IMG/VR virus record: IMGVR_UViG_3300009120_000072
Coordinates: 1 to 53,294 of that record
Reading direction: 5' to 3' (one strand)
Length of the DNA: 53,294 nucleotides
From: a virus
Lineage: Duplodnaviria; Caudoviricetes
Part shown: positions 1-53,294 of the stretch, one piece after another
Layout of the letters: each line of letters starts with the position of its first letter
How positions within the stretch are numbered: position 1 is the first letter of the stretch
Translations under genes and position numbers: made by a program
The notes under the pieces: generated by a model
The model's input: the letters and a program-made list of their open reading frames with translations, nothing else
What the model was told of the DNA's origin: nothing
The model's database searches: none

Positions 1-854
1 TAGTCAGATAACCTTGAGCAGCCCACTCGATAATCAATGAGACAACATCCTTGTTATCCACAGCACCATCAAAAATATATCCGACTTGTGCACTGGAATA
101 ACCGGCGGGCGGATTGAATTCTACTGTTTTTACAAGCAAATCATCCTTGCCGAATCGCAGGTACAGTAGTGCAACAAACACAGCAAATATAACGGCATAT
201 GCCGTCGAAAGGATTGTATAATCGAAAGGTATCGGGAAGCTGAAGAAATCATCCGATACCGGCATCCAAATCGTCAGCGCTTCATAGGGTCCAAGACCGG
301 ATTCCACAGTTCCGAAAATCATGTTTCCTTCTACTGTATAATCAACGCCTTCACTGACAGATGAACCATAGTCCCCGGAGTAAAACTCTTTAGTAAAAGA
401 AGTCACATCCTTTGGAAACAAGATCTTGAACTCGACTCGTTCCATGGGAAGTTGCCATCCATCACCGATCAGGTTGAAGTAGAACAATTGTTTTCTGTCC
501 AGACCCAAATCCCGCGTTTTGATCGTGTACGAATAGGTGAAGCGTTTGGCTCCGGTAAAGTACTCACCTTCGGTTCCGATACGTATGCTCACACCTTCAT
601 AACTGCTCTCAATCAAAGATTCTTCATTGAGTACACTGATGTCAGAAACCGGAAAACGGTAAACACAGGGCATAGATTCCTTGGGAAGGCGTATCAAAGA
701 AAACATCGATGACATGGGTCATTTTATAAATCCCATCTTCCTCAACGACCATTTCAACACTGTGATTGGTGAATCGGTCATAAGCATTTACAGACAGGGC
801 AGAGTTAAATAAAAGGAAAATTGAAACGAAAAGAAGCAAGAAAAGTTTTTTCAT
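1..854 (-). pseudogene. DUF2207-family membrane protein, frameshifted near 665, runs off the left edge
   Basis: Signal-peptide ORF 854-642 ends after PSQGIYAL; an adjacent frame continues VYRFPVSD...YFNLIGDGW...FGKDD...VEFNPPAGYSSAQVGYIFDG...IIEWAAQGYL open to base 1; lies downstream of lemA, the usual partner. Confidence 0.75.
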
Positions 855-871
855 CCGCTACCTCCTTGGTT

Positions 872-897
872 AAAAAAAGGGACTTATGTCCCTTTTG
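872..897 (-). terminator. Intrinsic terminator after lemA
   Basis: AAAAGGGAC-TTAT-GTCCCTTTT hairpin with T tract on the minus strand. Confidence 0.65.
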
Positions 898-899
898 AC

Positions 900-1454
900 T
901 CAGAATTGTACTTTAACGTTTTGACGTTGGGTAGCATCTTCTACTTCAAACAACGGACGTTTGATAAATTTGAATAAGTTAGCTACGATATTGTTAGGGA
1001 ATGATTCGACCATCGTGTTGTACTGACGGGTCGTACCATTGTAGAACTTACGGGCATTGGCAATGTCTTCTTCCAATACTTTTAACTGTGCCTGCAAATC
1101 CAAGAATTGAGTATTTGCTTTTAAATCCGGATAGGCTTCCGCAAGTGCAAATAAACGACCTAAGACACCGGCAAATTCACCTTCAGCCTTGGCTTTGTCT
1201 TCGACATTTGAGGCATTAACTGCTTTGTTACGGGCAGAAATGACACGTTCAAGCGTTTCGCTTTCGTGTTTGGCATAACCTTTGACAGTTTCGACCAAAT
1301 TGGGGATCAAGTCATAGCGTTTGACCAAATATACATCCATGGTGGAGAATGCTTCGTCTACTTTATTGCGCCAGGCAATAAATCCGTTGTATGCCGACAT
1401 AAGCCAAAGGCCGATGACGACGACTATGGCTAATAAGCCAAAAAACCATTCCAT
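900..1454 (-). CDS. lemA: LemA family protein
   Basis: N-terminal TM, KRYDLIPNLVETVKGYAKHE and AEAYPDLKAN motifs; start set at MEWFF behind an AGGAGG RBS. Confidence 0.95.
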   Translation of the reverse strand: MEWFFGLLAIVVVIGLWLMSAYNGFIAWRNKVDEAFSTMDVYLVKRYDLIPNLVETVKGYAKHESETLERVISARNKAVNASNVEDKAKAEGEFAGVLGRLFALAEAYPDLKANTQFLDLQAQLKVLEEDIANARKFYNGTTRQYNTMVESFPNNIVANLFKFIKRPLFEVEDATQRQNVKVQF

Positions 1455-1534
1455 ATGTGTACCTCCTGGTATTGATATGAGTACATTATACACCGTTGTG
1501 TAATAAATCTCAATTAATGACATGGGGCACATCC

Positions 1535-1563
1535 TTGTCATTTCTGTGCTTTCGTTGTATAAT
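1535..1563 (+). promoter_or_regulatory. SigA-type promoter of ssrA
   Basis: TTGTCA-17 bp-TATAAT just upstream of the tmRNA 5' end. Confidence 0.75.
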
Positions 1564-1575
1564 TCATTTGCAAAC

Positions 1576-1925
1576 GGGGGTGTCTTGGTTTCGACAGGAT
1601 TTCGTTTGATTCAGGGTGCAGTGGTGTGGCTACCTAAAGGCTAAAAAAATAACTGGAAACAGACTTTCTTTCGCTGCTTAATTAGCAACTAACAAGCTAT
1701 CAGCGCGTCCGGTACGGCTTTCCCATTGGGCCATACCCTGACGTCAGAAACGATGGGTAAGTGCAGAGTAGTTCGCTCAGCGAGGCTGCATCGACAATCC
1801 AGTGAGCAAATCAACGCTTGTTTGTCTATTTCTTAAGGGTTGATCAAAAGCAAATAGAATAAACTGTAGACCTCTGAATGTGGGACACTTCTTGGACAGG
1901 AGTTCAATTCTCCTCACCTCCACCA
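1576..1925 (+). ncRNA. ssrA: tmRNA
   Basis: 5' GGGGGTG...TTCGAC and 3' T-arm AGGAG-TTCAATT-CTCCT followed by CACCTCC-ACCA; acceptor stem with the G3:U alanine determinant; internal tag frame. Confidence 0.97.
1655..1681 (+). other. tmRNA proteolysis tag reading frame (A)GNRLSFAA*
   Basis: ATAACT resume context, then GGA AAC AGA CTT TCT TTC GCT GCT TAA. Confidence 0.9.
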
Positions 1926-3445
1926 ACCTTATCTCTTGTCACTTCCTTTCCAGTGGAAGTGATTTTTCTATTCTTGGCTAGCGGATCAAGTTTGAAATCA
2001 ATTTTGACTTCATCGTCATAGATGAGGATTTTGTCTACTAAAGCTTCAATGATTTCTCTTTTAACGTTATCATCAGCGTCGTTTAGTTTGTCTCGCAAAT
2101 CATACATGAAAAATTTGATCTTCTCAATTTTCAAGTTTTCAAAAGCATCAACATTAATTTGTTTTAATCTTGATTCGTAATGGTCAATCTGTTCCTTCAT
2201 TGAGTTTGTTTTTTCAACGATAGTTTCTTTTGAAATATTTCCTTCCAAATACAAATCAAATAGTTTAGTAACTTGAGACTTTAACAAGTCTCTTTTTTTC
2301 GTTAAATCCTTGATCAAATCCTTATTGATGAAAATAGCCTTATCAGCAATGTTCAAAATCATATTGGCTAGTTCTTCTATTTGCTCGTTGCCTAAAATTT
2401 CATTTTTTATCATATCCAGAACGTAATTTTCAAGTAAATCAGCTCGAATCCGTTTATTTGTGCATCCTGTTTTTCGCTGGCTGGAGTTACAGGCATAGTT
2501 AAAATACTTTGTTTCTCTATCTCTTCCAAGCACATATGAACCACCGACATATGCGGATCCGCAAGATCCACAGAAGAGCCTTCCGGTAAGCAAATATACA
2601 CGAGTGGCATTCTTGCGTGGTTTACTGTTTTCACTCAGCTTTATCTGAACGGAATTCCATAGTTCATCTGATATGATCTTCGGTAATGCTCCTTCAATTT
2701 TTGTTATTTCGTTATCCTTTTTAAAAACTCGATTGCCGGTCTTTTTAGACATACGTTTATTAAAAACATAAGTGCCGATATATTTCTCATTTCGCAATAT
2801 ATCAAAAATACTGTTCTTTCCGAATGTTTTATTTAATTTAGTCTTGAATCCCTGTTCATTTAACGATTTAGCTATTGCACCATAACCATAACCATTTGCA
2901 TACATTTCAAAGATAATACGCACAGATTGCGCTTCTGCAGGGTTTAATGTATAAATCTGATCCACACCAACATCAAAGCCTAAAGGAGGCACACCGCCAT
3001 TGTGTAGCGCTTTGAGAGCGTTCTCGTTCATCCCTTTACGAACTTCACGTGCTAAATTCATAGAATAGTACTCAGCCATGCCTTCCAAGACTGATTCTAG
3101 GATAACTGATTCTGGACTATCATCCAGTTGCTCAAGAACTGATACAATCCGCACGCCATTTTGTTTCAGCTCACGTTTATAAAAAGCGCTATCATATCGA
3201 TTGCGTGCGAATCGATCCAGCTTGTGAACGATTACTGCCTGAAATATCCCGAGCTTTGAATCTTTTATCATTTGAATAAACTGCTCTCTTTTATCAGTTG
3301 TGGCACTCATGGCTTCATCCTGATAGATCCGGACAATGTCAAATCCGTTCTTATCACAATAAAGTTTGATCGCTCTTATTTGCGCATCGATGGATTCCTG
3401 TCGCTGGTTATCGCTAGAAAAACGAGCATATACTGCAACTTTCAT
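1904..3445 (-). CDS. Large serine recombinase (phage integrase)
   Basis: YARFSS catalytic Ser, KLDRFAR, recombinase domain, CGSCG zinc ribbon, coiled coil; last codons overlap the tmRNA. Confidence 0.96.
   Translation of the reverse strand: MKVAVYARFSSDNQRQESIDAQIRAIKLYCDKNGFDIVRIYQDEAMSATTDKREQFIQMIKDSKLGIFQAVIVHKLDRFARNRYDSAFYKRELKQNGVRIVSVLEQLDDSPESVILESVLEGMAEYYSMNLAREVRKGMNENALKALHNGGVPPLGFDVGVDQIYTLNPAEAQSVRIIFEMYANGYGYGAIAKSLNEQGFKTKLNKTFGKNSIFDILRNEKYIGTYVFNKRMSKKTGNRVFKKDNEITKIEGALPKIISDELWNSVQIKLSENSKPRKNATRVYLLTGRLFCGSCGSAYVGGSYVLGRDRETKYFNYACNSSQRKTGCTNKRIRADLLENYVLDMIKNEILGNEQIEELANMILNIADKAIFINKDLIKDLTKKRDLLKSQVTKLFDLYLEGNISKETIVEKTNSMKEQIDHYESRLKQINVDAFENLKIEKIKFFMYDLRDKLNDADDNVKREIIEALVDKILIYDDEVKIDFKLDPLAKNRKITSTGKEVTRDKVGGGEEN
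1914..1926 (+). repeat. attL core of prophage 1 (TCACCTCCACCAA)
   Basis: Identical to 36683-36695; corresponds to the tmRNA 3' end. Confidence 0.92.
1939..1967 (+). terminator. Phage-supplied terminator for ssrA, inside the integrase coding sequence
   Basis: TCACTTCC-8 nt-GGAAGTGA-TTTTT, starting 14 nt after the tmRNA CCA. Confidence 0.7.
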
Positions 3446-3446
3446 A

Positions 3447-4547
3447 TTAAGAATCTCGTAGCAAAGTTTTAATATAAAGTATCCAATATTTCATATGGAT
3501 AAAAGCCTCACTTAACTCAGTTATATCGATCCAGTGAACACTTTCCTTTGTTAAAACTTGAATCTGTTTTTTTCCTCTAAGCTTAACTCTTCCAAATTGC
3601 ATCTTGTTAATCTCAAAATTCAAAGTGCCATTCGACATACGTCTAATTTCTATTTCATCAACTATTTTATTCTCTTCTAGTTGCAACATAAGTCTATCGT
3701 AAAATTGTTTTTCTTCATCACTAAACGAGTTCATCAGTTGATTCCTACCATATTCCTTGAGTTCCTTAGTGTTAATGTAAATTTCTTTACAAGATTCAAG
3801 TAATTTATGTGTAGTGTAGCAATCATGAAGTGATCTATGCGAAGAGTAATCTAAACCTAAGTATTTTTTTATAGTTTCGAGTTTATGATTATTAAGGTTT
3901 GGGTAATACTGACGAGCGTAATCAACTGTATCAATTACCGGGAAATTTAGTTCAAAATCATCTGTCAACCCATTTATTGCAGAAACTAAGAACTTCAAAT
4001 CAAATTCTGCATTGTGAGCAACTAACGGTGATTCCCCTATCATAGTTACAACCTTCTGAATTACTTCATAGATTTTGGGTGCTTCAGCTATCATTTCATT
4101 TGTTATTCCAGTAATAGAGATAATCTCATTAGAAATCCTTACTTCTGGGTTAACTAATGTTGAAAACTCTTCAACAATTAAAGAGTTTTTGACTTTAATT
4201 AATGAAACTTCAATAATCCTACTTTTCACTGGTTCAAAACCTGTGGTTTCAAAATCAAGAACGACATATTCATCAGGGAAAAAATCCATATATTTTTGGA
4301 AAGTAAGTCGCTTAGGGAAGAATAAATTGTACCTGTAATTGATTTTACTTCCATCAATTTCATTTGCTACAGTACTTTTAATCCTTGATTTTGATTTATT
4401 TTTTTGTTTAATCAATATACTCACAATAGCAAAAAGAAACACAAAAAGAAATGCAAGAAAGAACTCACCTGCTATCAAGAGACTAACAACAATCAGAAAG
4501 TAAAATAATCTGAAAAGTATAATCATTATTTTTGAAATGGTTTTCAT
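3447..4547 (-). CDS. Membrane-anchored DEDDh 3'-5' exonuclease (DnaQ-like)
   Basis: Two N-terminal hydrophobic segments; VLDFETTG, VAHNAEFD, HRSLHD exonuclease motifs. Confidence 0.85.
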   Translation of the reverse strand: MKTISKIMIILFRLFYFLIVVSLLIAGEFFLAFLFVFLFAIVSILIKQKNKSKSRIKSTVANEIDGSKINYRYNLFFPKRLTFQKYMDFFPDEYVVLDFETTGFEPVKSRIIEVSLIKVKNSLIVEEFSTLVNPEVRISNEIISITGITNEMIAEAPKIYEVIQKVVTMIGESPLVAHNAEFDLKFLVSAINGLTDDFELNFPVIDTVDYARQYYPNLNNHKLETIKKYLGLDYSSHRSLHDCYTTHKLLESCKEIYINTKELKEYGRNQLMNSFSDEEKQFYDRLMLQLEENKIVDEIEIRRMSNGTLNFEINKMQFGRVKLRGKKQIQVLTKESVHWIDITELSEAFIHMKYWILYIKTLLRDS

Positions 4548-5167
4548 AGAGCCCTCCTTATTTCAACCACTTTTCCAACAATTGTAATAGGCAATAAAGA
4601 CATCTGATCTTTATTATAAAATGTCTTATTAAATAGAGGATTGAGAGGAATCAACGTAATGCCATCATCTTGTATTAATACTTTTTTGCAAGTTGCTTCG
4701 TCTCCGTTTACCTTTACAATAGCAATACTACCGCTATCGACTGAAGATTGCTGTTTTATGATTAGTGTATCACCATCCTCAATACGAGGATTCATAGAAT
4801 CTCCCTTAGCTTTCAAACCAAAGAACTCGCCTTTTTTCGACATCTCAGCGGAGATTTCTTCAAAATCTATAATATTTTCTATAGCACTTATTGGAACGCC
4901 ACAAGGCACTTCACCTAACACAGGGATCTTAATTCCGGTCGAATTTCTAAAAAAACTTTTATCTTCAGTAAGTTCTGATTTGTAAACTCCAAAATAATCA
5001 GCAATCTGCTGAAGCCGATCAATTCTAGGATATTTTCTTCCATTAACCCAATCAGACACTGTCGCTTGGCCAACTTGTAAATCATGAGCAATATCCATTT
5101 GTGTCTTATTATTAATTCTCATATATTTACCTAAGTTTCTAGAAAAAACATCTCTGTTTTCAATCAT
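4544..5167 (-). CDS. CI-like repressor, XRE HTH + S24 peptidase
   Basis: HTH (TQMDIA...TVSDW), PCG cleavage-site region, GDSM Ser and ATCKK Lys. Confidence 0.92.
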   Translation of the reverse strand: MIENRDVFSRNLGKYMRINNKTQMDIAHDLQVGQATVSDWVNGRKYPRIDRLQQIADYFGVYKSELTEDKSFFRNSTGIKIPVLGEVPCGVPISAIENIIDFEEISAEMSKKGEFFGLKAKGDSMNPRIEDGDTLIIKQQSSVDSGSIAIVKVNGDEATCKKVLIQDDGITLIPLNPLFNKTFYNKDQMSLLPITIVGKVVEIRRAL

Positions 5168-5196
5168 GCGTTATCACCACCTTAAATATATTATAT

Positions 5197-5277
5197 ATTC
5201 CTTTAAGCGAAATAAAAAGCACATTATTAAAATATTATTCACTTTAAAGTTGACAGTATCGCTTTAAGCGATATAAT
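5197..5277. promoter_or_regulatory. Prophage 1 genetic switch: rightward promoter and 15-bp operators
   Basis: TTGACA(5250)-16 bp-TATAAT(5272) with palindrome ATCGCTTTAAGCGAT (5258-5272) in the spacer; variants at 5197 and 5238. Confidence 0.8.
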
Positions 5278-5296
5278 TTAATCAAGGAGGGTTAAT

Positions 5297-5554
5297 ATGG
5301 CAACATTTACCATTACACTAAAAGCAGCTAGAGTAAACGCACACAAAAATCTTAAGGATGCTGCTCAACATTTGGGAGTCACAAAAAGAACAATATTGAA
5401 TTGGGAAAACGGAACAACTGTTCCAGATCATGATTTGGCAGCGAAGTTAGCAGATTTTTACGAAATTGACATATCATACATTTTTTTTGGTAGGAATATC
5501 GCTAAAAGCGAATCAAATCGCTTAAAGAGGACAAGAAATGATTCGACTGGGTAA
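5297..5554 (+). CDS. Cro-like XRE HTH protein
   Basis: ITLKAARVN...AAQHLGVTKRTILNWENG; divergent from the repressor. Confidence 0.9.
   Translation: MATFTITLKAARVNAHKNLKDAAQHLGVTKRTILNWENGTTVPDHDLAAKLADFYEIDISYIFFGRNIAKSESNRLKRTRNDSTG
5498..5531. promoter_or_regulatory. Two further operator copies in the cro 3' end
   Basis: ATCGCTAAAAGCGAA (5498) and ATCGCTTAAAGAGGA (5517). Confidence 0.65.
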
Positions 5555-5720
5555 AAAATTATACACACCGACACCATTAATGATATGGATTTCAACAATC
5601 ATCTCATTAATTGCCGGTTTCATGTTAGAGGGCGCAACGGCATTAAACCACCTGTTCCTACCAATAAGTCTAGCAGTAGTTTTTGGTTATATAGCATTAA
5701 GCGGCAAACATGATCGTTAG
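5538..5720 (+). CDS. Small two-TM membrane protein
   Basis: 60 aa, two hydrophobic helices, RBS, in operon. Confidence 0.6.
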   Translation: MIRLGKKLYTPTPLMIWISTIISLIAGFMLEGATALNHLFLPISLAVVFGYIALSGKHDR

Positions 5721-5772
5721 GAAAGAGTGATCGGACTTCAACTCCGGTCATCTATCAAAGAAAGGAACCAAT

Positions 5773-6543
5773 ATGCAAGAACTTCAAGTGTTTCAAAATA
5801 TCGAGTTTGGTAATTTAGGAGTAACAATCAGCAACGGTAAGGAATACTTTCAAGCTACTGATGTTGCAAGAATGTTAGGATATACGAATCCGCATAAAGC
5901 AATTCAAGACCATTGTAAAAGTGTTAAACAAATACGAACTAACGATTCGTTAGGTCGTCAGCAAGAAATAAATTTTATTCCAGAAGGCGATTTGTTCAGG
6001 TTAATTGTAAGATCGAAACTTCCGAGTGCAGAAAAATTCGAACGTTGGGTATTCGATGAAGTTCTTCCAACACTCCGCAAGCATGGCGCTTATCTTACTC
6101 CAGATGTACTGGAAAAAACGCTATCTGATCCTAATTACATCATTGGAATAATTTCGGCACTTGCCGAATCGAAGAAGGAGTTGGCTATGAAAGATCAAGT
6201 CATCGGTGAATTAAAGCCAAAGGCTGATTATCTGGATAGAATTCTGAAATCGAGATCACTTGTTACAATCACTCAAATTGCGAAAGATTACGGAATGTCT
6301 GGAGTTGCAATGAATCGATTGCTTCACGATAAAAAAATCCAATACAAGCTTGGTGATCAATGGCTTCTTTATTCTGAATATCATGACAAAGGTTTTACTT
6401 CCAGCAAGACAATAGTCATTGAAGATGTACCAGGCAGCGAGAAGGTGGTCATGCAGACTTACTGGACTATGAAAGGAAGGCTATTTTTATACAACTTACT
6501 TAAAGAGGATGGAATTATTCCAGTCATTGAAGGGATTGACTAA
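5773..6543 (+). CDS. Antirepressor, Bro-N + KilA-C/ANT domains
   Basis: ATDVARMLGYTNP, IPEGDLFRLI, FERWVFDEVLP; C-terminal ITQIAKDYGMS. Confidence 0.9.
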   Translation: MQELQVFQNIEFGNLGVTISNGKEYFQATDVARMLGYTNPHKAIQDHCKSVKQIRTNDSLGRQQEINFIPEGDLFRLIVRSKLPSAEKFERWVFDEVLPTLRKHGAYLTPDVLEKTLSDPNYIIGIISALAESKKELAMKDQVIGELKPKADYLDRILKSRSLVTITQIAKDYGMSGVAMNRLLHDKKIQYKLGDQWLLYSEYHDKGFTSSKTIVIEDVPGSEKVVMQTYWTMKGRLFLYNLLKEDGIIPVIEGID

Positions 6544-6682
6544 ATGAAAAAAACGAAAAAACAAAGATGCAATATCGGCGATCGAAAAGTGACAAGCAAT
6601 ATCGACCATATTTCAATCGATAAAGAAGTTTTGTCTAAAGTGTTATTCCGATTATTCTTGAGATCGTGTGGTGTTGATTATT

Positions 6683-7513
6683 ATGAAGAAATCAGATATC
6701 CCAGCACTTCTTGATGAGTTTATCATCGAACTTAAATATCAAGAAAAAGCAGAAAGAACTCTTATGAAGTATCGAGCTGATGTGATTAAGTTCATAGAGT
6801 TTGTTCAGCACGATAATCCAATTAGCAAAGATGATGTTTTGGAATATAAGAAGTTTATCAGCTCCGGCCAGTATAAGCCTAGAAGCATTAATTCCTACAT
6901 TGTGGCATTGAATAAGTTCCTGAAATGGTGTGGTCAAGAAAATCTAAAAGTTAAGAAGTTAAAGATGCAGCAAAGGAATAGCATCGATGACATTATCAGT
7001 TTTAGTGATTATAAGCGACTGCTGCGATTTGCCAAGAAGCTTGGCTATGTAGATATCTTCATGATCATGAAGATTATCGCCACAACTGGCATCCGAATAA
7101 GCGAGTTGAAGTTCTTTACAGTCGAAGGGATTAAATCATTCTACATTCATGTGAGGAACAAAGGCAAAGACAGAGATATTATACTAACGCAAGAATTGGC
7201 AAGAGAGCTGCGCAAGTACTGCCGAGATCACAATATCAAATCTGGCCGGATATTCAATCTTGGCGATGTGGCTATATGGCGAAAGATGAAAAAGATAGCC
7301 GGTGCATCTAGGGTGAATAAAGAGAAGGTACACGCTCACAGCTTTAGGCACTTATTCGCAAAGGAATTTATGGCCGAGTACAATAATGCGCTGGAACTGG
7401 CCGACATTCTCGGTCATAGTTCACTAGAAACAACCAGGATCTACACACGATCGACAAACGAAGAGAAGCGTAAAAAGCTTGAAAAAATGAAAATCAAAGG
7501 AGTTAAAAAATGA
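6683..7513 (+). CDS. Second, Xer-like tyrosine recombinase in the early region
   Basis: TGIRISEL, NKGK, HSFRH, LGHSS..TT.IY catalytic R-K-H-R-H-Y set; no arm-binding domain. Confidence 0.93.
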   Translation: MKKSDIPALLDEFIIELKYQEKAERTLMKYRADVIKFIEFVQHDNPISKDDVLEYKKFISSGQYKPRSINSYIVALNKFLKWCGQENLKVKKLKMQQRNSIDDIISFSDYKRLLRFAKKLGYVDIFMIMKIIATTGIRISELKFFTVEGIKSFYIHVRNKGKDRDIILTQELARELRKYCRDHNIKSGRIFNLGDVAIWRKMKKIAGASRVNKEKVHAHSFRHLFAKEFMAEYNNALELADILGHSSLETTRIYTRSTNEEKRKKLEKMKIKGVKK

Positions 7514-7788
7514 GGACTTTTAAATCAGTAAGACCACTTGAAGAAGTAAAAAAATTAATGTTAGAACAGGGTTATTTTATTCCTTCAAAAAGTCAAAAGG
7601 CATATAACGATGGAAGTGATTGGATTTTATTTTGCAGACCAGAGCGAAGGATTCAATATAGGCCACATGATGGATCGTTTGCATTGATAAACAGTGTTGG
7701 TTACGTCATTGCGACACATTTAAGTGAAGAATTTGAGGATAGAGAAGATTATCAAGAACTACTTAACATCTTCTATATAAGTGAGTGA
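7510..7788 (+). CDS. Hypothetical phage protein
   Basis: ATGA-coupled ORF with RBS. Confidence 0.65.
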   Translation: MRTFKSVRPLEEVKKLMLEQGYFIPSKSQKAYNDGSDWILFCRPERRIQYRPHDGSFALINSVGYVIATHLSEEFEDREDYQELLNIFYISE

Positions 7789-7794
7789 CAAAAG

Positions 7795-8571
7795 ATGGCT
7801 GAGCGAAGAATGTTTGCAAAAACAATCATAGATTCAGATGCATTTCTTGATATGCCTGCAACAACACAATTGTTGTACTTCCACTTATCCATGAGAGCTG
7901 ACGATGACGGGTTTATAAACAAACCTAAAACAATAATGAGGATGATTGGAAGTAAAGATGATGACATCAATTTACTAATTGCAAAAAAGTTCTTAATACC
8001 ATTTGAAAGCGGTGTAGTGGTTATAAAACACTGGAAAATCCACAACTACATTAGAAAGGACACCTACAGCGAAACAAAATATAAAGACGAGAAAGCACAG
8101 TTGGAGTTTGATGAAAATAACGCTTATAAGCTTTCGTCTACAATCCGTCACCGTATCGTCGACGGAACGTCGACACAGGTAAGGTTAGGTAAGGATAGTA
8201 TAGGTAAAGAAAAAGATAATAATGTTTCATTTAGCAATGAAACGATTGAATTTAAACTGGCAGAACTTCTTTATCAATCAATTGTAAAAAACGATGATAA
8301 GTTCAAAAAACCGGATTTGTCAAAATGGGCGGATCATATCGATAAGATCATCCGAATTGATAAAAGAACAGTAAAAGAAATTGAAGAAGTGATCAGATTT
8401 GCGTCAACCAATGATTTCTGGAAGAGCAATATCCTATCAACCGCCAAACTGCGCAAACAGTTTCCAACACTGGTAATCCAAATGAAACGAGGTGAAAAAG
8501 GTGCAACCAATTCAAAACCTGTTGAAAAGAGCAATAAACCAGAATGGGATATCGAAGGAATCATCATATAG
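7795..8571 (+). CDS. Replisome organizer / replication initiator
   Basis: MAERRMFAKTIIDSDAFLDMP N-terminal domain; C-terminal FWKSNILS..KLRKQF domain; short internal repeats around 8135-8205 (probable ori). Confidence 0.88.
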   Translation: MAERRMFAKTIIDSDAFLDMPATTQLLYFHLSMRADDDGFINKPKTIMRMIGSKDDDINLLIAKKFLIPFESGVVVIKHWKIHNYIRKDTYSETKYKDEKAQLEFDENNAYKLSSTIRHRIVDGTSTQVRLGKDSIGKEKDNNVSFSNETIEFKLAELLYQSIVKNDDKFKKPDLSKWADHIDKIIRIDKRTVKEIEEVIRFASTNDFWKSNILSTAKLRKQFPTLVIQMKRGEKGATNSKPVEKSNKPEWDIEGIII

Positions 8572-9313
8572 CGAAACGAGATGCCAGCACTGGAATGATG
8601 TCGAAGGTGAAATGACCGGCCATGATTGCCGGAAGTGTAAAAACAAAGGATACATCATGATCATTGATAACAGCGGATATGAAGCTCTGAAAGAATGTGA
8701 ATGTATGCCATCAAGAAGAAGCATGGCAATCATCCGGAAGAGTGGACTTGAAAAACTGTTGGATGAATACACCTTCGAAAATTACACAACCAGCCAGGCA
8801 TGGCAAAAGCAGATCAAAGATTCGGCATTGCGATATGTAGATGACTTAATCGGTAATTGGTTCTTTATTGGCGGACAAGTCGGAAGTGGAAAATCACATA
8901 TTTGCACCGCCATTGTAAAGGAGCTGATGATGCGAGGAAATGAAGCACTTTATATGCGATGGCGAGATGATAGCGTGAGTTTGAAAAAATCGATCATGGC
9001 TGAAGGATACGAATATGCTGAAGAAATCAAACGGTTCAAGAATGTTAAAGTGCTGTACATTGATGACTTCTTCAAAACAGAAAGAGGAAAGCAACCAACT
9101 GCAGCTGACATCAACCTAGCATTTGAAATATTAAACCACCGGTACATCAATAAAGATTTGATCACAATTATTAGTTCTGAGTTAAGTATCAACGAACTGC
9201 TGGACATTGATGAAGCGATCGGATCGAGAATATACCAAAGGTCAAAAGGATACTACTTGGCCATTACAAAAGATAGCGGCAAAAACATGAGAATGAAAGG
9301 GAGCAAGCTATGA
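8501..9313 (+). CDS. DnaC/IstB-like helicase loader ATPase
   Basis: CxxC...CxC zinc motif, GQVGSGKSH Walker A, LYIDD Walker B. Confidence 0.9.
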   Translation: MQPIQNLLKRAINQNGISKESSYSETRCQHWNDVEGEMTGHDCRKCKNKGYIMIIDNSGYEALKECECMPSRRSMAIIRKSGLEKLLDEYTFENYTTSQAWQKQIKDSALRYVDDLIGNWFFIGGQVGSGKSHICTAIVKELMMRGNEALYMRWRDDSVSLKKSIMAEGYEYAEEIKRFKNVKVLYIDDFFKTERGKQPTAADINLAFEILNHRYINKDLITIISSELSINELLDIDEAIGSRIYQRSKGYYLAITKDSGKNMRMKGSKL

Positions 9314-9603
9314 GAAAGTTTCGCAAAGAAGTTGATTATTACTGGTACAACTTCGATAAACTCGTCAACAGCAAGAATACGGATGATAAGAAATGGATCA
9401 AGATAATTTCCGATATTAAAAAAAAATATGCCGGAACAAACATCGGTGAAATGATCCGGCTGAAGTACGAAATGAAGCAGAAGGAAACAAACATCTTGTA
9501 CCTTCTGGGAATCGAAAGAACAACATATTATGCCTGGTTGAACAAGCTCACAAACGAAATCACTTTACGAGCTGCATATGAGCGGCTGATCAAACCATTT
9601 TAA
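9310..9603 (+). CDS. Probable RinA/ArpU-like late transcriptional activator
   Basis: C-terminal HTH-like LGIERTTYYAW. Confidence 0.5.
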   Translation: MRKFRKEVDYYWYNFDKLVNSKNTDDKKWIKIISDIKKKYAGTNIGEMIRLKYEMKQKETNILYLLGIERTTYYAWLNKLTNEITLRAAYERLIKPF

Positions 9604-9635
9604 TATCGATACGATAACAAAAGAAAGGTAAATAC

Positions 9636-10145
9636 ATGGAAAACTTAATAAATCACTTCTTCGAGAAAATGAATGAAGAAATGAAAAATGAACACTCGCC
9701 ACTTGAAGATAAAATTCATAACTGGCTATGTGATCAGGTTAATGACATTGAATTAATGCAAGCTGTAGTCATTGAAGGTAAAAGTATCAAAAGCGCTGTT
9801 CACTACTTTTTCGATAAGCTCGCAAAAGAATCAGTGAAGATAGGAAACAATGTTTCATACGCAGGTTGTTCTGACGATGAAGGATATGCAATCGTTCGCG
9901 AGTATTTCTTGAGCGACTTAAAAGAAGTGAAAGCAAGTCAACTGTACTCGGTTCAATCCAAAGGCAAAGAGCAAAAGAATCAACCAGTGGATGCCGAACA
10001 AAGTAAAGAAGTTGAAAAGCCGAAGAAAGTCGAAAAGAAGGCAAAACCGAAAAGCGATGATTTAATATCAATATTTGATTTTATCGATGAACCGGATGCA
10101 TCCGATGAAGAAGATGGCGAAGATGAAGAATCAGACAACGATTGA
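9636..10145 (+). CDS. PcfK-like protein
   Basis: GKSIKSAV, SDDEGYAIVREYF, acidic ISIFDF tail; precedes PcfJ; homologous to 47070-47585. Confidence 0.75.
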   Translation: MENLINHFFEKMNEEMKNEHSPLEDKIHNWLCDQVNDIELMQAVVIEGKSIKSAVHYFFDKLAKESVKIGNNVSYAGCSDDEGYAIVREYFLSDLKEVKASQLYSVQSKGKEQKNQPVDAEQSKEVEKPKKVEKKAKPKSDDLISIFDFIDEPDASDEEDGEDEESDND

Positions 10146-11607
10146 GCAGCTCGGAATTGAAATTCCACTTGAATTTGACATGACAGAACTGATCCGAAAT
10201 CATGCCAAGCATTATATGTTCCGGACCGGTAAAGAGTACATCTGTTCAAATTGCGGTTGTGTCGCTTTAGATGATTACTACCACTGCCCAAAATGTCATG
10301 TTGAACTTAATCCGAAAATCATAAGAAGCAATACAAACTACGAAAAATTGAACAAAGAGTTCTGGGTAATTAAACTTCAAAAGCTGTCGGATCGTATAGT
10401 CGAAAGATGGTTCATTGCTACACAAAAAATTAACAGACAATCATTGCAATTTGAAACATGGTATGAAGAAGTCGAGCGGAAAACCATTATGAATGGCCAT
10501 ACGAACATCATCAGAAAAGGATACTATCCGAATCCAAAAGAATGGCAGTTTGGCTACTACATGGATTCATACATGGGTAAAACACCAAGAAGAAAAATTG
10601 AATTGTATCCATTAAGAATGGATGAGTGGCTAAAAGACACAGAACTTCGATACACCACAATTGGAAATTATATTGACAATGAAAGTGAAAGAAAAATTAG
10701 CGGATATGGAGTACCTTCATACTGGGTATTTAACTACTTGGCATTTGCCGCCAAATATCCTTGGATCGAGCTATTATACAAAGCTGGTTTAAAAAAGTTG
10801 TGGAGAGATGTCCTGGCATCAACTGGTGGAACAATCGACATGCGTATATTCCGACCATCGATCATAAAAAAGTATCGGTCACAGTTAATTAAAATTGATG
10901 CTGGATATGCGCACTTCGCCGCAATACATTATTTCACAAAAAACAAGTTGGCATATGACTTGGAGTTAGTAAAGTCAATCAAAGATACAGTTGAAGCTGC
11001 TGATTTAATCAAAATAGCCAAAATCACAGGAATGACCATTTCAAAAATAAAGCGCTATTTGGATGAGATCGTTGGTACATGCGGTACAGGGAAAATGCAT
11101 TACTTTGACTACTTGGATATGACCGCCAAAATCTATAATAGTGAATTCACCGAGCAAATGGCATTTCCTAAAGATCTGATAAAAGCACATGATGATGCAG
11201 TTAAGAAATTCAACGCAATTAAACATGAATTAGACAACCAGGAATACAAGAAGCGGTTGGATCAGCTGAAGAAATTCAAATATCGCAATCAGCATCTGGC
11301 AATCGTTGTACCGATGAAACTTGAAGAAATCCTATTTGAAGGTATGAAGCTGAACCATTGTGTAGGATCATACATCGATCAAGTGAAGGCAGGCAAAAGA
11401 ACAATACTGTTTATCAGAAAAACGGATGATATGGAAAAACCATTCTTTACGATTGAATACTCCGGCGATCGAATCATCCAATGCAGAGGAAATGATAACG
11501 ATGATGCACCGGCAGAAATCAAAGAGTTCACTGAAGAATGGCAGAAGTGGCTGAAGAAGAGAAATCAAAAGAAAGGCGCAACGGTCGAACTATTGGCCGC
11601 AGCATAA
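10123..11607 (+). CDS. PcfJ domain protein
   Basis: YFDYLDM, FPKDLIKAHD, EGMKLNHCVGSY, ILFIRK, IIQCRG. Confidence 0.9.
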   Translation: MKNQTTIEQLGIEIPLEFDMTELIRNHAKHYMFRTGKEYICSNCGCVALDDYYHCPKCHVELNPKIIRSNTNYEKLNKEFWVIKLQKLSDRIVERWFIATQKINRQSLQFETWYEEVERKTIMNGHTNIIRKGYYPNPKEWQFGYYMDSYMGKTPRRKIELYPLRMDEWLKDTELRYTTIGNYIDNESERKISGYGVPSYWVFNYLAFAAKYPWIELLYKAGLKKLWRDVLASTGGTIDMRIFRPSIIKKYRSQLIKIDAGYAHFAAIHYFTKNKLAYDLELVKSIKDTVEAADLIKIAKITGMTISKIKRYLDEIVGTCGTGKMHYFDYLDMTAKIYNSEFTEQMAFPKDLIKAHDDAVKKFNAIKHELDNQEYKKRLDQLKKFKYRNQHLAIVVPMKLEEILFEGMKLNHCVGSYIDQVKAGKRTILFIRKTDDMEKPFFTIEYSGDRIIQCRGNDNDDAPAEIKEFTEEWQKWLKKRNQKKGATVELLAAA

Positions 11608-11621
11608 AGAAAGGTAGCAAA

Positions 11622-11789
11622 ATGAAAATTAAAGATTTGATTAAAGCATTTGCAACAACGCAGCCAAAAGCAGAAATTGAGCTGTCACCATTCATCCGGC
11701 CAGCTGGCCAGGGTTACAACGAGTTTGTGCGCTATTGCATGGCAAAGCGAATAAGTAACCAAAGGAAGCGCAAACAGCGCAGAGCGTAG
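11622..11789 (+). CDS. Small basic hypothetical protein
   Basis: AGAAAGG RBS before MKIKDL. Confidence 0.55.
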   Translation: MKIKDLIKAFATTQPKAEIELSPFIRPAGQGYNEFVRYCMAKRISNQRKRKQRRA

Positions 11790-11793
11790 CGAT

Positions 11794-11943
11794 ATGGAAG
11801 CGATACTGACACACATCGGAGCAACGATGCTCGGTGCAATCTTCGGATTCTTCCTAGCGGCACTAATGGCCATATCCGGAAGAGATTCCGATCGTGAAAT
11901 GATGCAAGAACTTCCGGATGACATGAAAGCGAAAGCGAGGTAA
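11794..11943 (+). CDS. Small single-TM protein (DUF3789-like), not in the ORF track
   Basis: MEAILTHIGATMLGAIFGFFLAALMAISGRD, 49 aa; analogous ORF at 48909-49013. Confidence 0.55.
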   Translation: MEAILTHIGATMLGAIFGFFLAALMAISGRDSDREMMQELPDDMKAKAR

Positions 11944-11948
11944 CAAAC

Positions 11949-12224
11949 ATGATTATTAAAAACACCAACAGCTCTATCTTGGGTGATTACGAGCTGATCG
12001 TAGTAGAGTTCAAAGCAGTTATACCGGCGCTAAAAGTCGGTGAAGAGGACTTACAAAACGAATACGCTCTGGTTGGATACACATCGACCAAAGGTGTGAT
12101 CCTAGCGGTATTTGATACTGAAGAAGAAGCAATTAATAACCTGAAAGCGATCTATGGATTGATTCCTGCCGGAATCAGTTTGGATAGAAATGATATGAAG
12201 ATCCATCCGGTCGAAATCCGATAG
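11949..12224 (+). CDS. Hypothetical phage protein
   Basis: ORF with RBS in the early operon. Confidence 0.65.
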   Translation: MIIKNTNSSILGDYELIVVEFKAVIPALKVGEEDLQNEYALVGYTSTKGVILAVFDTEEEAINNLKAIYGLIPAGISLDRNDMKIHPVEIR

Positions 12225-12237
12225 AAAGGTAACAACT

Positions 12238-12576
12238 ATGTCTGATGGAATTAACAAAAAAGATTGGGAAATATATGCAGACACGAAAATGCGACTTGAT
12301 AAAACATTCGGTTTCGAGCATGATCCAAAATCAATTGTTCGATTAGCAGAAGAAATTGAGAATTATCGAGAGACGATCAAGTTGCTGAAAGAAGAATTAA
12401 AAAAGCGATCAGAACCGATTGCAGCTCCTTTATCTGAAACGTTAGAATCAAGTCCGCTTCATCAAGTGACTGTTAACGGAAAAACGATATTCGATGCTCG
12501 AGATGCGTATGAAATGTTTGGTGATTTACCAGACGTTCAACTGATCATAAATATCAATATTGAGCAAAAAAATTAA
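12238..12576 (+). CDS. Hypothetical phage protein
   Basis: ORF with AGAAAGGT RBS. Confidence 0.65.
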   Translation: MSDGINKKDWEIYADTKMRLDKTFGFEHDPKSIVRLAEEIENYRETIKLLKEELKKRSEPIAAPLSETLESSPLHQVTVNGKTIFDARDAYEMFGDLPDVQLIININIEQKN

Positions 12577-12683
12577 GGTCGAAAATATCAAAAAGTATTG
12601 CCTTCCGGAAACGTGCTGAAAATCCACTGTTCAATAGGGTTTCTGGCACGTTCCGGACATGTAATATAATTTAAGGGTTATTT
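12577..12683 (+). other. Conserved non-coding element, copy 1 (hairpin + dif/lox-like core)
   Basis: GGTCGAAAA..CAAAAAGTATT, stem TCCGGAAACGTGC/GCACGTTCCGGA, loop CACTGTTCAA, then AATATAATTTAAGGGTTATTT; homologous to 45017-45123. Confidence 0.75.
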
Positions 12684-12715
12684 ATCACTATGTATTCATA
12701 GAAAAGAGGTTAAAA

Positions 12716-13342
12716 ATGGCATTAAAAAATGAAGAGATTGAAGCTGGTATAAAACGAAAAAACGAGCTGAATTCATTCTTGGAACGTTACGAAGTCAAAA
12801 GCAGAGAATTTGCCAACCTGTGTAATTTAGCTGAACAAAACATGTATGCATACCGGAAAGGCGGATCCAGAATCACCGATAAAATGTGGAAGATCATGCA
12901 AGCAGCCATGAAGAAGTATGAAGCTGAAAATATAGTCAACGGAAAGAAGTATCAGATCCTGCTTGATGACTTCATCAAAAGATACAAAGTACCAATTCAT
13001 AAGCTTGCGGTGTATTCGGATATCACCGAGGAAGGTATCAGAAACTACTTGTCCGGCACTTGGGCGATTACCGATCGGAAGTGGTTATACATCAAACAAG
13101 CAATGAAACGGATAAAAGAAGAGAACTCGAAGGTTGATCGCAATAAGCGGCCAAACCTGGTGCTTGATTACATGGTCAAAAACTTAAAAGAACATCACAA
13201 CACAATAGTCATGAAGAAACATTGTGCGCATCGAGAAGATGAATTGCTGGATCAGTTAGCCGCAGCCGGATGTGATTGCAACATGACCGATACAGAATCC
13301 GATCACTACATGCTTGAAATCAAAGGGAGGTGGAATAAATGA
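12716..13342 (+). CDS. Protein with two tandem XRE-like HTH repeats
   Basis: Repeated unit Y.V....A....Y..G...ITD..W....AMK. Confidence 0.65.
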   Translation: MALKNEEIEAGIKRKNELNSFLERYEVKSREFANLCNLAEQNMYAYRKGGSRITDKMWKIMQAAMKKYEAENIVNGKKYQILLDDFIKRYKVPIHKLAVYSDITEEGIRNYLSGTWAITDRKWLYIKQAMKRIKEENSKVDRNKRPNLVLDYMVKNLKEHHNTIVMKKHCAHREDELLDQLAAAGCDCNMTDTESDHYMLEIKGRWNK

Positions 13343-13548
13343 TAAAGCCGGAATTCATGCAGCAATATTGGCAATGGTTATATGAAGATGGTGACTGGTA
13401 CATCAGCCGCACAGTACACAGCAACTTCACAACGGATCTAACAAACATGCAAAGTGGCAACTGCTTCGAAAGTTATAAAGAATGTGCAGCGCATCCAGAG
13501 GTGCGTGATCGCCTGGCAAAACACATCGTAAAGGAACCAAAACTATGA
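13339..13548 (+). CDS. Hypothetical phage protein
   Basis: ATGA-coupled ORF with GGGAGG RBS. Confidence 0.6.
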   Translation: MIKPEFMQQYWQWLYEDGDWYISRTVHSNFTTDLTNMQSGNCFESYKECAAHPEVRDRLAKHIVKEPKL

Positions 13549-14102
13549 ACATGAAAGATTATCAATTCAAATCTATGCGGACATTTCCGCCGCAGCTGAA
13601 CGAAACAAGAATCGAGAACGGAGTCATCGGTCTATTCGGTGAAGGCGGTGAAATCGCAGATCTGTATAAAAAGTTTAAGTATCAAGGACATCCGATGAAC
13701 CGAGAAAAAATGATCGAAGAATTAGGTGATGTATTATTCTATTGCGCAATGATTGCAACCGGTTTGAGAACAACGCTTGATAAGGTTGCAGATCAAAACA
13801 TCGAAAAGCTGCTAAAAAGATATCCGGATGGCTTCACACCAGAACGAAGCATGAACCGAGAACCGGAACCGCCGGTGGTGGAAATCGTCGAGGTAGAACA
13901 AGAAATTATTGAGGTAGATAAAAGGCTTGCAAGCCAGCTCATTGAGAGCAGATCGCCTGAAGGCTTATTCTGGATCAAAGAAAATAATAGATATATCGGT
14001 ATCGATAATTCAATGGGTGAAGCATGGGTAGAAGAATTCGATAGTTATGAAAATATGAAAATATGGCTAATTGGCGGAAAGGCGTTCGAACATGAAAGAT
14101 AA
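13545..14102 (+). CDS. MazG-like nucleotide pyrophosphohydrolase with C-terminal extension
   Basis: GLFGEGGEIAD, EELGDVLFY, NIEKLLKRYPDGF. Confidence 0.9.
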   Translation: MNMKDYQFKSMRTFPPQLNETRIENGVIGLFGEGGEIADLYKKFKYQGHPMNREKMIEELGDVLFYCAMIATGLRTTLDKVADQNIEKLLKRYPDGFTPERSMNREPEPPVVEIVEVEQEIIEVDKRLASQLIESRSPEGLFWIKENNRYIGIDNSMGEAWVEEFDSYENMKIWLIGGKAFEHER

Positions 14103-14268
14103 GATGGTTCTGGTGACAAGAGATATGGTCAAAGAGTTTGTAATCAAAGGACTGGAAGCGGATCATATAGTCACAGATTTGCAAAAGGATGAAATCGGCC
14201 GGCAGCTGGAAAAGAGCATGAAGGATGAATGGCTTGTAAACATGAGAATGGACTTGAAAAGTGAATAA
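14092..14268 (+). CDS. Hypothetical phage protein
   Basis: Short ORF in a tightly packed operon. Confidence 0.5.
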   Translation: MKDKMVLVTRDMVKEFVIKGLEADHIVTDLQKDEIGRQLEKSMKDEWLVNMRMDLKSE

Positions 14269-14422
14269 GCACTGCGACAATTGCAGATTTAATGACAACG
14301 GATTCTGCAACATACATATCAGATTTACAGCCTGGATGTTCTCGAATTATTGTGATCACTGGAAAGAGAAAGAAGGTGGAACTGATGAATCACATCAAGA
14401 ACAAAGGAACGCTGCCATGTGA
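14261..14422 (+). CDS. Small Cys-rich protein, not in the ORF track
   Basis: GTG start, NKHCDNCRFNDNGFCNIHIRFTAWMFSNYCD; homologous to 45598-45753. Confidence 0.75.
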   Translation: MNKHCDNCRFNDNGFCNIHIRFTAWMFSNYCDHWKEKEGGTDESHQEQRNAAM

Positions 14423-14828
14423 CCATTGTGGCAAGTGGTCAATCTTGAAGAATGTTGATAATAAGCTCTTACTATGTTGCGAATGCAAAAAGGAATACGA
14501 AAAAAACAAACTTGAAAATGAAGTTCATGAAAAATTGAAGTGTTGCGCAGTTCAAACGTGCAATGGCATTATGTACGATATTGACGAGGAAACCATTGAT
14601 GAGTTAGTCAAAGAATACTTTGAAAAGAGTTATGATAAAAGAAAAGGTTTCAATGGATTCTTTAAGTATATTGGCATTGAACCGTATGGCAGTACAGTAA
14701 GGGGAAGTTTTGAGTACGAACCTCAATTCCTCATGTATGTATACGAAACAATAGTGAAGCAGCAAAAAGTAAGTAGGCACATAAACAAATTAAAACGCAA
14801 GTATGGTAATAACTTGCTAGATTGGTAA
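14385..14828 (+). CDS. Zinc-ribbon-containing hypothetical protein
   Basis: KNKGTLPCDHCG...LLLCCEC; N-terminus homologous to 45167-45361; start moved to MNHIK. Confidence 0.7.
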   Translation: MNHIKNKGTLPCDHCGKWSILKNVDNKLLLCCECKKEYEKNKLENEVHEKLKCCAVQTCNGIMYDIDEETIDELVKEYFEKSYDKRKGFNGFFKYIGIEPYGSTVRGSFEYEPQFLMYVYETIVKQQKVSRHINKLKRKYGNNLLDW

Positions 14829-15019
14829 TGAACATGATAAAGGCATCATTTAAACATATTAAGCCGGAAAATAGAGCTGCATCATTAGTTGGACTAATCA
14901 GAGCTTTTACATCATTGAGCGATCCGATCATTGCGATTGATATGATCAAAGAAACGATTCAGAATTACGAAGAAGAACAAAAAAACGAAGGCATCAGCGA
15001 TGAGAATAGGCAAGTTTAA
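14828..15019 (+). CDS. Hypothetical phage protein
   Basis: TAATG-coupled ORF. Confidence 0.5.
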   Translation: MNMIKASFKHIKPENRAASLVGLIRAFTSLSDPIIAIDMIKETIQNYEEEQKNEGISDENRQV

Positions 15020-15251
15020 AGTCAGCCAGAAGCTGCTGAAATCCAAGCGCATTGATTACAAGTTTTATCTTCAGGTATTATTCTTCACTGTGATTATAAT
15101 GAACGCTGATCCAGTAGGTGATGATGTTGAATATAAGGCCATATGCGATCAGTTTGATGACATCGAAGATGGTGAAGCAATTCCAGATTATGAAGTGTTT
15201 ATCATTGAAAAAGAAAACAGAGTTGAATTTAAGCGTAAAGTACCGGAATAG
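15000..15251 (+). CDS. Hypothetical phage protein
   Basis: Last ORF of the early operon. Confidence 0.6.
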   Translation: MRIGKFKVSQKLLKSKRIDYKFYLQVLFFTVIIMNADPVGDDVEYKAICDQFDDIEDGEAIPDYEVFIIEKENRVEFKRKVPE

Positions 15252-15311
15252 TACGGTACTTTTTTAATTTACAGATTATGTTATTTTCTGAATAGAAGAG
15301 GTGAGGCAGTC

Positions 15312-15758
15312 ATGGCAAAAAGTAAATGGCCAAGCGTTAAAGAGAAATTACATCTCGTAGAGAGATGGGCTAGGGATGGCCTGACTGAAAAACAGATCGG
15401 AAAAAACCTCGGAATATCGCATCAAACGATGGAAGAATACAAAAAAAACTACACTGAATTTTCTGTAGCCATTAAAAAGGGTAAGGAAGTTTTAATATTT
15501 GAACTCGAAAATGCGCTTATAAAAAAGGCATTTGGATACGAATACGAGGAATCCAGAAAGTACATCAAGGATGAAGATGGTACAAAAACAACGTATACAG
15601 AAGTAACAAAGAAACATCAACCACCGGACACAGCAGCGGCATTTATTCTCCTTAAGAACAAAGCGCCTGAGAAGTATGCTGACAATCCGCAGCTGTTAGA
15701 GCTTAAGCGACAAGAGCTAGAACTTAAGAAGTTAAACATTGAACAGGGTGAATGGTAA
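15312..15758 (+). CDS. HTH protein at the head of the packaging module (terminase-small-like)
   Basis: WARDGLTEKQIGKNLGI, ENALIKKAFGY, PPDTAAAFILLKN. Confidence 0.7.
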   Translation: MAKSKWPSVKEKLHLVERWARDGLTEKQIGKNLGISHQTMEEYKKNYTEFSVAIKKGKEVLIFELENALIKKAFGYEYEESRKYIKDEDGTKTTYTEVTKKHQPPDTAAAFILLKNKAPEKYADNPQLLELKRQELELKKLNIEQGEW

Positions 15759-16468
15759 TGGCTTCGTTCCGATTACTATCAGACTTTTATAAGAGCAACG
15801 AATGGATTAACTTCCGGCGCATGCTGATGATAGAACGAGCGGATCCAGTCAAAGGTTTATGCTGCGAATACTGCAACCAACCAATACTAAAAGACATTGA
15901 ATGCATCGGCCATCACAAAAAAGAACTGACTGTTCATAACGTGAACGATGCAAACATATCACTCAATCCGGACAATGTCATGCTGGTACACCAACGATGC
16001 CACAACGTGATTCATGATCGTTTCGGTCAGTGGATGTCGCAGAAGGTGTTTATTGTATATGGCGCTCCATTGTCTGGTAAGACAACCTTTGTTAAGGAAA
16101 GCAAAGGAAGAAGAGATATTGTGCTTGATATGGATGAACTGTATCAAGCTGTCACTCTTTTATCTGCATATGACAAGCCAAATGAATTGGCGGTAAATGT
16201 GTTTCAGATAAGAGATTTAATCATTGACCAAGTAAAGACACGAACCGGCAAATGGCAACAAGCCTGGATCATTGGCGGTTATCCTTTGCAAACAGAACGT
16301 GAACGCTTGGCCAATCATCTTGGCGCTGAATTAATCTTCGTTGATGCAACAGAACAAGAGTGTATTGCTCGATTGTACAACGATGAAAAGAAATTACCTT
16401 ATCGCTCGGAATGGGAGCGTTATATAAGGGATTGGTTTACCAAGTTTCGACCGGATCAGTCCTCCTGA
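15752..16468 (+). CDS. HNH endonuclease fused to a P-loop domain
   Basis: CEYC..GHHK..LNPDN..CHNVIH, then GAPLSGKTT. Confidence 0.88.
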   Translation: MVMASFRLLSDFYKSNEWINFRRMLMIERADPVKGLCCEYCNQPILKDIECIGHHKKELTVHNVNDANISLNPDNVMLVHQRCHNVIHDRFGQWMSQKVFIVYGAPLSGKTTFVKESKGRRDIVLDMDELYQAVTLLSAYDKPNELAVNVFQIRDLIIDQVKTRTGKWQQAWIIGGYPLQTERERLANHLGAELIFVDATEQECIARLYNDEKKLPYRSEWERYIRDWFTKFRPDQSS

Positions 16469-16530
16469 CAGATCCCCCCCACACCAAAAATGATCCGGTC
16501 GGCTTGGGAACTGTCAAAAGGTCAACAGAT
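16469..16530. other. Probable cos/packaging region of prophage 1
   Basis: Non-coding gap with a C7 run between HNH and small terminase, the usual cos position. Confidence 0.45.
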
Positions 16531-16627
16531 GCACGCAAAGGGAAAAATTCAGATTTCCGAAAAAGTGTCCGGAAATACTCCAAAAGTGAAGTATTGATTC
16601 AAAAAAGTCAAGAAAGGCGGTGATGTT

Positions 16628-16975
16628 ATGGGAAATTCAAAGCCATTGAATGAGCTAGATAAATTATTGTTGATATTTGAAAAGGTCGAACCGGCCAAGC
16701 AACAGTTGGTAGAGAAAATGGTTGAACATACCGCCTTCTTATCTGACCAGTTAGATCAGCAAAAAGAGATGATCAAGCAGCATGGCATGGTGAAAATACA
16801 TCCAAACAATCCGAACTTACAGAAACCGACCGAAGTAGGAAAACAGTATTTAAAAACTCTTCAAGCCTATTCGCTGGCAATAAAGACATTAAACAGTGTT
16901 TTGACAAAGAATGCGGTGGATGATGATGACGAGTTCGATCAGTTTGAAAAGGAAGAGTATGACGAACTATCTTGA
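16628..16975 (+). CDS. Terminase small subunit (P27-like)
   Basis: Position before TerL; helical with an acidic DDDDEF tail. Confidence 0.75.
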   Translation: MGNSKPLNELDKLLLIFEKVEPAKQQLVEKMVEHTAFLSDQLDQQKEMIKQHGMVKIHPNNPNLQKPTEVGKQYLKTLQAYSLAIKTLNSVLTKNAVDDDDEFDQFEKEEYDELS

Positions 16976-18656
16976 GCAATACCAGGCAATCACATCAGAA
17001 AAAAACTACAAGATTACTTACCTAGAAAATTACTTTGATGAGATCAAGACCGGCAAGATTATTGTTGGCCAAGAATTGTACACCGTATTGAGCCAGCTGA
17101 TCGCCGACAAGAATGATGCAAAATGGATCTACGATACCAGGGAAGCAAATCGCCGAATCCGGTTCATCGAGAAGTTCTGCAAGCATAGCAAATCACCGTT
17201 TCATGGAAAACCATTCATCCTCGAATTGTGGGAAAAAGCATTTATTGAAGTCATCTATTCATTCAAAAAAGCATCCACCGGATTAAGACGATTCAAGAAA
17301 GTCATTCTGCTGATCAGCCGGAAGAATGGAAAATCAACACTGGCCGCAGCACTTGCATTCACTGAATTAATGCTTGGGAATGGTGGATCCGATATCGTAT
17401 GTTCGTCCAATGACGATGCGCAGGCCGGTATTATCTTTGATGAGATTGCCAATATGCGTGAGCTGTTTGATCAAAACAATAAGCGCACTCATAAGAACCG
17501 AAAAATCATCATTAACAAGAAAAACAAATCGAAGGTGTTCAAGCTCACCGAAAAAACGCAGAAAAAAGAAGGTTACAACATCGAATTTGGCATACTGGAT
17601 GAATCTCATGAAATGAAAGATAACTCGATCGCCAAGCCGATTCAGCAATCTCAGTCGACAAAGGATGAGCCGCTATTCATCAATATCACAACGGAAGGAT
17701 TCATCAACGATGGATATCTGGATAAAGAGCTTCAGTATGTCCGCCGAGTGATTGGCGGTGAAATCGAAGATGATACGGTGCTTGCATGGTTATATACGCA
17801 GGATTCCGAAGCCGAAATCTGGCAGGATGAAAGCAGCTGGTACAAATCAAATCCTTCACTTGGCTTGATCAAGAAGTGGGATTACTTGAGAGATGAGATT
17901 AATAAGTCAAAGCATGATAAAGGCGATCGGATGTTTGTACTTGCCAAAGATTTTAACATAAAGCAAAACAACGCTGAAGCCTGGCTGATGGAGCAAGATT
18001 ATGTTAACAACTCAAAGTTTAACCTGGATGACTTCATCGGATCAGTAGCACTCGGAGCGGTCGACTTAGCCGAAACAACTGACTTGACTTGCGCAAAGGT
18101 GCTGCTGATGCGCAAAGGTGATCCGACAAAGTACATTCACACCAAGTATTTTATTCCGGAATCAAAGGTCACACAGGGGTTCATCGATGATAAAAAAGAT
18201 TACCTAGAGTGGGCAAGAAAAGGGTTCGTTGAGATCACCGAAGGTAACGAAGTAGACTTATCAAAAGTGGCCGATTGGTTTGCCAGTTTATACAAACAGC
18301 ACAGTATTAGGCTATATAAATGCGGTTATGACAACCGCTTTGCCAAAACATGGCTTACATCGATGGATAACTACGGATTTGAAACCGAACGTGTCGATCA
18401 AAACCGATGGACAATGAGCAATCCAATGAAACTGCTGGAAGCCGATTTAAAGGCCGGACTGGTCAACTATAACGATAACGAAGTAGATCGTTGGTGTTTA
18501 GGAAACACCGCATTGAAAATTGACAATCTCGGTCTGGTGATGCCGGTCAAAGTTCAAGATGCAAGAAACCGAAGAATAGATGGTGCGGTTACAAAGATTA
18601 TTTTATATGCAATGTGGCAGCGTTATCGAACGGAGTTCCTGGAAATGTTGAGGTGA
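16959..18656 (+). CDS. Terminase large subunit
   Basis: LELWEK, SRKNGKST Walker A, ILDESHE Walker B, AVDLAETTD and RIDG nuclease motifs. Confidence 0.95.
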   Translation: MTNYLEQYQAITSEKNYKITYLENYFDEIKTGKIIVGQELYTVLSQLIADKNDAKWIYDTREANRRIRFIEKFCKHSKSPFHGKPFILELWEKAFIEVIYSFKKASTGLRRFKKVILLISRKNGKSTLAAALAFTELMLGNGGSDIVCSSNDDAQAGIIFDEIANMRELFDQNNKRTHKNRKIIINKKNKSKVFKLTEKTQKKEGYNIEFGILDESHEMKDNSIAKPIQQSQSTKDEPLFINITTEGFINDGYLDKELQYVRRVIGGEIEDDTVLAWLYTQDSEAEIWQDESSWYKSNPSLGLIKKWDYLRDEINKSKHDKGDRMFVLAKDFNIKQNNAEAWLMEQDYVNNSKFNLDDFIGSVALGAVDLAETTDLTCAKVLLMRKGDPTKYIHTKYFIPESKVTQGFIDDKKDYLEWARKGFVEITEGNEVDLSKVADWFASLYKQHSIRLYKCGYDNRFAKTWLTSMDNYGFETERVDQNRWTMSNPMKLLEADLKAGLVNYNDNEVDRWCLGNTALKIDNLGLVMPVKVQDARNRRIDGAVTKIILYAMWQRYRTEFLEMLR

Positions 18657-18660
18657 TAAC

Positions 18661-19920
18661 ATGGGACTGATTGACGGAATTAAAAGTTTATTAAAGAGTT
18701 CAAAACCAGCGGATTCAAGCTATGCCAATTTACTTAATGGATCATGGCCGATATTCTCACAATTTGGTCAGAACATCTATTCAAGTGATGTAGTCCAGCA
18801 AGCAATTAATTGCATAGCTACGGAAATAAGCAAGCTGCAACCTCGACACGTTCGATTTGCTGATGACATGCAAATTAATGTGAATAGCTCATTAAGCAAA
18901 TTGCTAAAGCGACAGCCGAATGAGCTGATGACTACCAGAGATTTTCTAGAAAAGATTACATGGCTTCTATTTTTGAATTACAACGTGTTCATCTATCCGA
19001 TGTATGACACAAAGATTGAACAGGATGGAACGATATCCAGAAATTATAAGGCATTGTATCCACTGCAACCGGATGTAGTTCAATTCCTACAAGATCAATC
19101 CGGCAAATTGTTTGTTGAAATGCAGTTCAAAAACGGAATGAAGTCAACATTGCCATATGATCGGCTGATTCACTGGCGATACCGGTATTCAGTCAATGAA
19201 TTTATGGGTGGTAATGAAAACGGTCAGCCAGACACAACCGCATTATTGAAAACAGTACAAATGAATCATTCATTGCTTGAATCGGTGTCTAAATCTCTTG
19301 AGTTTTCTATGAAAATTCATGGTTTGCTCAAGATAAACACCATGCTTGATGGCGATAAAATGAAGTCTGAAATTGAACGATTTGAAACTATGATTACCAA
19401 CAATAAAAGCTCCATTTTGCCTACAGATTTAAAATCAGAGTACGTTCCAATAAAGCCTGATCCGAAACTGGTTGATCCGGAAACGCTGATATTCATAGAT
19501 TCAAAGATACTTCGCCATTATGGTGTTTCACTTCCGATTTTAACCGGTGATTACACCGATGAACAGTACCAGGCGTTCTATGAAAAGACACTTGAGCCGC
19601 TTATCATATCGCTCGGACAAGCATTCACAAAAGACTTGTTCAGCGAACGTGAGAAGGATTTCAATAATGAAGTAATCTTCTATCCGAATAAGCTGCTCTT
19701 TACAAACACAGACAAGAAAGTGGCCATTGCTGACATTCTCGGCAATCGTGGCGCTTTGACTAATAACGAATTGCTTGAAATGTTTGGCTATCCGCCATAT
19801 CCGGATGGTAATGTGCGGCTGATGTCGCTCAACTATGTAGATGCAAAGATTGCAAATCAATACCAAATGCAAAAGGCAAAGGTTGAAGGAGGTGGCGAAA
19901 ATGCCAAAAACGAAAAATAG
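18661..19920 (+). CDS. HK97-type portal protein
   Basis: Position after TerL; PNELMT..DF motif; size. Confidence 0.9.
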   Translation: MGLIDGIKSLLKSSKPADSSYANLLNGSWPIFSQFGQNIYSSDVVQQAINCIATEISKLQPRHVRFADDMQINVNSSLSKLLKRQPNELMTTRDFLEKITWLLFLNYNVFIYPMYDTKIEQDGTISRNYKALYPLQPDVVQFLQDQSGKLFVEMQFKNGMKSTLPYDRLIHWRYRYSVNEFMGGNENGQPDTTALLKTVQMNHSLLESVSKSLEFSMKIHGLLKINTMLDGDKMKSEIERFETMITNNKSSILPTDLKSEYVPIKPDPKLVDPETLIFIDSKILRHYGVSLPILTGDYTDEQYQAFYEKTLEPLIISLGQAFTKDLFSEREKDFNNEVIFYPNKLLFTNTDKKVAIADILGNRGALTNNELLEMFGYPPYPDGNVRLMSLNYVDAKIANQYQMQKAKVEGGGENAKNEK

Positions 19921-20566
19921 CAACTTGCCAGAAGTGGACTTAATTGCTCGTGATCGCTTCTTCCAAGCGGAATTCAGAGCCGAAACTGTAGATGATGAGA
20001 AGCGTATTATTGGTCGACCGGCAGTGTATGGTCAGATGACGAATATCGCCGGACTGTTCTATGAAGTGATTGAACGTGGTGCATTTGACGGAACGGACTT
20101 CGATGATGTCCTTCTATTCATCAATCACAACATCGACAAAATACCGCTGGCACGAAGCCGCCGGAACAACGGAAACAGCACGATGAAAATTACAACTGAT
20201 GATGGCGGAATGGTAATGGATGCAGCTGTCGATACAGAGAACCATTACGAATCTAAAGCACTTTATTCAGCTGTAAATCGTGGTGATATCAAAGGCATGA
20301 GTTTGATGTTCAGGGTAAAAGAACAGAAGTGGGAAAATCTCGACACAGCAATGCCTACCAGAAGAATTCTTAAAGTCGCAAAAGTGTTCGAAGTAAGCGC
20401 TGTGAACTTTCCAGCTTACGATGGCACTGAAATAAATGCACGAGATGCGAGATCGTTGGATAACGATTTGAATGCGTTGGAAAACGCACGTGCCGCATTG
20501 GATAATGCGAACGCAGATGAAATTGAAGTATTAAGACTAAAAACCAAAATTTTAGGAGGTAACTAA
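19901..20566 (+). CDS. HK97-type prohead protease
   Basis: EVIERGAF, NH, GMSLMF, EVSAVNFPAY. Confidence 0.92.
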   Translation: MPKTKNSNLPEVDLIARDRFFQAEFRAETVDDEKRIIGRPAVYGQMTNIAGLFYEVIERGAFDGTDFDDVLLFINHNIDKIPLARSRRNNGNSTMKITTDDGGMVMDAAVDTENHYESKALYSAVNRGDIKGMSLMFRVKEQKWENLDTAMPTRRILKVAKVFEVSAVNFPAYDGTEINARDARSLDNDLNALENARAALDNANADEIEVLRLKTKILGGN

Positions 20567-20567
20567 C

Positions 20568-21803
20568 ATGAATATTTTGGAACAATTAAGAAAAATGATA
20601 TCCGACAAAGAAGCTCGGAAAGCCGAGCTTACTGCCAATGCTGCTAAATCGAATGATGTCACTGAACTTCGCTCGATTAATTCTGAACTTGAAAAAATGA
20701 ATGGTGAACTTGCTGAACTGCGTGGCATGCTAATCGCTGCCGAAGCAACCGAGCAAAGAGCAAATCCGAACAATCTGAATCCGGTTGCGACATACTTGCA
20801 AAACACGCAGGTTCAAACTCGCTCTGAAGCCACCGATCCGTTTGATACGATCGAATATCGCCAAGCTTTCATGAAGTTTGCTCAAACCGGTGCTTGGGAA
20901 CAACGTGCTGATGCTGTTACAACCACTTCTGATGGATCGAAGGTTATTCCGACAACCATCATGAAGGAAATCATCAAAGAATTGAAGGTTCGTGGACAAC
21001 TCTTCCAACGTGTCCGCAAATTGAATGTTCAGGGTGGTGTCCAATTCCCTATTCTTTCTCTCAAACCGGAAGCAACCTGGATCACTGAAACCGCTTCTTC
21101 TGAACGCAAGAAGGTACAAGCCAACACCGCAGTTTCTTTCAACTACTACGGACTGGAATGCAAAGTATCAACTTCACTGGTTGCCAGCATCACTACATTG
21201 CCAGCATTTGAAGAAACGATTCGTGATGTTATCGTTGAAGCCATGATGAAAGCATTGGATATCGCAATCGTCACAGGCGATGGCAGTGGCAAACCTTTAG
21301 GTGTCACCATTGACACACGTGTTGCAAGTGGTCAAAAAGTTACTGTTGATGAAGTAGATTTCTCTACTTGGACAGCCTGGAAGAAGAAAGTATTTGCTAA
21401 AATTCCTCTAGCTTATCGTTCCGGTGGACTTCTTCTGATGTCTGCTTCGACTTGGGAAGGTCAAATTGACGGTATGGTTGATGAGAATAAGCAACCGATC
21501 GCGCGTACCAATTACAATATCACTGATGCAATTCAAGAACGTTTTGCCGGTAGAGAAGTATTGTTGGTTGAACCGGATGTAGTTGCTGATTATGATACTG
21601 CAGCTGAAGGCGATATTGTTGCAATTTATATGCGGCCTTCTGATTATGCGGTCAACTCGAACTTGTCGATGAGCATGAAGCGTTACTTCGATGAGGATAA
21701 AAACGAGTGGGTTGACAAATGCATCCTGATTGCTGATGGCAAGTTGCTTGATCCGAAGGGTGTAATCATTGTTAAGAAAGGCGCAGCTCCAGCTGGAGCT
21801 TAA
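20568..21803 (+). CDS. Major capsid protein, HK97 fold with delta domain
   Basis: Coiled-coil N-terminus, VIPTTI, GDGSGKPLGV. Confidence 0.92.
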   Translation: MNILEQLRKMISDKEARKAELTANAAKSNDVTELRSINSELEKMNGELAELRGMLIAAEATEQRANPNNLNPVATYLQNTQVQTRSEATDPFDTIEYRQAFMKFAQTGAWEQRADAVTTTSDGSKVIPTTIMKEIIKELKVRGQLFQRVRKLNVQGGVQFPILSLKPEATWITETASSERKKVQANTAVSFNYYGLECKVSTSLVASITTLPAFEETIRDVIVEAMMKALDIAIVTGDGSGKPLGVTIDTRVASGQKVTVDEVDFSTWTAWKKKVFAKIPLAYRSGGLLLMSASTWEGQIDGMVDENKQPIARTNYNITDAIQERFAGREVLLVEPDVVADYDTAAEGDIVAIYMRPSDYAVNSNLSMSMKRYFDEDKNEWVDKCILIADGKLLDPKGVIIVKKGAAPAGA

Positions 21804-21822
21804 TCCAAAGGGGTGATAACAC

Positions 21823-22104
21823 ATGACAGGGGCAGAATTATTGATCAAAGTTAAGAAAGGTTTGGGGGTATCCGGATCATACCAGGATGATACGCTTCAG
21901 CTGCACATTGATGAAGTGAAAGCATTCATGAAGGATGCCGGAGTATCTCAAGCCACAATCGATAGTGATGCCTCTGTCGGTGTCATTATTCGAGGTGTAA
22001 CAGATCTTTGGAACTTGGGAAGTGGTGCTGCAAAATTCAGTGATCATTTCAATTACCGAGTGATTCAGCTAGCCGCAATTCCAAAGGTGACAACGAATGT
22101 ATAG
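21823..22104 (+). CDS. Head-tail connector (gp6-like)
   Basis: Position, size, VKKGLGV...DDTLQ. Confidence 0.8.
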   Translation: MTGAELLIKVKKGLGVSGSYQDDTLQLHIDEVKAFMKDAGVSQATIDSDASVGVIIRGVTDLWNLGSGAAKFSDHFNYRVIQLAAIPKVTTNV

Positions 22105-22447
22105 GCCAAAAGAAGCTGAACAAATGACAACGGTTGTCAAGCTGCAAAACAGAGTGACCACTAATGTCAGCGGCGCAAAAAATATCAGTTATGTAGATGC
22201 AGAAGATTCAATCCTTTATTGCAATTTCAAAACCTATGGCGGCAATGAATCGGTGGTCAACGGAAAGTTGGTCATCGATAACACCGCCACTGTAGTCACT
22301 TGGTTTCGACCAGATATCAAAGCATCCTGCCGGATTGTTCTATTGAGTGATGGTAGTTTGTGGGATATCATCAGCGATCCTGAAAACATCGAACAACGAA
22401 ATCAAATGTTGCGATTTAAAGTACGTAAAGTTACCGGTGGTGCGTAA
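22097..22447 (+). CDS. Head closure / head-tail adaptor
   Basis: Position and size. Confidence 0.75.
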   Translation: MYRPKEAEQMTTVVKLQNRVTTNVSGAKNISYVDAEDSILYCNFKTYGGNESVVNGKLVIDNTATVVTWFRPDIKASCRIVLLSDGSLWDIISDPENIEQRNQMLRFKVRKVTGGA

Positions 22448-22851
22448 TGGGAAAAAACTCAATGAAACTAGATCTGAAGGGTTTGGAAGAGATGCTTGAA
22501 AGAATTAAAAGAGCTGGCGGAAACATTGAACAAGCGGCTGAAAAAGCACTAAAAGAAAGTGCAGAGCCTTTCTATGATGATTTGCAAGCAGGAATAAAAG
22601 AGCATCATGATACCGGAGATACTGAACTATCATTACGGACTACAAATGTTAAGTGGGAAGGAAATGTTGCAACATTAAAAGTTGGATTTGACATGAAAAA
22701 AGGCGGGTTACCTGCGTTATTTATTGAGTACGGTACACCGAAGCAAAAGCCAAGACCATTCATCCGACCGGCGATCACCAGGAACAAACCGAAAGCTAGA
22801 AAGATTCAGCAGAAAGTGTTGTCTGATATTCTAAAGGAGCTTGAAAAATGA
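22447..22851 (+). CDS. HK97 gp10-like tail completion protein
   Basis: FIEYGTPKQKPRPFIRPA. Confidence 0.85.
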   Translation: MGKNSMKLDLKGLEEMLERIKRAGGNIEQAAEKALKESAEPFYDDLQAGIKEHHDTGDTELSLRTTNVKWEGNVATLKVGFDMKKGGLPALFIEYGTPKQKPRPFIRPAITRNKPKARKIQQKVLSDILKELEK

Positions 22852-23207
22852 ACGTAAGAGATGTCTTGATCGAAGCGCTCGAACCATTGAAGACAGAGGG
22901 ATATGAAGTATCATTGCAGGGTTCTTATGGCGAAAATGAACCGCTTCCGGAATCTTTTATCACATATTTCATCGTAGATTCAAACGATCGTTCATTCTAT
23001 GATGATAGTCCTAAATTGTCCGACTACAGAATACAAATTGTGTTCTACTCCAAAAAAGTTGAATTGATCAAAACCATACCAGATTTGATTTACCAGCATT
23101 TAAAAGCCGCCGGATTTGTCAGGACTGGAAAAGGTCGAGATATATCTTACAATGTCGAGCATTACGCTTGGCAAATCGATTACCTATTCACAGAAAGGAA
23201 TGAGTAA
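22848..23207 (+). CDS. Tail terminator protein
   Basis: Position before the major tail gene; LKAAGF motif. Confidence 0.7.
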   Translation: MNVRDVLIEALEPLKTEGYEVSLQGSYGENEPLPESFITYFIVDSNDRSFYDDSPKLSDYRIQIVFYSKKVELIKTIPDLIYQHLKAAGFVRTGKGRDISYNVEHYAWQIDYLFTERNE

Positions 23208-23209
23208 AC

Positions 23210-23833
23210 ATGCCTGAAACTTACAAATACGAAGAATACCAGGGGTTTGACAAGTTGTATTATGCGGAAATCACCAAAGATGATGCAACCGGATATACAG
23301 CTGGAACACCGGCAATTTTAGCGCCAGCTGGCGAAATCTCAATCGCTACTGAAAGAGCATCGGCGGTCAAATATTACGATAACAAGCCTTTTTTGAGCTT
23401 ATCAGCAGAAGGGGCAGATTCGATTAACCTGACTGTACCGATTCTACCGGTTTCATTGCTTGGCAAACTACTTGGAAAGCAAGTAGATCCTACCACCGGA
23501 GCATTGATTGACAGTGGAGGAATTACCACTAAATACTTTGCGATCGGATACCGATTGCGCTTTACTGATTCAACATATCGCTATGTTTGGCGCTTAAAAG
23601 GCACATTCAGAACGGAAGATGAAGAAGCGAAGTCCAAAGACAACACTACCGATACCAACAACATGCAGCTGATCTTCACTGGCATCGCAACCAACTTTGA
23701 ATTCGATATGCCGGATAGCACCAAAGCACCTGGCAAGCAGATCGTAGTTGATGCACGTGATGGTTTGGCTGATGTAACCAACTGGTTCACTAATGTAGTC
23801 ACACCGGAAAATGTAACTCCGGTAACACCGTAG
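23210..23833 (+). CDS. Major tail tube protein
   Basis: YYDN, YFAIGYR, YRYVWRLKG. Confidence 0.88.
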   Translation: MPETYKYEEYQGFDKLYYAEITKDDATGYTAGTPAILAPAGEISIATERASAVKYYDNKPFLSLSAEGADSINLTVPILPVSLLGKLLGKQVDPTTGALIDSGGITTKYFAIGYRLRFTDSTYRYVWRLKGTFRTEDEEAKSKDNTTDTNNMQLIFTGIATNFEFDMPDSTKAPGKQIVVDARDGLADVTNWFTNVVTPENVTPVTP

Positions 23834-23846
23834 AAGGAGCTAATTT

Positions 23847-24143
23847 ATGAAGGCAACAATAAATTTGAAGATTTATGATGAGAATGATGGTGTAATTGCA
23901 GAATTTGAAACATCACGTGTTAGATGGGGATATTTGCATGATGTAATCGAACTATCTGAAAAAATCGAAGGGCAAAGCGCTATAGAGCAATTTGATTCGA
24001 TGGGCAAAATGGTACAATTGCTGTTCCCGAAATTGACGGATGAATTACTTCGGCAAGCAGACTACATCGATGTGAAAAACTGCTTTGAACAAATCAAAAA
24101 CATTGCCAAACAAATTGAGGTTGCCGACTCAAAAAACGTGTAA
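23847..24143 (+). CDS. Tail assembly chaperone (G)
   Basis: Between major tail and tape measure genes; ends at a slippery site. Confidence 0.8.
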   Translation: MKATINLKIYDENDGVIAEFETSRVRWGYLHDVIELSEKIEGQSAIEQFDSMGKMVQLLFPKLTDELLRQADYIDVKNCFEQIKNIAKQIEVADSKNV

Positions 24144-24174
24144 GTGGAGTAGCTGATCAACCGGCTGCTCCACT
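24131..24174 (+). other. Programmed -1 frameshift signal
   Basis: A AAA AAC at 24131-24137, 5-nt spacer, stem-loop AGTGGAGTAGCTG..CGGCTGCTCCACT; -1 frame open into 24179-24376. Confidence 0.85.
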
Positions 24175-24376
24175 ATCAATGATAATGTTTGATTTGATTA
24201 TTACATTATGTGGTGCATTCCCTTCGCTCAATCCTTTCACGATCAGGGATGCCGAAGCGGATGAAGTGATATGGTTGATAAACAAAATGATTGAAAAAGG
24301 TCGCATGGTGGAAGCACCGTCTAAACCTACAAAGCAAAGAAAAAGAGTATATGCTGATGAAGTGAACTGGTGCTAA
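24137..24376 (+). CDS. Tail assembly chaperone frameshift extension (GT)
   Basis: -1 frame continuous from the slippery site to the stop at 24376. Confidence 0.75.
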   Translation, partial: RVSGVADQPAAPLSMIMFDLIITLCGAFPSLNPFTIRDAEADEVIWLINKMIEKGRMVEAPSKPTKQRKRVYADEVNWC

Positions 24377-24394
24377 TGAAGGCAGGTGATGATT

Positions 24395-26341
24395 ATGTCA
24401 GAAAACATCGGCGGTAAATGGACACTTGACATTACTGATCTTAAAACCGGTATTACAGAAGCGAATCGTTTGATTCGTGTTGCTGATTCTGAATTCAAAG
24501 CAGCAGCGGCCGGTATGGGCGATTGGAGTAAAAATGCCGATGGTTTATCCGCTAAAATCAAATCATTGAATACGATCGTGGATGTCCAAGAGCAGAAGGT
24601 AAGCGCTCTTAAAGAAGAATACAAAAAAGTTGCAGCTGAAAAAGGCGAAAACTCGAAGGCTGCTCAAGATTTAGAAGTGAAGATCAACAACGAAACTGCA
24701 TCGCTGAATAAAAACAAGCGTGAGCTTGAAACAACCACAGAAGCGTTAAATAATTTAGGAAAAGAAACAACAGATACCGGCAAGAAGCAAGAAGAGCTGA
24801 AAAAGAAAACAGAAGAACTGACTGAAAAGGTCAATGACTTTGCTAAAAAAGCGCTTGTTGCTGTTACTGCAGCAGCCGCAGCTGCTGGAGCTGCTATATT
24901 GAAGTTGGCCAGTGATGCTGGTAAATTTGCCGATGATCTAATCACTATGTCAAACAAAACCGGCATATCGGTTCAACAATTGCAGGAGTTGGATTATGCG
25001 GCTCGATTCGTGGATGTATCCGTTGAAACAATGGCCGGATCCATGAACAAGCTGACAAGAACAATGGATCAAGCCAGGGAAAGCACAGCCAAAGGCGGTA
25101 AAAACCTAAATGATCAGGCAAAAGCCTACAAAGAACTTGGTGTCGAAATTACCAATGCCGATGGAACGCTGCGAAATAACAAAGACGTATTCTATGAAGT
25201 CATTGATGCACTCGGTCAAATGACCAACGAAACCGAACGTGATGCAATTGCCATGACTTTGTTCGGCAAATCCGCAACGGAATTGAATCCACTAATTAAA
25301 GCTGGATCGACCGAATTAAACCGCTTGGCCAAAGAAGCACACCAGGTCGGTGCTGTGGTCGGTGATGATGCAGTAACTGCACTTGGACAATTTGATGACA
25401 ACATGAACATCTTGAAAGCATCAACCGAAGGATTATCCAGGCAAGCGTTGGCCGAATTGATGCCATACATCAATGATTTAGTTAATTCTCTCAAAGAAAA
25501 TATGCCAGCGATTATTGAAGGCATCAAAGGATTTATTGATTTTGTGATAGAGAATTCTCCGAATATGATTGGTTTAGTTGGTGGAATTGCAGCTGGATTG
25601 TTGGCATGGAACGTTGTCACGATGGTTCAGGGTTTGGTCGGTGCTGTTAAAGCATGGACTGTTGCAACCGAAGGAATGACAATTGCTCAAAAACTATTGA
25701 ACATTGTCATGGCAGCGAATCCGATCGGTTTGATTATCACGCTGATTGCAGCGCTGATCGGTTGGTTTGTTACCATGATGGCAACGAATGAAGAGTTCAG
25801 AAACAAAGTCATTAAAGTTTGGAATGATGCCTGGGCAAAGATTAAAGAGGTTGGCGAAAACATCAAGAAATTCTTTACAGAAACGATTCCGGATGCACTC
25901 GATAACATTGGTGATTTTTTCAAAGATGTTGGTAAATGGATTGTTGAAGGAGTATGGAGCGGTATCAAAAACATGAGCAAATGGCTTGGTGATAAGGTCG
26001 GTGGATTCTTCGGTGGAATCGTTGATGGTGTCAAAGACTTTCTTGGCATCAAATCGCCATCTAAAGTATTTGCCGGTATCGGTGAGAACATGGCTCTTGG
26101 TTTGGGTGCTGGATTCTCTGATGAAATGAAAAGCATCAATAAAGACATTCAGAACGCAATTCCTACATCGATAGGCACAAACATAGGGGTTGGTTCAATC
26201 AATGCTTCTGGCTCGGTTGCAAGTGGCTCAAATTTGAGTTTTACACAGAATATCTATTCACCGAAAGCTCTGACACCATATGAAGTGTACCGTCAAACCA
26301 AGAATGCAAGTCAGCTATTGGCTTCAGGGGTGATTCGATGA
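24395..26341 (+). CDS. Tape measure protein
   Basis: Long Ala-rich helical protein; AANPIGLII, LGIKSPSKVF. Confidence 0.93.
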   Translation: MSENIGGKWTLDITDLKTGITEANRLIRVADSEFKAAAAGMGDWSKNADGLSAKIKSLNTIVDVQEQKVSALKEEYKKVAAEKGENSKAAQDLEVKINNETASLNKNKRELETTTEALNNLGKETTDTGKKQEELKKKTEELTEKVNDFAKKALVAVTAAAAAAGAAILKLASDAGKFADDLITMSNKTGISVQQLQELDYAARFVDVSVETMAGSMNKLTRTMDQARESTAKGGKNLNDQAKAYKELGVEITNADGTLRNNKDVFYEVIDALGQMTNETERDAIAMTLFGKSATELNPLIKAGSTELNRLAKEAHQVGAVVGDDAVTALGQFDDNMNILKASTEGLSRQALAELMPYINDLVNSLKENMPAIIEGIKGFIDFVIENSPNMIGLVGGIAAGLLAWNVVTMVQGLVGAVKAWTVATEGMTIAQKLLNIVMAANPIGLIITLIAALIGWFVTMMATNEEFRNKVIKVWNDAWAKIKEVGENIKKFFTETIPDALDNIGDFFKDVGKWIVEGVWSGIKNMSKWLGDKVGGFFGGIVDGVKDFLGIKSPSKVFAGIGENMALGLGAGFSDEMKSINKDIQNAIPTSIGTNIGVGSINASGSVASGSNLSFTQNIYSPKALTPYEVYRQTKNASQLLASGVIR

Positions 26342-27186
26342 AACATATTAAGTTTGAAAATGATCGTGGATCATCGCTAATTATTGGCGATGATTCTGAT
26401 TATGCACTCATCAATATCACCGGAATAAGTCCACCAACCGCAAACATCAGCACCAGCAAGATTGCCGGATTTGATGGTACTACGTTCATCAATTCGAGTG
26501 TGAATCAACGAAACATCACATTGACATTGCAGCTGCGTGGCAATATTGAAGCGAATCGTTTAAAACTTTATGACATCTTCAAAATCAAGCGCAAAGGAAC
26601 GTTCAATTATACAAGTGACTTGATCAACGCAAAGATTGATGCCTATGTTGAAAACGTAGAAGCACCGCCTATGGATTGGCCGGTGAAGGCATTTATATCG
26701 TTGCTGTGTCCTCAGCCATACTTTGAAGCTTTGGATGACATTGTAACTGACATCACATCGATTCAGTACAGTTTGGAATATCCGCTTGAGCTTCTGCAAA
26801 TAGGTATTGAGTTAGGCTCATTACAGACATCTGAACCGGTTAACGTGATTAATCCAGGCGATATACCGATCGGAATGATTATTCGTTGTCGAGCTACCGG
26901 TGCAGTTGTTAATCCGAAGCTGGTCAACACACAAACGCTGGAGTTCATCGAATTGAATACAACGATGGAATCCGGCGATATTATCACGATCAACACCGAA
27001 GTAGGCAATAAACGGATCGAGCGAAACAGAAATGGAACAATCACAAACCTGTTCAATTCACTAGTAGTCGGTTCATCCTTCCTGCAGCTGACAGAAGGCG
27101 ATAACGTATTATTCGGATCAGCGCAAAGCGGATCAAATGCATTGTTTATCGAGGTGCAGTATCGAGCAAAGTACAGTGGGGTGTAA
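26338..27186 (+). CDS. Distal tail protein (Dit)
   Basis: Follows the tape measure gene; RNITL, CPQPYF, NPGD, LTEGDN. Confidence 0.85.
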   Translation: MKHIKFENDRGSSLIIGDDSDYALINITGISPPTANISTSKIAGFDGTTFINSSVNQRNITLTLQLRGNIEANRLKLYDIFKIKRKGTFNYTSDLINAKIDAYVENVEAPPMDWPVKAFISLLCPQPYFEALDDIVTDITSIQYSLEYPLELLQIGIELGSLQTSEPVNVINPGDIPIGMIIRCRATGAVVNPKLVNTQTLEFIELNTTMESGDIITINTEVGNKRIERNRNGTITNLFNSLVVGSSFLQLTEGDNVLFGSAQSGSNALFIEVQYRAKYSGV

Positions 27187-27188
27187 TT

Positions 27189-28997
27189 ATGCAACTTTAT
27201 GTTTATAACCATGATCTGGAACTGGTCGGTATTGTCGATACAGCAATATCCATCATATGGCATCGCCGGTATTATACTGCTGGTAATTTTGAAGTTATAA
27301 CACCGGCCACCGACATCACAATTGATTTGATTCAAAAGCAGTACATTCTTACCAAACCTGATTCAGTCGAGTGTGGAATCATTGAAAGTGTGACCATTGA
27401 GCAGACAGAAGAAGGTGAATTTATTAAAGCTATCGGTCGGTTTGGTTCATCGATTCTAGCAAGAAGAATTGTGTTTGCAACCACAACGATTAGTGATACG
27501 GTGGAAAACGCAATGCGTCAGTTGGTTTATGAAAATGCAATTAATCCGGACAATGCCGATCGTATCATCCCAAATCTTGAACTTGGCACATTAAACAGCT
27601 TCACAGAAACAGTTCAGTTCCAGGTATCTTATCGTAATTTACTGAACACGCTGACTGGCTTGGCTCAAACAAGTGCGATCGGCTATCGTGTCCGGCTTGA
27701 TCCAGTGGCTGAAAAGTTGATGTTTGATACATACAAAGCGCTGGATCGTTCAATCGCACAAAGCACAAATCCGAGGGTTATCTTCAGTAACGATTATGAT
27801 AATTTACTTGCATCACTATATCAAACCAGTGACATGGAAATATCCAATGTTGCACTGGTTGGCGGTGAAGGTGAAGGTGTCGATCGTAAAATGGTGATTG
27901 TAGGAAGCGAATCCGGTATTGATCGATATGAAGTGTTTGTAAATGCGAAAGATGTCAGGATGGAAGATGGCATAACAGAGCCTGAATACTTCGCAATGTT
28001 GGCGCAGAAAGGCGCTGAATCACTGCTTCCAAGAGTAGAATACTTCGAAGGTAATGTGCGAGCTGAAAGCAATGTTATTTATAAACATGATTATGATCTT
28101 GGCGATATCGTTACGATCGAAAACTCAAAATGGGGAAAGCGGATCAATGTGCAAATCACCGAAATTACTGAGGTTTATGATGAAAACGGTTCACAAGTAA
28201 TTCCAGTGTTTGGACAAGCTTCACAGACATTATCCGAAGCTTTATCCGGAAAGGAAGATACATCCGGATCTGGCGGTAGTGGAAGCGAAATTGTAGTAAC
28301 TGCGAATAGAGCGCTTGTTTCTGATGCAACAGGGAAAATGGCTGCAAGTGCTGTAACGGATACTGAACTAGGCCATTTAACTGGAGTTTCATCCAACATT
28401 CAAACCCAATTGAACGGGAAAGCCACTTCATCGCATACACACACAGCATCTCAAATAACCGATTTTTTAAATAAAGTGTATCCGATTGGCGCTATCTATA
28501 TGTCGGTGGTTAACACTTCACCGGCAACGCTGTTTGGTGGAACATGGTCAGCCTTTGGTGCTGGAAGAACGTTAGTAGGCTTTGATTCCGGACAAACGGA
28601 ATTCAACGCATCTGAAAAGACTGGTGGTGCGAAAACGCATGTATTGACTGAAAGTGAAATGCCATCGCATACACACGTTCAGAACAGCCACAATCATACG
28701 CAGAATGCTCACAGTCATGGAGCATCAACTGATACTACCGGCGCTCATACGCATGGTGTTAGATATGACTTTGACGGTGGAAGCGGAACAAATCGCTATA
28801 CCGTTGATATTCTAAACACACCATACGGAACAACGCAAACTGGTAGCTCCGGTGATCATAGTCATGTTGTCACCATTAATAACGCAACAGCAATCAATCA
28901 GGCTTCAACAGCAACCAATCAAAATACCGGTGGCGGTGGAGCGCATAACAATCTACAACCGTACATCACTGTATACATGTGGAAACGGACTGCTTAA
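27189..28997 (+). CDS. Gp37-like baseplate hub/Tal fused to a fibre-type C-terminal domain
   Basis: N-terminal WHRRYY..G.FE, VGGEGEG, DYDLGDIV; GS linker; C-terminal YPIGAIYMS...His repeats...HNNLQPYITVYMWKRTA. Confidence 0.82.
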   Translation: MQLYVYNHDLELVGIVDTAISIIWHRRYYTAGNFEVITPATDITIDLIQKQYILTKPDSVECGIIESVTIEQTEEGEFIKAIGRFGSSILARRIVFATTTISDTVENAMRQLVYENAINPDNADRIIPNLELGTLNSFTETVQFQVSYRNLLNTLTGLAQTSAIGYRVRLDPVAEKLMFDTYKALDRSIAQSTNPRVIFSNDYDNLLASLYQTSDMEISNVALVGGEGEGVDRKMVIVGSESGIDRYEVFVNAKDVRMEDGITEPEYFAMLAQKGAESLLPRVEYFEGNVRAESNVIYKHDYDLGDIVTIENSKWGKRINVQITEITEVYDENGSQVIPVFGQASQTLSEALSGKEDTSGSGGSGSEIVVTANRALVSDATGKMAASAVTDTELGHLTGVSSNIQTQLNGKATSSHTHTASQITDFLNKVYPIGAIYMSVVNTSPATLFGGTWSAFGAGRTLVGFDSGQTEFNASEKTGGAKTHVLTESEMPSHTHVQNSHNHTQNAHSHGASTDTTGAHTHGVRYDFDGGSGTNRYTVDILNTPYGTTQTGSSGDHSHVVTINNATAINQASTATNQNTGGGGAHNNLQPYITVYMWKRTA

Positions 28998-29099
28998 TTT
29001 ATAGTCTGTAGGGCGAAATAAAACCAAATAGAGTTCAATGTATTAAATTACGGTGGGTGGAGGGTTGCAATACTTTTACTAAAAGAAAGAGGTAAACTT

Positions 29100-29453
29100 A
29101 TGGCAAGTGAAATCATGGTGGCCGGAAAGAATCTGATGCTCAATGCATTAGCCGGATCAGCTCTTTATATGGCACTTTATACAGATGTAGATGGAACAAC
29201 AGAAGTTAGCGGTGGAGGTTACACGCGAAAATCAGTGTCTTGGGCAGCGGCAAGCAGTGGTCAGCTCGTAACAAGTGCAGATGTATTATTTGATATCCCA
29301 GCAGGAGCAACGGTTCGCAAAATCGCTGTGCTTAGCGCTGTTAGTGGAGGAACTAAATACGCGCATATTGATCCAAGTAACATCGAAACATGGATAGGTG
29401 CAGGAACAAGCAAAGTACCGGCAGGAACAGGGTTTGTTTTAAATCTTCCATGA
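29100..29453 (+). CDS. Small tail/fibre-associated protein
   Basis: ALYT..TEVSGGGYTR..V.W motif; tail module. Confidence 0.65.
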   Translation: MASEIMVAGKNLMLNALAGSALYMALYTDVDGTTEVSGGGYTRKSVSWAAASSGQLVTSADVLFDIPAGATVRKIAVLSAVSGGTKYAHIDPSNIETWIGAGTSKVPAGTGFVLNLP

Positions 29454-29480
29454 TAACTCCGATAGAAAGGAGTTAAGTTT

Positions 29481-30743
29481 ATGCCAATTGTAAAAAAATA
29501 TGCCCAAGTGGTTTCTACCGTAAATACATGGACTAATCCTGAAAACATATTTGCAGATGATGGGGTATATGCCACTACAGGAGGAACAAGAAACGGAAAT
29601 CATGACATTATAGGAAGTGATTTTGGTTTCACTATTCCGACAGGTTCAATAATCAATTCAGTGACTGTGGAAGTAGAATACAAGTTATCAACTACTGCTT
29701 CAGCTGCTACTTTAACATTACAGGCGCAGTACAACGGATCACTAAAAGGAAGCGCTAGTACAACCACAAACGAACCAACAGTTGACACAATATGGGATAC
29801 AAGTAACACAGGATCATGGAGTGTCGATGAATTAAATAACGAATTAGCAGAGGTTCTATTTCGAGTAAGAAGAACATCCAATACTGGGTGTACCTATTCT
29901 GTTGATTACATATCAATTGAAGTTGACTATACAGAACCAAGTTATGACTTTGATATTAGTGGTTCTATCAATCAATTCAGTTCCTTATCTGGAAACGCAA
30001 CAAAAGAAACATCCATAGCTGGTTCTATAAACCAAAGCCAATTATTGACCGCAAATACTGAAAAGATAGTAGATTTATCCGGAAGCATCAATCAAGCAAG
30101 CACATTGTCTGGAACAATTGAAAATGTTGCAATCGTGCATCACGATATCAGTGGTTCCATTAATCAAGCAAGCACATTGTCTGGTGGATTGAGCAAAACT
30201 TCAGATTTGTCCGGTGAAATTGGCCAAAATCAGACGGTGAGCGGAAATGCCGAGAAATCGGCAAATATGAGCGGTAGTATCGATCAAACAATTAATTTAT
30301 TTGGAAAGTCAATTAAAGTAGTTTCAATCGGTGGAACCATTGAACAGCCACAAACGCTATATGCATTCATCATTAAAGATGGTGAAGAAAGCACAGAAAA
30401 AGAGCTGGCCGGAAGTATTAACCAAACATCTGTTATAACCGGCGGAATTTTAAAAATAACCAGTATAGAAGGCAGCATACAAGCTTTGTCGGTTTTGAAC
30501 GGTAATTGTATAAAATCGGCTGATCTGTTCGGTTCAATCATTATCATCGCAGAGTTAACTGCAGTGATCACAAAGTTTGAATATACAGATACAAGAATAG
30601 TCAGAGTAATCCAAATTACAGCCAAGCTTAATGGCATACTCCAAAATGATGTGATCATAGGGAATCGATATCACCATCAATCCATATTGAATGGTGCTAA
30701 TAAATCGACCACAGTGATTGAAATCATCACAGAAAGACGGTGA
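29481..30743 (+). CDS. Tail-associated protein with ~20-aa (I/L)SGSINQ repeats
   Basis: Beta-rich N-terminal domain followed by multiple SGSINQ.S.LSG repeats. Confidence 0.65.
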   Translation: MPIVKKYAQVVSTVNTWTNPENIFADDGVYATTGGTRNGNHDIIGSDFGFTIPTGSIINSVTVEVEYKLSTTASAATLTLQAQYNGSLKGSASTTTNEPTVDTIWDTSNTGSWSVDELNNELAEVLFRVRRTSNTGCTYSVDYISIEVDYTEPSYDFDISGSINQFSSLSGNATKETSIAGSINQSQLLTANTEKIVDLSGSINQASTLSGTIENVAIVHHDISGSINQASTLSGGLSKTSDLSGEIGQNQTVSGNAEKSANMSGSIDQTINLFGKSIKVVSIGGTIEQPQTLYAFIIKDGEESTEKELAGSINQTSVITGGILKITSIEGSIQALSVLNGNCIKSADLFGSIIIIAELTAVITKFEYTDTRIVRVIQITAKLNGILQNDVIIGNRYHHQSILNGANKSTTVIEIITERR

Positions 30744-30749
30744 TAAGAT

Positions 30750-31061
30750 ATGATTATCGAAGCATATCAGGGTGAAACAGTAAAAATTGAAACTAGTGTG
30801 GTTGATACATCCGGCAACGCTGCAAACTTAACTGGAGCAATTGCAAAATTTGCTTTGCTCCAGCCATCCGGCGATAAAATCACTAAAGACTGCAGTATCA
30901 GTGAAAACGTTGTGCAAATCACGTTGTCACCGGAAGAAACTGCTGATGTTGGATTTTATCGTTTCGAAATAAGAATAAAGTTAAATGATGAAGTAGATAG
31001 TCTTGTAATTGGGGATATGCAGATTCGAGAATCTCTAATTACATCCATAGAAAGTGAGTGA
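30750..31061 (+). CDS. BppU-like baseplate protein
   Basis: YQGET..NLTGA...LSPEETA..G.Y.FEI pattern. Confidence 0.6.
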   Translation: MIIEAYQGETVKIETSVVDTSGNAANLTGAIAKFALLQPSGDKITKDCSISENVVQITLSPEETADVGFYRFEIRIKLNDEVDSLVIGDMQIRESLITSIESE

Positions 31062-32152
31062 TCAATATGGCAGTAAGAAGCGGATTTTTCAATAGCATTG
31101 ATAGTGACCGATTGTACGATGCTTCGAGGTTTGCGGAATACTTTGCAGCATTTATCGGAACAGGGGTGTTCTCTGATCCAACAACAAGCTTGCAGGTTCA
31201 AGTCGATACCGGTATGAATGTGAAGATTAAGACTGGAAAAGCATGGATCAATGGCTACATTCTTGTCAGTGATGCCGATTATACAATGGCGGTTCCTTCA
31301 GAAGCTGTGTTGAATCGTATTGATCGAATCGTTGTTCGGCTTCATTATGCAAACAGGGAAATGACGATCGTACGTAAAGCTGGTACTGCAGCATCATCGC
31401 CAAGCGCACCGGCAGTGACCAGGGATGCCAACATGTATGAATTATCACTGGCCACAATTACGGTCAATGCCGGTACAAGCACGATCACATCCGGAATGAT
31501 TAGTGATACACGATCGGATGCCAGTGTTTGTGGCTATGTTTCTTCCACCATTACAAACTTGCCATATTTGACACCGGATAAAGTGCTGATATCTGATCCG
31601 GATGGAAAACTTGTTGTAAGCTCTGTTTCCAAAAATGAACTTGATTATTTGATAGGTGTATCATCCAACATTCAAACACAATTAAACGGTAAGCAAGCCA
31701 CAATAAACGGCGCAGCATCAACGATCGTTTCAAGCAACTTAACTGCAAATCGTGCGCTAATAGCAAACGCAAGCGGGAAGGTAGCTGTTTCATCCATAAC
31801 GGAAACTGAAATCGGTTTTTTATCTGGTGTTTCATCCAATCTTCAAACACAGTTGAATGGTAAGCAGGCTACAATTAGCGGCGCAGCATCAACGATCGTA
31901 TCCAGTAATCTTACTGCAAACAGAGCGCTTCTGTCGGATGCCAGTGGCAAAGTAGCGGTATCATCGATAACAAACACAGAGCTTGGACACTTATCCGGTG
32001 TAACTGCTGCCATTCAAACGCAACTGAATGGGAAGCTTGGAACATCTGCACAAGCTGCTGATTCACTGAAAGTCGGCGGTAAAAAGATTTCTGTCGGTAC
32101 ATCAGCACCATCATCACCTGCAGTCGGTGATGTGTGGATCGATACGAACTAG
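31058..32152 (+). CDS. Baseplate/tail fibre protein with three internal repeats
   Basis: RSGFFNS..DRLYDA, RIDRIVVRL; three ..GK..VSS...E...L.GV...IQTQLNGK repeats; GDVWIDT terminus. Confidence 0.8.
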   Translation: MINMAVRSGFFNSIDSDRLYDASRFAEYFAAFIGTGVFSDPTTSLQVQVDTGMNVKIKTGKAWINGYILVSDADYTMAVPSEAVLNRIDRIVVRLHYANREMTIVRKAGTAASSPSAPAVTRDANMYELSLATITVNAGTSTITSGMISDTRSDASVCGYVSSTITNLPYLTPDKVLISDPDGKLVVSSVSKNELDYLIGVSSNIQTQLNGKQATINGAASTIVSSNLTANRALIANASGKVAVSSITETEIGFLSGVSSNLQTQLNGKQATISGAASTIVSSNLTANRALLSDASGKVAVSSITNTELGHLSGVTAAIQTQLNGKLGTSAQAADSLKVGGKKISVGTSAPSSPAVGDVWIDTN

Positions 32153-32164
32153 GGGTGATGTAAA

Positions 32165-32800
32165 ATGGCTCAAGGCATTTTTGGATATAGCGCTCTGGCG
32201 GTCAATTTCAGTAGATGGGGCGGAGTTCCGTATTATGCGAACGTTGCATTACGAGCTGTCATGCCGGAAGATGGTACGGTTCTAAAGATAGCACTTAAAC
32301 TTGGAAGGAATCAAGATTCGGATACTCCAATTGTTTGGGGTGTAATTTGGGATCGTGACAATGGAAATCTTTTGGCGGTGTCACCAGCTTCACAATCGCC
32401 AAACAACACATTTACCGGATCATACTCATCATTACTTACCTATACATTTGATTTGCCGGAAGTGAAGATTGCGGCCGGAAAAGCATTGTGGATCGGATGT
32501 GCTAAACGATCCAATGAAAGCAACAGAGCATTATATTTTGGTTCAAGGCAATCGTTAAGCGGTTATACCACTGATTATCAAAACGTTTCAAGATCATCGC
32601 CTGGAAACTTCAGTGCAGTTACCGGAACATGGTCAAGTGAAGCATTATGGGTAGAAGTAACTTATCGAACCGGCGGTCAGGTCAAAGTGTGGACAGGCGC
32701 TGCGTTTGTAGAGAAACCGGTCAAAGTGTTTGACGGTTCTCAATGGGTAGAAAAACCGATTAAAGCGTGGGATGGTTCTTCCTGGAAGGAAAGTAACTAA
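32165..32800 (+). CDS. Putative receptor-binding / tail tip protein
   Basis: Beta-rich; C-terminal VKVW.G..W.EKP repeats. Confidence 0.6.
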   Translation: MAQGIFGYSALAVNFSRWGGVPYYANVALRAVMPEDGTVLKIALKLGRNQDSDTPIVWGVIWDRDNGNLLAVSPASQSPNNTFTGSYSSLLTYTFDLPEVKIAAGKALWIGCAKRSNESNRALYFGSRQSLSGYTTDYQNVSRSSPGNFSAVTGTWSSEALWVEVTYRTGGQVKVWTGAAFVEKPVKVFDGSQWVEKPIKAWDGSSWKESN

Positions 32801-32821
32801 TAAAAAGAAAGAGGTACTGTT

Positions 32822-33553
32822 ATGAAAAAAATTTATTTAAGTCCGTCAAAACAACCAGCAAACATTTATTATGACAGAAAGCACACCGAAGAATTGGTGA
32901 TGAATTGGATCGCTGATGCAATGGTTTCGTTTTTGTCAAAGTATGATGTTCAAGTGTTGCGTGGTGGCAAAGATCAAGATTTAGTAAGCAGAGCAGCTGA
33001 AGCAAATCGTGAGCAAGTTGATTATTATTTTGCCATACATTCAAACGCTGGTGGTGGTATTGGCTGTGAAGTTTTCTATCAAGTCGGAGTAGACAAGTCT
33101 GCTGATGTTAAGACAAAATCAAAATCATATGCAAATAAGGTGAACACCGACTTATCAGCAATCACTCCACTAATGACAAAGGTTGGTGATCGTGGTATTA
33201 AGTTCAAAACATTGTTAGATGGTCGAGATTGGAATAATGAGTTGCGCAACACTAAAATTCCAGCAAACTTGGTTGAAATTGAATTTCACGACACAAAAGC
33301 CGGAAGCGAATGGATCTTGAACAACATCAAACTGATTGCTGAAACCATGAGTAAATCAATCGTTGATATGTTGGGTGTTCAGTTAAAACAGACTATCCCT
33401 GCAGATGACTTCTTCTTCGTTCAAACCGGTGCTTATAAAACGCTTGCTGAAGCTGAAGCTGAAGCAGTCAAACTTGCAAAACTAACTGGCAAAGAAGTTG
33501 GTGTTAAGTATGGCAGCAAATTTGCGCTAAAGTGGATCAAAGGCATTAAATAG
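32822..33553 (+). CDS. Endolysin, Amidase_3 with SPOR-like C-terminus
   Basis: IYLSPS, AIHSNAGGG, LVEIEFHD; VQTGAYK. Confidence 0.88.
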   Translation: MKKIYLSPSKQPANIYYDRKHTEELVMNWIADAMVSFLSKYDVQVLRGGKDQDLVSRAAEANREQVDYYFAIHSNAGGGIGCEVFYQVGVDKSADVKTKSKSYANKVNTDLSAITPLMTKVGDRGIKFKTLLDGRDWNNELRNTKIPANLVEIEFHDTKAGSEWILNNIKLIAETMSKSIVDMLGVQLKQTIPADDFFFVQTGAYKTLAEAEAEAVKLAKLTGKEVGVKYGSKFALKWIKGIK

Positions 33554-33570
33554 ACAGGCGGTATCTCCAA

Positions 33571-33930
33571 ATGGATGTAGAAAAAATCTTTCTTGAATAC
33601 TGGTTACATTTTCTTCTGACAGGATTGTCAGGGTTTCTTACTTGGGTGGTTTATCGATTAAAAAATAAATTGGAATTATCCACAAAAAGATGGAACGCAA
33701 CTGAAAACGGTGTTCAAGCGCTTTTAAGAAATGAGATTATCAAATCATACAATCACTACATGGAAAGAGGTTTCTTGCCAATCCATGAACGTGATAACAT
33801 CAATAACTTGTACAAGCAGTATCAAAATCTAGGTGGTAACGGTACGGTTCCAAGACTAATGGAAGAACTTGAGGATCTGCCGGTTCACGATATATCCGTA
33901 CGGATGAAAGGGGATTATTATAATGAGTGA
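33571..33930 (+). CDS. Holin-like single-TM lysis protein
   Basis: N-terminal TM, GVQALLR, Y..LGGNG. Confidence 0.7.
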   Translation: MDVEKIFLEYWLHFLLTGLSGFLTWVVYRLKNKLELSTKRWNATENGVQALLRNEIIKSYNHYMERGFLPIHERDNINNLYKQYQNLGGNGTVPRLMEELEDLPVHDISVRMKGDYYNE

Positions 33931-34213
33931 GTTCTTTACATGGGAGTTTCTCGCAACATTTGCTGGTAGCGTTGCATTTGTTACCGCAGTGACCGAAGTG
34001 ATTAAGTATTATCTGTCAAAGGTCGATCCGAAGTATATTGCTTTGGTAGCAGCCATCGTGGTGACATTTGCGGTGCAGCTGTTGTTTTACAAAGACTTCG
34101 CACCGGAAGGATTGGTTCTGGCAGCATTCAATGTGATTGCTGTGCTATTCGGCTCAATCGGTGCATTTGAAGCCATTGTTAAACCGATCGAACGAAAACT
34201 AACAGATAACTAA
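33923..34213 (+). CDS. Holin, three TM
   Basis: EFFTWEFLATFAG; three hydrophobic segments. Confidence 0.8.
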   Translation: MSEFFTWEFLATFAGSVAFVTAVTEVIKYYLSKVDPKYIALVAAIVVTFAVQLLFYKDFAPEGLVLAAFNVIAVLFGSIGAFEAIVKPIERKLTDN

Positions 34214-34243
34214 AAAGAGAGGTCTAATCCTCTCTTTTTTTTT
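34212..34243 (+). terminator. Terminator after the lysis module
   Basis: AAAAAGAGAGG-TCTAAT-CCTCTCTTTTTTTTT. Confidence 0.85.
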
Positions 34244-34249
34244 GGCAGA

Positions 34250-34280
34250 CCTGGATTTGCCACATACCTTGTGTTAAAAT
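34250..34280 (+). promoter_or_regulatory. Probable RM promoter with a CCWGG site over the -35 region
   Basis: Extended -10 TGTTAAAAT at 34272-34280; CCTGG at 34250-34254. Confidence 0.5.
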
Positions 34281-34345
34281 GAGATTAGAAAGAGATAATC
34301 TCTATAAATTAGTTCATTGCACCTAATAAAAGGAGGTGGATATAC

Positions 34346-35347
34346 TTGGCAAATTTTACTTTTATTGATTTATTCGCAGGAATCGGGGGAATCCGCTTGG
34401 GGTTTGAATCAATTGGTGGTTCTTGTATATTCACAAGCGAATGGAATGAGTGGTCAAAGAAAACATACATAGCAAACTTTGGTGAAGGAGAAACAATTGT
34501 TGGTGATATAGTACCTTTCCCTTCTGAAGAGATTCCAGATCATGATGTGCTTTTAGCCGGATTTCCATGCCAACCTTTTTCTATTGCAGGTGTTTCTAAA
34601 AAAAATGCACTAGGTAAACCACATGGATTTGAGTGTACTACACAAGGTACACTATTTTTTGATGTTGCGAGAATTATTGCCGCAAAGAAACCTAAAGCAT
34701 TTTTGCTTGAAAATGTTAAAAATTTAGTTTCCCATGACAAGGGTAGTACATTTAAAATCATCATTGATACTTTAGAAAAAGAATTAGGTTACCATGTTTT
34801 TTGGAAAATTATTGACGGACAAGGGTGGGTTCCTCAACATAGAGAACGCATAATTATAGTGGGATTTAGGAATAAGGTTGATTTTTCATGGGATGATTTG
34901 AATATTCCAAGTGAACGCATATTACTAAAATCAGTATTGCATCCTGAAGATGGATCAGAAAAAACTGAACCACCATATACAACGGGTACTAATGCCAAAG
35001 TTCATTCAAAGTATGTCTTATCTGATAATCTATGGAAATATCTTCAAGACTATGCGGCAAAGCACAAAGCCAAAGGAAACGGTTTTGGTTTTGGTTTGGT
35101 CACAGAGAATGATATAGCAAGGACATTATCTGCACGATACTATAAAGATGGTTCAGAAATTTTAGTTTCTCGTGGAAAGAGGAAAAATCCTCGAAGGTTA
35201 ACTCCTCGTGAATGTGCGAGGTTGATGGGTTTCGATGATTCATATAAAATTGTCGTTTCTGATACACAAGCGTATAGGCAGTTTGGAAACTCAGTAGTGG
35301 TTCCTGTGATAAAAGAAGTTGCTCGACTTATGGAGCCATTTATCTAG
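34346..35347 (+). CDS. dcm: DNA (cytosine-5) methyltransferase, Dcm/M.EcoRII-like
   Basis: [60 protein letters not shown]; TTG start with AGGAGG RBS. Confidence 0.92.
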
Positions 35348-35366
35348 GAATGAGGGTGGTGAAAGA

Positions 35367-36581
35367 GTGAAAGAAGGATACTTATCTCAATACTTTAAAG
35401 GTATTGCTGTAAAAACCTTGAGCGCAGTAGAAGCGGATGTTACAAAAAGTCATCAACATGAATTTAATGGTGCAGCACCTTTAAAGAGAATTTTTAGTAT
35501 TGAAAGAAATAAGTATGAAGCAAACTTTATCTATCTAAATGATAATGACGATGAACCGGTTACGGATAAAGGGTACTTAACATGGTATGATGCAAGGGAA
35601 AATCATCCAACTCGAACAGAGTATCGAATGTATTTTCCTACTACAGCTGTATCAGTATGTACTACTGCCGGCGATACATTGTTTATTGGATTAAGGCCGG
35701 ATAATACTGTTTTAGTTGTTATTACTGAAAATGGATCAACGATTGGTAATCAGGTTCGTTGGTTGTTTGGTGTTGAAAATGCCTTATTTCCTAGTTTTTC
35801 TATCAGAGAAGAATTAGAAAGCGAGCAAGATAGAATTGCGTTTGCATCTAGATTTATCCTTGAAGAATTAGGGATTGAAGTAGAAGAGAATGCACCAAAT
35901 TATCTTGATGAAATGTTACATATATTTAATGGTAACTTTCCATCAACCAAAGAATTTTCACTATATGCACGTTCGACAATTAAGGACTTAGATCCTCGTG
36001 TTGATCCTTCAGATATCGTACTGATGGGGTGGATGGAAAGAGAAGAAATACTTTTCAGGACGCTAGAAAAATACTTAATAGCTGACCGATTAACCGCTGG
36101 GTTTAGTGATGATGTAGATGGGTTTATCAATTTTTCTCTTTCAATCCAAAATCGCAGAAAAAGTCGTGTTGGTCACGCATTAGAAAATCACATAGAACAA
36201 ATTTTAATATGCCGAAATGTTAGTTACGATAGAACAAAGATTACAGAGAATAAATCAAAACCGGATTTTATTTTTCCGAGCATAGCTAAATACCGTAATC
36301 CTAGATTTGACGAAACACTTCTCACAATGTTGGGTGTAAAGAGTACTTGTAAAGACAGATGGCGGCAAGTTTTAACGGAAGCTGACAGAGTAAGGCGGAA
36401 GCATTTGTTAACATTAGAAGCTGCTATAAGTGAAAATCAAACCAATGAAATGATGTATAATGAACTACAGTTGGTTGTTCCTAGTAGCCTTCACAAAACA
36501 TATTCATTAAGGCAACAACAGTGGTTGGTAACTATGGATGATTTTATTTCAATGGTAGTGGAACGCCAAAAAGTAGGATGA
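35367..36581 (+). CDS. Type II restriction endonuclease, EcoRII-like
   Basis: N-terminal KTLS...SHQ effector-like domain; NRRKSRVGHALE, KPDFIFP, KSTCKDRWRQV catalytic motifs. Confidence 0.9.
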   Translation: MKEGYLSQYFKGIAVKTLSAVEADVTKSHQHEFNGAAPLKRIFSIERNKYEANFIYLNDNDDEPVTDKGYLTWYDARENHPTRTEYRMYFPTTAVSVCTTAGDTLFIGLRPDNTVLVVITENGSTIGNQVRWLFGVENALFPSFSIREELESEQDRIAFASRFILEELGIEVEENAPNYLDEMLHIFNGNFPSTKEFSLYARSTIKDLDPRVDPSDIVLMGWMEREEILFRTLEKYLIADRLTAGFSDDVDGFINFSLSIQNRRKSRVGHALENHIEQILICRNVSYDRTKITENKSKPDFIFPSIAKYRNPRFDETLLTMLGVKSTCKDRWRQVLTEADRVRRKHLLTLEAAISENQTNEMMYNELQLVVPSSLHKTYSLRQQQWLVTMDDFISMVVERQKVG

Positions 36582-36582
36582 T

Positions 36583-36606
36583 AAAAAGAGGCCGGAGCCT
36601 CTTTTT
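36583..36606. terminator. Bidirectional terminator
   Basis: AAAAAGAGGC-CGGA-GCCTCTTTTT. Confidence 0.85.
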
Positions 36607-36615
36607 AAATTGATA

Positions 36616-36682
36616 TTAATTTGCCTTACAATATTGATAGATATCTTTTCTTGTTCTGACAAGAGGTATGGTTAGGTACGGT
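36616..36682 (-). other. Detached 3' end of the serine integrase gene, joined only in the excised attP state
   Basis: In frame after GGGE: PYLTIPLVRTRKDIYQYCKAN*, with a terminator just downstream. Confidence 0.8.
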
Positions 36683-36695
36683 TCACCTCCACCAA
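36683..36695 (+). repeat. attR core of prophage 1 / displaced tmRNA 3' end
   Basis: TCACCTCCACCAA, identical to 1914-1926. Confidence 0.92.
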
Positions 36696-36699
36696 ATGC

Positions 36700-36730
36700 A
36701 AAAAAACCGCTTAAATAGCGGTTATTTTTT
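36700..36730. terminator. Terminator after the displaced tmRNA end and the tyrosine integrase
   Basis: AAAAAAACCGC-TTAAATA-GCGGTTATTTTTT. Confidence 0.8.
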
Positions 36731-36735
36731 ATTTT

Positions 36736-36757
36736 TGGGGATACAATGGGGATACAA
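36736..36757 (+). repeat. Tandem 11-bp repeat, probable integrase arm-type sites
   Basis: TGGGGATACAA x2 between the att core and the integrase stop. Confidence 0.7.
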
Positions 36758-36758
36758 A

Positions 36759-37817
36759 CTACTTTTTTCTGATTGAGTTGATTACATCTGCGCTTTTCTG
36801 ATCGATATTTCTTAGTGCATGTGCATATACTTTTGATGTTATATCAATACTAGAATGTCCCAGTCTTCTTGAGACTGTTATCAGTGGAACATCAGCATCT
36901 AAAAGTAGAGAACCATTGCTATGACGTAGTTGATGGATTGTAATCTTTGGTCCACCATATTTACTGACCGCTCTTTCAAAATGTCTTGTAATTGAAGTGT
37001 CTGCGAGTGGCTCAAAACCGCCAAACAGAAACGGGCCATCAGTTTTCAATAGTGGTTTTAACGATTCAAATAGTTCGTCATCCATCTTTAACACCCGATG
37101 ACTTTTAGGTGTTTTTAGACTAGATAACCCTTCGAGACTTCTTGTGGCACCGTGTGGCAAACTTTTTGATATTGTTACTGTCTTGTTAGTTATATCAATA
37201 TCTGTTTTTAGTACAGCTCGTGTTTCCGCTCTTCTTGTTCCCAAATAATAACTAAATTCGAAATATTTTCTAAGAGTATCATTCTCAATGAATGTTAGAA
37301 GATGCTCAAATTGCTGGGGATCTATCACTTTTGCTTCGGTCTTATCTTCAAACGTCAACTTAAATCTCTTGAGAGACTTCGCGGTATCTTTTATATCATA
37401 GTCTATATACCCAAAAGATGTTATTGCTCGAATAATATCAATAGTGGAGTTCATTGTTCGAGTTGCGATTCCGAAATCAGTCAGCGACTCTCTCCACTTT
37501 TGGAGTTTTTTCGCATGGATTGGCAACTCAAGCTCTAGTATTTCTCCGGCATAACTTCGAAGTCTCGCTTTTTTCTGTTGTATAGTATTTTCATTTGCAT
37601 AGCCTTTTCGACTTGAGAAGTATCGTTCAGCCAAGCTACCTAAAGTGAATTTATGCTTTACTTCGCCATGATCAACTCGATAATTTGCTTCCCAATTTTG
37701 AGCTTCTCTCTTTGTTTCAAATCCTCTTTTCTTAATCGAACGAATTTTCCCTGTTGCATCACGGAAGCGAATATCTGCATACCATTTTTTTGTTTGTGAA
37801 TCTTTATAAGTGGCCAC
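36759..37817 (-). CDS. Tyrosine integrase with arm-binding domain
   Basis: KKRGFETKREA arm domain, GTRRAE, LKT, HQLRHS, LGHSS...VYAH. Confidence 0.95.
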   Translation of the reverse strand: MATYKDSQTKKWYADIRFRDATGKIRSIKKRGFETKREAQNWEANYRVDHGEVKHKFTLGSLAERYFSSRKGYANENTIQQKKARLRSYAGEILELELPIHAKKLQKWRESLTDFGIATRTMNSTIDIIRAITSFGYIDYDIKDTAKSLKRFKLTFEDKTEAKVIDPQQFEHLLTFIENDTLRKYFEFSYYLGTRRAETRAVLKTDIDITNKTVTISKSLPHGATRSLEGLSSLKTPKSHRVLKMDDELFESLKPLLKTDGPFLFGGFEPLADTSITRHFERAVSKYGGPKITIHQLRHSNGSLLLDADVPLITVSRRLGHSSIDITSKVYAHALRNIDQKSADVINSIRKK

Positions 37818-37897
37818 TTTATCCTCCTGCCTCGTTTTTGTTGACTTCCATAAAATGTATCAAGGCTGTTAGTATAGAATTAGAATGATTAAAATGT

Positions 37898-38734
37898 CTA
37901 TTCAAATGTAGGAATTACTTTGATTTGATTGCAATAAATAGCGATTTCTGTGCCTTTACGCTTAGTTTCAACTGAGTAATTTAGTGTAAATTTACTCTGT
38001 CTATACTTCGAGTATAAAACTTCTATTAACTTGCAATCATCATATGTTACAAACCATGTGTTTTTTAGCACTGAAATTTGCTTAAACAAATCAATGTGAT
38101 CGGATTCTTTATATGAATTTGTGTAAAGTTGGTGTCCTTTGTTCACATATGGTGGGTCGAGATAAAAGAATGCGTTTGATATCCTCTTGTCAAGTTCATC
38201 AATAAAATTTTTTGCATCTTGATTTGACAATATAATACTATTTTTATGGCTAGCAATAACTTGAATTAGCTTGATAATACGTTCTTTATTAAAACGACAA
38301 TTCATTTTATAACTTCCATTTTGATTAACTCCGCCTATAGGATTCGCTTTTAGAATTCCTGAACGATTTGTTCGGTTCAAAAACAATGTCGCAAATCCAA
38401 GATCCAGAATGCTAGCATTCTCTTTATTGTTAAAAATCATTTTCTGAGTATGCCAATTTTCGACATTAATCTCAGTAGTTCGAATCTTATCAATCAACTC
38501 ATCAGTATTATTCAATATAGCGAACCACAATGAATAAATGGCAATATCTAGATCATTTAGGAAAATTCTATCTACTACACCAGTAATCAACAAGTCCAAG
38601 GCGATAGCAGAACCTCCAGCAAATGGCTCAACATAATTCACTATTTCAAAATCACAGTTAAGTATTAACTGCTTCAGATAATTCGCAAGTTTGGATTTCC
38701 CCCCTGGATATCTTAATGGTGATTTCGTTGTCAT
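37898..38734 (-). CDS. Dam/D12-family N6-adenine DNA methyltransferase
   Basis: SPLRYPGGKSKL, YVEPFAGG, YLDPPY. Confidence 0.93.
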   Translation of the reverse strand: MTTKSPLRYPGGKSKLANYLKQLILNCDFEIVNYVEPFAGGSAIALDLLITGVVDRIFLNDLDIAIYSLWFAILNNTDELIDKIRTTEINVENWHTQKMIFNNKENASILDLGFATLFLNRTNRSGILKANPIGGVNQNGSYKMNCRFNKERIIKLIQVIASHKNSIILSNQDAKNFIDELDKRISNAFFYLDPPYVNKGHQLYTNSYKESDHIDLFKQISVLKNTWFVTYDDCKLIEVLYSKYRQSKFTLNYSVETKRKGTEIAIYCNQIKVIPTFE

Positions 38735-38808
38735 AAAAAACTCCTTGCTAATATTATAATGCATAATATTTAGATTGGCCATTAATGAATCTGCTGTTGC
38801 TAATAATG

Positions 38809-40206
38809 TTATTTAAGGCATTCTGTTATAAATGTTTGATGCGCTTTAAATAAATTTTTCAATGTTGCTGGTGTGGGTATTGTATCAGTATTATGTGCGA
38901 AGCCGTTGAACATTTGGTTAAGCACTTCTGAATCCGCCTTTAATTGAGCTTTTTGTGACAATGTAATTTTGTTTTCATTATAGAGAGACTCCCTAGCATC
39001 CTTTAGAAGCTTCTCGAATTTCATCTCTTCTAGTAAACCTCCATTACTCTTATTTTCTAGGTAATGCTTTGCGGCTAATTCAAACAATACGCGAAGTAGC
39101 AATCCACATGCATTTGGATATTTTTCAACATTCAATTTTTTAAGTTCATCAATAATTGAAGACATTCTATGGTTTCTAGATCCAATAGAATGCGACATTG
39201 GAATTATTGATATGCAATTCGAGAATATACTACTAGGTGTTATTGCTGCTTCTTCTGTTGTATCAATGTTATTATTTTGATTAGGTTCATTACGGTCAGA
39301 ATTTACGATTCTTCCTATTTCTTCACTATCATCGCTTAGGATTCTATCGTTAAAATCTAGTTGAGTGGAATTTCCATCTGATGAAACAACTGTTTCCTCT
39401 TCATCATATTGATATGTTGCTACACCAAATAACTCTTGGTTCACTTCATCAAGAAAAACTTGTATTTTTTCATTATCATAAACAATTCCAACTGTACGAT
39501 TTTTTAGTTTCTCGATGACTGTTCTAATTTTCAAAGTGAATAACCTCAAATCATCTGGTAACTTATAATTTGACTGTTGTTTCTCAAGTCCTAAGAAATC
39601 TCTACCTTTTTTAAGCAAAAGTCTTTCCCAGTTAGTTTTTGAAACAGATCTTATCTCATGGAAACTCAGGATATTCAGTTCAACCAATCTCTCCCAAAAG
39701 TCAATTAAGGCGTTTACGCCATACATTCTTTGTTCATATCTGGATTTCTGAACACTGTCCCATCCATCAATCCCTCTACCTTTATTCAAACCAAGATGTC
39801 TGATTTGGATCCAGTGTTGAAGCTTCGGATCTTCCCAACTTTCGAACACGACACATTCTATTTCCTTTGGAGGAATATTTGCCGTGGAAGCCCTTAAGTC
39901 AACAAATCTACGGTAAATTCGAGGGTCTATGTCTTTAATGATTGTAGGTTCATTAAGGATGATTATTGCTGAAAGTCTTCTGTTTCCTTCAGCTATTTTG
40001 TACATATTGTTTCCAGTAGGATATGCAGCCCAAGAATCAATTGGGCTTAATCCAAAATATAGAATATCTTCAGCTAGTACAAATAGTTTATCCTTTTGAT
40101 TTTCAACCATTTCTCGTAGAATATCTTGTGTATCATCATAAATGCTAAGCCTTGGATTGTCATCTGAAAGTACAAGTCTTTCAATAGGTATCACCATTCT
40201 AGTCAT
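38809..40206 (-). CDS. ParB/Srx-like N-terminal domain protein with a HEPN-like C-terminal domain
   Basis: DNPRL, AEGNRRLSA; acidic linker; NACGLLLRVLFELA...NGFAHN. Confidence 0.7.
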   Translation of the reverse strand: MTRMVIPIERLVLSDDNPRLSIYDDTQDILREMVENQKDKLFVLAEDILYFGLSPIDSWAAYPTGNNMYKIAEGNRRLSAIIILNEPTIIKDIDPRIYRRFVDLRASTANIPPKEIECVVFESWEDPKLQHWIQIRHLGLNKGRGIDGWDSVQKSRYEQRMYGVNALIDFWERLVELNILSFHEIRSVSKTNWERLLLKKGRDFLGLEKQQSNYKLPDDLRLFTLKIRTVIEKLKNRTVGIVYDNEKIQVFLDEVNQELFGVATYQYDEEETVVSSDGNSTQLDFNDRILSDDSEEIGRIVNSDRNEPNQNNNIDTTEEAAITPSSIFSNCISIIPMSHSIGSRNHRMSSIIDELKKLNVEKYPNACGLLLRVLFELAAKHYLENKSNGGLLEEMKFEKLLKDARESLYNENKITLSQKAQLKADSEVLNQMFNGFAHNTDTIPTPATLKNLFKAHQTFITECLK

Positions 40207-40363
40207 ACAATACCCCCAATAAAACAATTAATGAATTTCTCACTGTTATCATGTTTTCCTCCCACAGTATATATTGAAACCTTAGTTAAGGGTCAATACT
40301 TCTAAAAGTAAATCAATCATCTTTTGATAATATTAGTTGTGAGGACTTGATTACCCATTTATC

Positions 40364-41188
40364 TCAATTTTCCTTCTTGGGTAGATCTGCCATAATTTTT
40401 AAAATCTCGGTTTTTAACACAGCTGCACTAGAACCACGAATAAGATGAAGGAATAATACAACAGTCTTATCCATTAAGTCCATCAATGTCTTATCGTCGA
40501 ATCTTTTATATTTCTCGTGTCGGAAGAGATTCATAGATTGTTTTACTTTTTCAAAAGTATCTTTCTGTCCGTTAATGTCCAAAGTTCTCGAATTATCTTC
40601 AAGATAGATGTATAAATCCCTAATAATAGCTATCTTGGCTGTTATATTATTACGACTTCGTAAGTCAAAAAAAGATTTAAGGCTATGTTCAACATCAACT
40701 TTTAGTGATGGAACTATAGACTCTAAATCAACGTCCTTCTTCCTCAAAACAATGTAAGTATGATCAATTTTCGGATCATCAAAATGATCGATTTCATAAT
40801 TCAAAGCCTCAATAAAATATCTTAAGTCGCTAATGACCTTATCGAACGCTTCCCGACTTAAGCCGTGATTTAAGTCCTTCTCAAACTGAGGTATTAGTCT
40901 TATGAAATTTAAGTAAAATTCGATTTTAAGAAGCGCAAAAATTTGAATATCTTCTTCAGATGTTGGATTTGTATTTACTCCTCTTTCTTCAAAGTATTCA
41001 TTCAGATTTCGTGATGTATTAACAAATGGCAATTTCAGAAAGTTCTCTTCAAGTAAATCATTGAAACTGACTAAGCCAATATAGTCAATATGAAACATTC
41101 TCTTTTTAAGTAAGAAATTCTCTATTTTATCGAATTCTCTGTTGAGATTAAACTGTTGATTCAGTTCAAATAAATTTCTTCTTGTCAT
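40364..41188 (-). CDS. Hypothetical protein, possible HEPN/Abi
   Basis: Helical, AT-rich, C-terminal NLFRH motif; directly downstream of the repressor. Confidence 0.55.
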   Translation of the reverse strand: MTRRNLFELNQQFNLNREFDKIENFLLKKRMFHIDYIGLVSFNDLLEENFLKLPFVNTSRNLNEYFEERGVNTNPTSEEDIQIFALLKIEFYLNFIRLIPQFEKDLNHGLSREAFDKVISDLRYFIEALNYEIDHFDDPKIDHTYIVLRKKDVDLESIVPSLKVDVEHSLKSFFDLRSRNNITAKIAIIRDLYIYLEDNSRTLDINGQKDTFEKVKQSMNLFRHEKYKRFDDKTLMDLMDKTVVLFLHLIRGSSAAVLKTEILKIMADLPKKEN

Positions 41189-41205
41189 ACTACCCCCCAG
41201 TATAT

Positions 41206-41823
41206 TTACACTCTTTTATTAATCACTAACACCAATTTTCCAATCACTCTGAATGAAATCGTATTTGGCGTTACCAATTGAGGTAAATAGTTATCATTAG
41301 CAGGTTGTAAAGTAATTATACCAGAAGCCTTATCTTGATAAAACTTCTTGCATGTTGCTTCGTTGTGATCTACGCAGAAACATCCTATTTTCCCATCTTC
41401 AATCACATCTGTTCTTTCAAACACTAATAAGTCTCCGGGTATGATATTTTCGCCAATCATTGAATCCCCTTGAGCATATTGACAAAAGTATTGCTTTTTC
41501 GGATTCAATAATGAACTAGGTAATGTAACATACTCTTCAATCAAGTCATCAAGAAATGTTGCAGAACCGCATGAAATACTTGAGTATTGTGGAATCTTTA
41601 TGAAACTATATTGATGTTTTTTTACTTGACTGAAAACAAGGTCATCTACAGTAACACCAAAACGCTCAGCTAGTAATTCTACCATCCCCATGTTTGGTTC
41701 TGTCCTACCAATCTCCCATGATGATATGGTTTTACCACTAATTCCTAAAAAGTGTGCTAAGTCATCTTGGCTTAAACTTCGAGACTCTCTCAGCTTCTTC
41801 AAGTTATCTTTAAAGTGAATCAT
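41206..41823 (-). CDS. CI-like repressor, XRE HTH + S24 peptidase
   Basis: LSQDDLA..TISSWEIGRTEP, SCG, GDSM, ATCKK; start set at MIHFK. Confidence 0.92.
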   Translation of the reverse strand: MIHFKDNLKKLRESRSLSQDDLAHFLGISGKTISSWEIGRTEPNMGMVELLAERFGVTVDDLVFSQVKKHQYSFIKIPQYSSISCGSATFLDDLIEEYVTLPSSLLNPKKQYFCQYAQGDSMIGENIIPGDLLVFERTDVIEDGKIGCFCVDHNEATCKKFYQDKASGIITLQPANDNYLPQLVTPNTISFRVIGKLVLVINKRV

Positions 41824-41848
41824 TATATCACTCCTCTTGTAATAATTA

Positions 41849-41953
41849 TACACATAATGTAGTGGACTGCAAATAGAAATTTGTGTTTAACAATTAAAAT
41901 GTATACAAAATGTAGATAATGATGTTGACAATCTACAATATGTAGAATAAAAT
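41849..41953. promoter_or_regulatory. Prophage 2 genetic switch: promoter and 15-bp operators
   Basis: TTGACA(41925)-17 bp-TAAAAT(41948) with TCTACAATATGTAGA (41932-41946) in the spacer; variants at 41849 and 41902. Confidence 0.8.
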
Positions 41954-41975
41954 GCAAATAGAAAGAGGTGATCGT

Positions 41976-42221
41976 ATGACAAATCTAAAGTTTGATCTCA
42001 AGAAGGCGAGGTTATTTAGGGGACTAAAGCAAGAAGATATAGCTGAGAAGATTGGAGTTCATGTTAATACTTATCAGAAGTGGGAAAGAAACCCAAAAAA
42101 GATTCCTATTGGTGCAGCCTCAGCAATTTCAGAATTACTAGAAATGCCGTTATCTATTTTTTTAAACAACAGTCTACAAAATGTAGATATAACTAATGAG
42201 AGTTCGGAGATTCCACTATGA
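41976..42221 (+). CDS. Cro-like XRE HTH protein
   Basis: LKKARLFRGLKQEDIAEKIGVHVNTYQKWE. Confidence 0.9.
   Translation: MTNLKFDLKKARLFRGLKQEDIAEKIGVHVNTYQKWERNPKKIPIGAASAISELLEMPLSIFLNNSLQNVDITNESSEIPL
42173..42187. promoter_or_regulatory. Operator copy in the cro 3' end
   Basis: TCTACAAAATGTAGA. Confidence 0.7.
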
Positions 42222-42970
42222 ATGAAGTGTCTGTTTTCAAAAAGCAAGAAGTATTGTCTAAGTGTTTTAGGGTATTTGGATCAGTTGAAGAGCCTTTGTT
42301 TCTTGCCAAGGATGTTGCTGACTGGATAGAACATTCAAATCATCGTGCAATGCTAGAAACAATCGATGAAGAGGAAAAGGGGGTAAGGATTGTTTACACC
42401 CCTGGCGGTAACCAAGAATCATGGTTTCTAACAGAAGATGGATTGTATGAAGTGCTTATGCAGTCTAGGAAACCAATTGCTAAAGCATTTAAGAAGGAAG
42501 TCAAAAAGATTCTGCGAGACATTAGACTTTACGGCACTTACTCGGTACCAAGAACATATACAGAGGCTTTACAGCTTGCAGTGGATCAACAAAGAAAAAT
42601 CGAGCAGCAGAGCCAATTAATTGGTGAGCTAAAACCAAGAGTTGATTATTTAGATAGAATCCTGAAATCAAAGTCCCTTGTGACTATAACTCAAATAGCA
42701 AAAGATTACGGAATGTCCGGATCTGCAATGAATCGTTTACTGCATGAACTTGGCATCCAGTTTAAACAGTCCGATCAATGGTTGTTATATCAAAAATATC
42801 ATGACAAAGGGTATACATTTAGTGAAACTTTCACCATTGAAGATGTCCCAGGTATCTCCAAGGTTGTCATGCAAACTAAATGGACACAAAAAGGACGTGT
42901 ATTTTTGTACAACCTGCTCAAATCAAACGGATATCTTCCAACCATAGAAAGGAGTCATGTGAATGAGTGA
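42218..42970 (+). CDS. Antirepressor, Bro-N + KilA-C/ANT domains
   Basis: FLAKDVA, LTEDGLYEVLMQSRKP; ITQIAKDYGMS. Confidence 0.9.
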   Translation: MNEVSVFKKQEVLSKCFRVFGSVEEPLFLAKDVADWIEHSNHRAMLETIDEEEKGVRIVYTPGGNQESWFLTEDGLYEVLMQSRKPIAKAFKKEVKKILRDIRLYGTYSVPRTYTEALQLAVDQQRKIEQQSQLIGELKPRVDYLDRILKSKSLVTITQIAKDYGMSGSAMNRLLHELGIQFKQSDQWLLYQKYHDKGYTFSETFTIEDVPGISKVVMQTKWTQKGRVFLYNLLKSNGYLPTIERSHVNE

Positions 42971-43205
42971 GTTCAATATTAACGGAAAGTATTATGTTAC
43001 TGTTACGGACATTAGACGATTATTCAAGTGTAGCCACAAAAAGGCTCAGAGGTTATTCGAAACTGCACTGCAACAAGAAGCCAAATCAGGTTACATATCT
43101 GTTCATGATAATAAAGTAGCACTTAAGACAGTTGTTAAACTTACAGGCTTTGATCTTAATTTGTACTTAAAGTTAATTCTCAAAAAAGTCGAAGATTCAA
43201 AATGA
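42963..43205 (+). CDS. Small HTH protein, possible excisionase
   Basis: YVTVTDIRRLFKCS; position after the antirepressor. Confidence 0.45.
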   Translation: MSEFNINGKYYVTVTDIRRLFKCSHKKAQRLFETALQQEAKSGYISVHDNKVALKTVVKLTGFDLNLYLKLILKKVEDSK

Positions 43206-43558
43206 GAAATCCTATAGTCCAGCTTGTTACTGCAGCACTTGAGAAGAAACTAAGGAAGTCTGAGTTCGATCATGATTACTACATCGATGTAGCAACTGGT
43301 GAAGTAAAAAAACGACTTTATGTAAAAAGAAAACATAAAAAGATATCTGAGGTTGAGGAATGAGGTATGAATTTGTTAATGAAAAAGGTGAAAAACTCTA
43401 CTCAAAATTAAATGGTGTTGTGTTTTCAACTTTTTCTCAGGATCATGTAGATTTGCTGCCTAAAAGTGTTAAAGACTATTTAGAGAAAAATGGCTTTAAG
43501 AAAGTTGAGGTCAGAATAGAGGAATGAAAAATCCAATAAAAGATGAAGACTACCAAGA

Positions 43559-43792
43559 GTGGCCGGAACCAAAATGGAACTAAGGAAATTTCAAGTTTGG
43601 ATTGAAACAAAATCCGGACCTATAAGAATTGATGTAGAAGCAGGTGATCCAACTAAAGCCGAGCAGAGCGCTTATTTGAAGTTATCCCACCAATTTGGCA
43701 ATACCAAAGGGTTTCGCACAATTGCGATTATTCCCGAACCACTCACACCATTTAAAAGCCCTTATGTAAGGCTTATGGAGGAACGAAATTGA
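43559..43792 (+). CDS. Hypothetical phage protein
   Basis: ORF in the early operon; start uncertain. Confidence 0.55.
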   Translation: MAGTKMELRKFQVWIETKSGPIRIDVEAGDPTKAEQSAYLKLSHQFGNTKGFRTIAIIPEPLTPFKSPYVRLMEERN

Positions 43793-43877
43793 AAGGATAT
43801 AGATTGAAATGGTGGGTAACACCAATGCTGGCAGTGATTTGGCATATCTTTATATGGCTTTGGGCGGTAAGTAAGTT

Positions 43878-44114
43878 ATGAAGATCATTGTACAGGGAAT
43901 AGAATTGAATGTAATCGCATTATGGATGGATGTAGCATTGAGCGAGGGATGGAATGAAATCACTCCCTACGTCGTTTGCTGGGGATTTCGTGAAAAAGAA
44001 GGTAGTTATCTATGGGATGGAGCTCGTTATTATTCAAATATCTTCAGCGCAAAAGCTGATTGGAGGGAGAAATCTGAAATATGGGATATATTGTATATTT
44101 CATCATCGGTGTGA
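43878..44114 (+). CDS. Hypothetical Trp-rich phage protein
   Basis: ORF in the early operon. Confidence 0.5.
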   Translation: MKIIVQGIELNVIALWMDVALSEGWNEITPYVVCWGFREKEGSYLWDGARYYSNIFSAKADWREKSEIWDILYISSSV

Positions 44115-44188
44115 TGTGGGGAATGGTTGGACTCTGGTGGTTTATTGATACCAAGTGTTACATCGTACCTAAGAAAAGGAATTGATTC

Positions 44189-45010
44189 ATGAACAAAAAT
44201 GAGATGGAATCCAAACTTGCAGATTTCATTTCTGAACTGAAGTACCAGGAAAAATCGACTGCAACCTTATCAAAGTACAAAGCAGACATCACGAAATTCA
44301 TAGAATTTATTGATCATAATGAACCGGTTACTAAGGACGACACATTAGCCTACAAGAACTATTTGTTTGAAGCATCTTATCTGCCTCGAAGCATCAACTC
44401 ATATGTAGTTGCATTGAATAAGTTCTTGTATTGGCTCAATCTAGGCGAGCTGACAATCAAAAAGCTTAAGATGCAACAGAAGTACAGTATCGATAATGTG
44501 CTAAGTCCAACTGACTATAAGAGGCTTCAGCGCTACGCAAAATTGCTTGGTTATGAGGAGTTGGCAATGATCATGAAAGTCATCGTAAGCACCGGTATAC
44601 GTGTCAGTGAGTTGAAATTTTTCACTGAAGAATCGATCAAGTCATTTTATATTCACGTCAGAAACAAGGGTAAGGATCGCGATATCATCCTTACCCAAGA
44701 ACTGGCCCGGGAACTTAGAAAATACTGCAGAGAGAACAAGATAACCAAAGGGTACGTATTTAGTTTGTCACCTAAACAGATATGGTATCGTCTTCAAAAG
44801 ATAGCTGCTTTGGCGAGAATCAACAAGGACAAAGCACACCCTCACAGTCTGCGTCATTTATTCGCTAAAGAGTATATGAGCACTTTCAACAACCCTTTGG
44901 AGCTGGCAGATCACTTAGGTCACAGTTCACTGGAAACCACAAGAATCTACTCTCGAACGACGAATGAAGAGAAGCGCAAAAAGCTTGAAAATATGTCAAA
45001 AAAGCGTTAA
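44189..45010 (+). CDS. Second, Xer-like tyrosine recombinase in the early region
   Basis: TGIRVSEL, HSLRH, LGHSSLETTRIY; long identical blocks with 6683-7513 (IKSFYIHVRNKGKDRDIILTQELARELRKYCR). Confidence 0.93.
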   Translation: MNKNEMESKLADFISELKYQEKSTATLSKYKADITKFIEFIDHNEPVTKDDTLAYKNYLFEASYLPRSINSYVVALNKFLYWLNLGELTIKKLKMQQKYSIDNVLSPTDYKRLQRYAKLLGYEELAMIMKVIVSTGIRVSELKFFTEESIKSFYIHVRNKGKDRDIILTQELARELRKYCRENKITKGYVFSLSPKQIWYRLQKIAALARINKDKAHPHSLRHLFAKEYMSTFNNPLELADHLGHSSLETTRIYSRTTNEEKRKKLENMSKKR

Positions 45011-45016
45011 AAAACA

Positions 45017-45123
45017 GGTCGAAAAAAGGCAAAAAGTATTCAACTCGAAAAACGCACGAAAAACGCACTGTTTAAGCATAGTTTCTGAGCGTTTTGCGAG
45101 GGAATATAATTCTAGGGTTATTT
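45017..45123 (+). other. Conserved non-coding element, copy 2
   Basis: GGTCGAAAA..CAAAAAGTATT, stem CTCGAAAAACGC/GCGTTTTGCGAG, loop CACTGTTTAA, then AATATAATTCTAGGGTTATTT; begins 7 nt after the recombinase stop. Confidence 0.75.
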
Positions 45124-45166
45124 CAAATCACATTGCATACGATTTATATAGTAAAACAAACGAAAG

Positions 45167-45361
45167 TTGGTGACTGAATTGCTTAAAAATAAAGGCACAC
45201 TTCCATGTGATCGTTGCGGCTGTTGGACCATTCTGAAGCCATACGATAACAGATTGCTTCTGTGTGATGATTGCATTCCAAAACAGGCAGAAGGTGATTC
45301 AACGAGATTTGAAATCATACAATTGAATATCGATGAGGAGATAAGAAATCATGGAAAATGA
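45167..45361 (+). CDS. Small zinc-ribbon protein
   Basis: KNKGTLPCDRCG...LLLCDDC; homologous to the 14385 N-terminus. Confidence 0.7.
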   Translation: MVTELLKNKGTLPCDRCGCWTILKPYDNRLLLCDDCIPKQAEGDSTRFEIIQLNIDEEIRNHGK

Positions 45362-45605
45362 TAAATTAATCAACGTCATCCAAGACAACTTGAAGCTGTT
45401 GAAAGAAGTAAATGACTTAAAGTATCAGCGGACAAGACTGATCAATCACATCATTGACTTGCATATGTACCGAATCAAAATGGGATTTACGAGAATCGAC
45501 GATTATGAAGAACTCGTATCATTGGGAATTACCCAGGAACAAATCACGAATAGACTGATGTTTCATATCGGCAGTCATCCGACTGGGGAGGAAAATCATG
45601 AATAA
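45351..45605 (+). CDS. Hypothetical phage protein
   Basis: GAGGAG RBS, in operon. Confidence 0.6.
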   Translation: MENDKLINVIQDNLKLLKEVNDLKYQRTRLINHIIDLHMYRIKMGFTRIDDYEELVSLGITQEQITNRLMFHIGSHPTGEENHE

Positions 45606-45753
45606 GCATTGTGATATTTGTGCATTCAACAATGAGGGTTTCTGCGAGTTTCATGTGAGGTTTACAGCTTGGATGTTTTCAAACTACTGTGATCAGTTTA
45701 AGGAAAGAGGAACAGATAATCAAATGCAAGTTGAAATAGTGGAGGTTGAGTAA
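45598..45753 (+). CDS. Small Cys-rich protein, not in the ORF track
   Basis: MNKHCDICAFNNEGFCEFHVRFTAWMFSNYCD; GGGGAGG RBS; TAATG-coupled to the next gene. Confidence 0.78.
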   Translation: MNKHCDICAFNNEGFCEFHVRFTAWMFSNYCDQFKERGTDNQMQVEIVEVE

Positions 45754-46277
45754 TGGCACAACGACGAATGTTTGCACAAACCATTATTGACTCAGATGCA
45801 TTCCTTGATATGCCAAATACTTCCCAGCTTCTGTACTTTCATCTGGCTATGAGAGCAGACGATGATGGGTTCATCAACAAGCCTAAGGGAATAATGAGAA
45901 TTGTCGGAGCCAAAGATGATGATTTGAAAGTCCTGATCACAAAGAAATTCATCATACCATTCGAGTCCGGTGTCGTGGTTATAAAGCACTGGAGAATCCA
46001 TAACTACATCCAAAAAGACAGATACATTGAGACAAAATACAAGGATGAAAAGTCACAACTTGACTATGATGAAAACAATGCATACAAGCTTTTGGATACA
46101 GAATGTATACATAATGTACACGAATTGGAGACTCAGGTTAGGTTAGGTAAGGATAGGTTAGGTAAGGATAGTAATAATAGTAGGACATTCGTCCAACCCT
46201 CTCTAGAAGATGAGCCAACCAAGGAGATAATAGATCGAAAGAGTCTGATTGAGAAAATTAAGGGGGAGACGAAATGA
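45753..46277 (+). CDS. Replisome organizer, N-terminal domain only (short)
   Basis: MAQRRMFAQTIIDSDAFLDMP, very similar to 7795-8571 up to QVRLGKD; GGTTAGGTAAGGATAG repeats. Confidence 0.85.
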   Translation: MAQRRMFAQTIIDSDAFLDMPNTSQLLYFHLAMRADDDGFINKPKGIMRIVGAKDDDLKVLITKKFIIPFESGVVVIKHWRIHNYIQKDRYIETKYKDEKSQLDYDENNAYKLLDTECIHNVHELETQVRLGKDRLGKDSNNSRTFVQPSLEDEPTKEIIDRKSLIEKIKGETK

Positions 46278-46858
46278 GGTGTATCATTGATCGAAAAAAA
46301 ATGATGGAGCTTCGAGAAAAAGCAGGATTGAAATATGCAGAGTGTGATCCATATACACATGTTCGATTTTCTGCAATTGCCGGCAATCTTGTCAGGTCAA
46401 TAACCTTTGAAGATGCGAAGACATTTGCGCAGTTATTCAATTGCTCAGTTGATGATTTCGTTGTCGAACAGTTTGAAGGCATCAGAGCAGTTGGAAAATT
46501 TACTTCAAAACTGAGGGTTTCAAAAAATCACAATAAGAAAAGAGCAGAGAAGAAGATTATGAAATCATCATTGCAGTACAAAGGAATCAATCTTAATCGC
46601 AACCCCAAATATGCTTACTTCAATGGAATCAATATCATTGTTGAAGAAAATTGCCATGACAGATTGAGGGAGCTAAATGCGAAAATGTCAGCATTAGCAA
46701 AAGAGTTCAAATATTTAATGTCAGAACGACAAATCTACATTGACGACATAGGAACCGCTATGCACTTGCAAGGCATCAATAAGCTTGTCGGTCCAGGATG
46801 GCAAATCAATCTAGTAAATGAAAATGGCGTAATATCCGCCAAGATGGAGAAAAAATGA
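46274..46858 (+). CDS. Hypothetical protein with an HTH-like N-terminus
   Basis: LREKAGL...AQLFNCSVDDF. Confidence 0.55.
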   Translation: MRCIIDRKKMMELREKAGLKYAECDPYTHVRFSAIAGNLVRSITFEDAKTFAQLFNCSVDDFVVEQFEGIRAVGKFTSKLRVSKNHNKKRAEKKIMKSSLQYKGINLNRNPKYAYFNGINIIVEENCHDRLRELNAKMSALAKEFKYLMSERQIYIDDIGTAMHLQGINKLVGPGWQINLVNENGVISAKMEKK

Positions 46859-47073
46859 AAGAAAGTGCCGGAAAGGAACGAGTTAAGGATGATTTGAAAG
46901 ACTACAATGGCAGAACCATTTCATTGGGAATGAAACTTGTAGATAAGTGGGGTGAAGTTGGAGCAGTTGAACACAACAATAACAGGGTTCACTGGGTAAC
47001 TAAGAATGGAACATACTGGTTAGGTACTGCGATCATCGAAGTATGGCAACTGACCATCAAGGAGGAAAAATGA
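46855..47073 (+). CDS. Hypothetical phage protein
   Basis: ATGA-coupled; LKDYNGRTI resembles a YopX-like segment. Confidence 0.5.
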   Translation: MKESAGKERVKDDLKDYNGRTISLGMKLVDKWGEVGAVEHNNNRVHWVTKNGTYWLGTAIIEVWQLTIKEEK

Positions 47074-47585
47074 AAGAAGCTCTTGAGAAACTAAATCAAG
47101 AAATGAGTGCGGAGCATTCTAAGGTAGAAGATGCCATTCATAATTGGCTTTGCGACCAAACCGACAATACAGAACTGATGAACGCAATTCTGATTAAAGG
47201 TAAAACCATCAAATCGGCAATGGGTTATGTAATGAAGAAAGTCAAAGAAGCTTCTAAAGGCAACATGGCCATGATGACTGACGACGAAGTATTTCCTTTG
47301 GTTCGTGATTATTATTTTAGTAAGGATAAGGTAGTCAATCATGATCCAAGTGTTCAAGTGACAATGGCTGCCGAACCAAAACCGACGGTTGAGAAAACCA
47401 AAGAGAAGCTTGTTACGGAAATCAAAATATCTCTTGATAAGAAATCAAAACAATCTCTTGAAACGATTATGCGACTTGAGGTGAGTGACGAAGAAAAGTT
47501 ACGAATGATCAGTTCGCTAAATCAGCAGGAAGAAGTCGTAGAGGAGAAAAAAGAAGATGAAAACTTGTCCTTATTCGATTTCTGA
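47070..47585 (+). CDS. PcfK-like protein
   Basis: EDAIHNWLCDQ, KGKTIKSAM, TDDEVF..VRDYY, LSLFDF tail. Confidence 0.78.
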   Translation: MKEALEKLNQEMSAEHSKVEDAIHNWLCDQTDNTELMNAILIKGKTIKSAMGYVMKKVKEASKGNMAMMTDDEVFPLVRDYYFSKDKVVNHDPSVQVTMAAEPKPTVEKTKEKLVTEIKISLDKKSKQSLETIMRLEVSDEEKLRMISSLNQQEEVVEEKKEDENLSLFDF

Positions 47586-48936
47586 ACTAGTAGAAAATCG
47601 GTTTACACTACCCTACGACTTTGAAGATTATCTTCAATCGAAAACTGTCGGAGTTGAGTATTCCAGGCGAGGTGAAGCAATCGTTACTAACAGACATATA
47701 CCCGGAAGGGAAGTCGTTATAAAGCAACTGAGATCAAATTCAAACCTAAATAACCAAATGTGCAGATTTTATGTAATTGTGTTGCAATGTGATGAAACCA
47801 AAATCGAAGAGCAAACCTATTATGTGACTCGCCTTTTCAAAAGAACAGACATAAACTCGGTTAAAGAAATATTTGATATTCAATTGTGGAATCTTAAAGT
47901 ATTGCAAAACAACGAAATCATTAAAATCCATCTTGCATACGATTATGCCAAAGGTGGTTATACTTACCAGTTTGGTACTAACTCGATTATGCACATGGGT
48001 TATCAATCATTGAATATTTACGATTATCATCACCCAAGTGTTCTCGAATACTCGGAAATGAAATATACGCAAGTTTGGGAAATAGAACGTTTTAATCTTG
48101 AATTATCATACAAATATCGTAAGATGCTGGAAATGTTACTGAAGAATGGTTGCACAAATTTATGGGAAGATGTCGCCAAAGGGTATAGTGACATGCGAAA
48201 AATGACTAAAGGGAAGTTGATGAAAAATCGCACGATTCTCAAAAAGTTCAATCCGGATCATCATCAATGGGAGTGGTATCCAAAACTTCTTAAGTTGGGA
48301 TTAACCATAGTACTATCAATGGAAATATCAAAAAGGTGGACAAGCTACGAAATTGAGAACCAAATAAAAGGCGCAGCAACTCTTAGCATTGAGACCAAGA
48401 CACTAATGAAGTATTTACTTAAGCAGAACCAGGAATTCAGACACTATAACGATTACCTGGAAATGATGATAAAACTAAATACTCCAGTTGAGACATACCA
48501 AACCATGTTTCCAAAAGATTTGAAAAAAGCCCATGATGAAGCTGTCAACAAATACAACACAATGAAACATGAGTTTGATTCTAGAACCTATTCATCAAAA
48601 ATATTGCCAGTCATAGAAAAACTAGAATATACCAACAACGAGTATGCAATTATCGTACCCAAGGATCCAGATGAGATTTTGCAAGAAGGGAAAGCACTGG
48701 ATCACTGCGTTGGTTCATACATCGGCCAAGTGCTTAAAGGCGAAACAATCATATTGTTTATCCGAATGGCAACAGAAACCTCAAAACCACTGTACACAAT
48801 GGAATTCAAATACGGAAGAGTAAACCAAATCCGTGGCATTGGAAATAAGTCTGCACCAGACTCTATAAAAACGTTCGCCGACCAATGGCGTAAGAAGAAA
48901 GGTAAACTATGCAAATCATTATCTATTGGTTATTAG
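47557..48936 (+). CDS. PcfJ domain protein
   Basis: YNDYLEM, FPKDLKKAHD, EGKALDHCVGSY, ILFIR, QIRG. Confidence 0.9.
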   Translation: MKTCPYSISELVENRFTLPYDFEDYLQSKTVGVEYSRRGEAIVTNRHIPGREVVIKQLRSNSNLNNQMCRFYVIVLQCDETKIEEQTYYVTRLFKRTDINSVKEIFDIQLWNLKVLQNNEIIKIHLAYDYAKGGYTYQFGTNSIMHMGYQSLNIYDYHHPSVLEYSEMKYTQVWEIERFNLELSYKYRKMLEMLLKNGCTNLWEDVAKGYSDMRKMTKGKLMKNRTILKKFNPDHHQWEWYPKLLKLGLTIVLSMEISKRWTSYEIENQIKGAATLSIETKTLMKYLLKQNQEFRHYNDYLEMMIKLNTPVETYQTMFPKDLKKAHDEAVNKYNTMKHEFDSRTYSSKILPVIEKLEYTNNEYAIIVPKDPDEILQEGKALDHCVGSYIGQVLKGETIILFIRMATETSKPLYTMEFKYGRVNQIRGIGNKSAPDSIKTFADQWRKKKGKLCKSLSIGY

Positions 48937-48999
48937 CTAGTGCTATATTCACTGCCGGGTTCATTACTTGCGCACTTTTAAGAGCAAACGGGAGGGACG

Positions 49000-49410
49000 A
49001 TGACTACAGATGATGTTCGGGATGCATTAGTAAACTATCATAGGTACAAAAGACGACTAGAAAATGCGAATCTTGATTTGATTGCAATTGTTACTAAACA
49101 GACTAAAACAGGTGGAAGCATTATTCGTATGCCCGAGCATCCTACTGACAAGACAAAATTCATATTAAAGTGTATTGAAGACAAGACAGTCATTGAACGA
49201 AGATGTGCATATTGGCGTGATATGGTTTATCTTGCGGACGCGTTTATTAGAGCTTTACCAAATACCCCACAACCATACCGTGACATAGTAACGGACAAGT
49301 ATATCAATTTGCTAAATGATAATCGAATGGAGGTTAAGTACAACTATAGTCGCATGCAGATTTATCGACTAATCAAGAATGCAATATTTAAGTATGTTGA
49401 AGAAAGTTAA
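49000..49410 (+). CDS. RinA/ArpU-like late transcriptional activator
   Basis: End of the early operon; C-terminal KYNYSRMQIYRLIKNAI HTH. Confidence 0.7.
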   Translation: MTTDDVRDALVNYHRYKRRLENANLDLIAIVTKQTKTGGSIIRMPEHPTDKTKFILKCIEDKTVIERRCAYWRDMVYLADAFIRALPNTPQPYRDIVTDKYINLLNDNRMEVKYNYSRMQIYRLIKNAIFKYVEES

Positions 49411-49478
49411 CATGTTACACGCAACTATCAAAACAGTGAGATAATGTTAACATAAGAAATGCCACCGAAGCGGAGGCC

Positions 49479-49504
49479 AAGAGCGGGAATCACCTGCTCT
49501 TTTT
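49479..49504 (+). terminator. Terminator-like hairpin in the late leader
   Basis: AAGAGCGGG-AATCA-CCTGCTCTTTTT. Confidence 0.55.
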
Positions 49505-49529
49505 CTATGTAATCATTGATGGAGGCAAC

Positions 49530-50639
49530 ATGCACATTAATCATAAAGCAGTTTTGGAAATGCAAAAGGTTGTGTTTGCAAAGTATGGAAGGAATGATTG
49601 GGTAAAAGTTTCCCAATTGATATTCGATAAGTACAAAGTTCGCAAATCGCCAGAAGCATGTAGAGGATTGTATAAGAGGCATAGAAACGTTGAAATTGAT
49701 GATATCGTCTTATCCAGTCATGACCATGAGCAAGATTTAATCAAGCAACTGTACAAAGGTGCTGACATTGATCAATTGATGAAAGTCCTTAAGTTACCTA
49801 AAATTGAAGTGTTTGGGCATATTGAAGAGTTGCGACAAAAAGGGTATACAATCATACAAGCGGGCAGAACATATAAAATCAGTAAGCAAGCTGAAACGAC
49901 CTTTGAAGAGCATAAACATTATCACGATGTCGATAAAGTCATTCGATTCGGAGTTGTTTCTGATACCCATCTGTCGAGCATTTTTTTCCAAAAGGCTTAC
50001 CTAGAGATTGCATATGATGATTTCAATTCACGTGGAATTGAAACTGTATATCACATCGGGGATGTTACAGACGGTCATTATGCAAACAGACCAGCTAGCA
50101 TTTACGAACTCAAAGCTATTGGGTATGATCAACAACTTGATGATGTTGTGACTAATTATCCTAAAAGAGAAGGACTCAAAACCAAGTTTATCACCGGTAA
50201 TCACGATGCAACGCACATGATGAATGGTGGAGCAAATATTGGAAAAGGAATTACTGGTAAACGGGATGATATGGAATATCTTGGACATGAATACGCCAAG
50301 ATATGGCTTACAGATAAAGTCGACATGGATTTAATTCATCCAAGAGATGGATCAGCTTATGCTTTGTCATATCATCTTCAGCGGCGCATTAATAACATGT
50401 CCGGGGGAAACAAGCCAAAGATATTGATAACGGGACACTATCACAAGTTCTTCATGATGTTCTATCGTAATGTGGTTGCAATCAGCATGCCGTCATTCCA
50501 GGCACAATCATCTTTTATGAGGGGAAAAGGTATTGATAGTGATGTTGGATATTTGATATTAGAACTTAAAGTTAATCACAACGGTGACATCATTGAGTGC
50601 CATCCTTACTATCGGCCATTCTTTGTAATGCACCAATAA
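49530..50639 (+). CDS. HTH + calcineurin-like metallophosphoesterase
   Basis: SDTH, HIGDVTDG, GNHD, IHP, GHYH motifs. Confidence 0.88.
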   Translation: MHINHKAVLEMQKVVFAKYGRNDWVKVSQLIFDKYKVRKSPEACRGLYKRHRNVEIDDIVLSSHDHEQDLIKQLYKGADIDQLMKVLKLPKIEVFGHIEELRQKGYTIIQAGRTYKISKQAETTFEEHKHYHDVDKVIRFGVVSDTHLSSIFFQKAYLEIAYDDFNSRGIETVYHIGDVTDGHYANRPASIYELKAIGYDQQLDDVVTNYPKREGLKTKFITGNHDATHMMNGGANIGKGITGKRDDMEYLGHEYAKIWLTDKVDMDLIHPRDGSAYALSYHLQRRINNMSGGNKPKILITGHYHKFFMMFYRNVVAISMPSFQAQSSFMRGKGIDSDVGYLILELKVNHNGDIIECHPYYRPFFVMHQ

Positions 50640-50703
50640 ATAACGAATTAAGCCTACTTCCTAGAGTAATTTCTTTCCAGATGAACTGAATGAAACTTTT
50701 TAA

Positions 50704-50732
50704 TTGATTATGAAATCTCTAATTAGTATAAT
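50704..50732 (+). promoter_or_regulatory. Promoter of the three-gene moron
   Basis: TTGATT-17 bp-TATAAT. Confidence 0.7.
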
Positions 50733-50753
50733 ATCCTTACTGGAGGATACAGT

Positions 50754-51068
50754 ATGAGTACAAATAAAGTTCCGGCAGAGTATGTTTATCCAACTGATTT
50801 TAATATTGAATATATCTCTGGAGCTGTGGGTGGGTTCAATGGAACAGGAGATTTTATTGCGAACTTCTATTTCGAGGTTTCAGATTTACCGACAACTTTC
50901 GAGATAATTGTGGATGAAGCAGGCATTGGACGTGATGAGTATAATCATCAAATGAAGATCAGAAGAGATGTCAAAGCAGGGATATCTATGAAGTATGAAA
51001 CATTAGTGAGAATACGAGACTGGTTTACTCAGAATATTGAAGAGATCGAAAGACAGAAAAATGGATAG
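50754..51068 (+). CDS. Hypothetical protein (DUF3467-like)
   Basis: Y..GA.GG....GD..ANFY.E...I.M......IRDW pattern. Confidence 0.55.
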   Translation: MSTNKVPAEYVYPTDFNIEYISGAVGGFNGTGDFIANFYFEVSDLPTTFEIIVDEAGIGRDEYNHQMKIRRDVKAGISMKYETLVRIRDWFTQNIEEIERQKNG

Positions 51069-51504
51069 TGTTATGCTAAACATTTCTAATACTGCTAGTA
51101 ATCAAGACTTTGATATCTTTAGGATTTTTAAATCTTCAAAATCGTTGAGTAATACTAGTAATGAGTATATTCATCCACAATATAGTAACCCAATAGCAAC
51201 ATACGTAGTAGATAACTTTAGTAGCACACACAACTTTTTAAGTATTAGAAGTGACGAGCTAAATAAGTTCGGATTAAAGTTTAGGAACAATTTCTTTATT
51301 AGTTTTGTTAAGTATGGTGAATACTTCGCTGCAGATAACTTGGAACTTGATATTGTCTGCACTGCAAAGAGTTTGTCAGAACTGCGCGAACAGGTAATCG
51401 ATGATATTTTATTTAAGTGGGAAACGTATGTTTTATCTCCCGAAAACGAACTAACCGACAAAGCCATTCAACTTAAAAAGAAATTATTGAGTATTTTGAA
51501 ATAG
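51061..51504 (+). CDS. HicB-like antitoxin candidate
   Basis: C-terminal YFAADNLELDIVCTAKSLSELREQV partial RNase H fold; S/N-rich N-terminus. Confidence 0.6.
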   Translation: MDSVMLNISNTASNQDFDIFRIFKSSKSLSNTSNEYIHPQYSNPIATYVVDNFSSTHNFLSIRSDELNKFGLKFRNNFFISFVKYGEYFAADNLELDIVCTAKSLSELREQVIDDILFKWETYVLSPENELTDKAIQLKKKLLSILK

Positions 51505-51507
51505 AAT

Positions 51508-51795
51508 ATGGCATACAATAGTAATAAAGTCAAAAGCGTCCTTACATCGAAAGGATTTGTATTCAGACGCGACGGGGGAAAACATCATAAGTATTATGTG
51601 CTGGTTGATCCAAATGGCAAGTTAACAAATATTACAACTCACTTTAGTCATAATGGAGAAGACATAGATGACTTTCTTATAAGTAGAATATCGAAACAAT
51701 TAAAACTTTCTATTGGTGATTTTAGGAAGTTGATTGACTGTAGTATCGACTATAACAAATATATAAAAATACTTAAGGAAAAAGAAGAGTTATAA
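51508..51795 (+). CDS. HicA-family toxin
   Basis: LTSKGF...GKHHKYY...THFSH...I..QLKL. Confidence 0.75.
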   Translation: MAYNSNKVKSVLTSKGFVFRRDGGKHHKYYVLVDPNGKLTNITTHFSHNGEDIDDFLISRISKQLKLSIGDFRKLIDCSIDYNKYIKILKEKEEL

Positions 51796-51831
51796 GACCA
51801 AGAGATATTCTTGGTTTTTTAATGGTGAAAC

Positions 51832-52194
51832 ATGAGAAAGCAGCCTAACCGACCTAAGCGATATAAATCTAAGCCAAAAGATTTCATGACTAGAATTTCC
51901 AATGGGGATGTGCTTTACTTTTATAAGTCCAGAGAATGGATCGACAAAAGACTTGAAGCTCTTATAAGAGATAAACATGAGTGTCAAAGATGCAACGGTA
52001 ACTTTGATAAGATTGAAATCAAAACTTTGAAAACTGCCGAAGAAGTACACCATATATTAGGGATTAAAGATAGACCTGAATTATGTCTTCAGCTGAGTAA
52101 CTTAGTATCACTATGTCATGATTGTCATGACTTTATTGAAGGAAGATGGGTTAATAAACCAAAAAAACAACACATAACTGATGAAAATTGGTAA
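51832..52194 (+). CDS. HNH endonuclease (packaging-associated)
   Basis: RDKHECQRC, EVHHI, NLVSLCHDCH. Confidence 0.92.
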   Translation: MRKQPNRPKRYKSKPKDFMTRISNGDVLYFYKSREWIDKRLEALIRDKHECQRCNGNFDKIEIKTLKTAEEVHHILGIKDRPELCLQLSNLVSLCHDCHDFIEGRWVNKPKKQHITDENW

Positions 52195-52270
52195 GTACCC
52201 CCGGTAAAATCTAGACACTGGGGTTTTTAACTTGGGTAACGGAGTAAGGGAGGGGACTGTACCTCTGCAC
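52195..52270. other. Probable cos/packaging region of prophage 2
   Basis: G/C runs in the gap between HNH and the small terminase. Confidence 0.45.
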
Positions 52271-52291
52271 AACGCGCGCACATGAGAAGGG

Positions 52292-52612
52292 GTGAGAGCT
52301 ATGAAAAGAGAAACTCGAAAAAGAATCCAAGAAGATTTACTCGCCCAACTCGAGCGTTCCGGGCACTATGGTGAGTATTATTTGGATTTAATCAGTCATT
52401 ATATGGAACTTGTGGACATTAAAGAGAAGCTTCAAGCGGATATTCGTAAAAACGGGTTAAGGATGGATGCTCTCAATGGAAATGGTGTTTTAACCACAAA
52501 ATCCAATGAATCCGTGGAAAGATTAGTAAAAGTAAGCGGCCAAATGTTGAAGATTCTGTCAGAATTAGGGCTAAAAACCCCACGAGAAGTCATTGAAAAA
52601 GAAGATTTATGA
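52292..52612 (+). CDS. P27-family terminase small subunit
   Basis: LQADIRKNG...K.NES...QMLKILSELGL. Confidence 0.85.
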   Translation: MRAMKRETRKRIQEDLLAQLERSGHYGEYYLDLISHYMELVDIKEKLQADIRKNGLRMDALNGNGVLTTKSNESVERLVKVSGQMLKILSELGLKTPREVIEKEDL

Positions 52613-53294
52613 TCACATGTCCCGAGATTGAAACCTATCTCGAATACTGTAGAGAGCATCCTGACGAAGTCCCAAAGCGGGTACACCGACTGATTGAAAA
52701 TATCATCAGACCTACACTGGCCAGGACAGATATCTTTTTTGACATCGACACTTATTATGCATGTCTGACCTATGTCGAGAAGTATTTTTATCCCTTATTT
52801 CCATACCAAAAGTTCATGTATGCTTTTGTTTTCATGTATGATCAGGAGGATAATGTCGTCTTCAGTGTGTTCATTATGTTAATGGGACGTGGTAATGGTA
52901 AAGATGGTTTCATTGCGCCGTTGACCAACTTTCTTCAAACGCAGCGGTATGGGGTAAAGAAATATCATATCGATATCGTGGCTAATGCCGAGCAACAGGC
53001 CAAAGATACCTTTGATGTCGTTTACGACATGATGACATCCGCTCAACATAAAGAACGTTTCAAGAAATACTTCTATATCACTCAGGAGAAAATCGTCAAT
53101 CTCTCGACGATGTCCCGATTGCGGTTCAACACATCCAATGCCGGTACGAAGGATGGGAAGCAAACCGGCTTAATTTTATACAACGAATATCACGGATACC
53201 AGGATCACAGTCAAATATCCGTGTTTGAATCGGGGTTCGGTAAAGTTAAACACTGCCGGAAGATCATTATCTCCACTCAAGGACATATTCGAGG
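52609..53294 (+). CDS. Terminase large subunit, partial (runs off the right edge)
   Basis: Translated by hand: MITCPEIE...LFPYQKF...MGRGNGKDG Walker A...LILYNEYH. Confidence 0.9.
   Translation, partial: MITCPEIETYLEYCREHPDEVPKRVHRLIENIIRPTLARTDIFFDIDTYYACLTYVEKYFYPLFPYQKFMYAFVFMYDQEDNVVFSVFIMLMGRGNGKDGFIAPLTNFLQTQRYGVKKYHIDIVANAEQQAKDTFDVVYDMMTSAQHKERFKKYFYITQEKIVNLSTMSRLRFNTSNAGTKDGKQTGLILYNEYHGYQDHSQISVFESGFGKVKHCRKIIISTQGHIR

Follow-up and report, generated by a model that had tools for sequence, protein, structure and literature searches.

A large serine integrase gene spanning attP in a prophage of ssrA, with a conserved C-terminal tail that is detached by integration

The window, i.e. 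the whole stretch of DNA analysed in the current work, comprises 53,294 nt of IMG/VR record IMGVR_UViG_3300009120_000072 (Duplodnaviria; Caudoviricetes) and contains a temperate phage whose large serine integrase has inserted it into ssrA, at the 3’ end of that gene. The features of this locus, with strand where one applies, are the following:

1576-1925, + strand: tmRNA gene (ssrA), recognised by ARAGORN and as Rfam RF00023 (121.1 bits, E 7e-47)
1904-3445, - strand: large serine integrase gene (int) in its prophage (attL) form, 513 aa; an ORF with Pfam Resolvase, Recombinase and Zn_ribbon_recom domains and fold matches to the SPbeta, LI, Bxb1 and phiC31 integrases
1914-1926: attL copy of the 13-bp core TCACCTCCACCAA, one of a unique 13-mer pair and located at the centre of the attP palindrome
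1916-36684: prophage 1, ≈34.8 kb, siphovirus-like, in the ssrA 3’ end (PHROGs on 41 ORFs)
3447-4547, - strand: DnaQ-like exonuclease, upstream of int (Pfam; PHROGs)
4544-5167, - strand: CI/LexA-like repressor, upstream of int (Pfam; PHROGs)
36616-36682, - strand: stranded 3’ end of int (base 3 of codon 511, PYLTIPLVRTRKDIYQYCKAN, TAA), joined to int in the excised (attP) form only; its motif is common to relatives
36683-36695: attR copy of the 13-bp core, being the displaced original tmRNA 3’ end
36696-36733, + strand: native ssrA terminator, now 34.8 kb from its gene (terminator scan, 36705-36723)

Among the 41 ORFs of prophage 1, PHROGs assigned genes for an anti-repressor, replication, terminase, portal, capsid, tail, endolysin and an RM pair, while several ORFs were without a PHROG match. 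The core TCACCTCCACCAA is present at positions 1914 and 36683 only in the entire window (≈0.04 chance matches expected for 48 tmRNA-end words), and is overlooked by a repeat search with a 14-nt minimum. The last 10 nt of the tmRNA gene (1916-1925) represent phage DNA after the crossover. In 6 of 14 related genomes, an uninterrupted tmRNA 3’ end leads to a terminator of the same type as the displaced one.

The int gene specifies a resolvase-type catalytic domain with its serine nucleophile (PF00239, E 4.3e-29), in which residues R8, S10, S11 and Q14 are invariant across 34 relatives, together with Recombinase and zinc-ribbon domains (PF07508, PF13408) and an inserted coiled coil, indicated by long helices at residues 336-470 of the model and by a match to the LI coiled coil (5uae). 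Fold matches to the SPbeta, LI, Bxb1 and phiC31 integrases were obtained with Z of 13.6-18.2. The gene adjoins and crosses attL: residues 1-511 are encoded by the phage, and base 3 of codon 511, codons 512-513 (EN) and the TGA stop codon are read from the tmRNA antisense strand, giving the prophage form the C-terminus KVGGGEEN. An earlier, sequence-only reading had described this course of int through the att core, which was borne out by the ORF, by ARAGORN and by the unique 13-mer. Joining of the attR and attL sides by a script, with a check by hand, likewise reproduced its claim of a longer product, i.e. ...EVTRDKVGGGE-PYLTIPLVRTRKDIYQYCKAN with a stop codon at 36616-36618, in which 511 shared residues are followed by 21 others to make 532 aa. 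The circular phage genome thus encodes a 532-aa integrase, and in the 513-aa prophage enzyme the tail is swapped for two tmRNA-antisense residues, excision restoring the long form. Open runs of at least 21 codons are common by chance (0.22 in shuffled local sequence, 0.36-0.39 window-wide), so that the length of the ORF proves nothing by itself and the weight has to come from relatives.

Among 21 relatives of at least 57% identity, 12 have a PYLTLPFVRTRxEIY-type tail after GG[GD][EK], which gives a positive answer to the suggestion, made from the sequence, that an open tail beyond GGGE should be looked for in related integrases; seven read into the tmRNA antisense strand or stop as in the window (EEN and stop, ESRTPV.., GSRTPV..), and two are odd. 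Classification by regular expression of the 120 proteins listed gave 37 with a tail, 57 with an antisense or short end and 26 unclassified. All of ten tails share L, P and Y, and E, R and I are almost invariant among them. Two phage contigs (L005 and L008) contain the long int gene and no tmRNA, and their holin and endolysin genes converge on int. In agreement with the claim that the excised form looks like the complete gene, the 532-aa form is, as far as sequence comparison goes, the natural phage-borne gene.

The reciprocal arrangement is found in lysogens. In a second one (G001), with the cores located at 2760 and 34092, the attL form terminates in GGDE-ESRTPVQEVSHIQSSTV and stop, and the attR encodes PYLTLPFVRTRTQIYAYSKAS and stop. 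In three further contigs (L167, L170 and L171) stranded tails adjoin a tmRNA remnant, and insertion at the ssrA 3’ end, with int at attL reading into ssrA, was also found at 25 of 80 GTDB loci of relatives. The same split of int by its att site holds across a large clade of integrases targeting ssrA or tRNA genes, and the combination of an attP within int and a conserved tail can be regarded as practically certain. When a library of representatives at 50% identity was searched with a profile, 8 of the best 150 matches extended through the tail, this library being too diverse for a clean tail census. A metagenome search with the C-terminal alignment returned one locus (the L001 contig), while the best relative in a phage GenBank collection was 43% identical, with no close cultured phage among its entries.

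The attP site rebuilt from the two prophage ends is an imperfect palindrome of 26+2+26 bp, the centre of which corresponds to the first two bases of the Glu511 codon. It is composed of the following arms:

1916-1941: P’ arm of attP, 26 bp; encodes the linker residues VTRDKVGGG and restores the tmRNA acceptor/CCA end
36657-36682: P arm of attP, 26 bp; encodes tail residues 1-8 (PYLTIPLV)

As an inverted repeat around the central GA, the arms are identical at 19 of 26 positions, a value reached by none of 20000 shuffles. The central TC of attP falls within the 13-bp identity shared with attB, and the TC at 1914-1915, i.e. GA as bases 1-2 of the Glu511 codon in the int sense, would be the crossover dinucleotide. 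An outer motif CTCTTGTCA occupies positions 18-26 of both P arms; the B arm carries it with a 7/9 match and 6 bp nearer to the centre, while the best match in the B’ arm is at most 4/9. For phiC31, a preprint describes the zinc-ribbon domain as shifted in register by 5 bp at attB. In IMG/VR, a 31-nt attR pattern gave zero matches and a 20-nt pattern identified the L005 contig only.

Two terminator-like elements are associated with the split gene:

1938-1973, + strand: terminator-like hairpin with a T-run, 12 nt after the tmRNA end and within int linker codons (terminator scan; fold -13.4 kcal/mol, z -1.8)
36582-36607: two-way terminator-like hairpin between the EcoRII-like gene (+) and the int tail (-) (terminator scan)

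A hairpin such as the former is present in 17 of 66 related int 3’ regions compared to 3% of shuffles, and it is probably a replacement ssrA terminator supplied by the phage. The latter lies 8 nt beyond the 532-aa stop codon, where a terminator had been proposed from the sequence. Flanked by an A-run at one end and a T-run at the other, it is predicted to terminate transcription on both strands. At the other end of int, stop/start spacing suggests that the repressor, the DnaQ-like exonuclease and int are part of one operon. The statement that an RDF was not recognised in prophage 1 stands, as none was recognised with PHROGs among the 41 ORFs; the RDFs of serine integrases have no common structural theme according to a published account (PMC11795197).

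In an AlphaFold2 model of a protein 84% identical to the enzyme of the window (P0002), the linker (residues 492-511) has a pLDDT below 50, followed by a strand (515-522) and a helix (523-532) with a pLDDT of 73-86. The codons in which attP is located specify a disordered linker that separates the last zinc-ribbon hairpin from a conserved strand-plus-helix tail. A model of an 80-residue fragment, of modest confidence (tail pLDDT ≈60), again presents the tail as a strand, the only other strands being those of the terminal hairpin. Solved integrases align up to model residue ≈491-509 only and provide no counterpart of the tail. The docking site of the tail is based on these two monomer models; the tail probably forms a third strand against the terminal zinc-ribbon hairpin. 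In the SPbeta integrase, F532, near the C-terminus, is located at the RDF interface and is of importance for directionality.

Since the first eight tail residues are also the P arm, conservation at the level of DNA has to be considered. Part of the tail conservation is, judging from the codons, that of attP: codons 1, 2 and 6 (CCG, TAC and CCT) do not change as long as their residue is retained. The pN/pS of the tail was 0.68-0.77 for the five sequences of the closest group and 0.32-0.33 for four sequences of another group; these values are weak given such small samples, all codon-level tests having drawn on 4-6 DNA sequences. The extreme version of this explanation, whereby the P arm and the neighbouring terminator account for all of the conservation and no tail peptide matters, is nevertheless improbable. 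Residues 9-16 lie outside the 26-bp arm, and tail positions 11 and 15, with their conserved R and Y, are 30-45 bp from the attP centre; synonymous codon changes occur at L3, T4, V8 and Y15; and the tail is given confident secondary structure by AlphaFold. Moreover, sister-clade integrases, with a short linker, no GGGE and no att site in such a position, retain an alignable tail (LTETITMRRGELY..) in bacterial contigs.

The best overall explanation, to which we assign a probability of about 0.5 on the basis of sequence comparisons and models, is that integration clips a tail from the integrase and leaves two enzyme forms which would be unlike in function. The tail would be a working part of the phage-borne, integrating enzyme. 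The prophage-borne enzyme, being without it, would probably be made together with the repressor and probably serve excision in conjunction with an RDF, and the two forms would be expected to differ in integration efficiency, in response to the RDF or in stability; the odds that they differ functionally at all are about even. Because the short form must still excise, the tail is not needed for the chemistry of recombination, and because the sister clade excises with its tail, the latter is neither required for nor incompatible with excision. The obligatory excision activity of the short form would also fit a neutral by-product of genome compaction, in which both forms are alike and the tail is kept by descent only: a phage of this kind has to bring along the 3’ end of the tmRNA and a substitute terminator next to int, and the frame simply runs through. 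The linker is indeed disordered and variable in length, and the tmRNA antisense strand, the P’ arm and the terminator hairpin all share its codons. The tails of prophage forms have neither a constant length nor a constant sequence, an arbitrariness on which McMurdie et al. also remarked for DsiB (PMC3146451). A dispensable tail should, however, decay, whereas across relatives of 45-84% identity L, P and Y do not vary, a near-invariant R lies outside the att arm and the tail is predicted to be structured; neutrality is a possible but less probable explanation.

Where a functional difference between the forms would reside is a more tentative matter. That it lies in directionality is rather unlikely. 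The corresponding model, which we regard as doubtful, is that the tail is a built-in directionality element, packed on the zinc-ribbon at, or next to, the docking surface of the RDF and the coiled-coil hinge, and holding the enzyme in its integrating mode; deletion of the tail by integration would then make the enzyme responsive to the RDF, or less dependent on it, for excision. If so, the recombination product would itself write the direction into the gene, and the tail codons would double as one of the DNA binding sites of the enzyme. A stability switch, in which the tail carries or masks a degron and the forms differ in half-life and not in recombination, has a precedent in the integration-dependent immunity of BPs-type phages (PMC4557955). 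It is quite unlikely here: the conserved part of the tail is the strand and the first helix turns, suggesting packing over a terminal tag, and the extreme C-termini are not conserved (..CKAN, ..CRTS, ..NGNY, ..SAAY, ..YQYC). An Ala-Ala end is the typical degron form of the ssrA-tag type, and none was found among the tails.

The idea itself is not new, having been raised for DsiB (PMC3146451) and demonstrated with the Mx8 enzyme, a tyrosine integrase (PMC6070905). DsiB, of Dehalococcoides genomic islands (McMurdie et al. 2011, PMC3146451), is described there as an ssrA-specific serine recombinase of ≈540 aa, encoded on the reverse strand by a gene whose 3’ end always overlaps attL and whose stop codon lies in ssrA or beyond; its authors considered that it may be fully functional on the circular element only, and judged the overlapped part divergent, a conserved tail of the excised form not being reported in the text available. 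In its described layout the prophage resembles DsiB in the insertion at the ssrA 3’ end, the short direct repeat and the int gene at attL reading into ssrA. Unlike the mobilisable island of DsiB, it is a full temperate phage, which lacks a DsiA (small serine recombinase) partner and the six-gene module, and has the DnaQ-like exonuclease and CI-like repressor as neighbours of int. In a literature search, with subscription journals outside its scope, McMurdie et al. 2011 was the only description of a serine integrase gene that spans attP.

Mx8 IntP/IntX also has its attP within the int coding sequence, and integration creates a new 3’ end with altered enzyme properties (PMC6070905). The likeness consists of an attP inside int and a new C-terminus upon integration; the Mx8 enzyme is a tyrosine recombinase directed to attB1/attB2 and not to ssrA, whereas serine recombinase domains only were found here. 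BPs similarly edits the 3’ end of a phage gene spanning attP, but there the repressor is edited and the integrase is a tyrosine recombinase, while the repressor of the window is intact and 2.6 kb from attL. SSV-type ‘suicidal’ archaeal integrases likewise have the att site within their gene (PMC8371274), although these are tyrosine recombinase genes split into two large parts, compared to the last 21 codons detached here. SPbeta SprA and the integrases of Listeria LI/A118, Bxb1 and phiC31 share with the present enzyme the domain order, the fold and a palindromic attP with a central dinucleotide. The register shift of the zinc-ribbon motif, which in characterised serine integrases lies about 5 bp nearer to the centre in attB than in attP, may also be present here, being matched by one of the two attB arms (6 bp). 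The solved enzymes among them are without a match to the tail, and an attP within the gene is not described for them in the sources as available.

Serine integrases owe their value to a direction that is controlled solely by a separate RDF protein, and a clade in which the reaction rewrites the C-terminus of its own enzyme would add a second, testable layer of control. Integrases of this clade that are mined from integrated prophages carry artefactual C-termini. A large mining study took its CDSs from bacterial genomes (PMC10083194), its main text being without mention of tmRNA, tRNA or the C-terminus, and by this route the actual integrating form would be missed.

The window is derived from a virus record. 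Three features located at the ends of prophage 1 are listed here with respect to the strand presented:
1576-1925, + strand: tmRNA gene (ssrA).
1904-3445, - strand: int, a 513-codon ORF specifying Resolvase, Recombinase and zinc-ribbon domains and converging on the tmRNA gene.
36705-36723: terminator, located to the right of the second copy of the 13-mer described below.

The domain composition of the 513-aa product identifies it as a large serine integrase, the gene of which overlaps the tmRNA 3' end by its final 22 nt and specifies the protein terminus KVGGGE-EN*. The 13-mer TCACCTCCACCAA occurs in the window at positions 1914 and 36683 only, with ~0.04 chance matches being expected. An identical 33-nt tmRNA end is present in 14 GTDB loci; the terminator type of 36705-36723 directly follows the tmRNA end in six of these (L175-178, L180 and L186), other sequences follow it in the remaining eight, and phage DNA was found at this position in none of the 14. 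Since this terminator type follows an intact tmRNA end in relatives, the region 1916-36684 represents inserted DNA which separates ssrA from its native terminator. Based on PHROGs assignments, this insert carries a complete siphovirus-like gene set, the named genes being those for repressor, anti-repressor, replication, terminase, portal, capsid, tail and endolysin functions. A DnaQ/RNase T-type exonuclease gene with a hydrophobic N-terminal stretch (3447-4547, - strand) is located between the repressor gene and int, with a distance of 1 nt to the start codon of the latter. The right end of the prophage, just before attR (34346-36581, + strand), is occupied by restriction-modification cargo, i.e. 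a cytosine-5 DNA methylase and an EcoRII-C-type restriction endonuclease.

The attP site was rebuilt by a script which joins the two junctions by their coordinates. The attR side provides, in frame, the sequence PYLTIPLVRTRKDIYQYCKAN*, generating a protein of 532 aa once joined to int, and a two-way hairpin is located 8 nt beyond the stop codon of this tail. The sequence-only reading, according to which int runs through the att core, is clipped at GGGE-EN* and regains a 532-aa frame upon joining, was confirmed by the unique 13-mer pair and the script-built junction. The int gene has two forms which are interconverted by recombination. The rebuilt attP consists of two 26-bp arms that are identical as inverted repeats at 19 of 26 positions, a value reached by none of 20000 shuffles. 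Its centre reads GA in the orientation of int (TC at 1914-15 and 36683-84) and forms the first two bases of the Glu511 codon. This codon is completed by G in attL and by A in attP, and as Glu is encoded either way the short and long proteins differ only after residue 511. An outer motif, CTCTTGTCA, occupies positions 18-26 in each P arm and recurs (7/9) in the B arm on the tmRNA side, there at positions 12-20, and it is absent from the B' arm. A ~5-bp register shift of the zinc-ribbon domain at attB is described for phiC31 structures in preprint 10.1101/2025.05.02.651858, with which the displacement of the motif between the P arms and this single B arm may be compared. Both attP arms (1916-1941 and 36657-36682) are at once coding and inverted repeats, so that the sequences specifying VTRDK in the linker and IPLV in the tail are nearly reverse complementary to each other; in relatives, linker and tail residues change together (TQGK with LPFV).

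The open frame of the tail is in itself not significant, as chance yields such a frame at a frequency of 0.22-0.39. A protein search returned 7818 matches at E 1e-30 or better from 7995 scored candidates, 120 of which were listed. A tail, the lack of which in relatives would have spoken against the proposed switch, is conserved: 12 of the 21 relatives with at least 57% identity among the matches listed contain GG[GD][EK] followed by a tail (e.g. PYLTLPFVRSRSEIYQLCRTS or ACLILPFVYTRKDIYAYKVI). Seven others in this set stop at EEN* as in the window or continue as ESRTPV../GSRTPV.., this being T-arm sequence of the tmRNA read in antisense, and two have odd ends. Classification by regular expression of the best 120 of the 7818 matches yielded 37 tail-type proteins, 57 antisense or short ones and 26 unclassified, several of the latter also containing the tail as judged by eye. 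An alignment of ten tails revealed invariant L, P and Y residues and nearly invariant E, R and I residues, whereas the linker ahead of them is variable in length and sequence. Against wide conservation, however, a profile match extended through the tail in only eight of the best 150 hits in a library of 50%-identity representatives.

The DNA contexts of relatives are consistent with the protein data and include both forms. Two IMG/VR loci with 69-73% identical integrases (L001 and L003) adjoin a tmRNA gene, and the contig of L001 contains cores at 2760 and 34092, with an attL form ending GGDE-ESRTPVQEVSHIQSSTV* and an attR encoding PYLTLPFVRTRTQIYAYSKAS* ahead of the native terminator. Loci L005 and L008 contain a long int gene without tmRNA, on which holin and endolysin genes converge, this being the order expected of an excised genome. 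Stranded tails beside a tmRNA remnant are present in three further loci (L167, L170 and L171). When 80 loci of relatives from GTDB were examined, overlap of the int 3' end with a tmRNA gene was seen in 25 and with a tRNA gene in eight; 44 have no such gene, and in three the ORF was not found. A complete Eubacteriaceae chromosome (L169) carries the full-length, tail-bearing form ..GGGE-PYQFTVTININDYQHINRL* where a clipped form would be expected. The IMG/VR contig L002 (2556-2611; protein P0008) encodes a 70%-identical integrase ending GGGD-GSWNFNNWRKNTS*, and both tmRNA and tail motif were absent from this locus, including 2.7 kb downstream. ARAGORN assigns the tag GNRLSFAA* to the tmRNAs of the window and L003, and a long, different tag peptide, ANKNIWKQTFFRCLIS*, to that of L001 (4524-4872), which is probably a resume-codon miscall.

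Tail residues 1-8 coincide with the P arm, and constraint at the protein and at the DNA level both apply. Among six DNA sequences, P1, Y2 and P6 are each specified by a single codon wherever the residue is conserved, while synonymous codons are used for L3, T4, V8 and Y15. The pN/pS values, 0.68-0.77 for five sequences of the closest group and 0.32-0.33 for four sequences of a second one, constitute weak evidence. A role as protein is favoured by the conserved R and Y beyond the arm, by the presence of an alignable tail (LTETITMRRGELYEMF..) in sister-clade integrases of bacterial contigs, in which the linker is short and GGGE is lacking, and by the structure predicted for the tail of P0002, an 84% identical relative. 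The AlphaFold2 model of P0002, based on a 34-sequence alignment, displays a disordered linker (492-511, pLDDT under 50) followed by a strand (515-522) and a helix (523-532) at pLDDT 73-86; in a model of an 80-residue fragment, of modest confidence (pLDDT ~60), the tail is again a strand, the only other strands being those of the terminal hairpin. The match to solved integrases ends at model residue ~491-509.

The linker codons correspond, on the opposite strand, to the tmRNA acceptor/CCA end, the P' arm and the following element:
1938-1973: terminator-like hairpin with T-run, within the linker codons.
When 66 distinct int 3' regions of relatives were considered, such a hairpin was present in 17 (L001, L002, L003 and L008 among them) as compared to 3% of shuffles. 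From its position and its frequency in relatives, the phage seems to supply ssrA with a new terminator from within int, and we infer that the linker is multi-purpose.

With regard to mechanism, the long form would act at infection and the short form would be made in the lysogen, where int, the exonuclease-like gene and the CI-like repressor gene are arranged head to tail on one strand; the short form would then excise together with a putative RDF. Since selection maintains the tail although the enzyme that excises lacks it, a function in the integration phase is most likely. F532 of the SPbeta integrase, near the C-terminus and against the RDF, is reported to matter for directionality (PMC11722253), and the extreme C-terminus of the phiC31 integrase to belong to the RDF interface (preprint 10.1101/2025.05.02.651858). 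By analogy, packing on the last hairpin would bring the tail into a favourable position for influencing the RDF response or the coiled-coil path. The idea of a C-terminal switch is hypothetical and survives its first test, that of tail conservation.

Comparable arrangements are described for Dehalococcoides DsiB, an ssrA-specific serine integrase of the same layout for which full function was suggested to be confined to the circle (PMC3146451), for SSV-type integrases, which split their own gene (PMC8371274), for Mx8, where a functional change was shown for a tyrosine rather than a serine integrase (PMC6070905), and for BPs, where integration is reported to edit the repressor (PMC4557955). The layout in the window is a real, ordinary member of this little-studied kind, to which it contributes a clear-cut phage case with ssrA as target, evidence for a conserved and probably structured excised-form tail, and a terminator within the linker.

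A second prophage begins right after the ssrA terminator (36737-37817, onward to 53294), its right end being located beyond the window:
36737-36757: two tandem copies of GGGGATACAA.
36759-37817, - strand: tyrosine integrase.
Besides its integrase, each prophage encodes in its early/replication region an Xer-like tyrosine recombinase with Phage_integrase and SAM-like domains (6668-7513, + strand, in prophage 1; 44189-45010, + strand, in the second), and the two share segments that are 70-79% identical (6196-8094 against 42614-46052).

Follow-up and report, generated by a model that had tools for sequence, protein, structure and literature searches.

A conserved intergenic element, ~107 bp long in the window studied here (the whole 53,294-nt stretch of the Caudoviricetes record IMGVR_UViG_3300009120_000072), accompanies Xer-like tyrosine recombinase genes in a lineage of temperate phages. 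Its family comprises 181 hits (137 distinct sequences) in IMG/VR contigs, with a common anatomy, a fixed orientation, and distinct centers wherever several copies share a genome. The element is a DNA-level feature. It is quite conceivable, though far from assured, that it is a composite, with an early or middle promoter lying inside a Xer/cer-type core site at which the phage's accessory recombinase would act. In such a composite, a sigma-A-type promoter with a TATAAT box would probably start transcription at a conserved GG. The core would consist of two ~10-bp inverted arms around an 8-bp center, preceded by ~85 bp of accessory sequence that is rich in A-tracts and holds an inverted repeat peculiar to each lineage. 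A second tyrosine recombinase of the phage, which is Xer-like, would bind the arms and recombine like-centered sites on sister genomes or those of co-resident phages, the outcome being multimer resolution or formation, or the swapping of flanking modules; recombinase seated on the arms may also occlude the promoter and so regulate itself. Linkage, dyad geometry, the copies within single genomes, signs of a promoter, and the precedents of xerS/difSL, Pcer, and IRS support this reading.

An element family in tandem prophages and their relatives

The window holds two tandem prophages beside a tmRNA gene (1576-1925). In the host flank lies a LemA gene; the named relatives of its product stem from Erysipelotrichaceae/Erysipelothrix metagenome-assembled genomes (MAGs), as do those of the window's accessory recombinase; the lineage is one of uncultured temperate phages of the Erysipelotrichaceae type. 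A megablast search with 24 kb of prophage 1 returned no match. Each prophage contains exactly one copy of the element, with the coordinates and sequence that an initial annotation had given (Table 1). Copy 1 comes after the replication genes of prophage 1, ~5 kb downstream of the recombinase at 6683-7513; copy 2 comes before the replication genes of prophage 2 and begins 7 nt past the recombinase stop codon (45008-45010), as had also been described. No element remnant was found past the stop of the 6683-7513 recombinase. The 3' block has two exact matches in the window, where 0.23 would be expected by chance at three or fewer mismatches, and the dyad ATATAA-N8-TTATWT occurs at two places, both of them elements, against an expectation of 0.03.

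Table 1. Positions of the element copies, their parts, and neighboring genes in the window
Feature	Position	Strand	Remarks
Element copy 1	12577..12683	+	~107 bp, prophage 1
Element copy 2	45017..45123	+	~107 bp, prophage 2
5' block GGTCGAAAA	12577-12585 (copy 1), 45017-45025 (copy 2)		
Block CAAAAAGTATT	12589-12599 (copy 1), 45030-45040 (copy 2)		
Copy 1 inverted repeat TCCGGAAACGTGC/GCACGTTCCGGA	12604-12616 / 12646-12657		
Copy 2 inverted repeat CTCGAAAAACGC/GCGTTTTGCGAG	45044-45055 / 45089-45100		lineage-specific
3' block AATATAAT-N3-AGGGTTATTT	12663-12683 (copy 1), 45103-45123 (copy 2)		
TATAAT	12665-12670 (copy 1), 45105-45110 (copy 2)		
Copy 1 dyad	12664-12669, 12670-12677, 12678-12683		ATATAA, center TTTAAGGG, TTATTT
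Copy 2 dyad	45104-45109, 45110-45117, 45118-45123		ATATAA, 8-nt center TTCTAGGG, TTATTT
Accessory Xer-like tyrosine recombinase, prophage 2	44189..45010	+	273 aa; PF00589 5.5e-16, PF13495/PF02899
Accessory Xer-like tyrosine recombinase, prophage 1	6683..7513	+	PF00589 and N-terminal SAM-like domains; not adjacent to element
Large serine recombinase	1904-3445		prophage 1
LexA-like repressor	4544-5167		prophage 1
Tyrosine integrase	36759-37817		352 aa, prophage 2
Repressor	41206-41853		prophage 2
First ORF 3' of copy 1	12716..13342	+	208 aa, no family match; starts 33 nt past element
First ORF 3' of copy 2	45167..45361	+	64 aa, TTG start, no family match
DnaD-like replication gene	45753-46277		follows small ORFs after ORF 45167..45361

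How widespread is the element? The family was collected from two sides. From the recombinase side, 29 relatives (the A3 family) were aligned and 80 viral loci plus 3 close relatives assembled; successive nhmmer iterations, two in all, over 81 recombinase loci found the element in 63 and then 69 of them within the available flanks. At least one of the loci that the profile missed, L115, has a diverged element ~15 nt past the recombinase stop, and in L047 a 10-8-10 dyad of another sequence comes after the 5' block. From the element side, a pattern scan gave 96 stretches with 88 new loci, of which the profile confirmed 79, the other 9 being chance matches. About half of all sequences were collected by a pattern that fixes AAAAASTAT and ATATAAY-N5-GGTWAT, which inflates conservation at those positions; the recombinase-derived set displays the same conserved blocks as the pattern-derived set. 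Copies are almost always intergenic, number one to three per phage, and lie on the recombinase strand wherever element and recombinase share a locus.

Searches of reference collections returned no relative of the element. No Rfam family matched it in the search that the initial annotation had suggested: At gathering thresholds the whole window and four loci gave the tmRNA only, and at E ≤ 10 the element itself drew only chance-level matches. Three versions of the element, compared at the DNA level with GenBank phages and PLSDB plasmids, gave only a 29-nt chance match. Among viral contigs the exact 5' block pattern had no matches and the exact 3' block pattern had two, both due to chance on inspection. 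The exact-pattern scan of genome contigs hit an unrelated mobile sequence from gut Clostridia in 29 identical copies, which are uninformative about the element in cultured genomes. Keyword searches of the literature on accessory recombinases in phage early regions, and on the motif, yielded nothing on this element.

Accessory recombinases and their linkage to the element

What kind of recombinase accompanies the element? That each phage encodes a homologous tyrosine recombinase of ~275 aa besides its integrase was borne out: The pair, encoded in the early regions of the two prophages, is 64% identical, and both match PF00589 at 5e-16. An N-terminal SAM-like core-binding domain is present (PF13495, PF02899), and R138, H219-x-x-R222, H245, and Y254, along with K160/K162, are invariant in the 29 relatives; R138, K160/K162, H219, R222, H245, and Y254 are the predicted catalytic residues. 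The family profile matches the structures of XerA (PDB 4a8e, 5hxy) and XerD (1a0p) over nearly their full length, covering residues 11-274 of the 292 in 4a8e. The best NCBIfam models are of the XerA/XerC/XerD type, with the XerA type on top. Orthology to XerA, XerC, XerD, or XerS was not supported, every equivalog score falling below its cutoff (XerA 139.5/220, XerC 83.7/335, XerD 78-95/330, XerS 58-60/267). By its domain content, the accessory recombinase is a simple Xer-type enzyme with two domains and without an arm-binding domain. Accessory recombinases, of this type or the short type described below, are additional to an integrase in four of five complete records checked; in G011 the short one alone was seen.

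All 135 recombinase-element pairs, a set that was not de-duplicated, are co-oriented, and in 73 of them the partners are no more than 100 nt apart, the element of a close pair lying at +9 to +55 past the recombinase stop or at -4 to -85 before the start. The A3 family is encoded by 51 of the 72 distinct element-bearing records and by 28 of the 34 with at least 90% completeness. The 79 element-derived loci, several of which may come from one record, divide into 47 with the long recombinase, 17 with a short type, and 15 with neither in the stretch examined. In the 17, the ORF of an unrelated 223-aa PF00589 recombinase (831-1502 in L181) starts directly after the element, a position that it also takes in most near-complete element-bearing records without the A3 family. 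A terminase-anchored sample of 31 records had the element in 7, with a 275-287-aa recombinase frame in 6 of these and in none of the 24 others, but the 7 carriers are all close relatives, and the sample is thus not an independent test. Co-occurrence of element and recombinase is confounded by relatedness, which counts against the composite reading. The link between the two is strong, and the adjacency of site and gene that marks single-recombinase systems is seen here too, prophage 1 with its 5-kb gap being an exception that also speaks against the composite. Of the system first proposed, made up of a recombinase, a core site, and a structured DNA or RNA, the conserved, often abutting partnership stands across ~100 viral contigs; the structured component does not.

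The same element, with the same dyad, precedes the long and the 223-aa recombinases, and these two share no more than 27% identity over 146 aa. Arm sequence thus fails to follow recombinase identity, which counts against binding or cleavage of the dyad by a cognate recombinase and against a promoter within a recombination site. It would be at home in an explanation that we hold to be credible if somewhat doubtful, namely that the element is a promoter and operator only. It would then be the early or middle promoter of the lineage, the dyad and the inverted repeat would be operators for another phage or host regulator, and the recombinase, whose gene often opens or closes the adjoining operon, would act elsewhere. 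The six near-complete records without the long recombinase family fit this explanation as well. Yet 73 of 135 pairs within 100 nt, with the gene on either side, is far above expectation for one of about a dozen early genes, and in the absence of the long family its exact position is occupied by a different tyrosine recombinase.

Dyad, promoter, and folding of the element

Conserved family-wide are AAAAA(G/C)TAT, an A-run ~12 nt further on, and TGCAATATAA-(T/C/G)N7-TTATnTTGCA, which contains the near-invariant TATAAT. The ~60 nt between the conserved blocks are variable and often, although not always, contain an inverted repeat that differs in place and length by lineage. Three further blocks held to be conserved, GAAAA, CACTGTT.AA, and GTTTCTG, are indeed present in both window copies and in locus L006 but are confined to the window's lineage and absent from the wider family.

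Is the 3' block a true dyad? Its arms of ~10 bp (consensus TGCAATATAA / TTATnTTGCA) enclose an 8-bp center, and they are 84.5% paired, compared with 26-48% in slid controls. Double changes, one in each arm, affect 15 cells, more than in any of 500 shuffles, and both arms are altered in concert in L040 (CCGATAA/TTATCGC), L066, and L115. The dyad is real. The TAA-N8-TTA dyad seen at the outset is the inner part of this family-wide 10-8-10 arrangement, whose geometry is of the Xer type and agrees with a core site of two ~11-bp inverted arms around a 6-8-bp center. Helix-turn-helix dimers typically fit an 18-bp center-to-center dyad less well, and the better fit to tyrosine recombinases argues against a promoter and operator alone. 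The dyad could plausibly be the site of the neighboring Xer-like recombinase; the window copies retain only a short dyad, of the inner 6 + 4-6 bp, which counts against it.

A promoter inside the element is likely, to judge from several features of its sequence. In the -10 hexamer TATAAT, T94, A95, T96, A97, and A98 are each kept in at least 131 of 137 copies, part of which were collected with a pattern requiring ATATAAY; position -7 is T in 100 distinct copies and otherwise C (35) or G (2). Of the 137 distinct copies, 131 keep the T at -12, and its dyad partner is free (A 56, C 36, G 34, T 10 at the pair 88-105), as would be expected from a -10 box laid over a dyad. A conserved GG follows TATAAT by about 5-7 nt, where a transcription start is expected. 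Within 60 nt of the right arm, a same-strand ORF starts in 117 of 140 contexts, versus 323 of 715 random positions (45%). In L006, L096, L097, L099, and L106 the gene before the element runs in the opposite direction, so those after it require a promoter at the element. No -35 hexamer is conserved in the family at 16-18 bp, a scan there giving weak and differing hexamers or none, and the second and third copies in a genome have C and G at -7 (TATAAC and TATAAG); both facts count against the composite. Among the sequencing runs listed for the sequence there was no RNA run, and the DNA runs contain only small shares of it as contigs. Readings of the conserved blocks as Spo0A boxes, LexA boxes, or alternative-sigma sites were dropped, the family consensus not fitting them.

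All of this evidence for a promoter applies equally if the element is a promoter and operator only. TATAAC and TATAAG, however, would be poor -10 boxes, yet the remaining arm is invariant. The initial annotation had named a mere TATAAT promoter as the outcome that would overturn its proposal; a predicted promoter is strongly indicated by a TATAAT kept beyond the needs of the dyad, by the close ORF starts, and by the divergent contexts, but a promoter is compatible with a recombination site.

That the element is some other DNA site, whether a packaging signal or, for the replication module next to it, an origin or primosome-loading site, is very improbable. Replication genes do adjoin the element, after copy 2 in prophage 2 and before copy 1 in prophage 1, and it is rich in A-tracts and holds inverted repeats. 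But the replication modules flanked are unrelated, being DnaD/DnaC-like in the window and RepL-like with DnaB-like in L181, and lie on either side, and the element is without iterons, far from the terminase genes, and present in up to three copies per genome.

Could the element instead act as a folded RNA or single-stranded DNA (ssDNA)? Such a hairpin, transcribed or extruded, would be a cofactor or substrate of the recombinase, as integron attC is, or a cis-regulatory leader. The two window copies have long hairpins whose stems differ and still pair, and copy 1 folds at -31.4 kcal/mol (z = -4.05). Copy 2, at -22.4 kcal/mol (z = -1.46), does no better than shuffled sequence, 14 of 200 shuffles being as stable. 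Across 118 distinct central regions, the + strand is the more stable in 76 and the - strand in 38 (P = 0.0013, the sequences being related and not independent), a weak asymmetry; recurrent + strand U-G wobbles in the L096 group, read from the alignment, point the same way. Several lineages nonetheless favor the - strand (L040, L042, L051, L074, L076), and on 68 representatives mutually less than 85% identical RNAalifold returned no consensus pairs from a MAFFT alignment, which is not structure-aware. The long imperfect hairpin with an outer stem that differs yet pairs, as first described, is accordingly not family-wide; the inverted repeat shifts in position and length between lineages, and we conclude that the covariation between the window's two copies reflects lineage-specific inverted repeats and no family-wide fold. 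Conservation resides in sequence (AAAAASTAT, TATAAT, GGTTAT), not in pairing; in 29 of the 68 representatives the dyad has a mismatch at mid-stem; no Rfam family matches; the hairpin precedes the point at which transcription probably begins; and the integron-integrase model scores 44.6 against a cutoff of 265 bits. A structured RNA or ssDNA is improbable on these grounds, a promoter and recombination site at the level of DNA being the likelier reading. A terminator reading of the central hairpin was also rejected, there being no + strand terminator at four elements and one weak - strand candidate, at copy 2.

Copies within one genome and comparison with known systems

How do the copies in a single genome relate to one another? 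In multicopy genomes (24 distinct sets, many from one clade, giving 26 pairs) not one pair shares the same 8-nt center. Left arms are 100% identical, and identity in the variable region is 76% between copies of one genome versus 55% between genomes. Along the genome, a T-type copy (TATAAT) precedes a C-type copy (TATAAC) in 21 of the 24 sets, and one set has T, C, and G. Selection possibly keeps the centers apart while the rest is homogenized, which would fit heterospecific recombination sites; it is also possible that the base at -7 is tuned for graded promoter strength. Copies in direct repeat would invite deletion if all were active, which speaks against a recombination site.

These copies could amount to natural recombinase-mediated cassette exchange. 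Up to three sites with identical arms and different 8-bp centers (T-, C-, and G-type) would border lysogeny, replication, and accessory modules, and an early Xer-like recombinase would swap modules between co-resident or co-infecting relatives without deletion within a genome, each site being the promoter of its module. We consider this unlikely. A promoter and operator alone would agree with one to three co-oriented copies per genome at operon boundaries, and with a variable inverted repeat common to the copies of a genome, as operators of one phage-specific factor would be, but in the L096 group the inverted repeat does not covary with the neighboring repressor-like genes.

In the same group, each of at least five upstream context types occurs with both downstream recombinase types, which places the element at a recombination hot spot. 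Polymorphisms, read from the alignment, reassort over its whole length, and the one junction that could be placed is between L067 and L068, whose 100% identity extends to ~8 nt beyond the right arm. On the strength of this break point, insertion of cassettes at the center by site-specific recombination was rejected. Junctions at the edges of the element and not at its center favor a promoter and operator only, and, with the reassortment, they count against the composite; homologous exchange within or beside the conserved block accounts for the mosaicism equally well.

If the recombinase does act at the element, these integrating prophages, which already have an integrase, would carry a self-contained Xer/cer-like system of their own, with a core site that doubles as a promoter and naturally heterospecific copies at module borders. 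It would offer a mechanism for mosaic module exchange and for the control of genome multimers before packaging, both of which are usually ascribed to homologous or illegitimate recombination, and possibly a source of recombinase/site pairs that are new and orthogonal. Should the element be no more than a promoter, it would be a useful marker, with a highly conserved early promoter architecture devoid of a -35 box, of an uncultured Erysipelotrichaceae phage lineage, and the target of the accessory tyrosine recombinases that are widespread in these phages would still call for an explanation.

Which known systems does the element resemble? Integrons, with IntI and attC, likewise pair a tyrosine recombinase with an element of conserved ends and variable middle. 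The analogy drawn in the initial annotation fails in that TIGR02249 scores 44.6-54.3 against a 265-bit cutoff, no hairpin or end-to-end pairing is conserved, and the units between element copies, of 2-5 kb, are multigene. Cre/loxP of P1 joins a phage-encoded simple tyrosine recombinase to a nearby dyad site with an 8-bp center. Lox sites of unlike center do not recombine with each other, and heterospecific lox sets are man-made, for cassette exchange. The prophage of P1 is a plasmid and has a single loxP, whereas the phages here integrate and have up to three natural variants.

TnpI of Tn4430 is similar in size to the phage accessory recombinase. In the account of its site that we draw on, IRS is 116 bp long and has an inverted-repeat core with accessory motifs that give resolution selectivity (PMC2847244), so site length (~110-116 bp) and the placing of accessory sequence next to the core are alike. 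The IRS motifs DR1 and DR2 repeat the core motif in that account, whereas no arm-motif repeat was seen by eye in the element's upstream block, and Tn4430 is a transposon, in which IRS resolves cointegrates.

XerS/difSL, XerH/difH, and archaeal XerA/dif each combine a single Xer-type recombinase with a dyad site. In the passage on that system, xerS directly abuts difSL "as a single module" (PMC5357621). Among the profile matches of the phage proteins XerA ranks first, and the Pyrococcus abyssi dif oligonucleotide, as printed in its source, has arms ending in ATATAA and beginning with TTATAT around a 6-bp spacer (PMC2958812), the same inner arms as here. These systems differ in that they resolve chromosome dimers at one site per replicon near the terminus, in a center of 6 (XerA) or 11 nt (XerS) versus 8, and in that the phage element adds a promoter and an upstream accessory block and its proteins fall below the equivalog cutoffs.

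The cer and psi sites of XerCD have half-sites of ~11 bp around an 8-bp center, accessory sequence on one side, and, in cer as described (11+8+11 bp), an internal promoter, Pcer (PMC5357621); the element has 10-8-10, ~85 bp of accessory sequence upstream, and an embedded TATAAT. At cer, host XerC and XerD act with PepA and ArgR, whereas the element adjoins one phage recombinase gene and has no known accessory protein; its accessory region has about half the length of that of cer, and copies with differing centers coexist in one genome. The element is a variant on the cer, IRS, and difSL modules.

Prophage layout at the tmRNA gene

How are the two prophages of the window arranged? They lie in tandem and adjoin a tmRNA gene, and LexA-like repressors and Ant-type anti-repressors are present in both (stretches considered: 1576-5167 and 36759-41853).

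Genes of the tandem prophages, in window coordinates
Feature	Position	Context
Large serine recombinase	1904-3445	used by prophage 1
DEDDh exonuclease-like gene	3447-4547	next after the prophage 1 serine recombinase
Early gene pair of unknown function (phrog_7445 + phrog_8470/7484)	9636-11607; 47043-48936	conserved across both prophages
MazG-like pyrophosphatase	13545-14102	downstream of element copy 1
Tyrosine integrase	36759-37817	used by prophage 2

Surroundings and spacing of element copies

The smallest unit bracketed by two element copies is the ~2.4 kb found in two viral loci (L110:1075-3606 and L203), where the recombinase gene itself lies between a copy reading TATAAT and a copy reading TATAAC. 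At another viral locus (L097:8110-8195) and its relatives, a small conserved hairpin (CACCTG-AAA-CAGGTG) separates the element from the recombinase start and is followed 3' by an A-rich tract and then a ribosome-binding site.

The pattern scan of genome contigs matched one ~175-bp stretch (L009-L037), which is identical in all 29 genomes that carry it even though these come from widely differing gut bacteria (Lachnospiraceae, Oscillospiraceae, Phascolarctobacterium, and a Prevotella MAG). This stretch is apparently coding and presumably belongs to a mobile element that has spread widely; it has no relation to the recombinase-linked element.

Accessory recombinases and sites in other relatives

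In many of the more distant terminase relatives (among G080-G102) the element is absent, yet short frames (165-240 aa) of the PF00589 type are present; thus, small accessory tyrosine recombinases seem common throughout the wider phage group. In viral locus L047, the stretch at 3225-3345, which lies 3' of a 50% identical recombinase, holds, in order, a clear intrinsic terminator, the AAAAAAGTATTG block with a promoter-like pair (TTGCAT-17-TACTAT), and a perfect 10-8-10 palindrome with arms ATGTAAACAT and ATGTTTACAT. The geometry of this palindrome equals that of the element family, whereas its arms are different.
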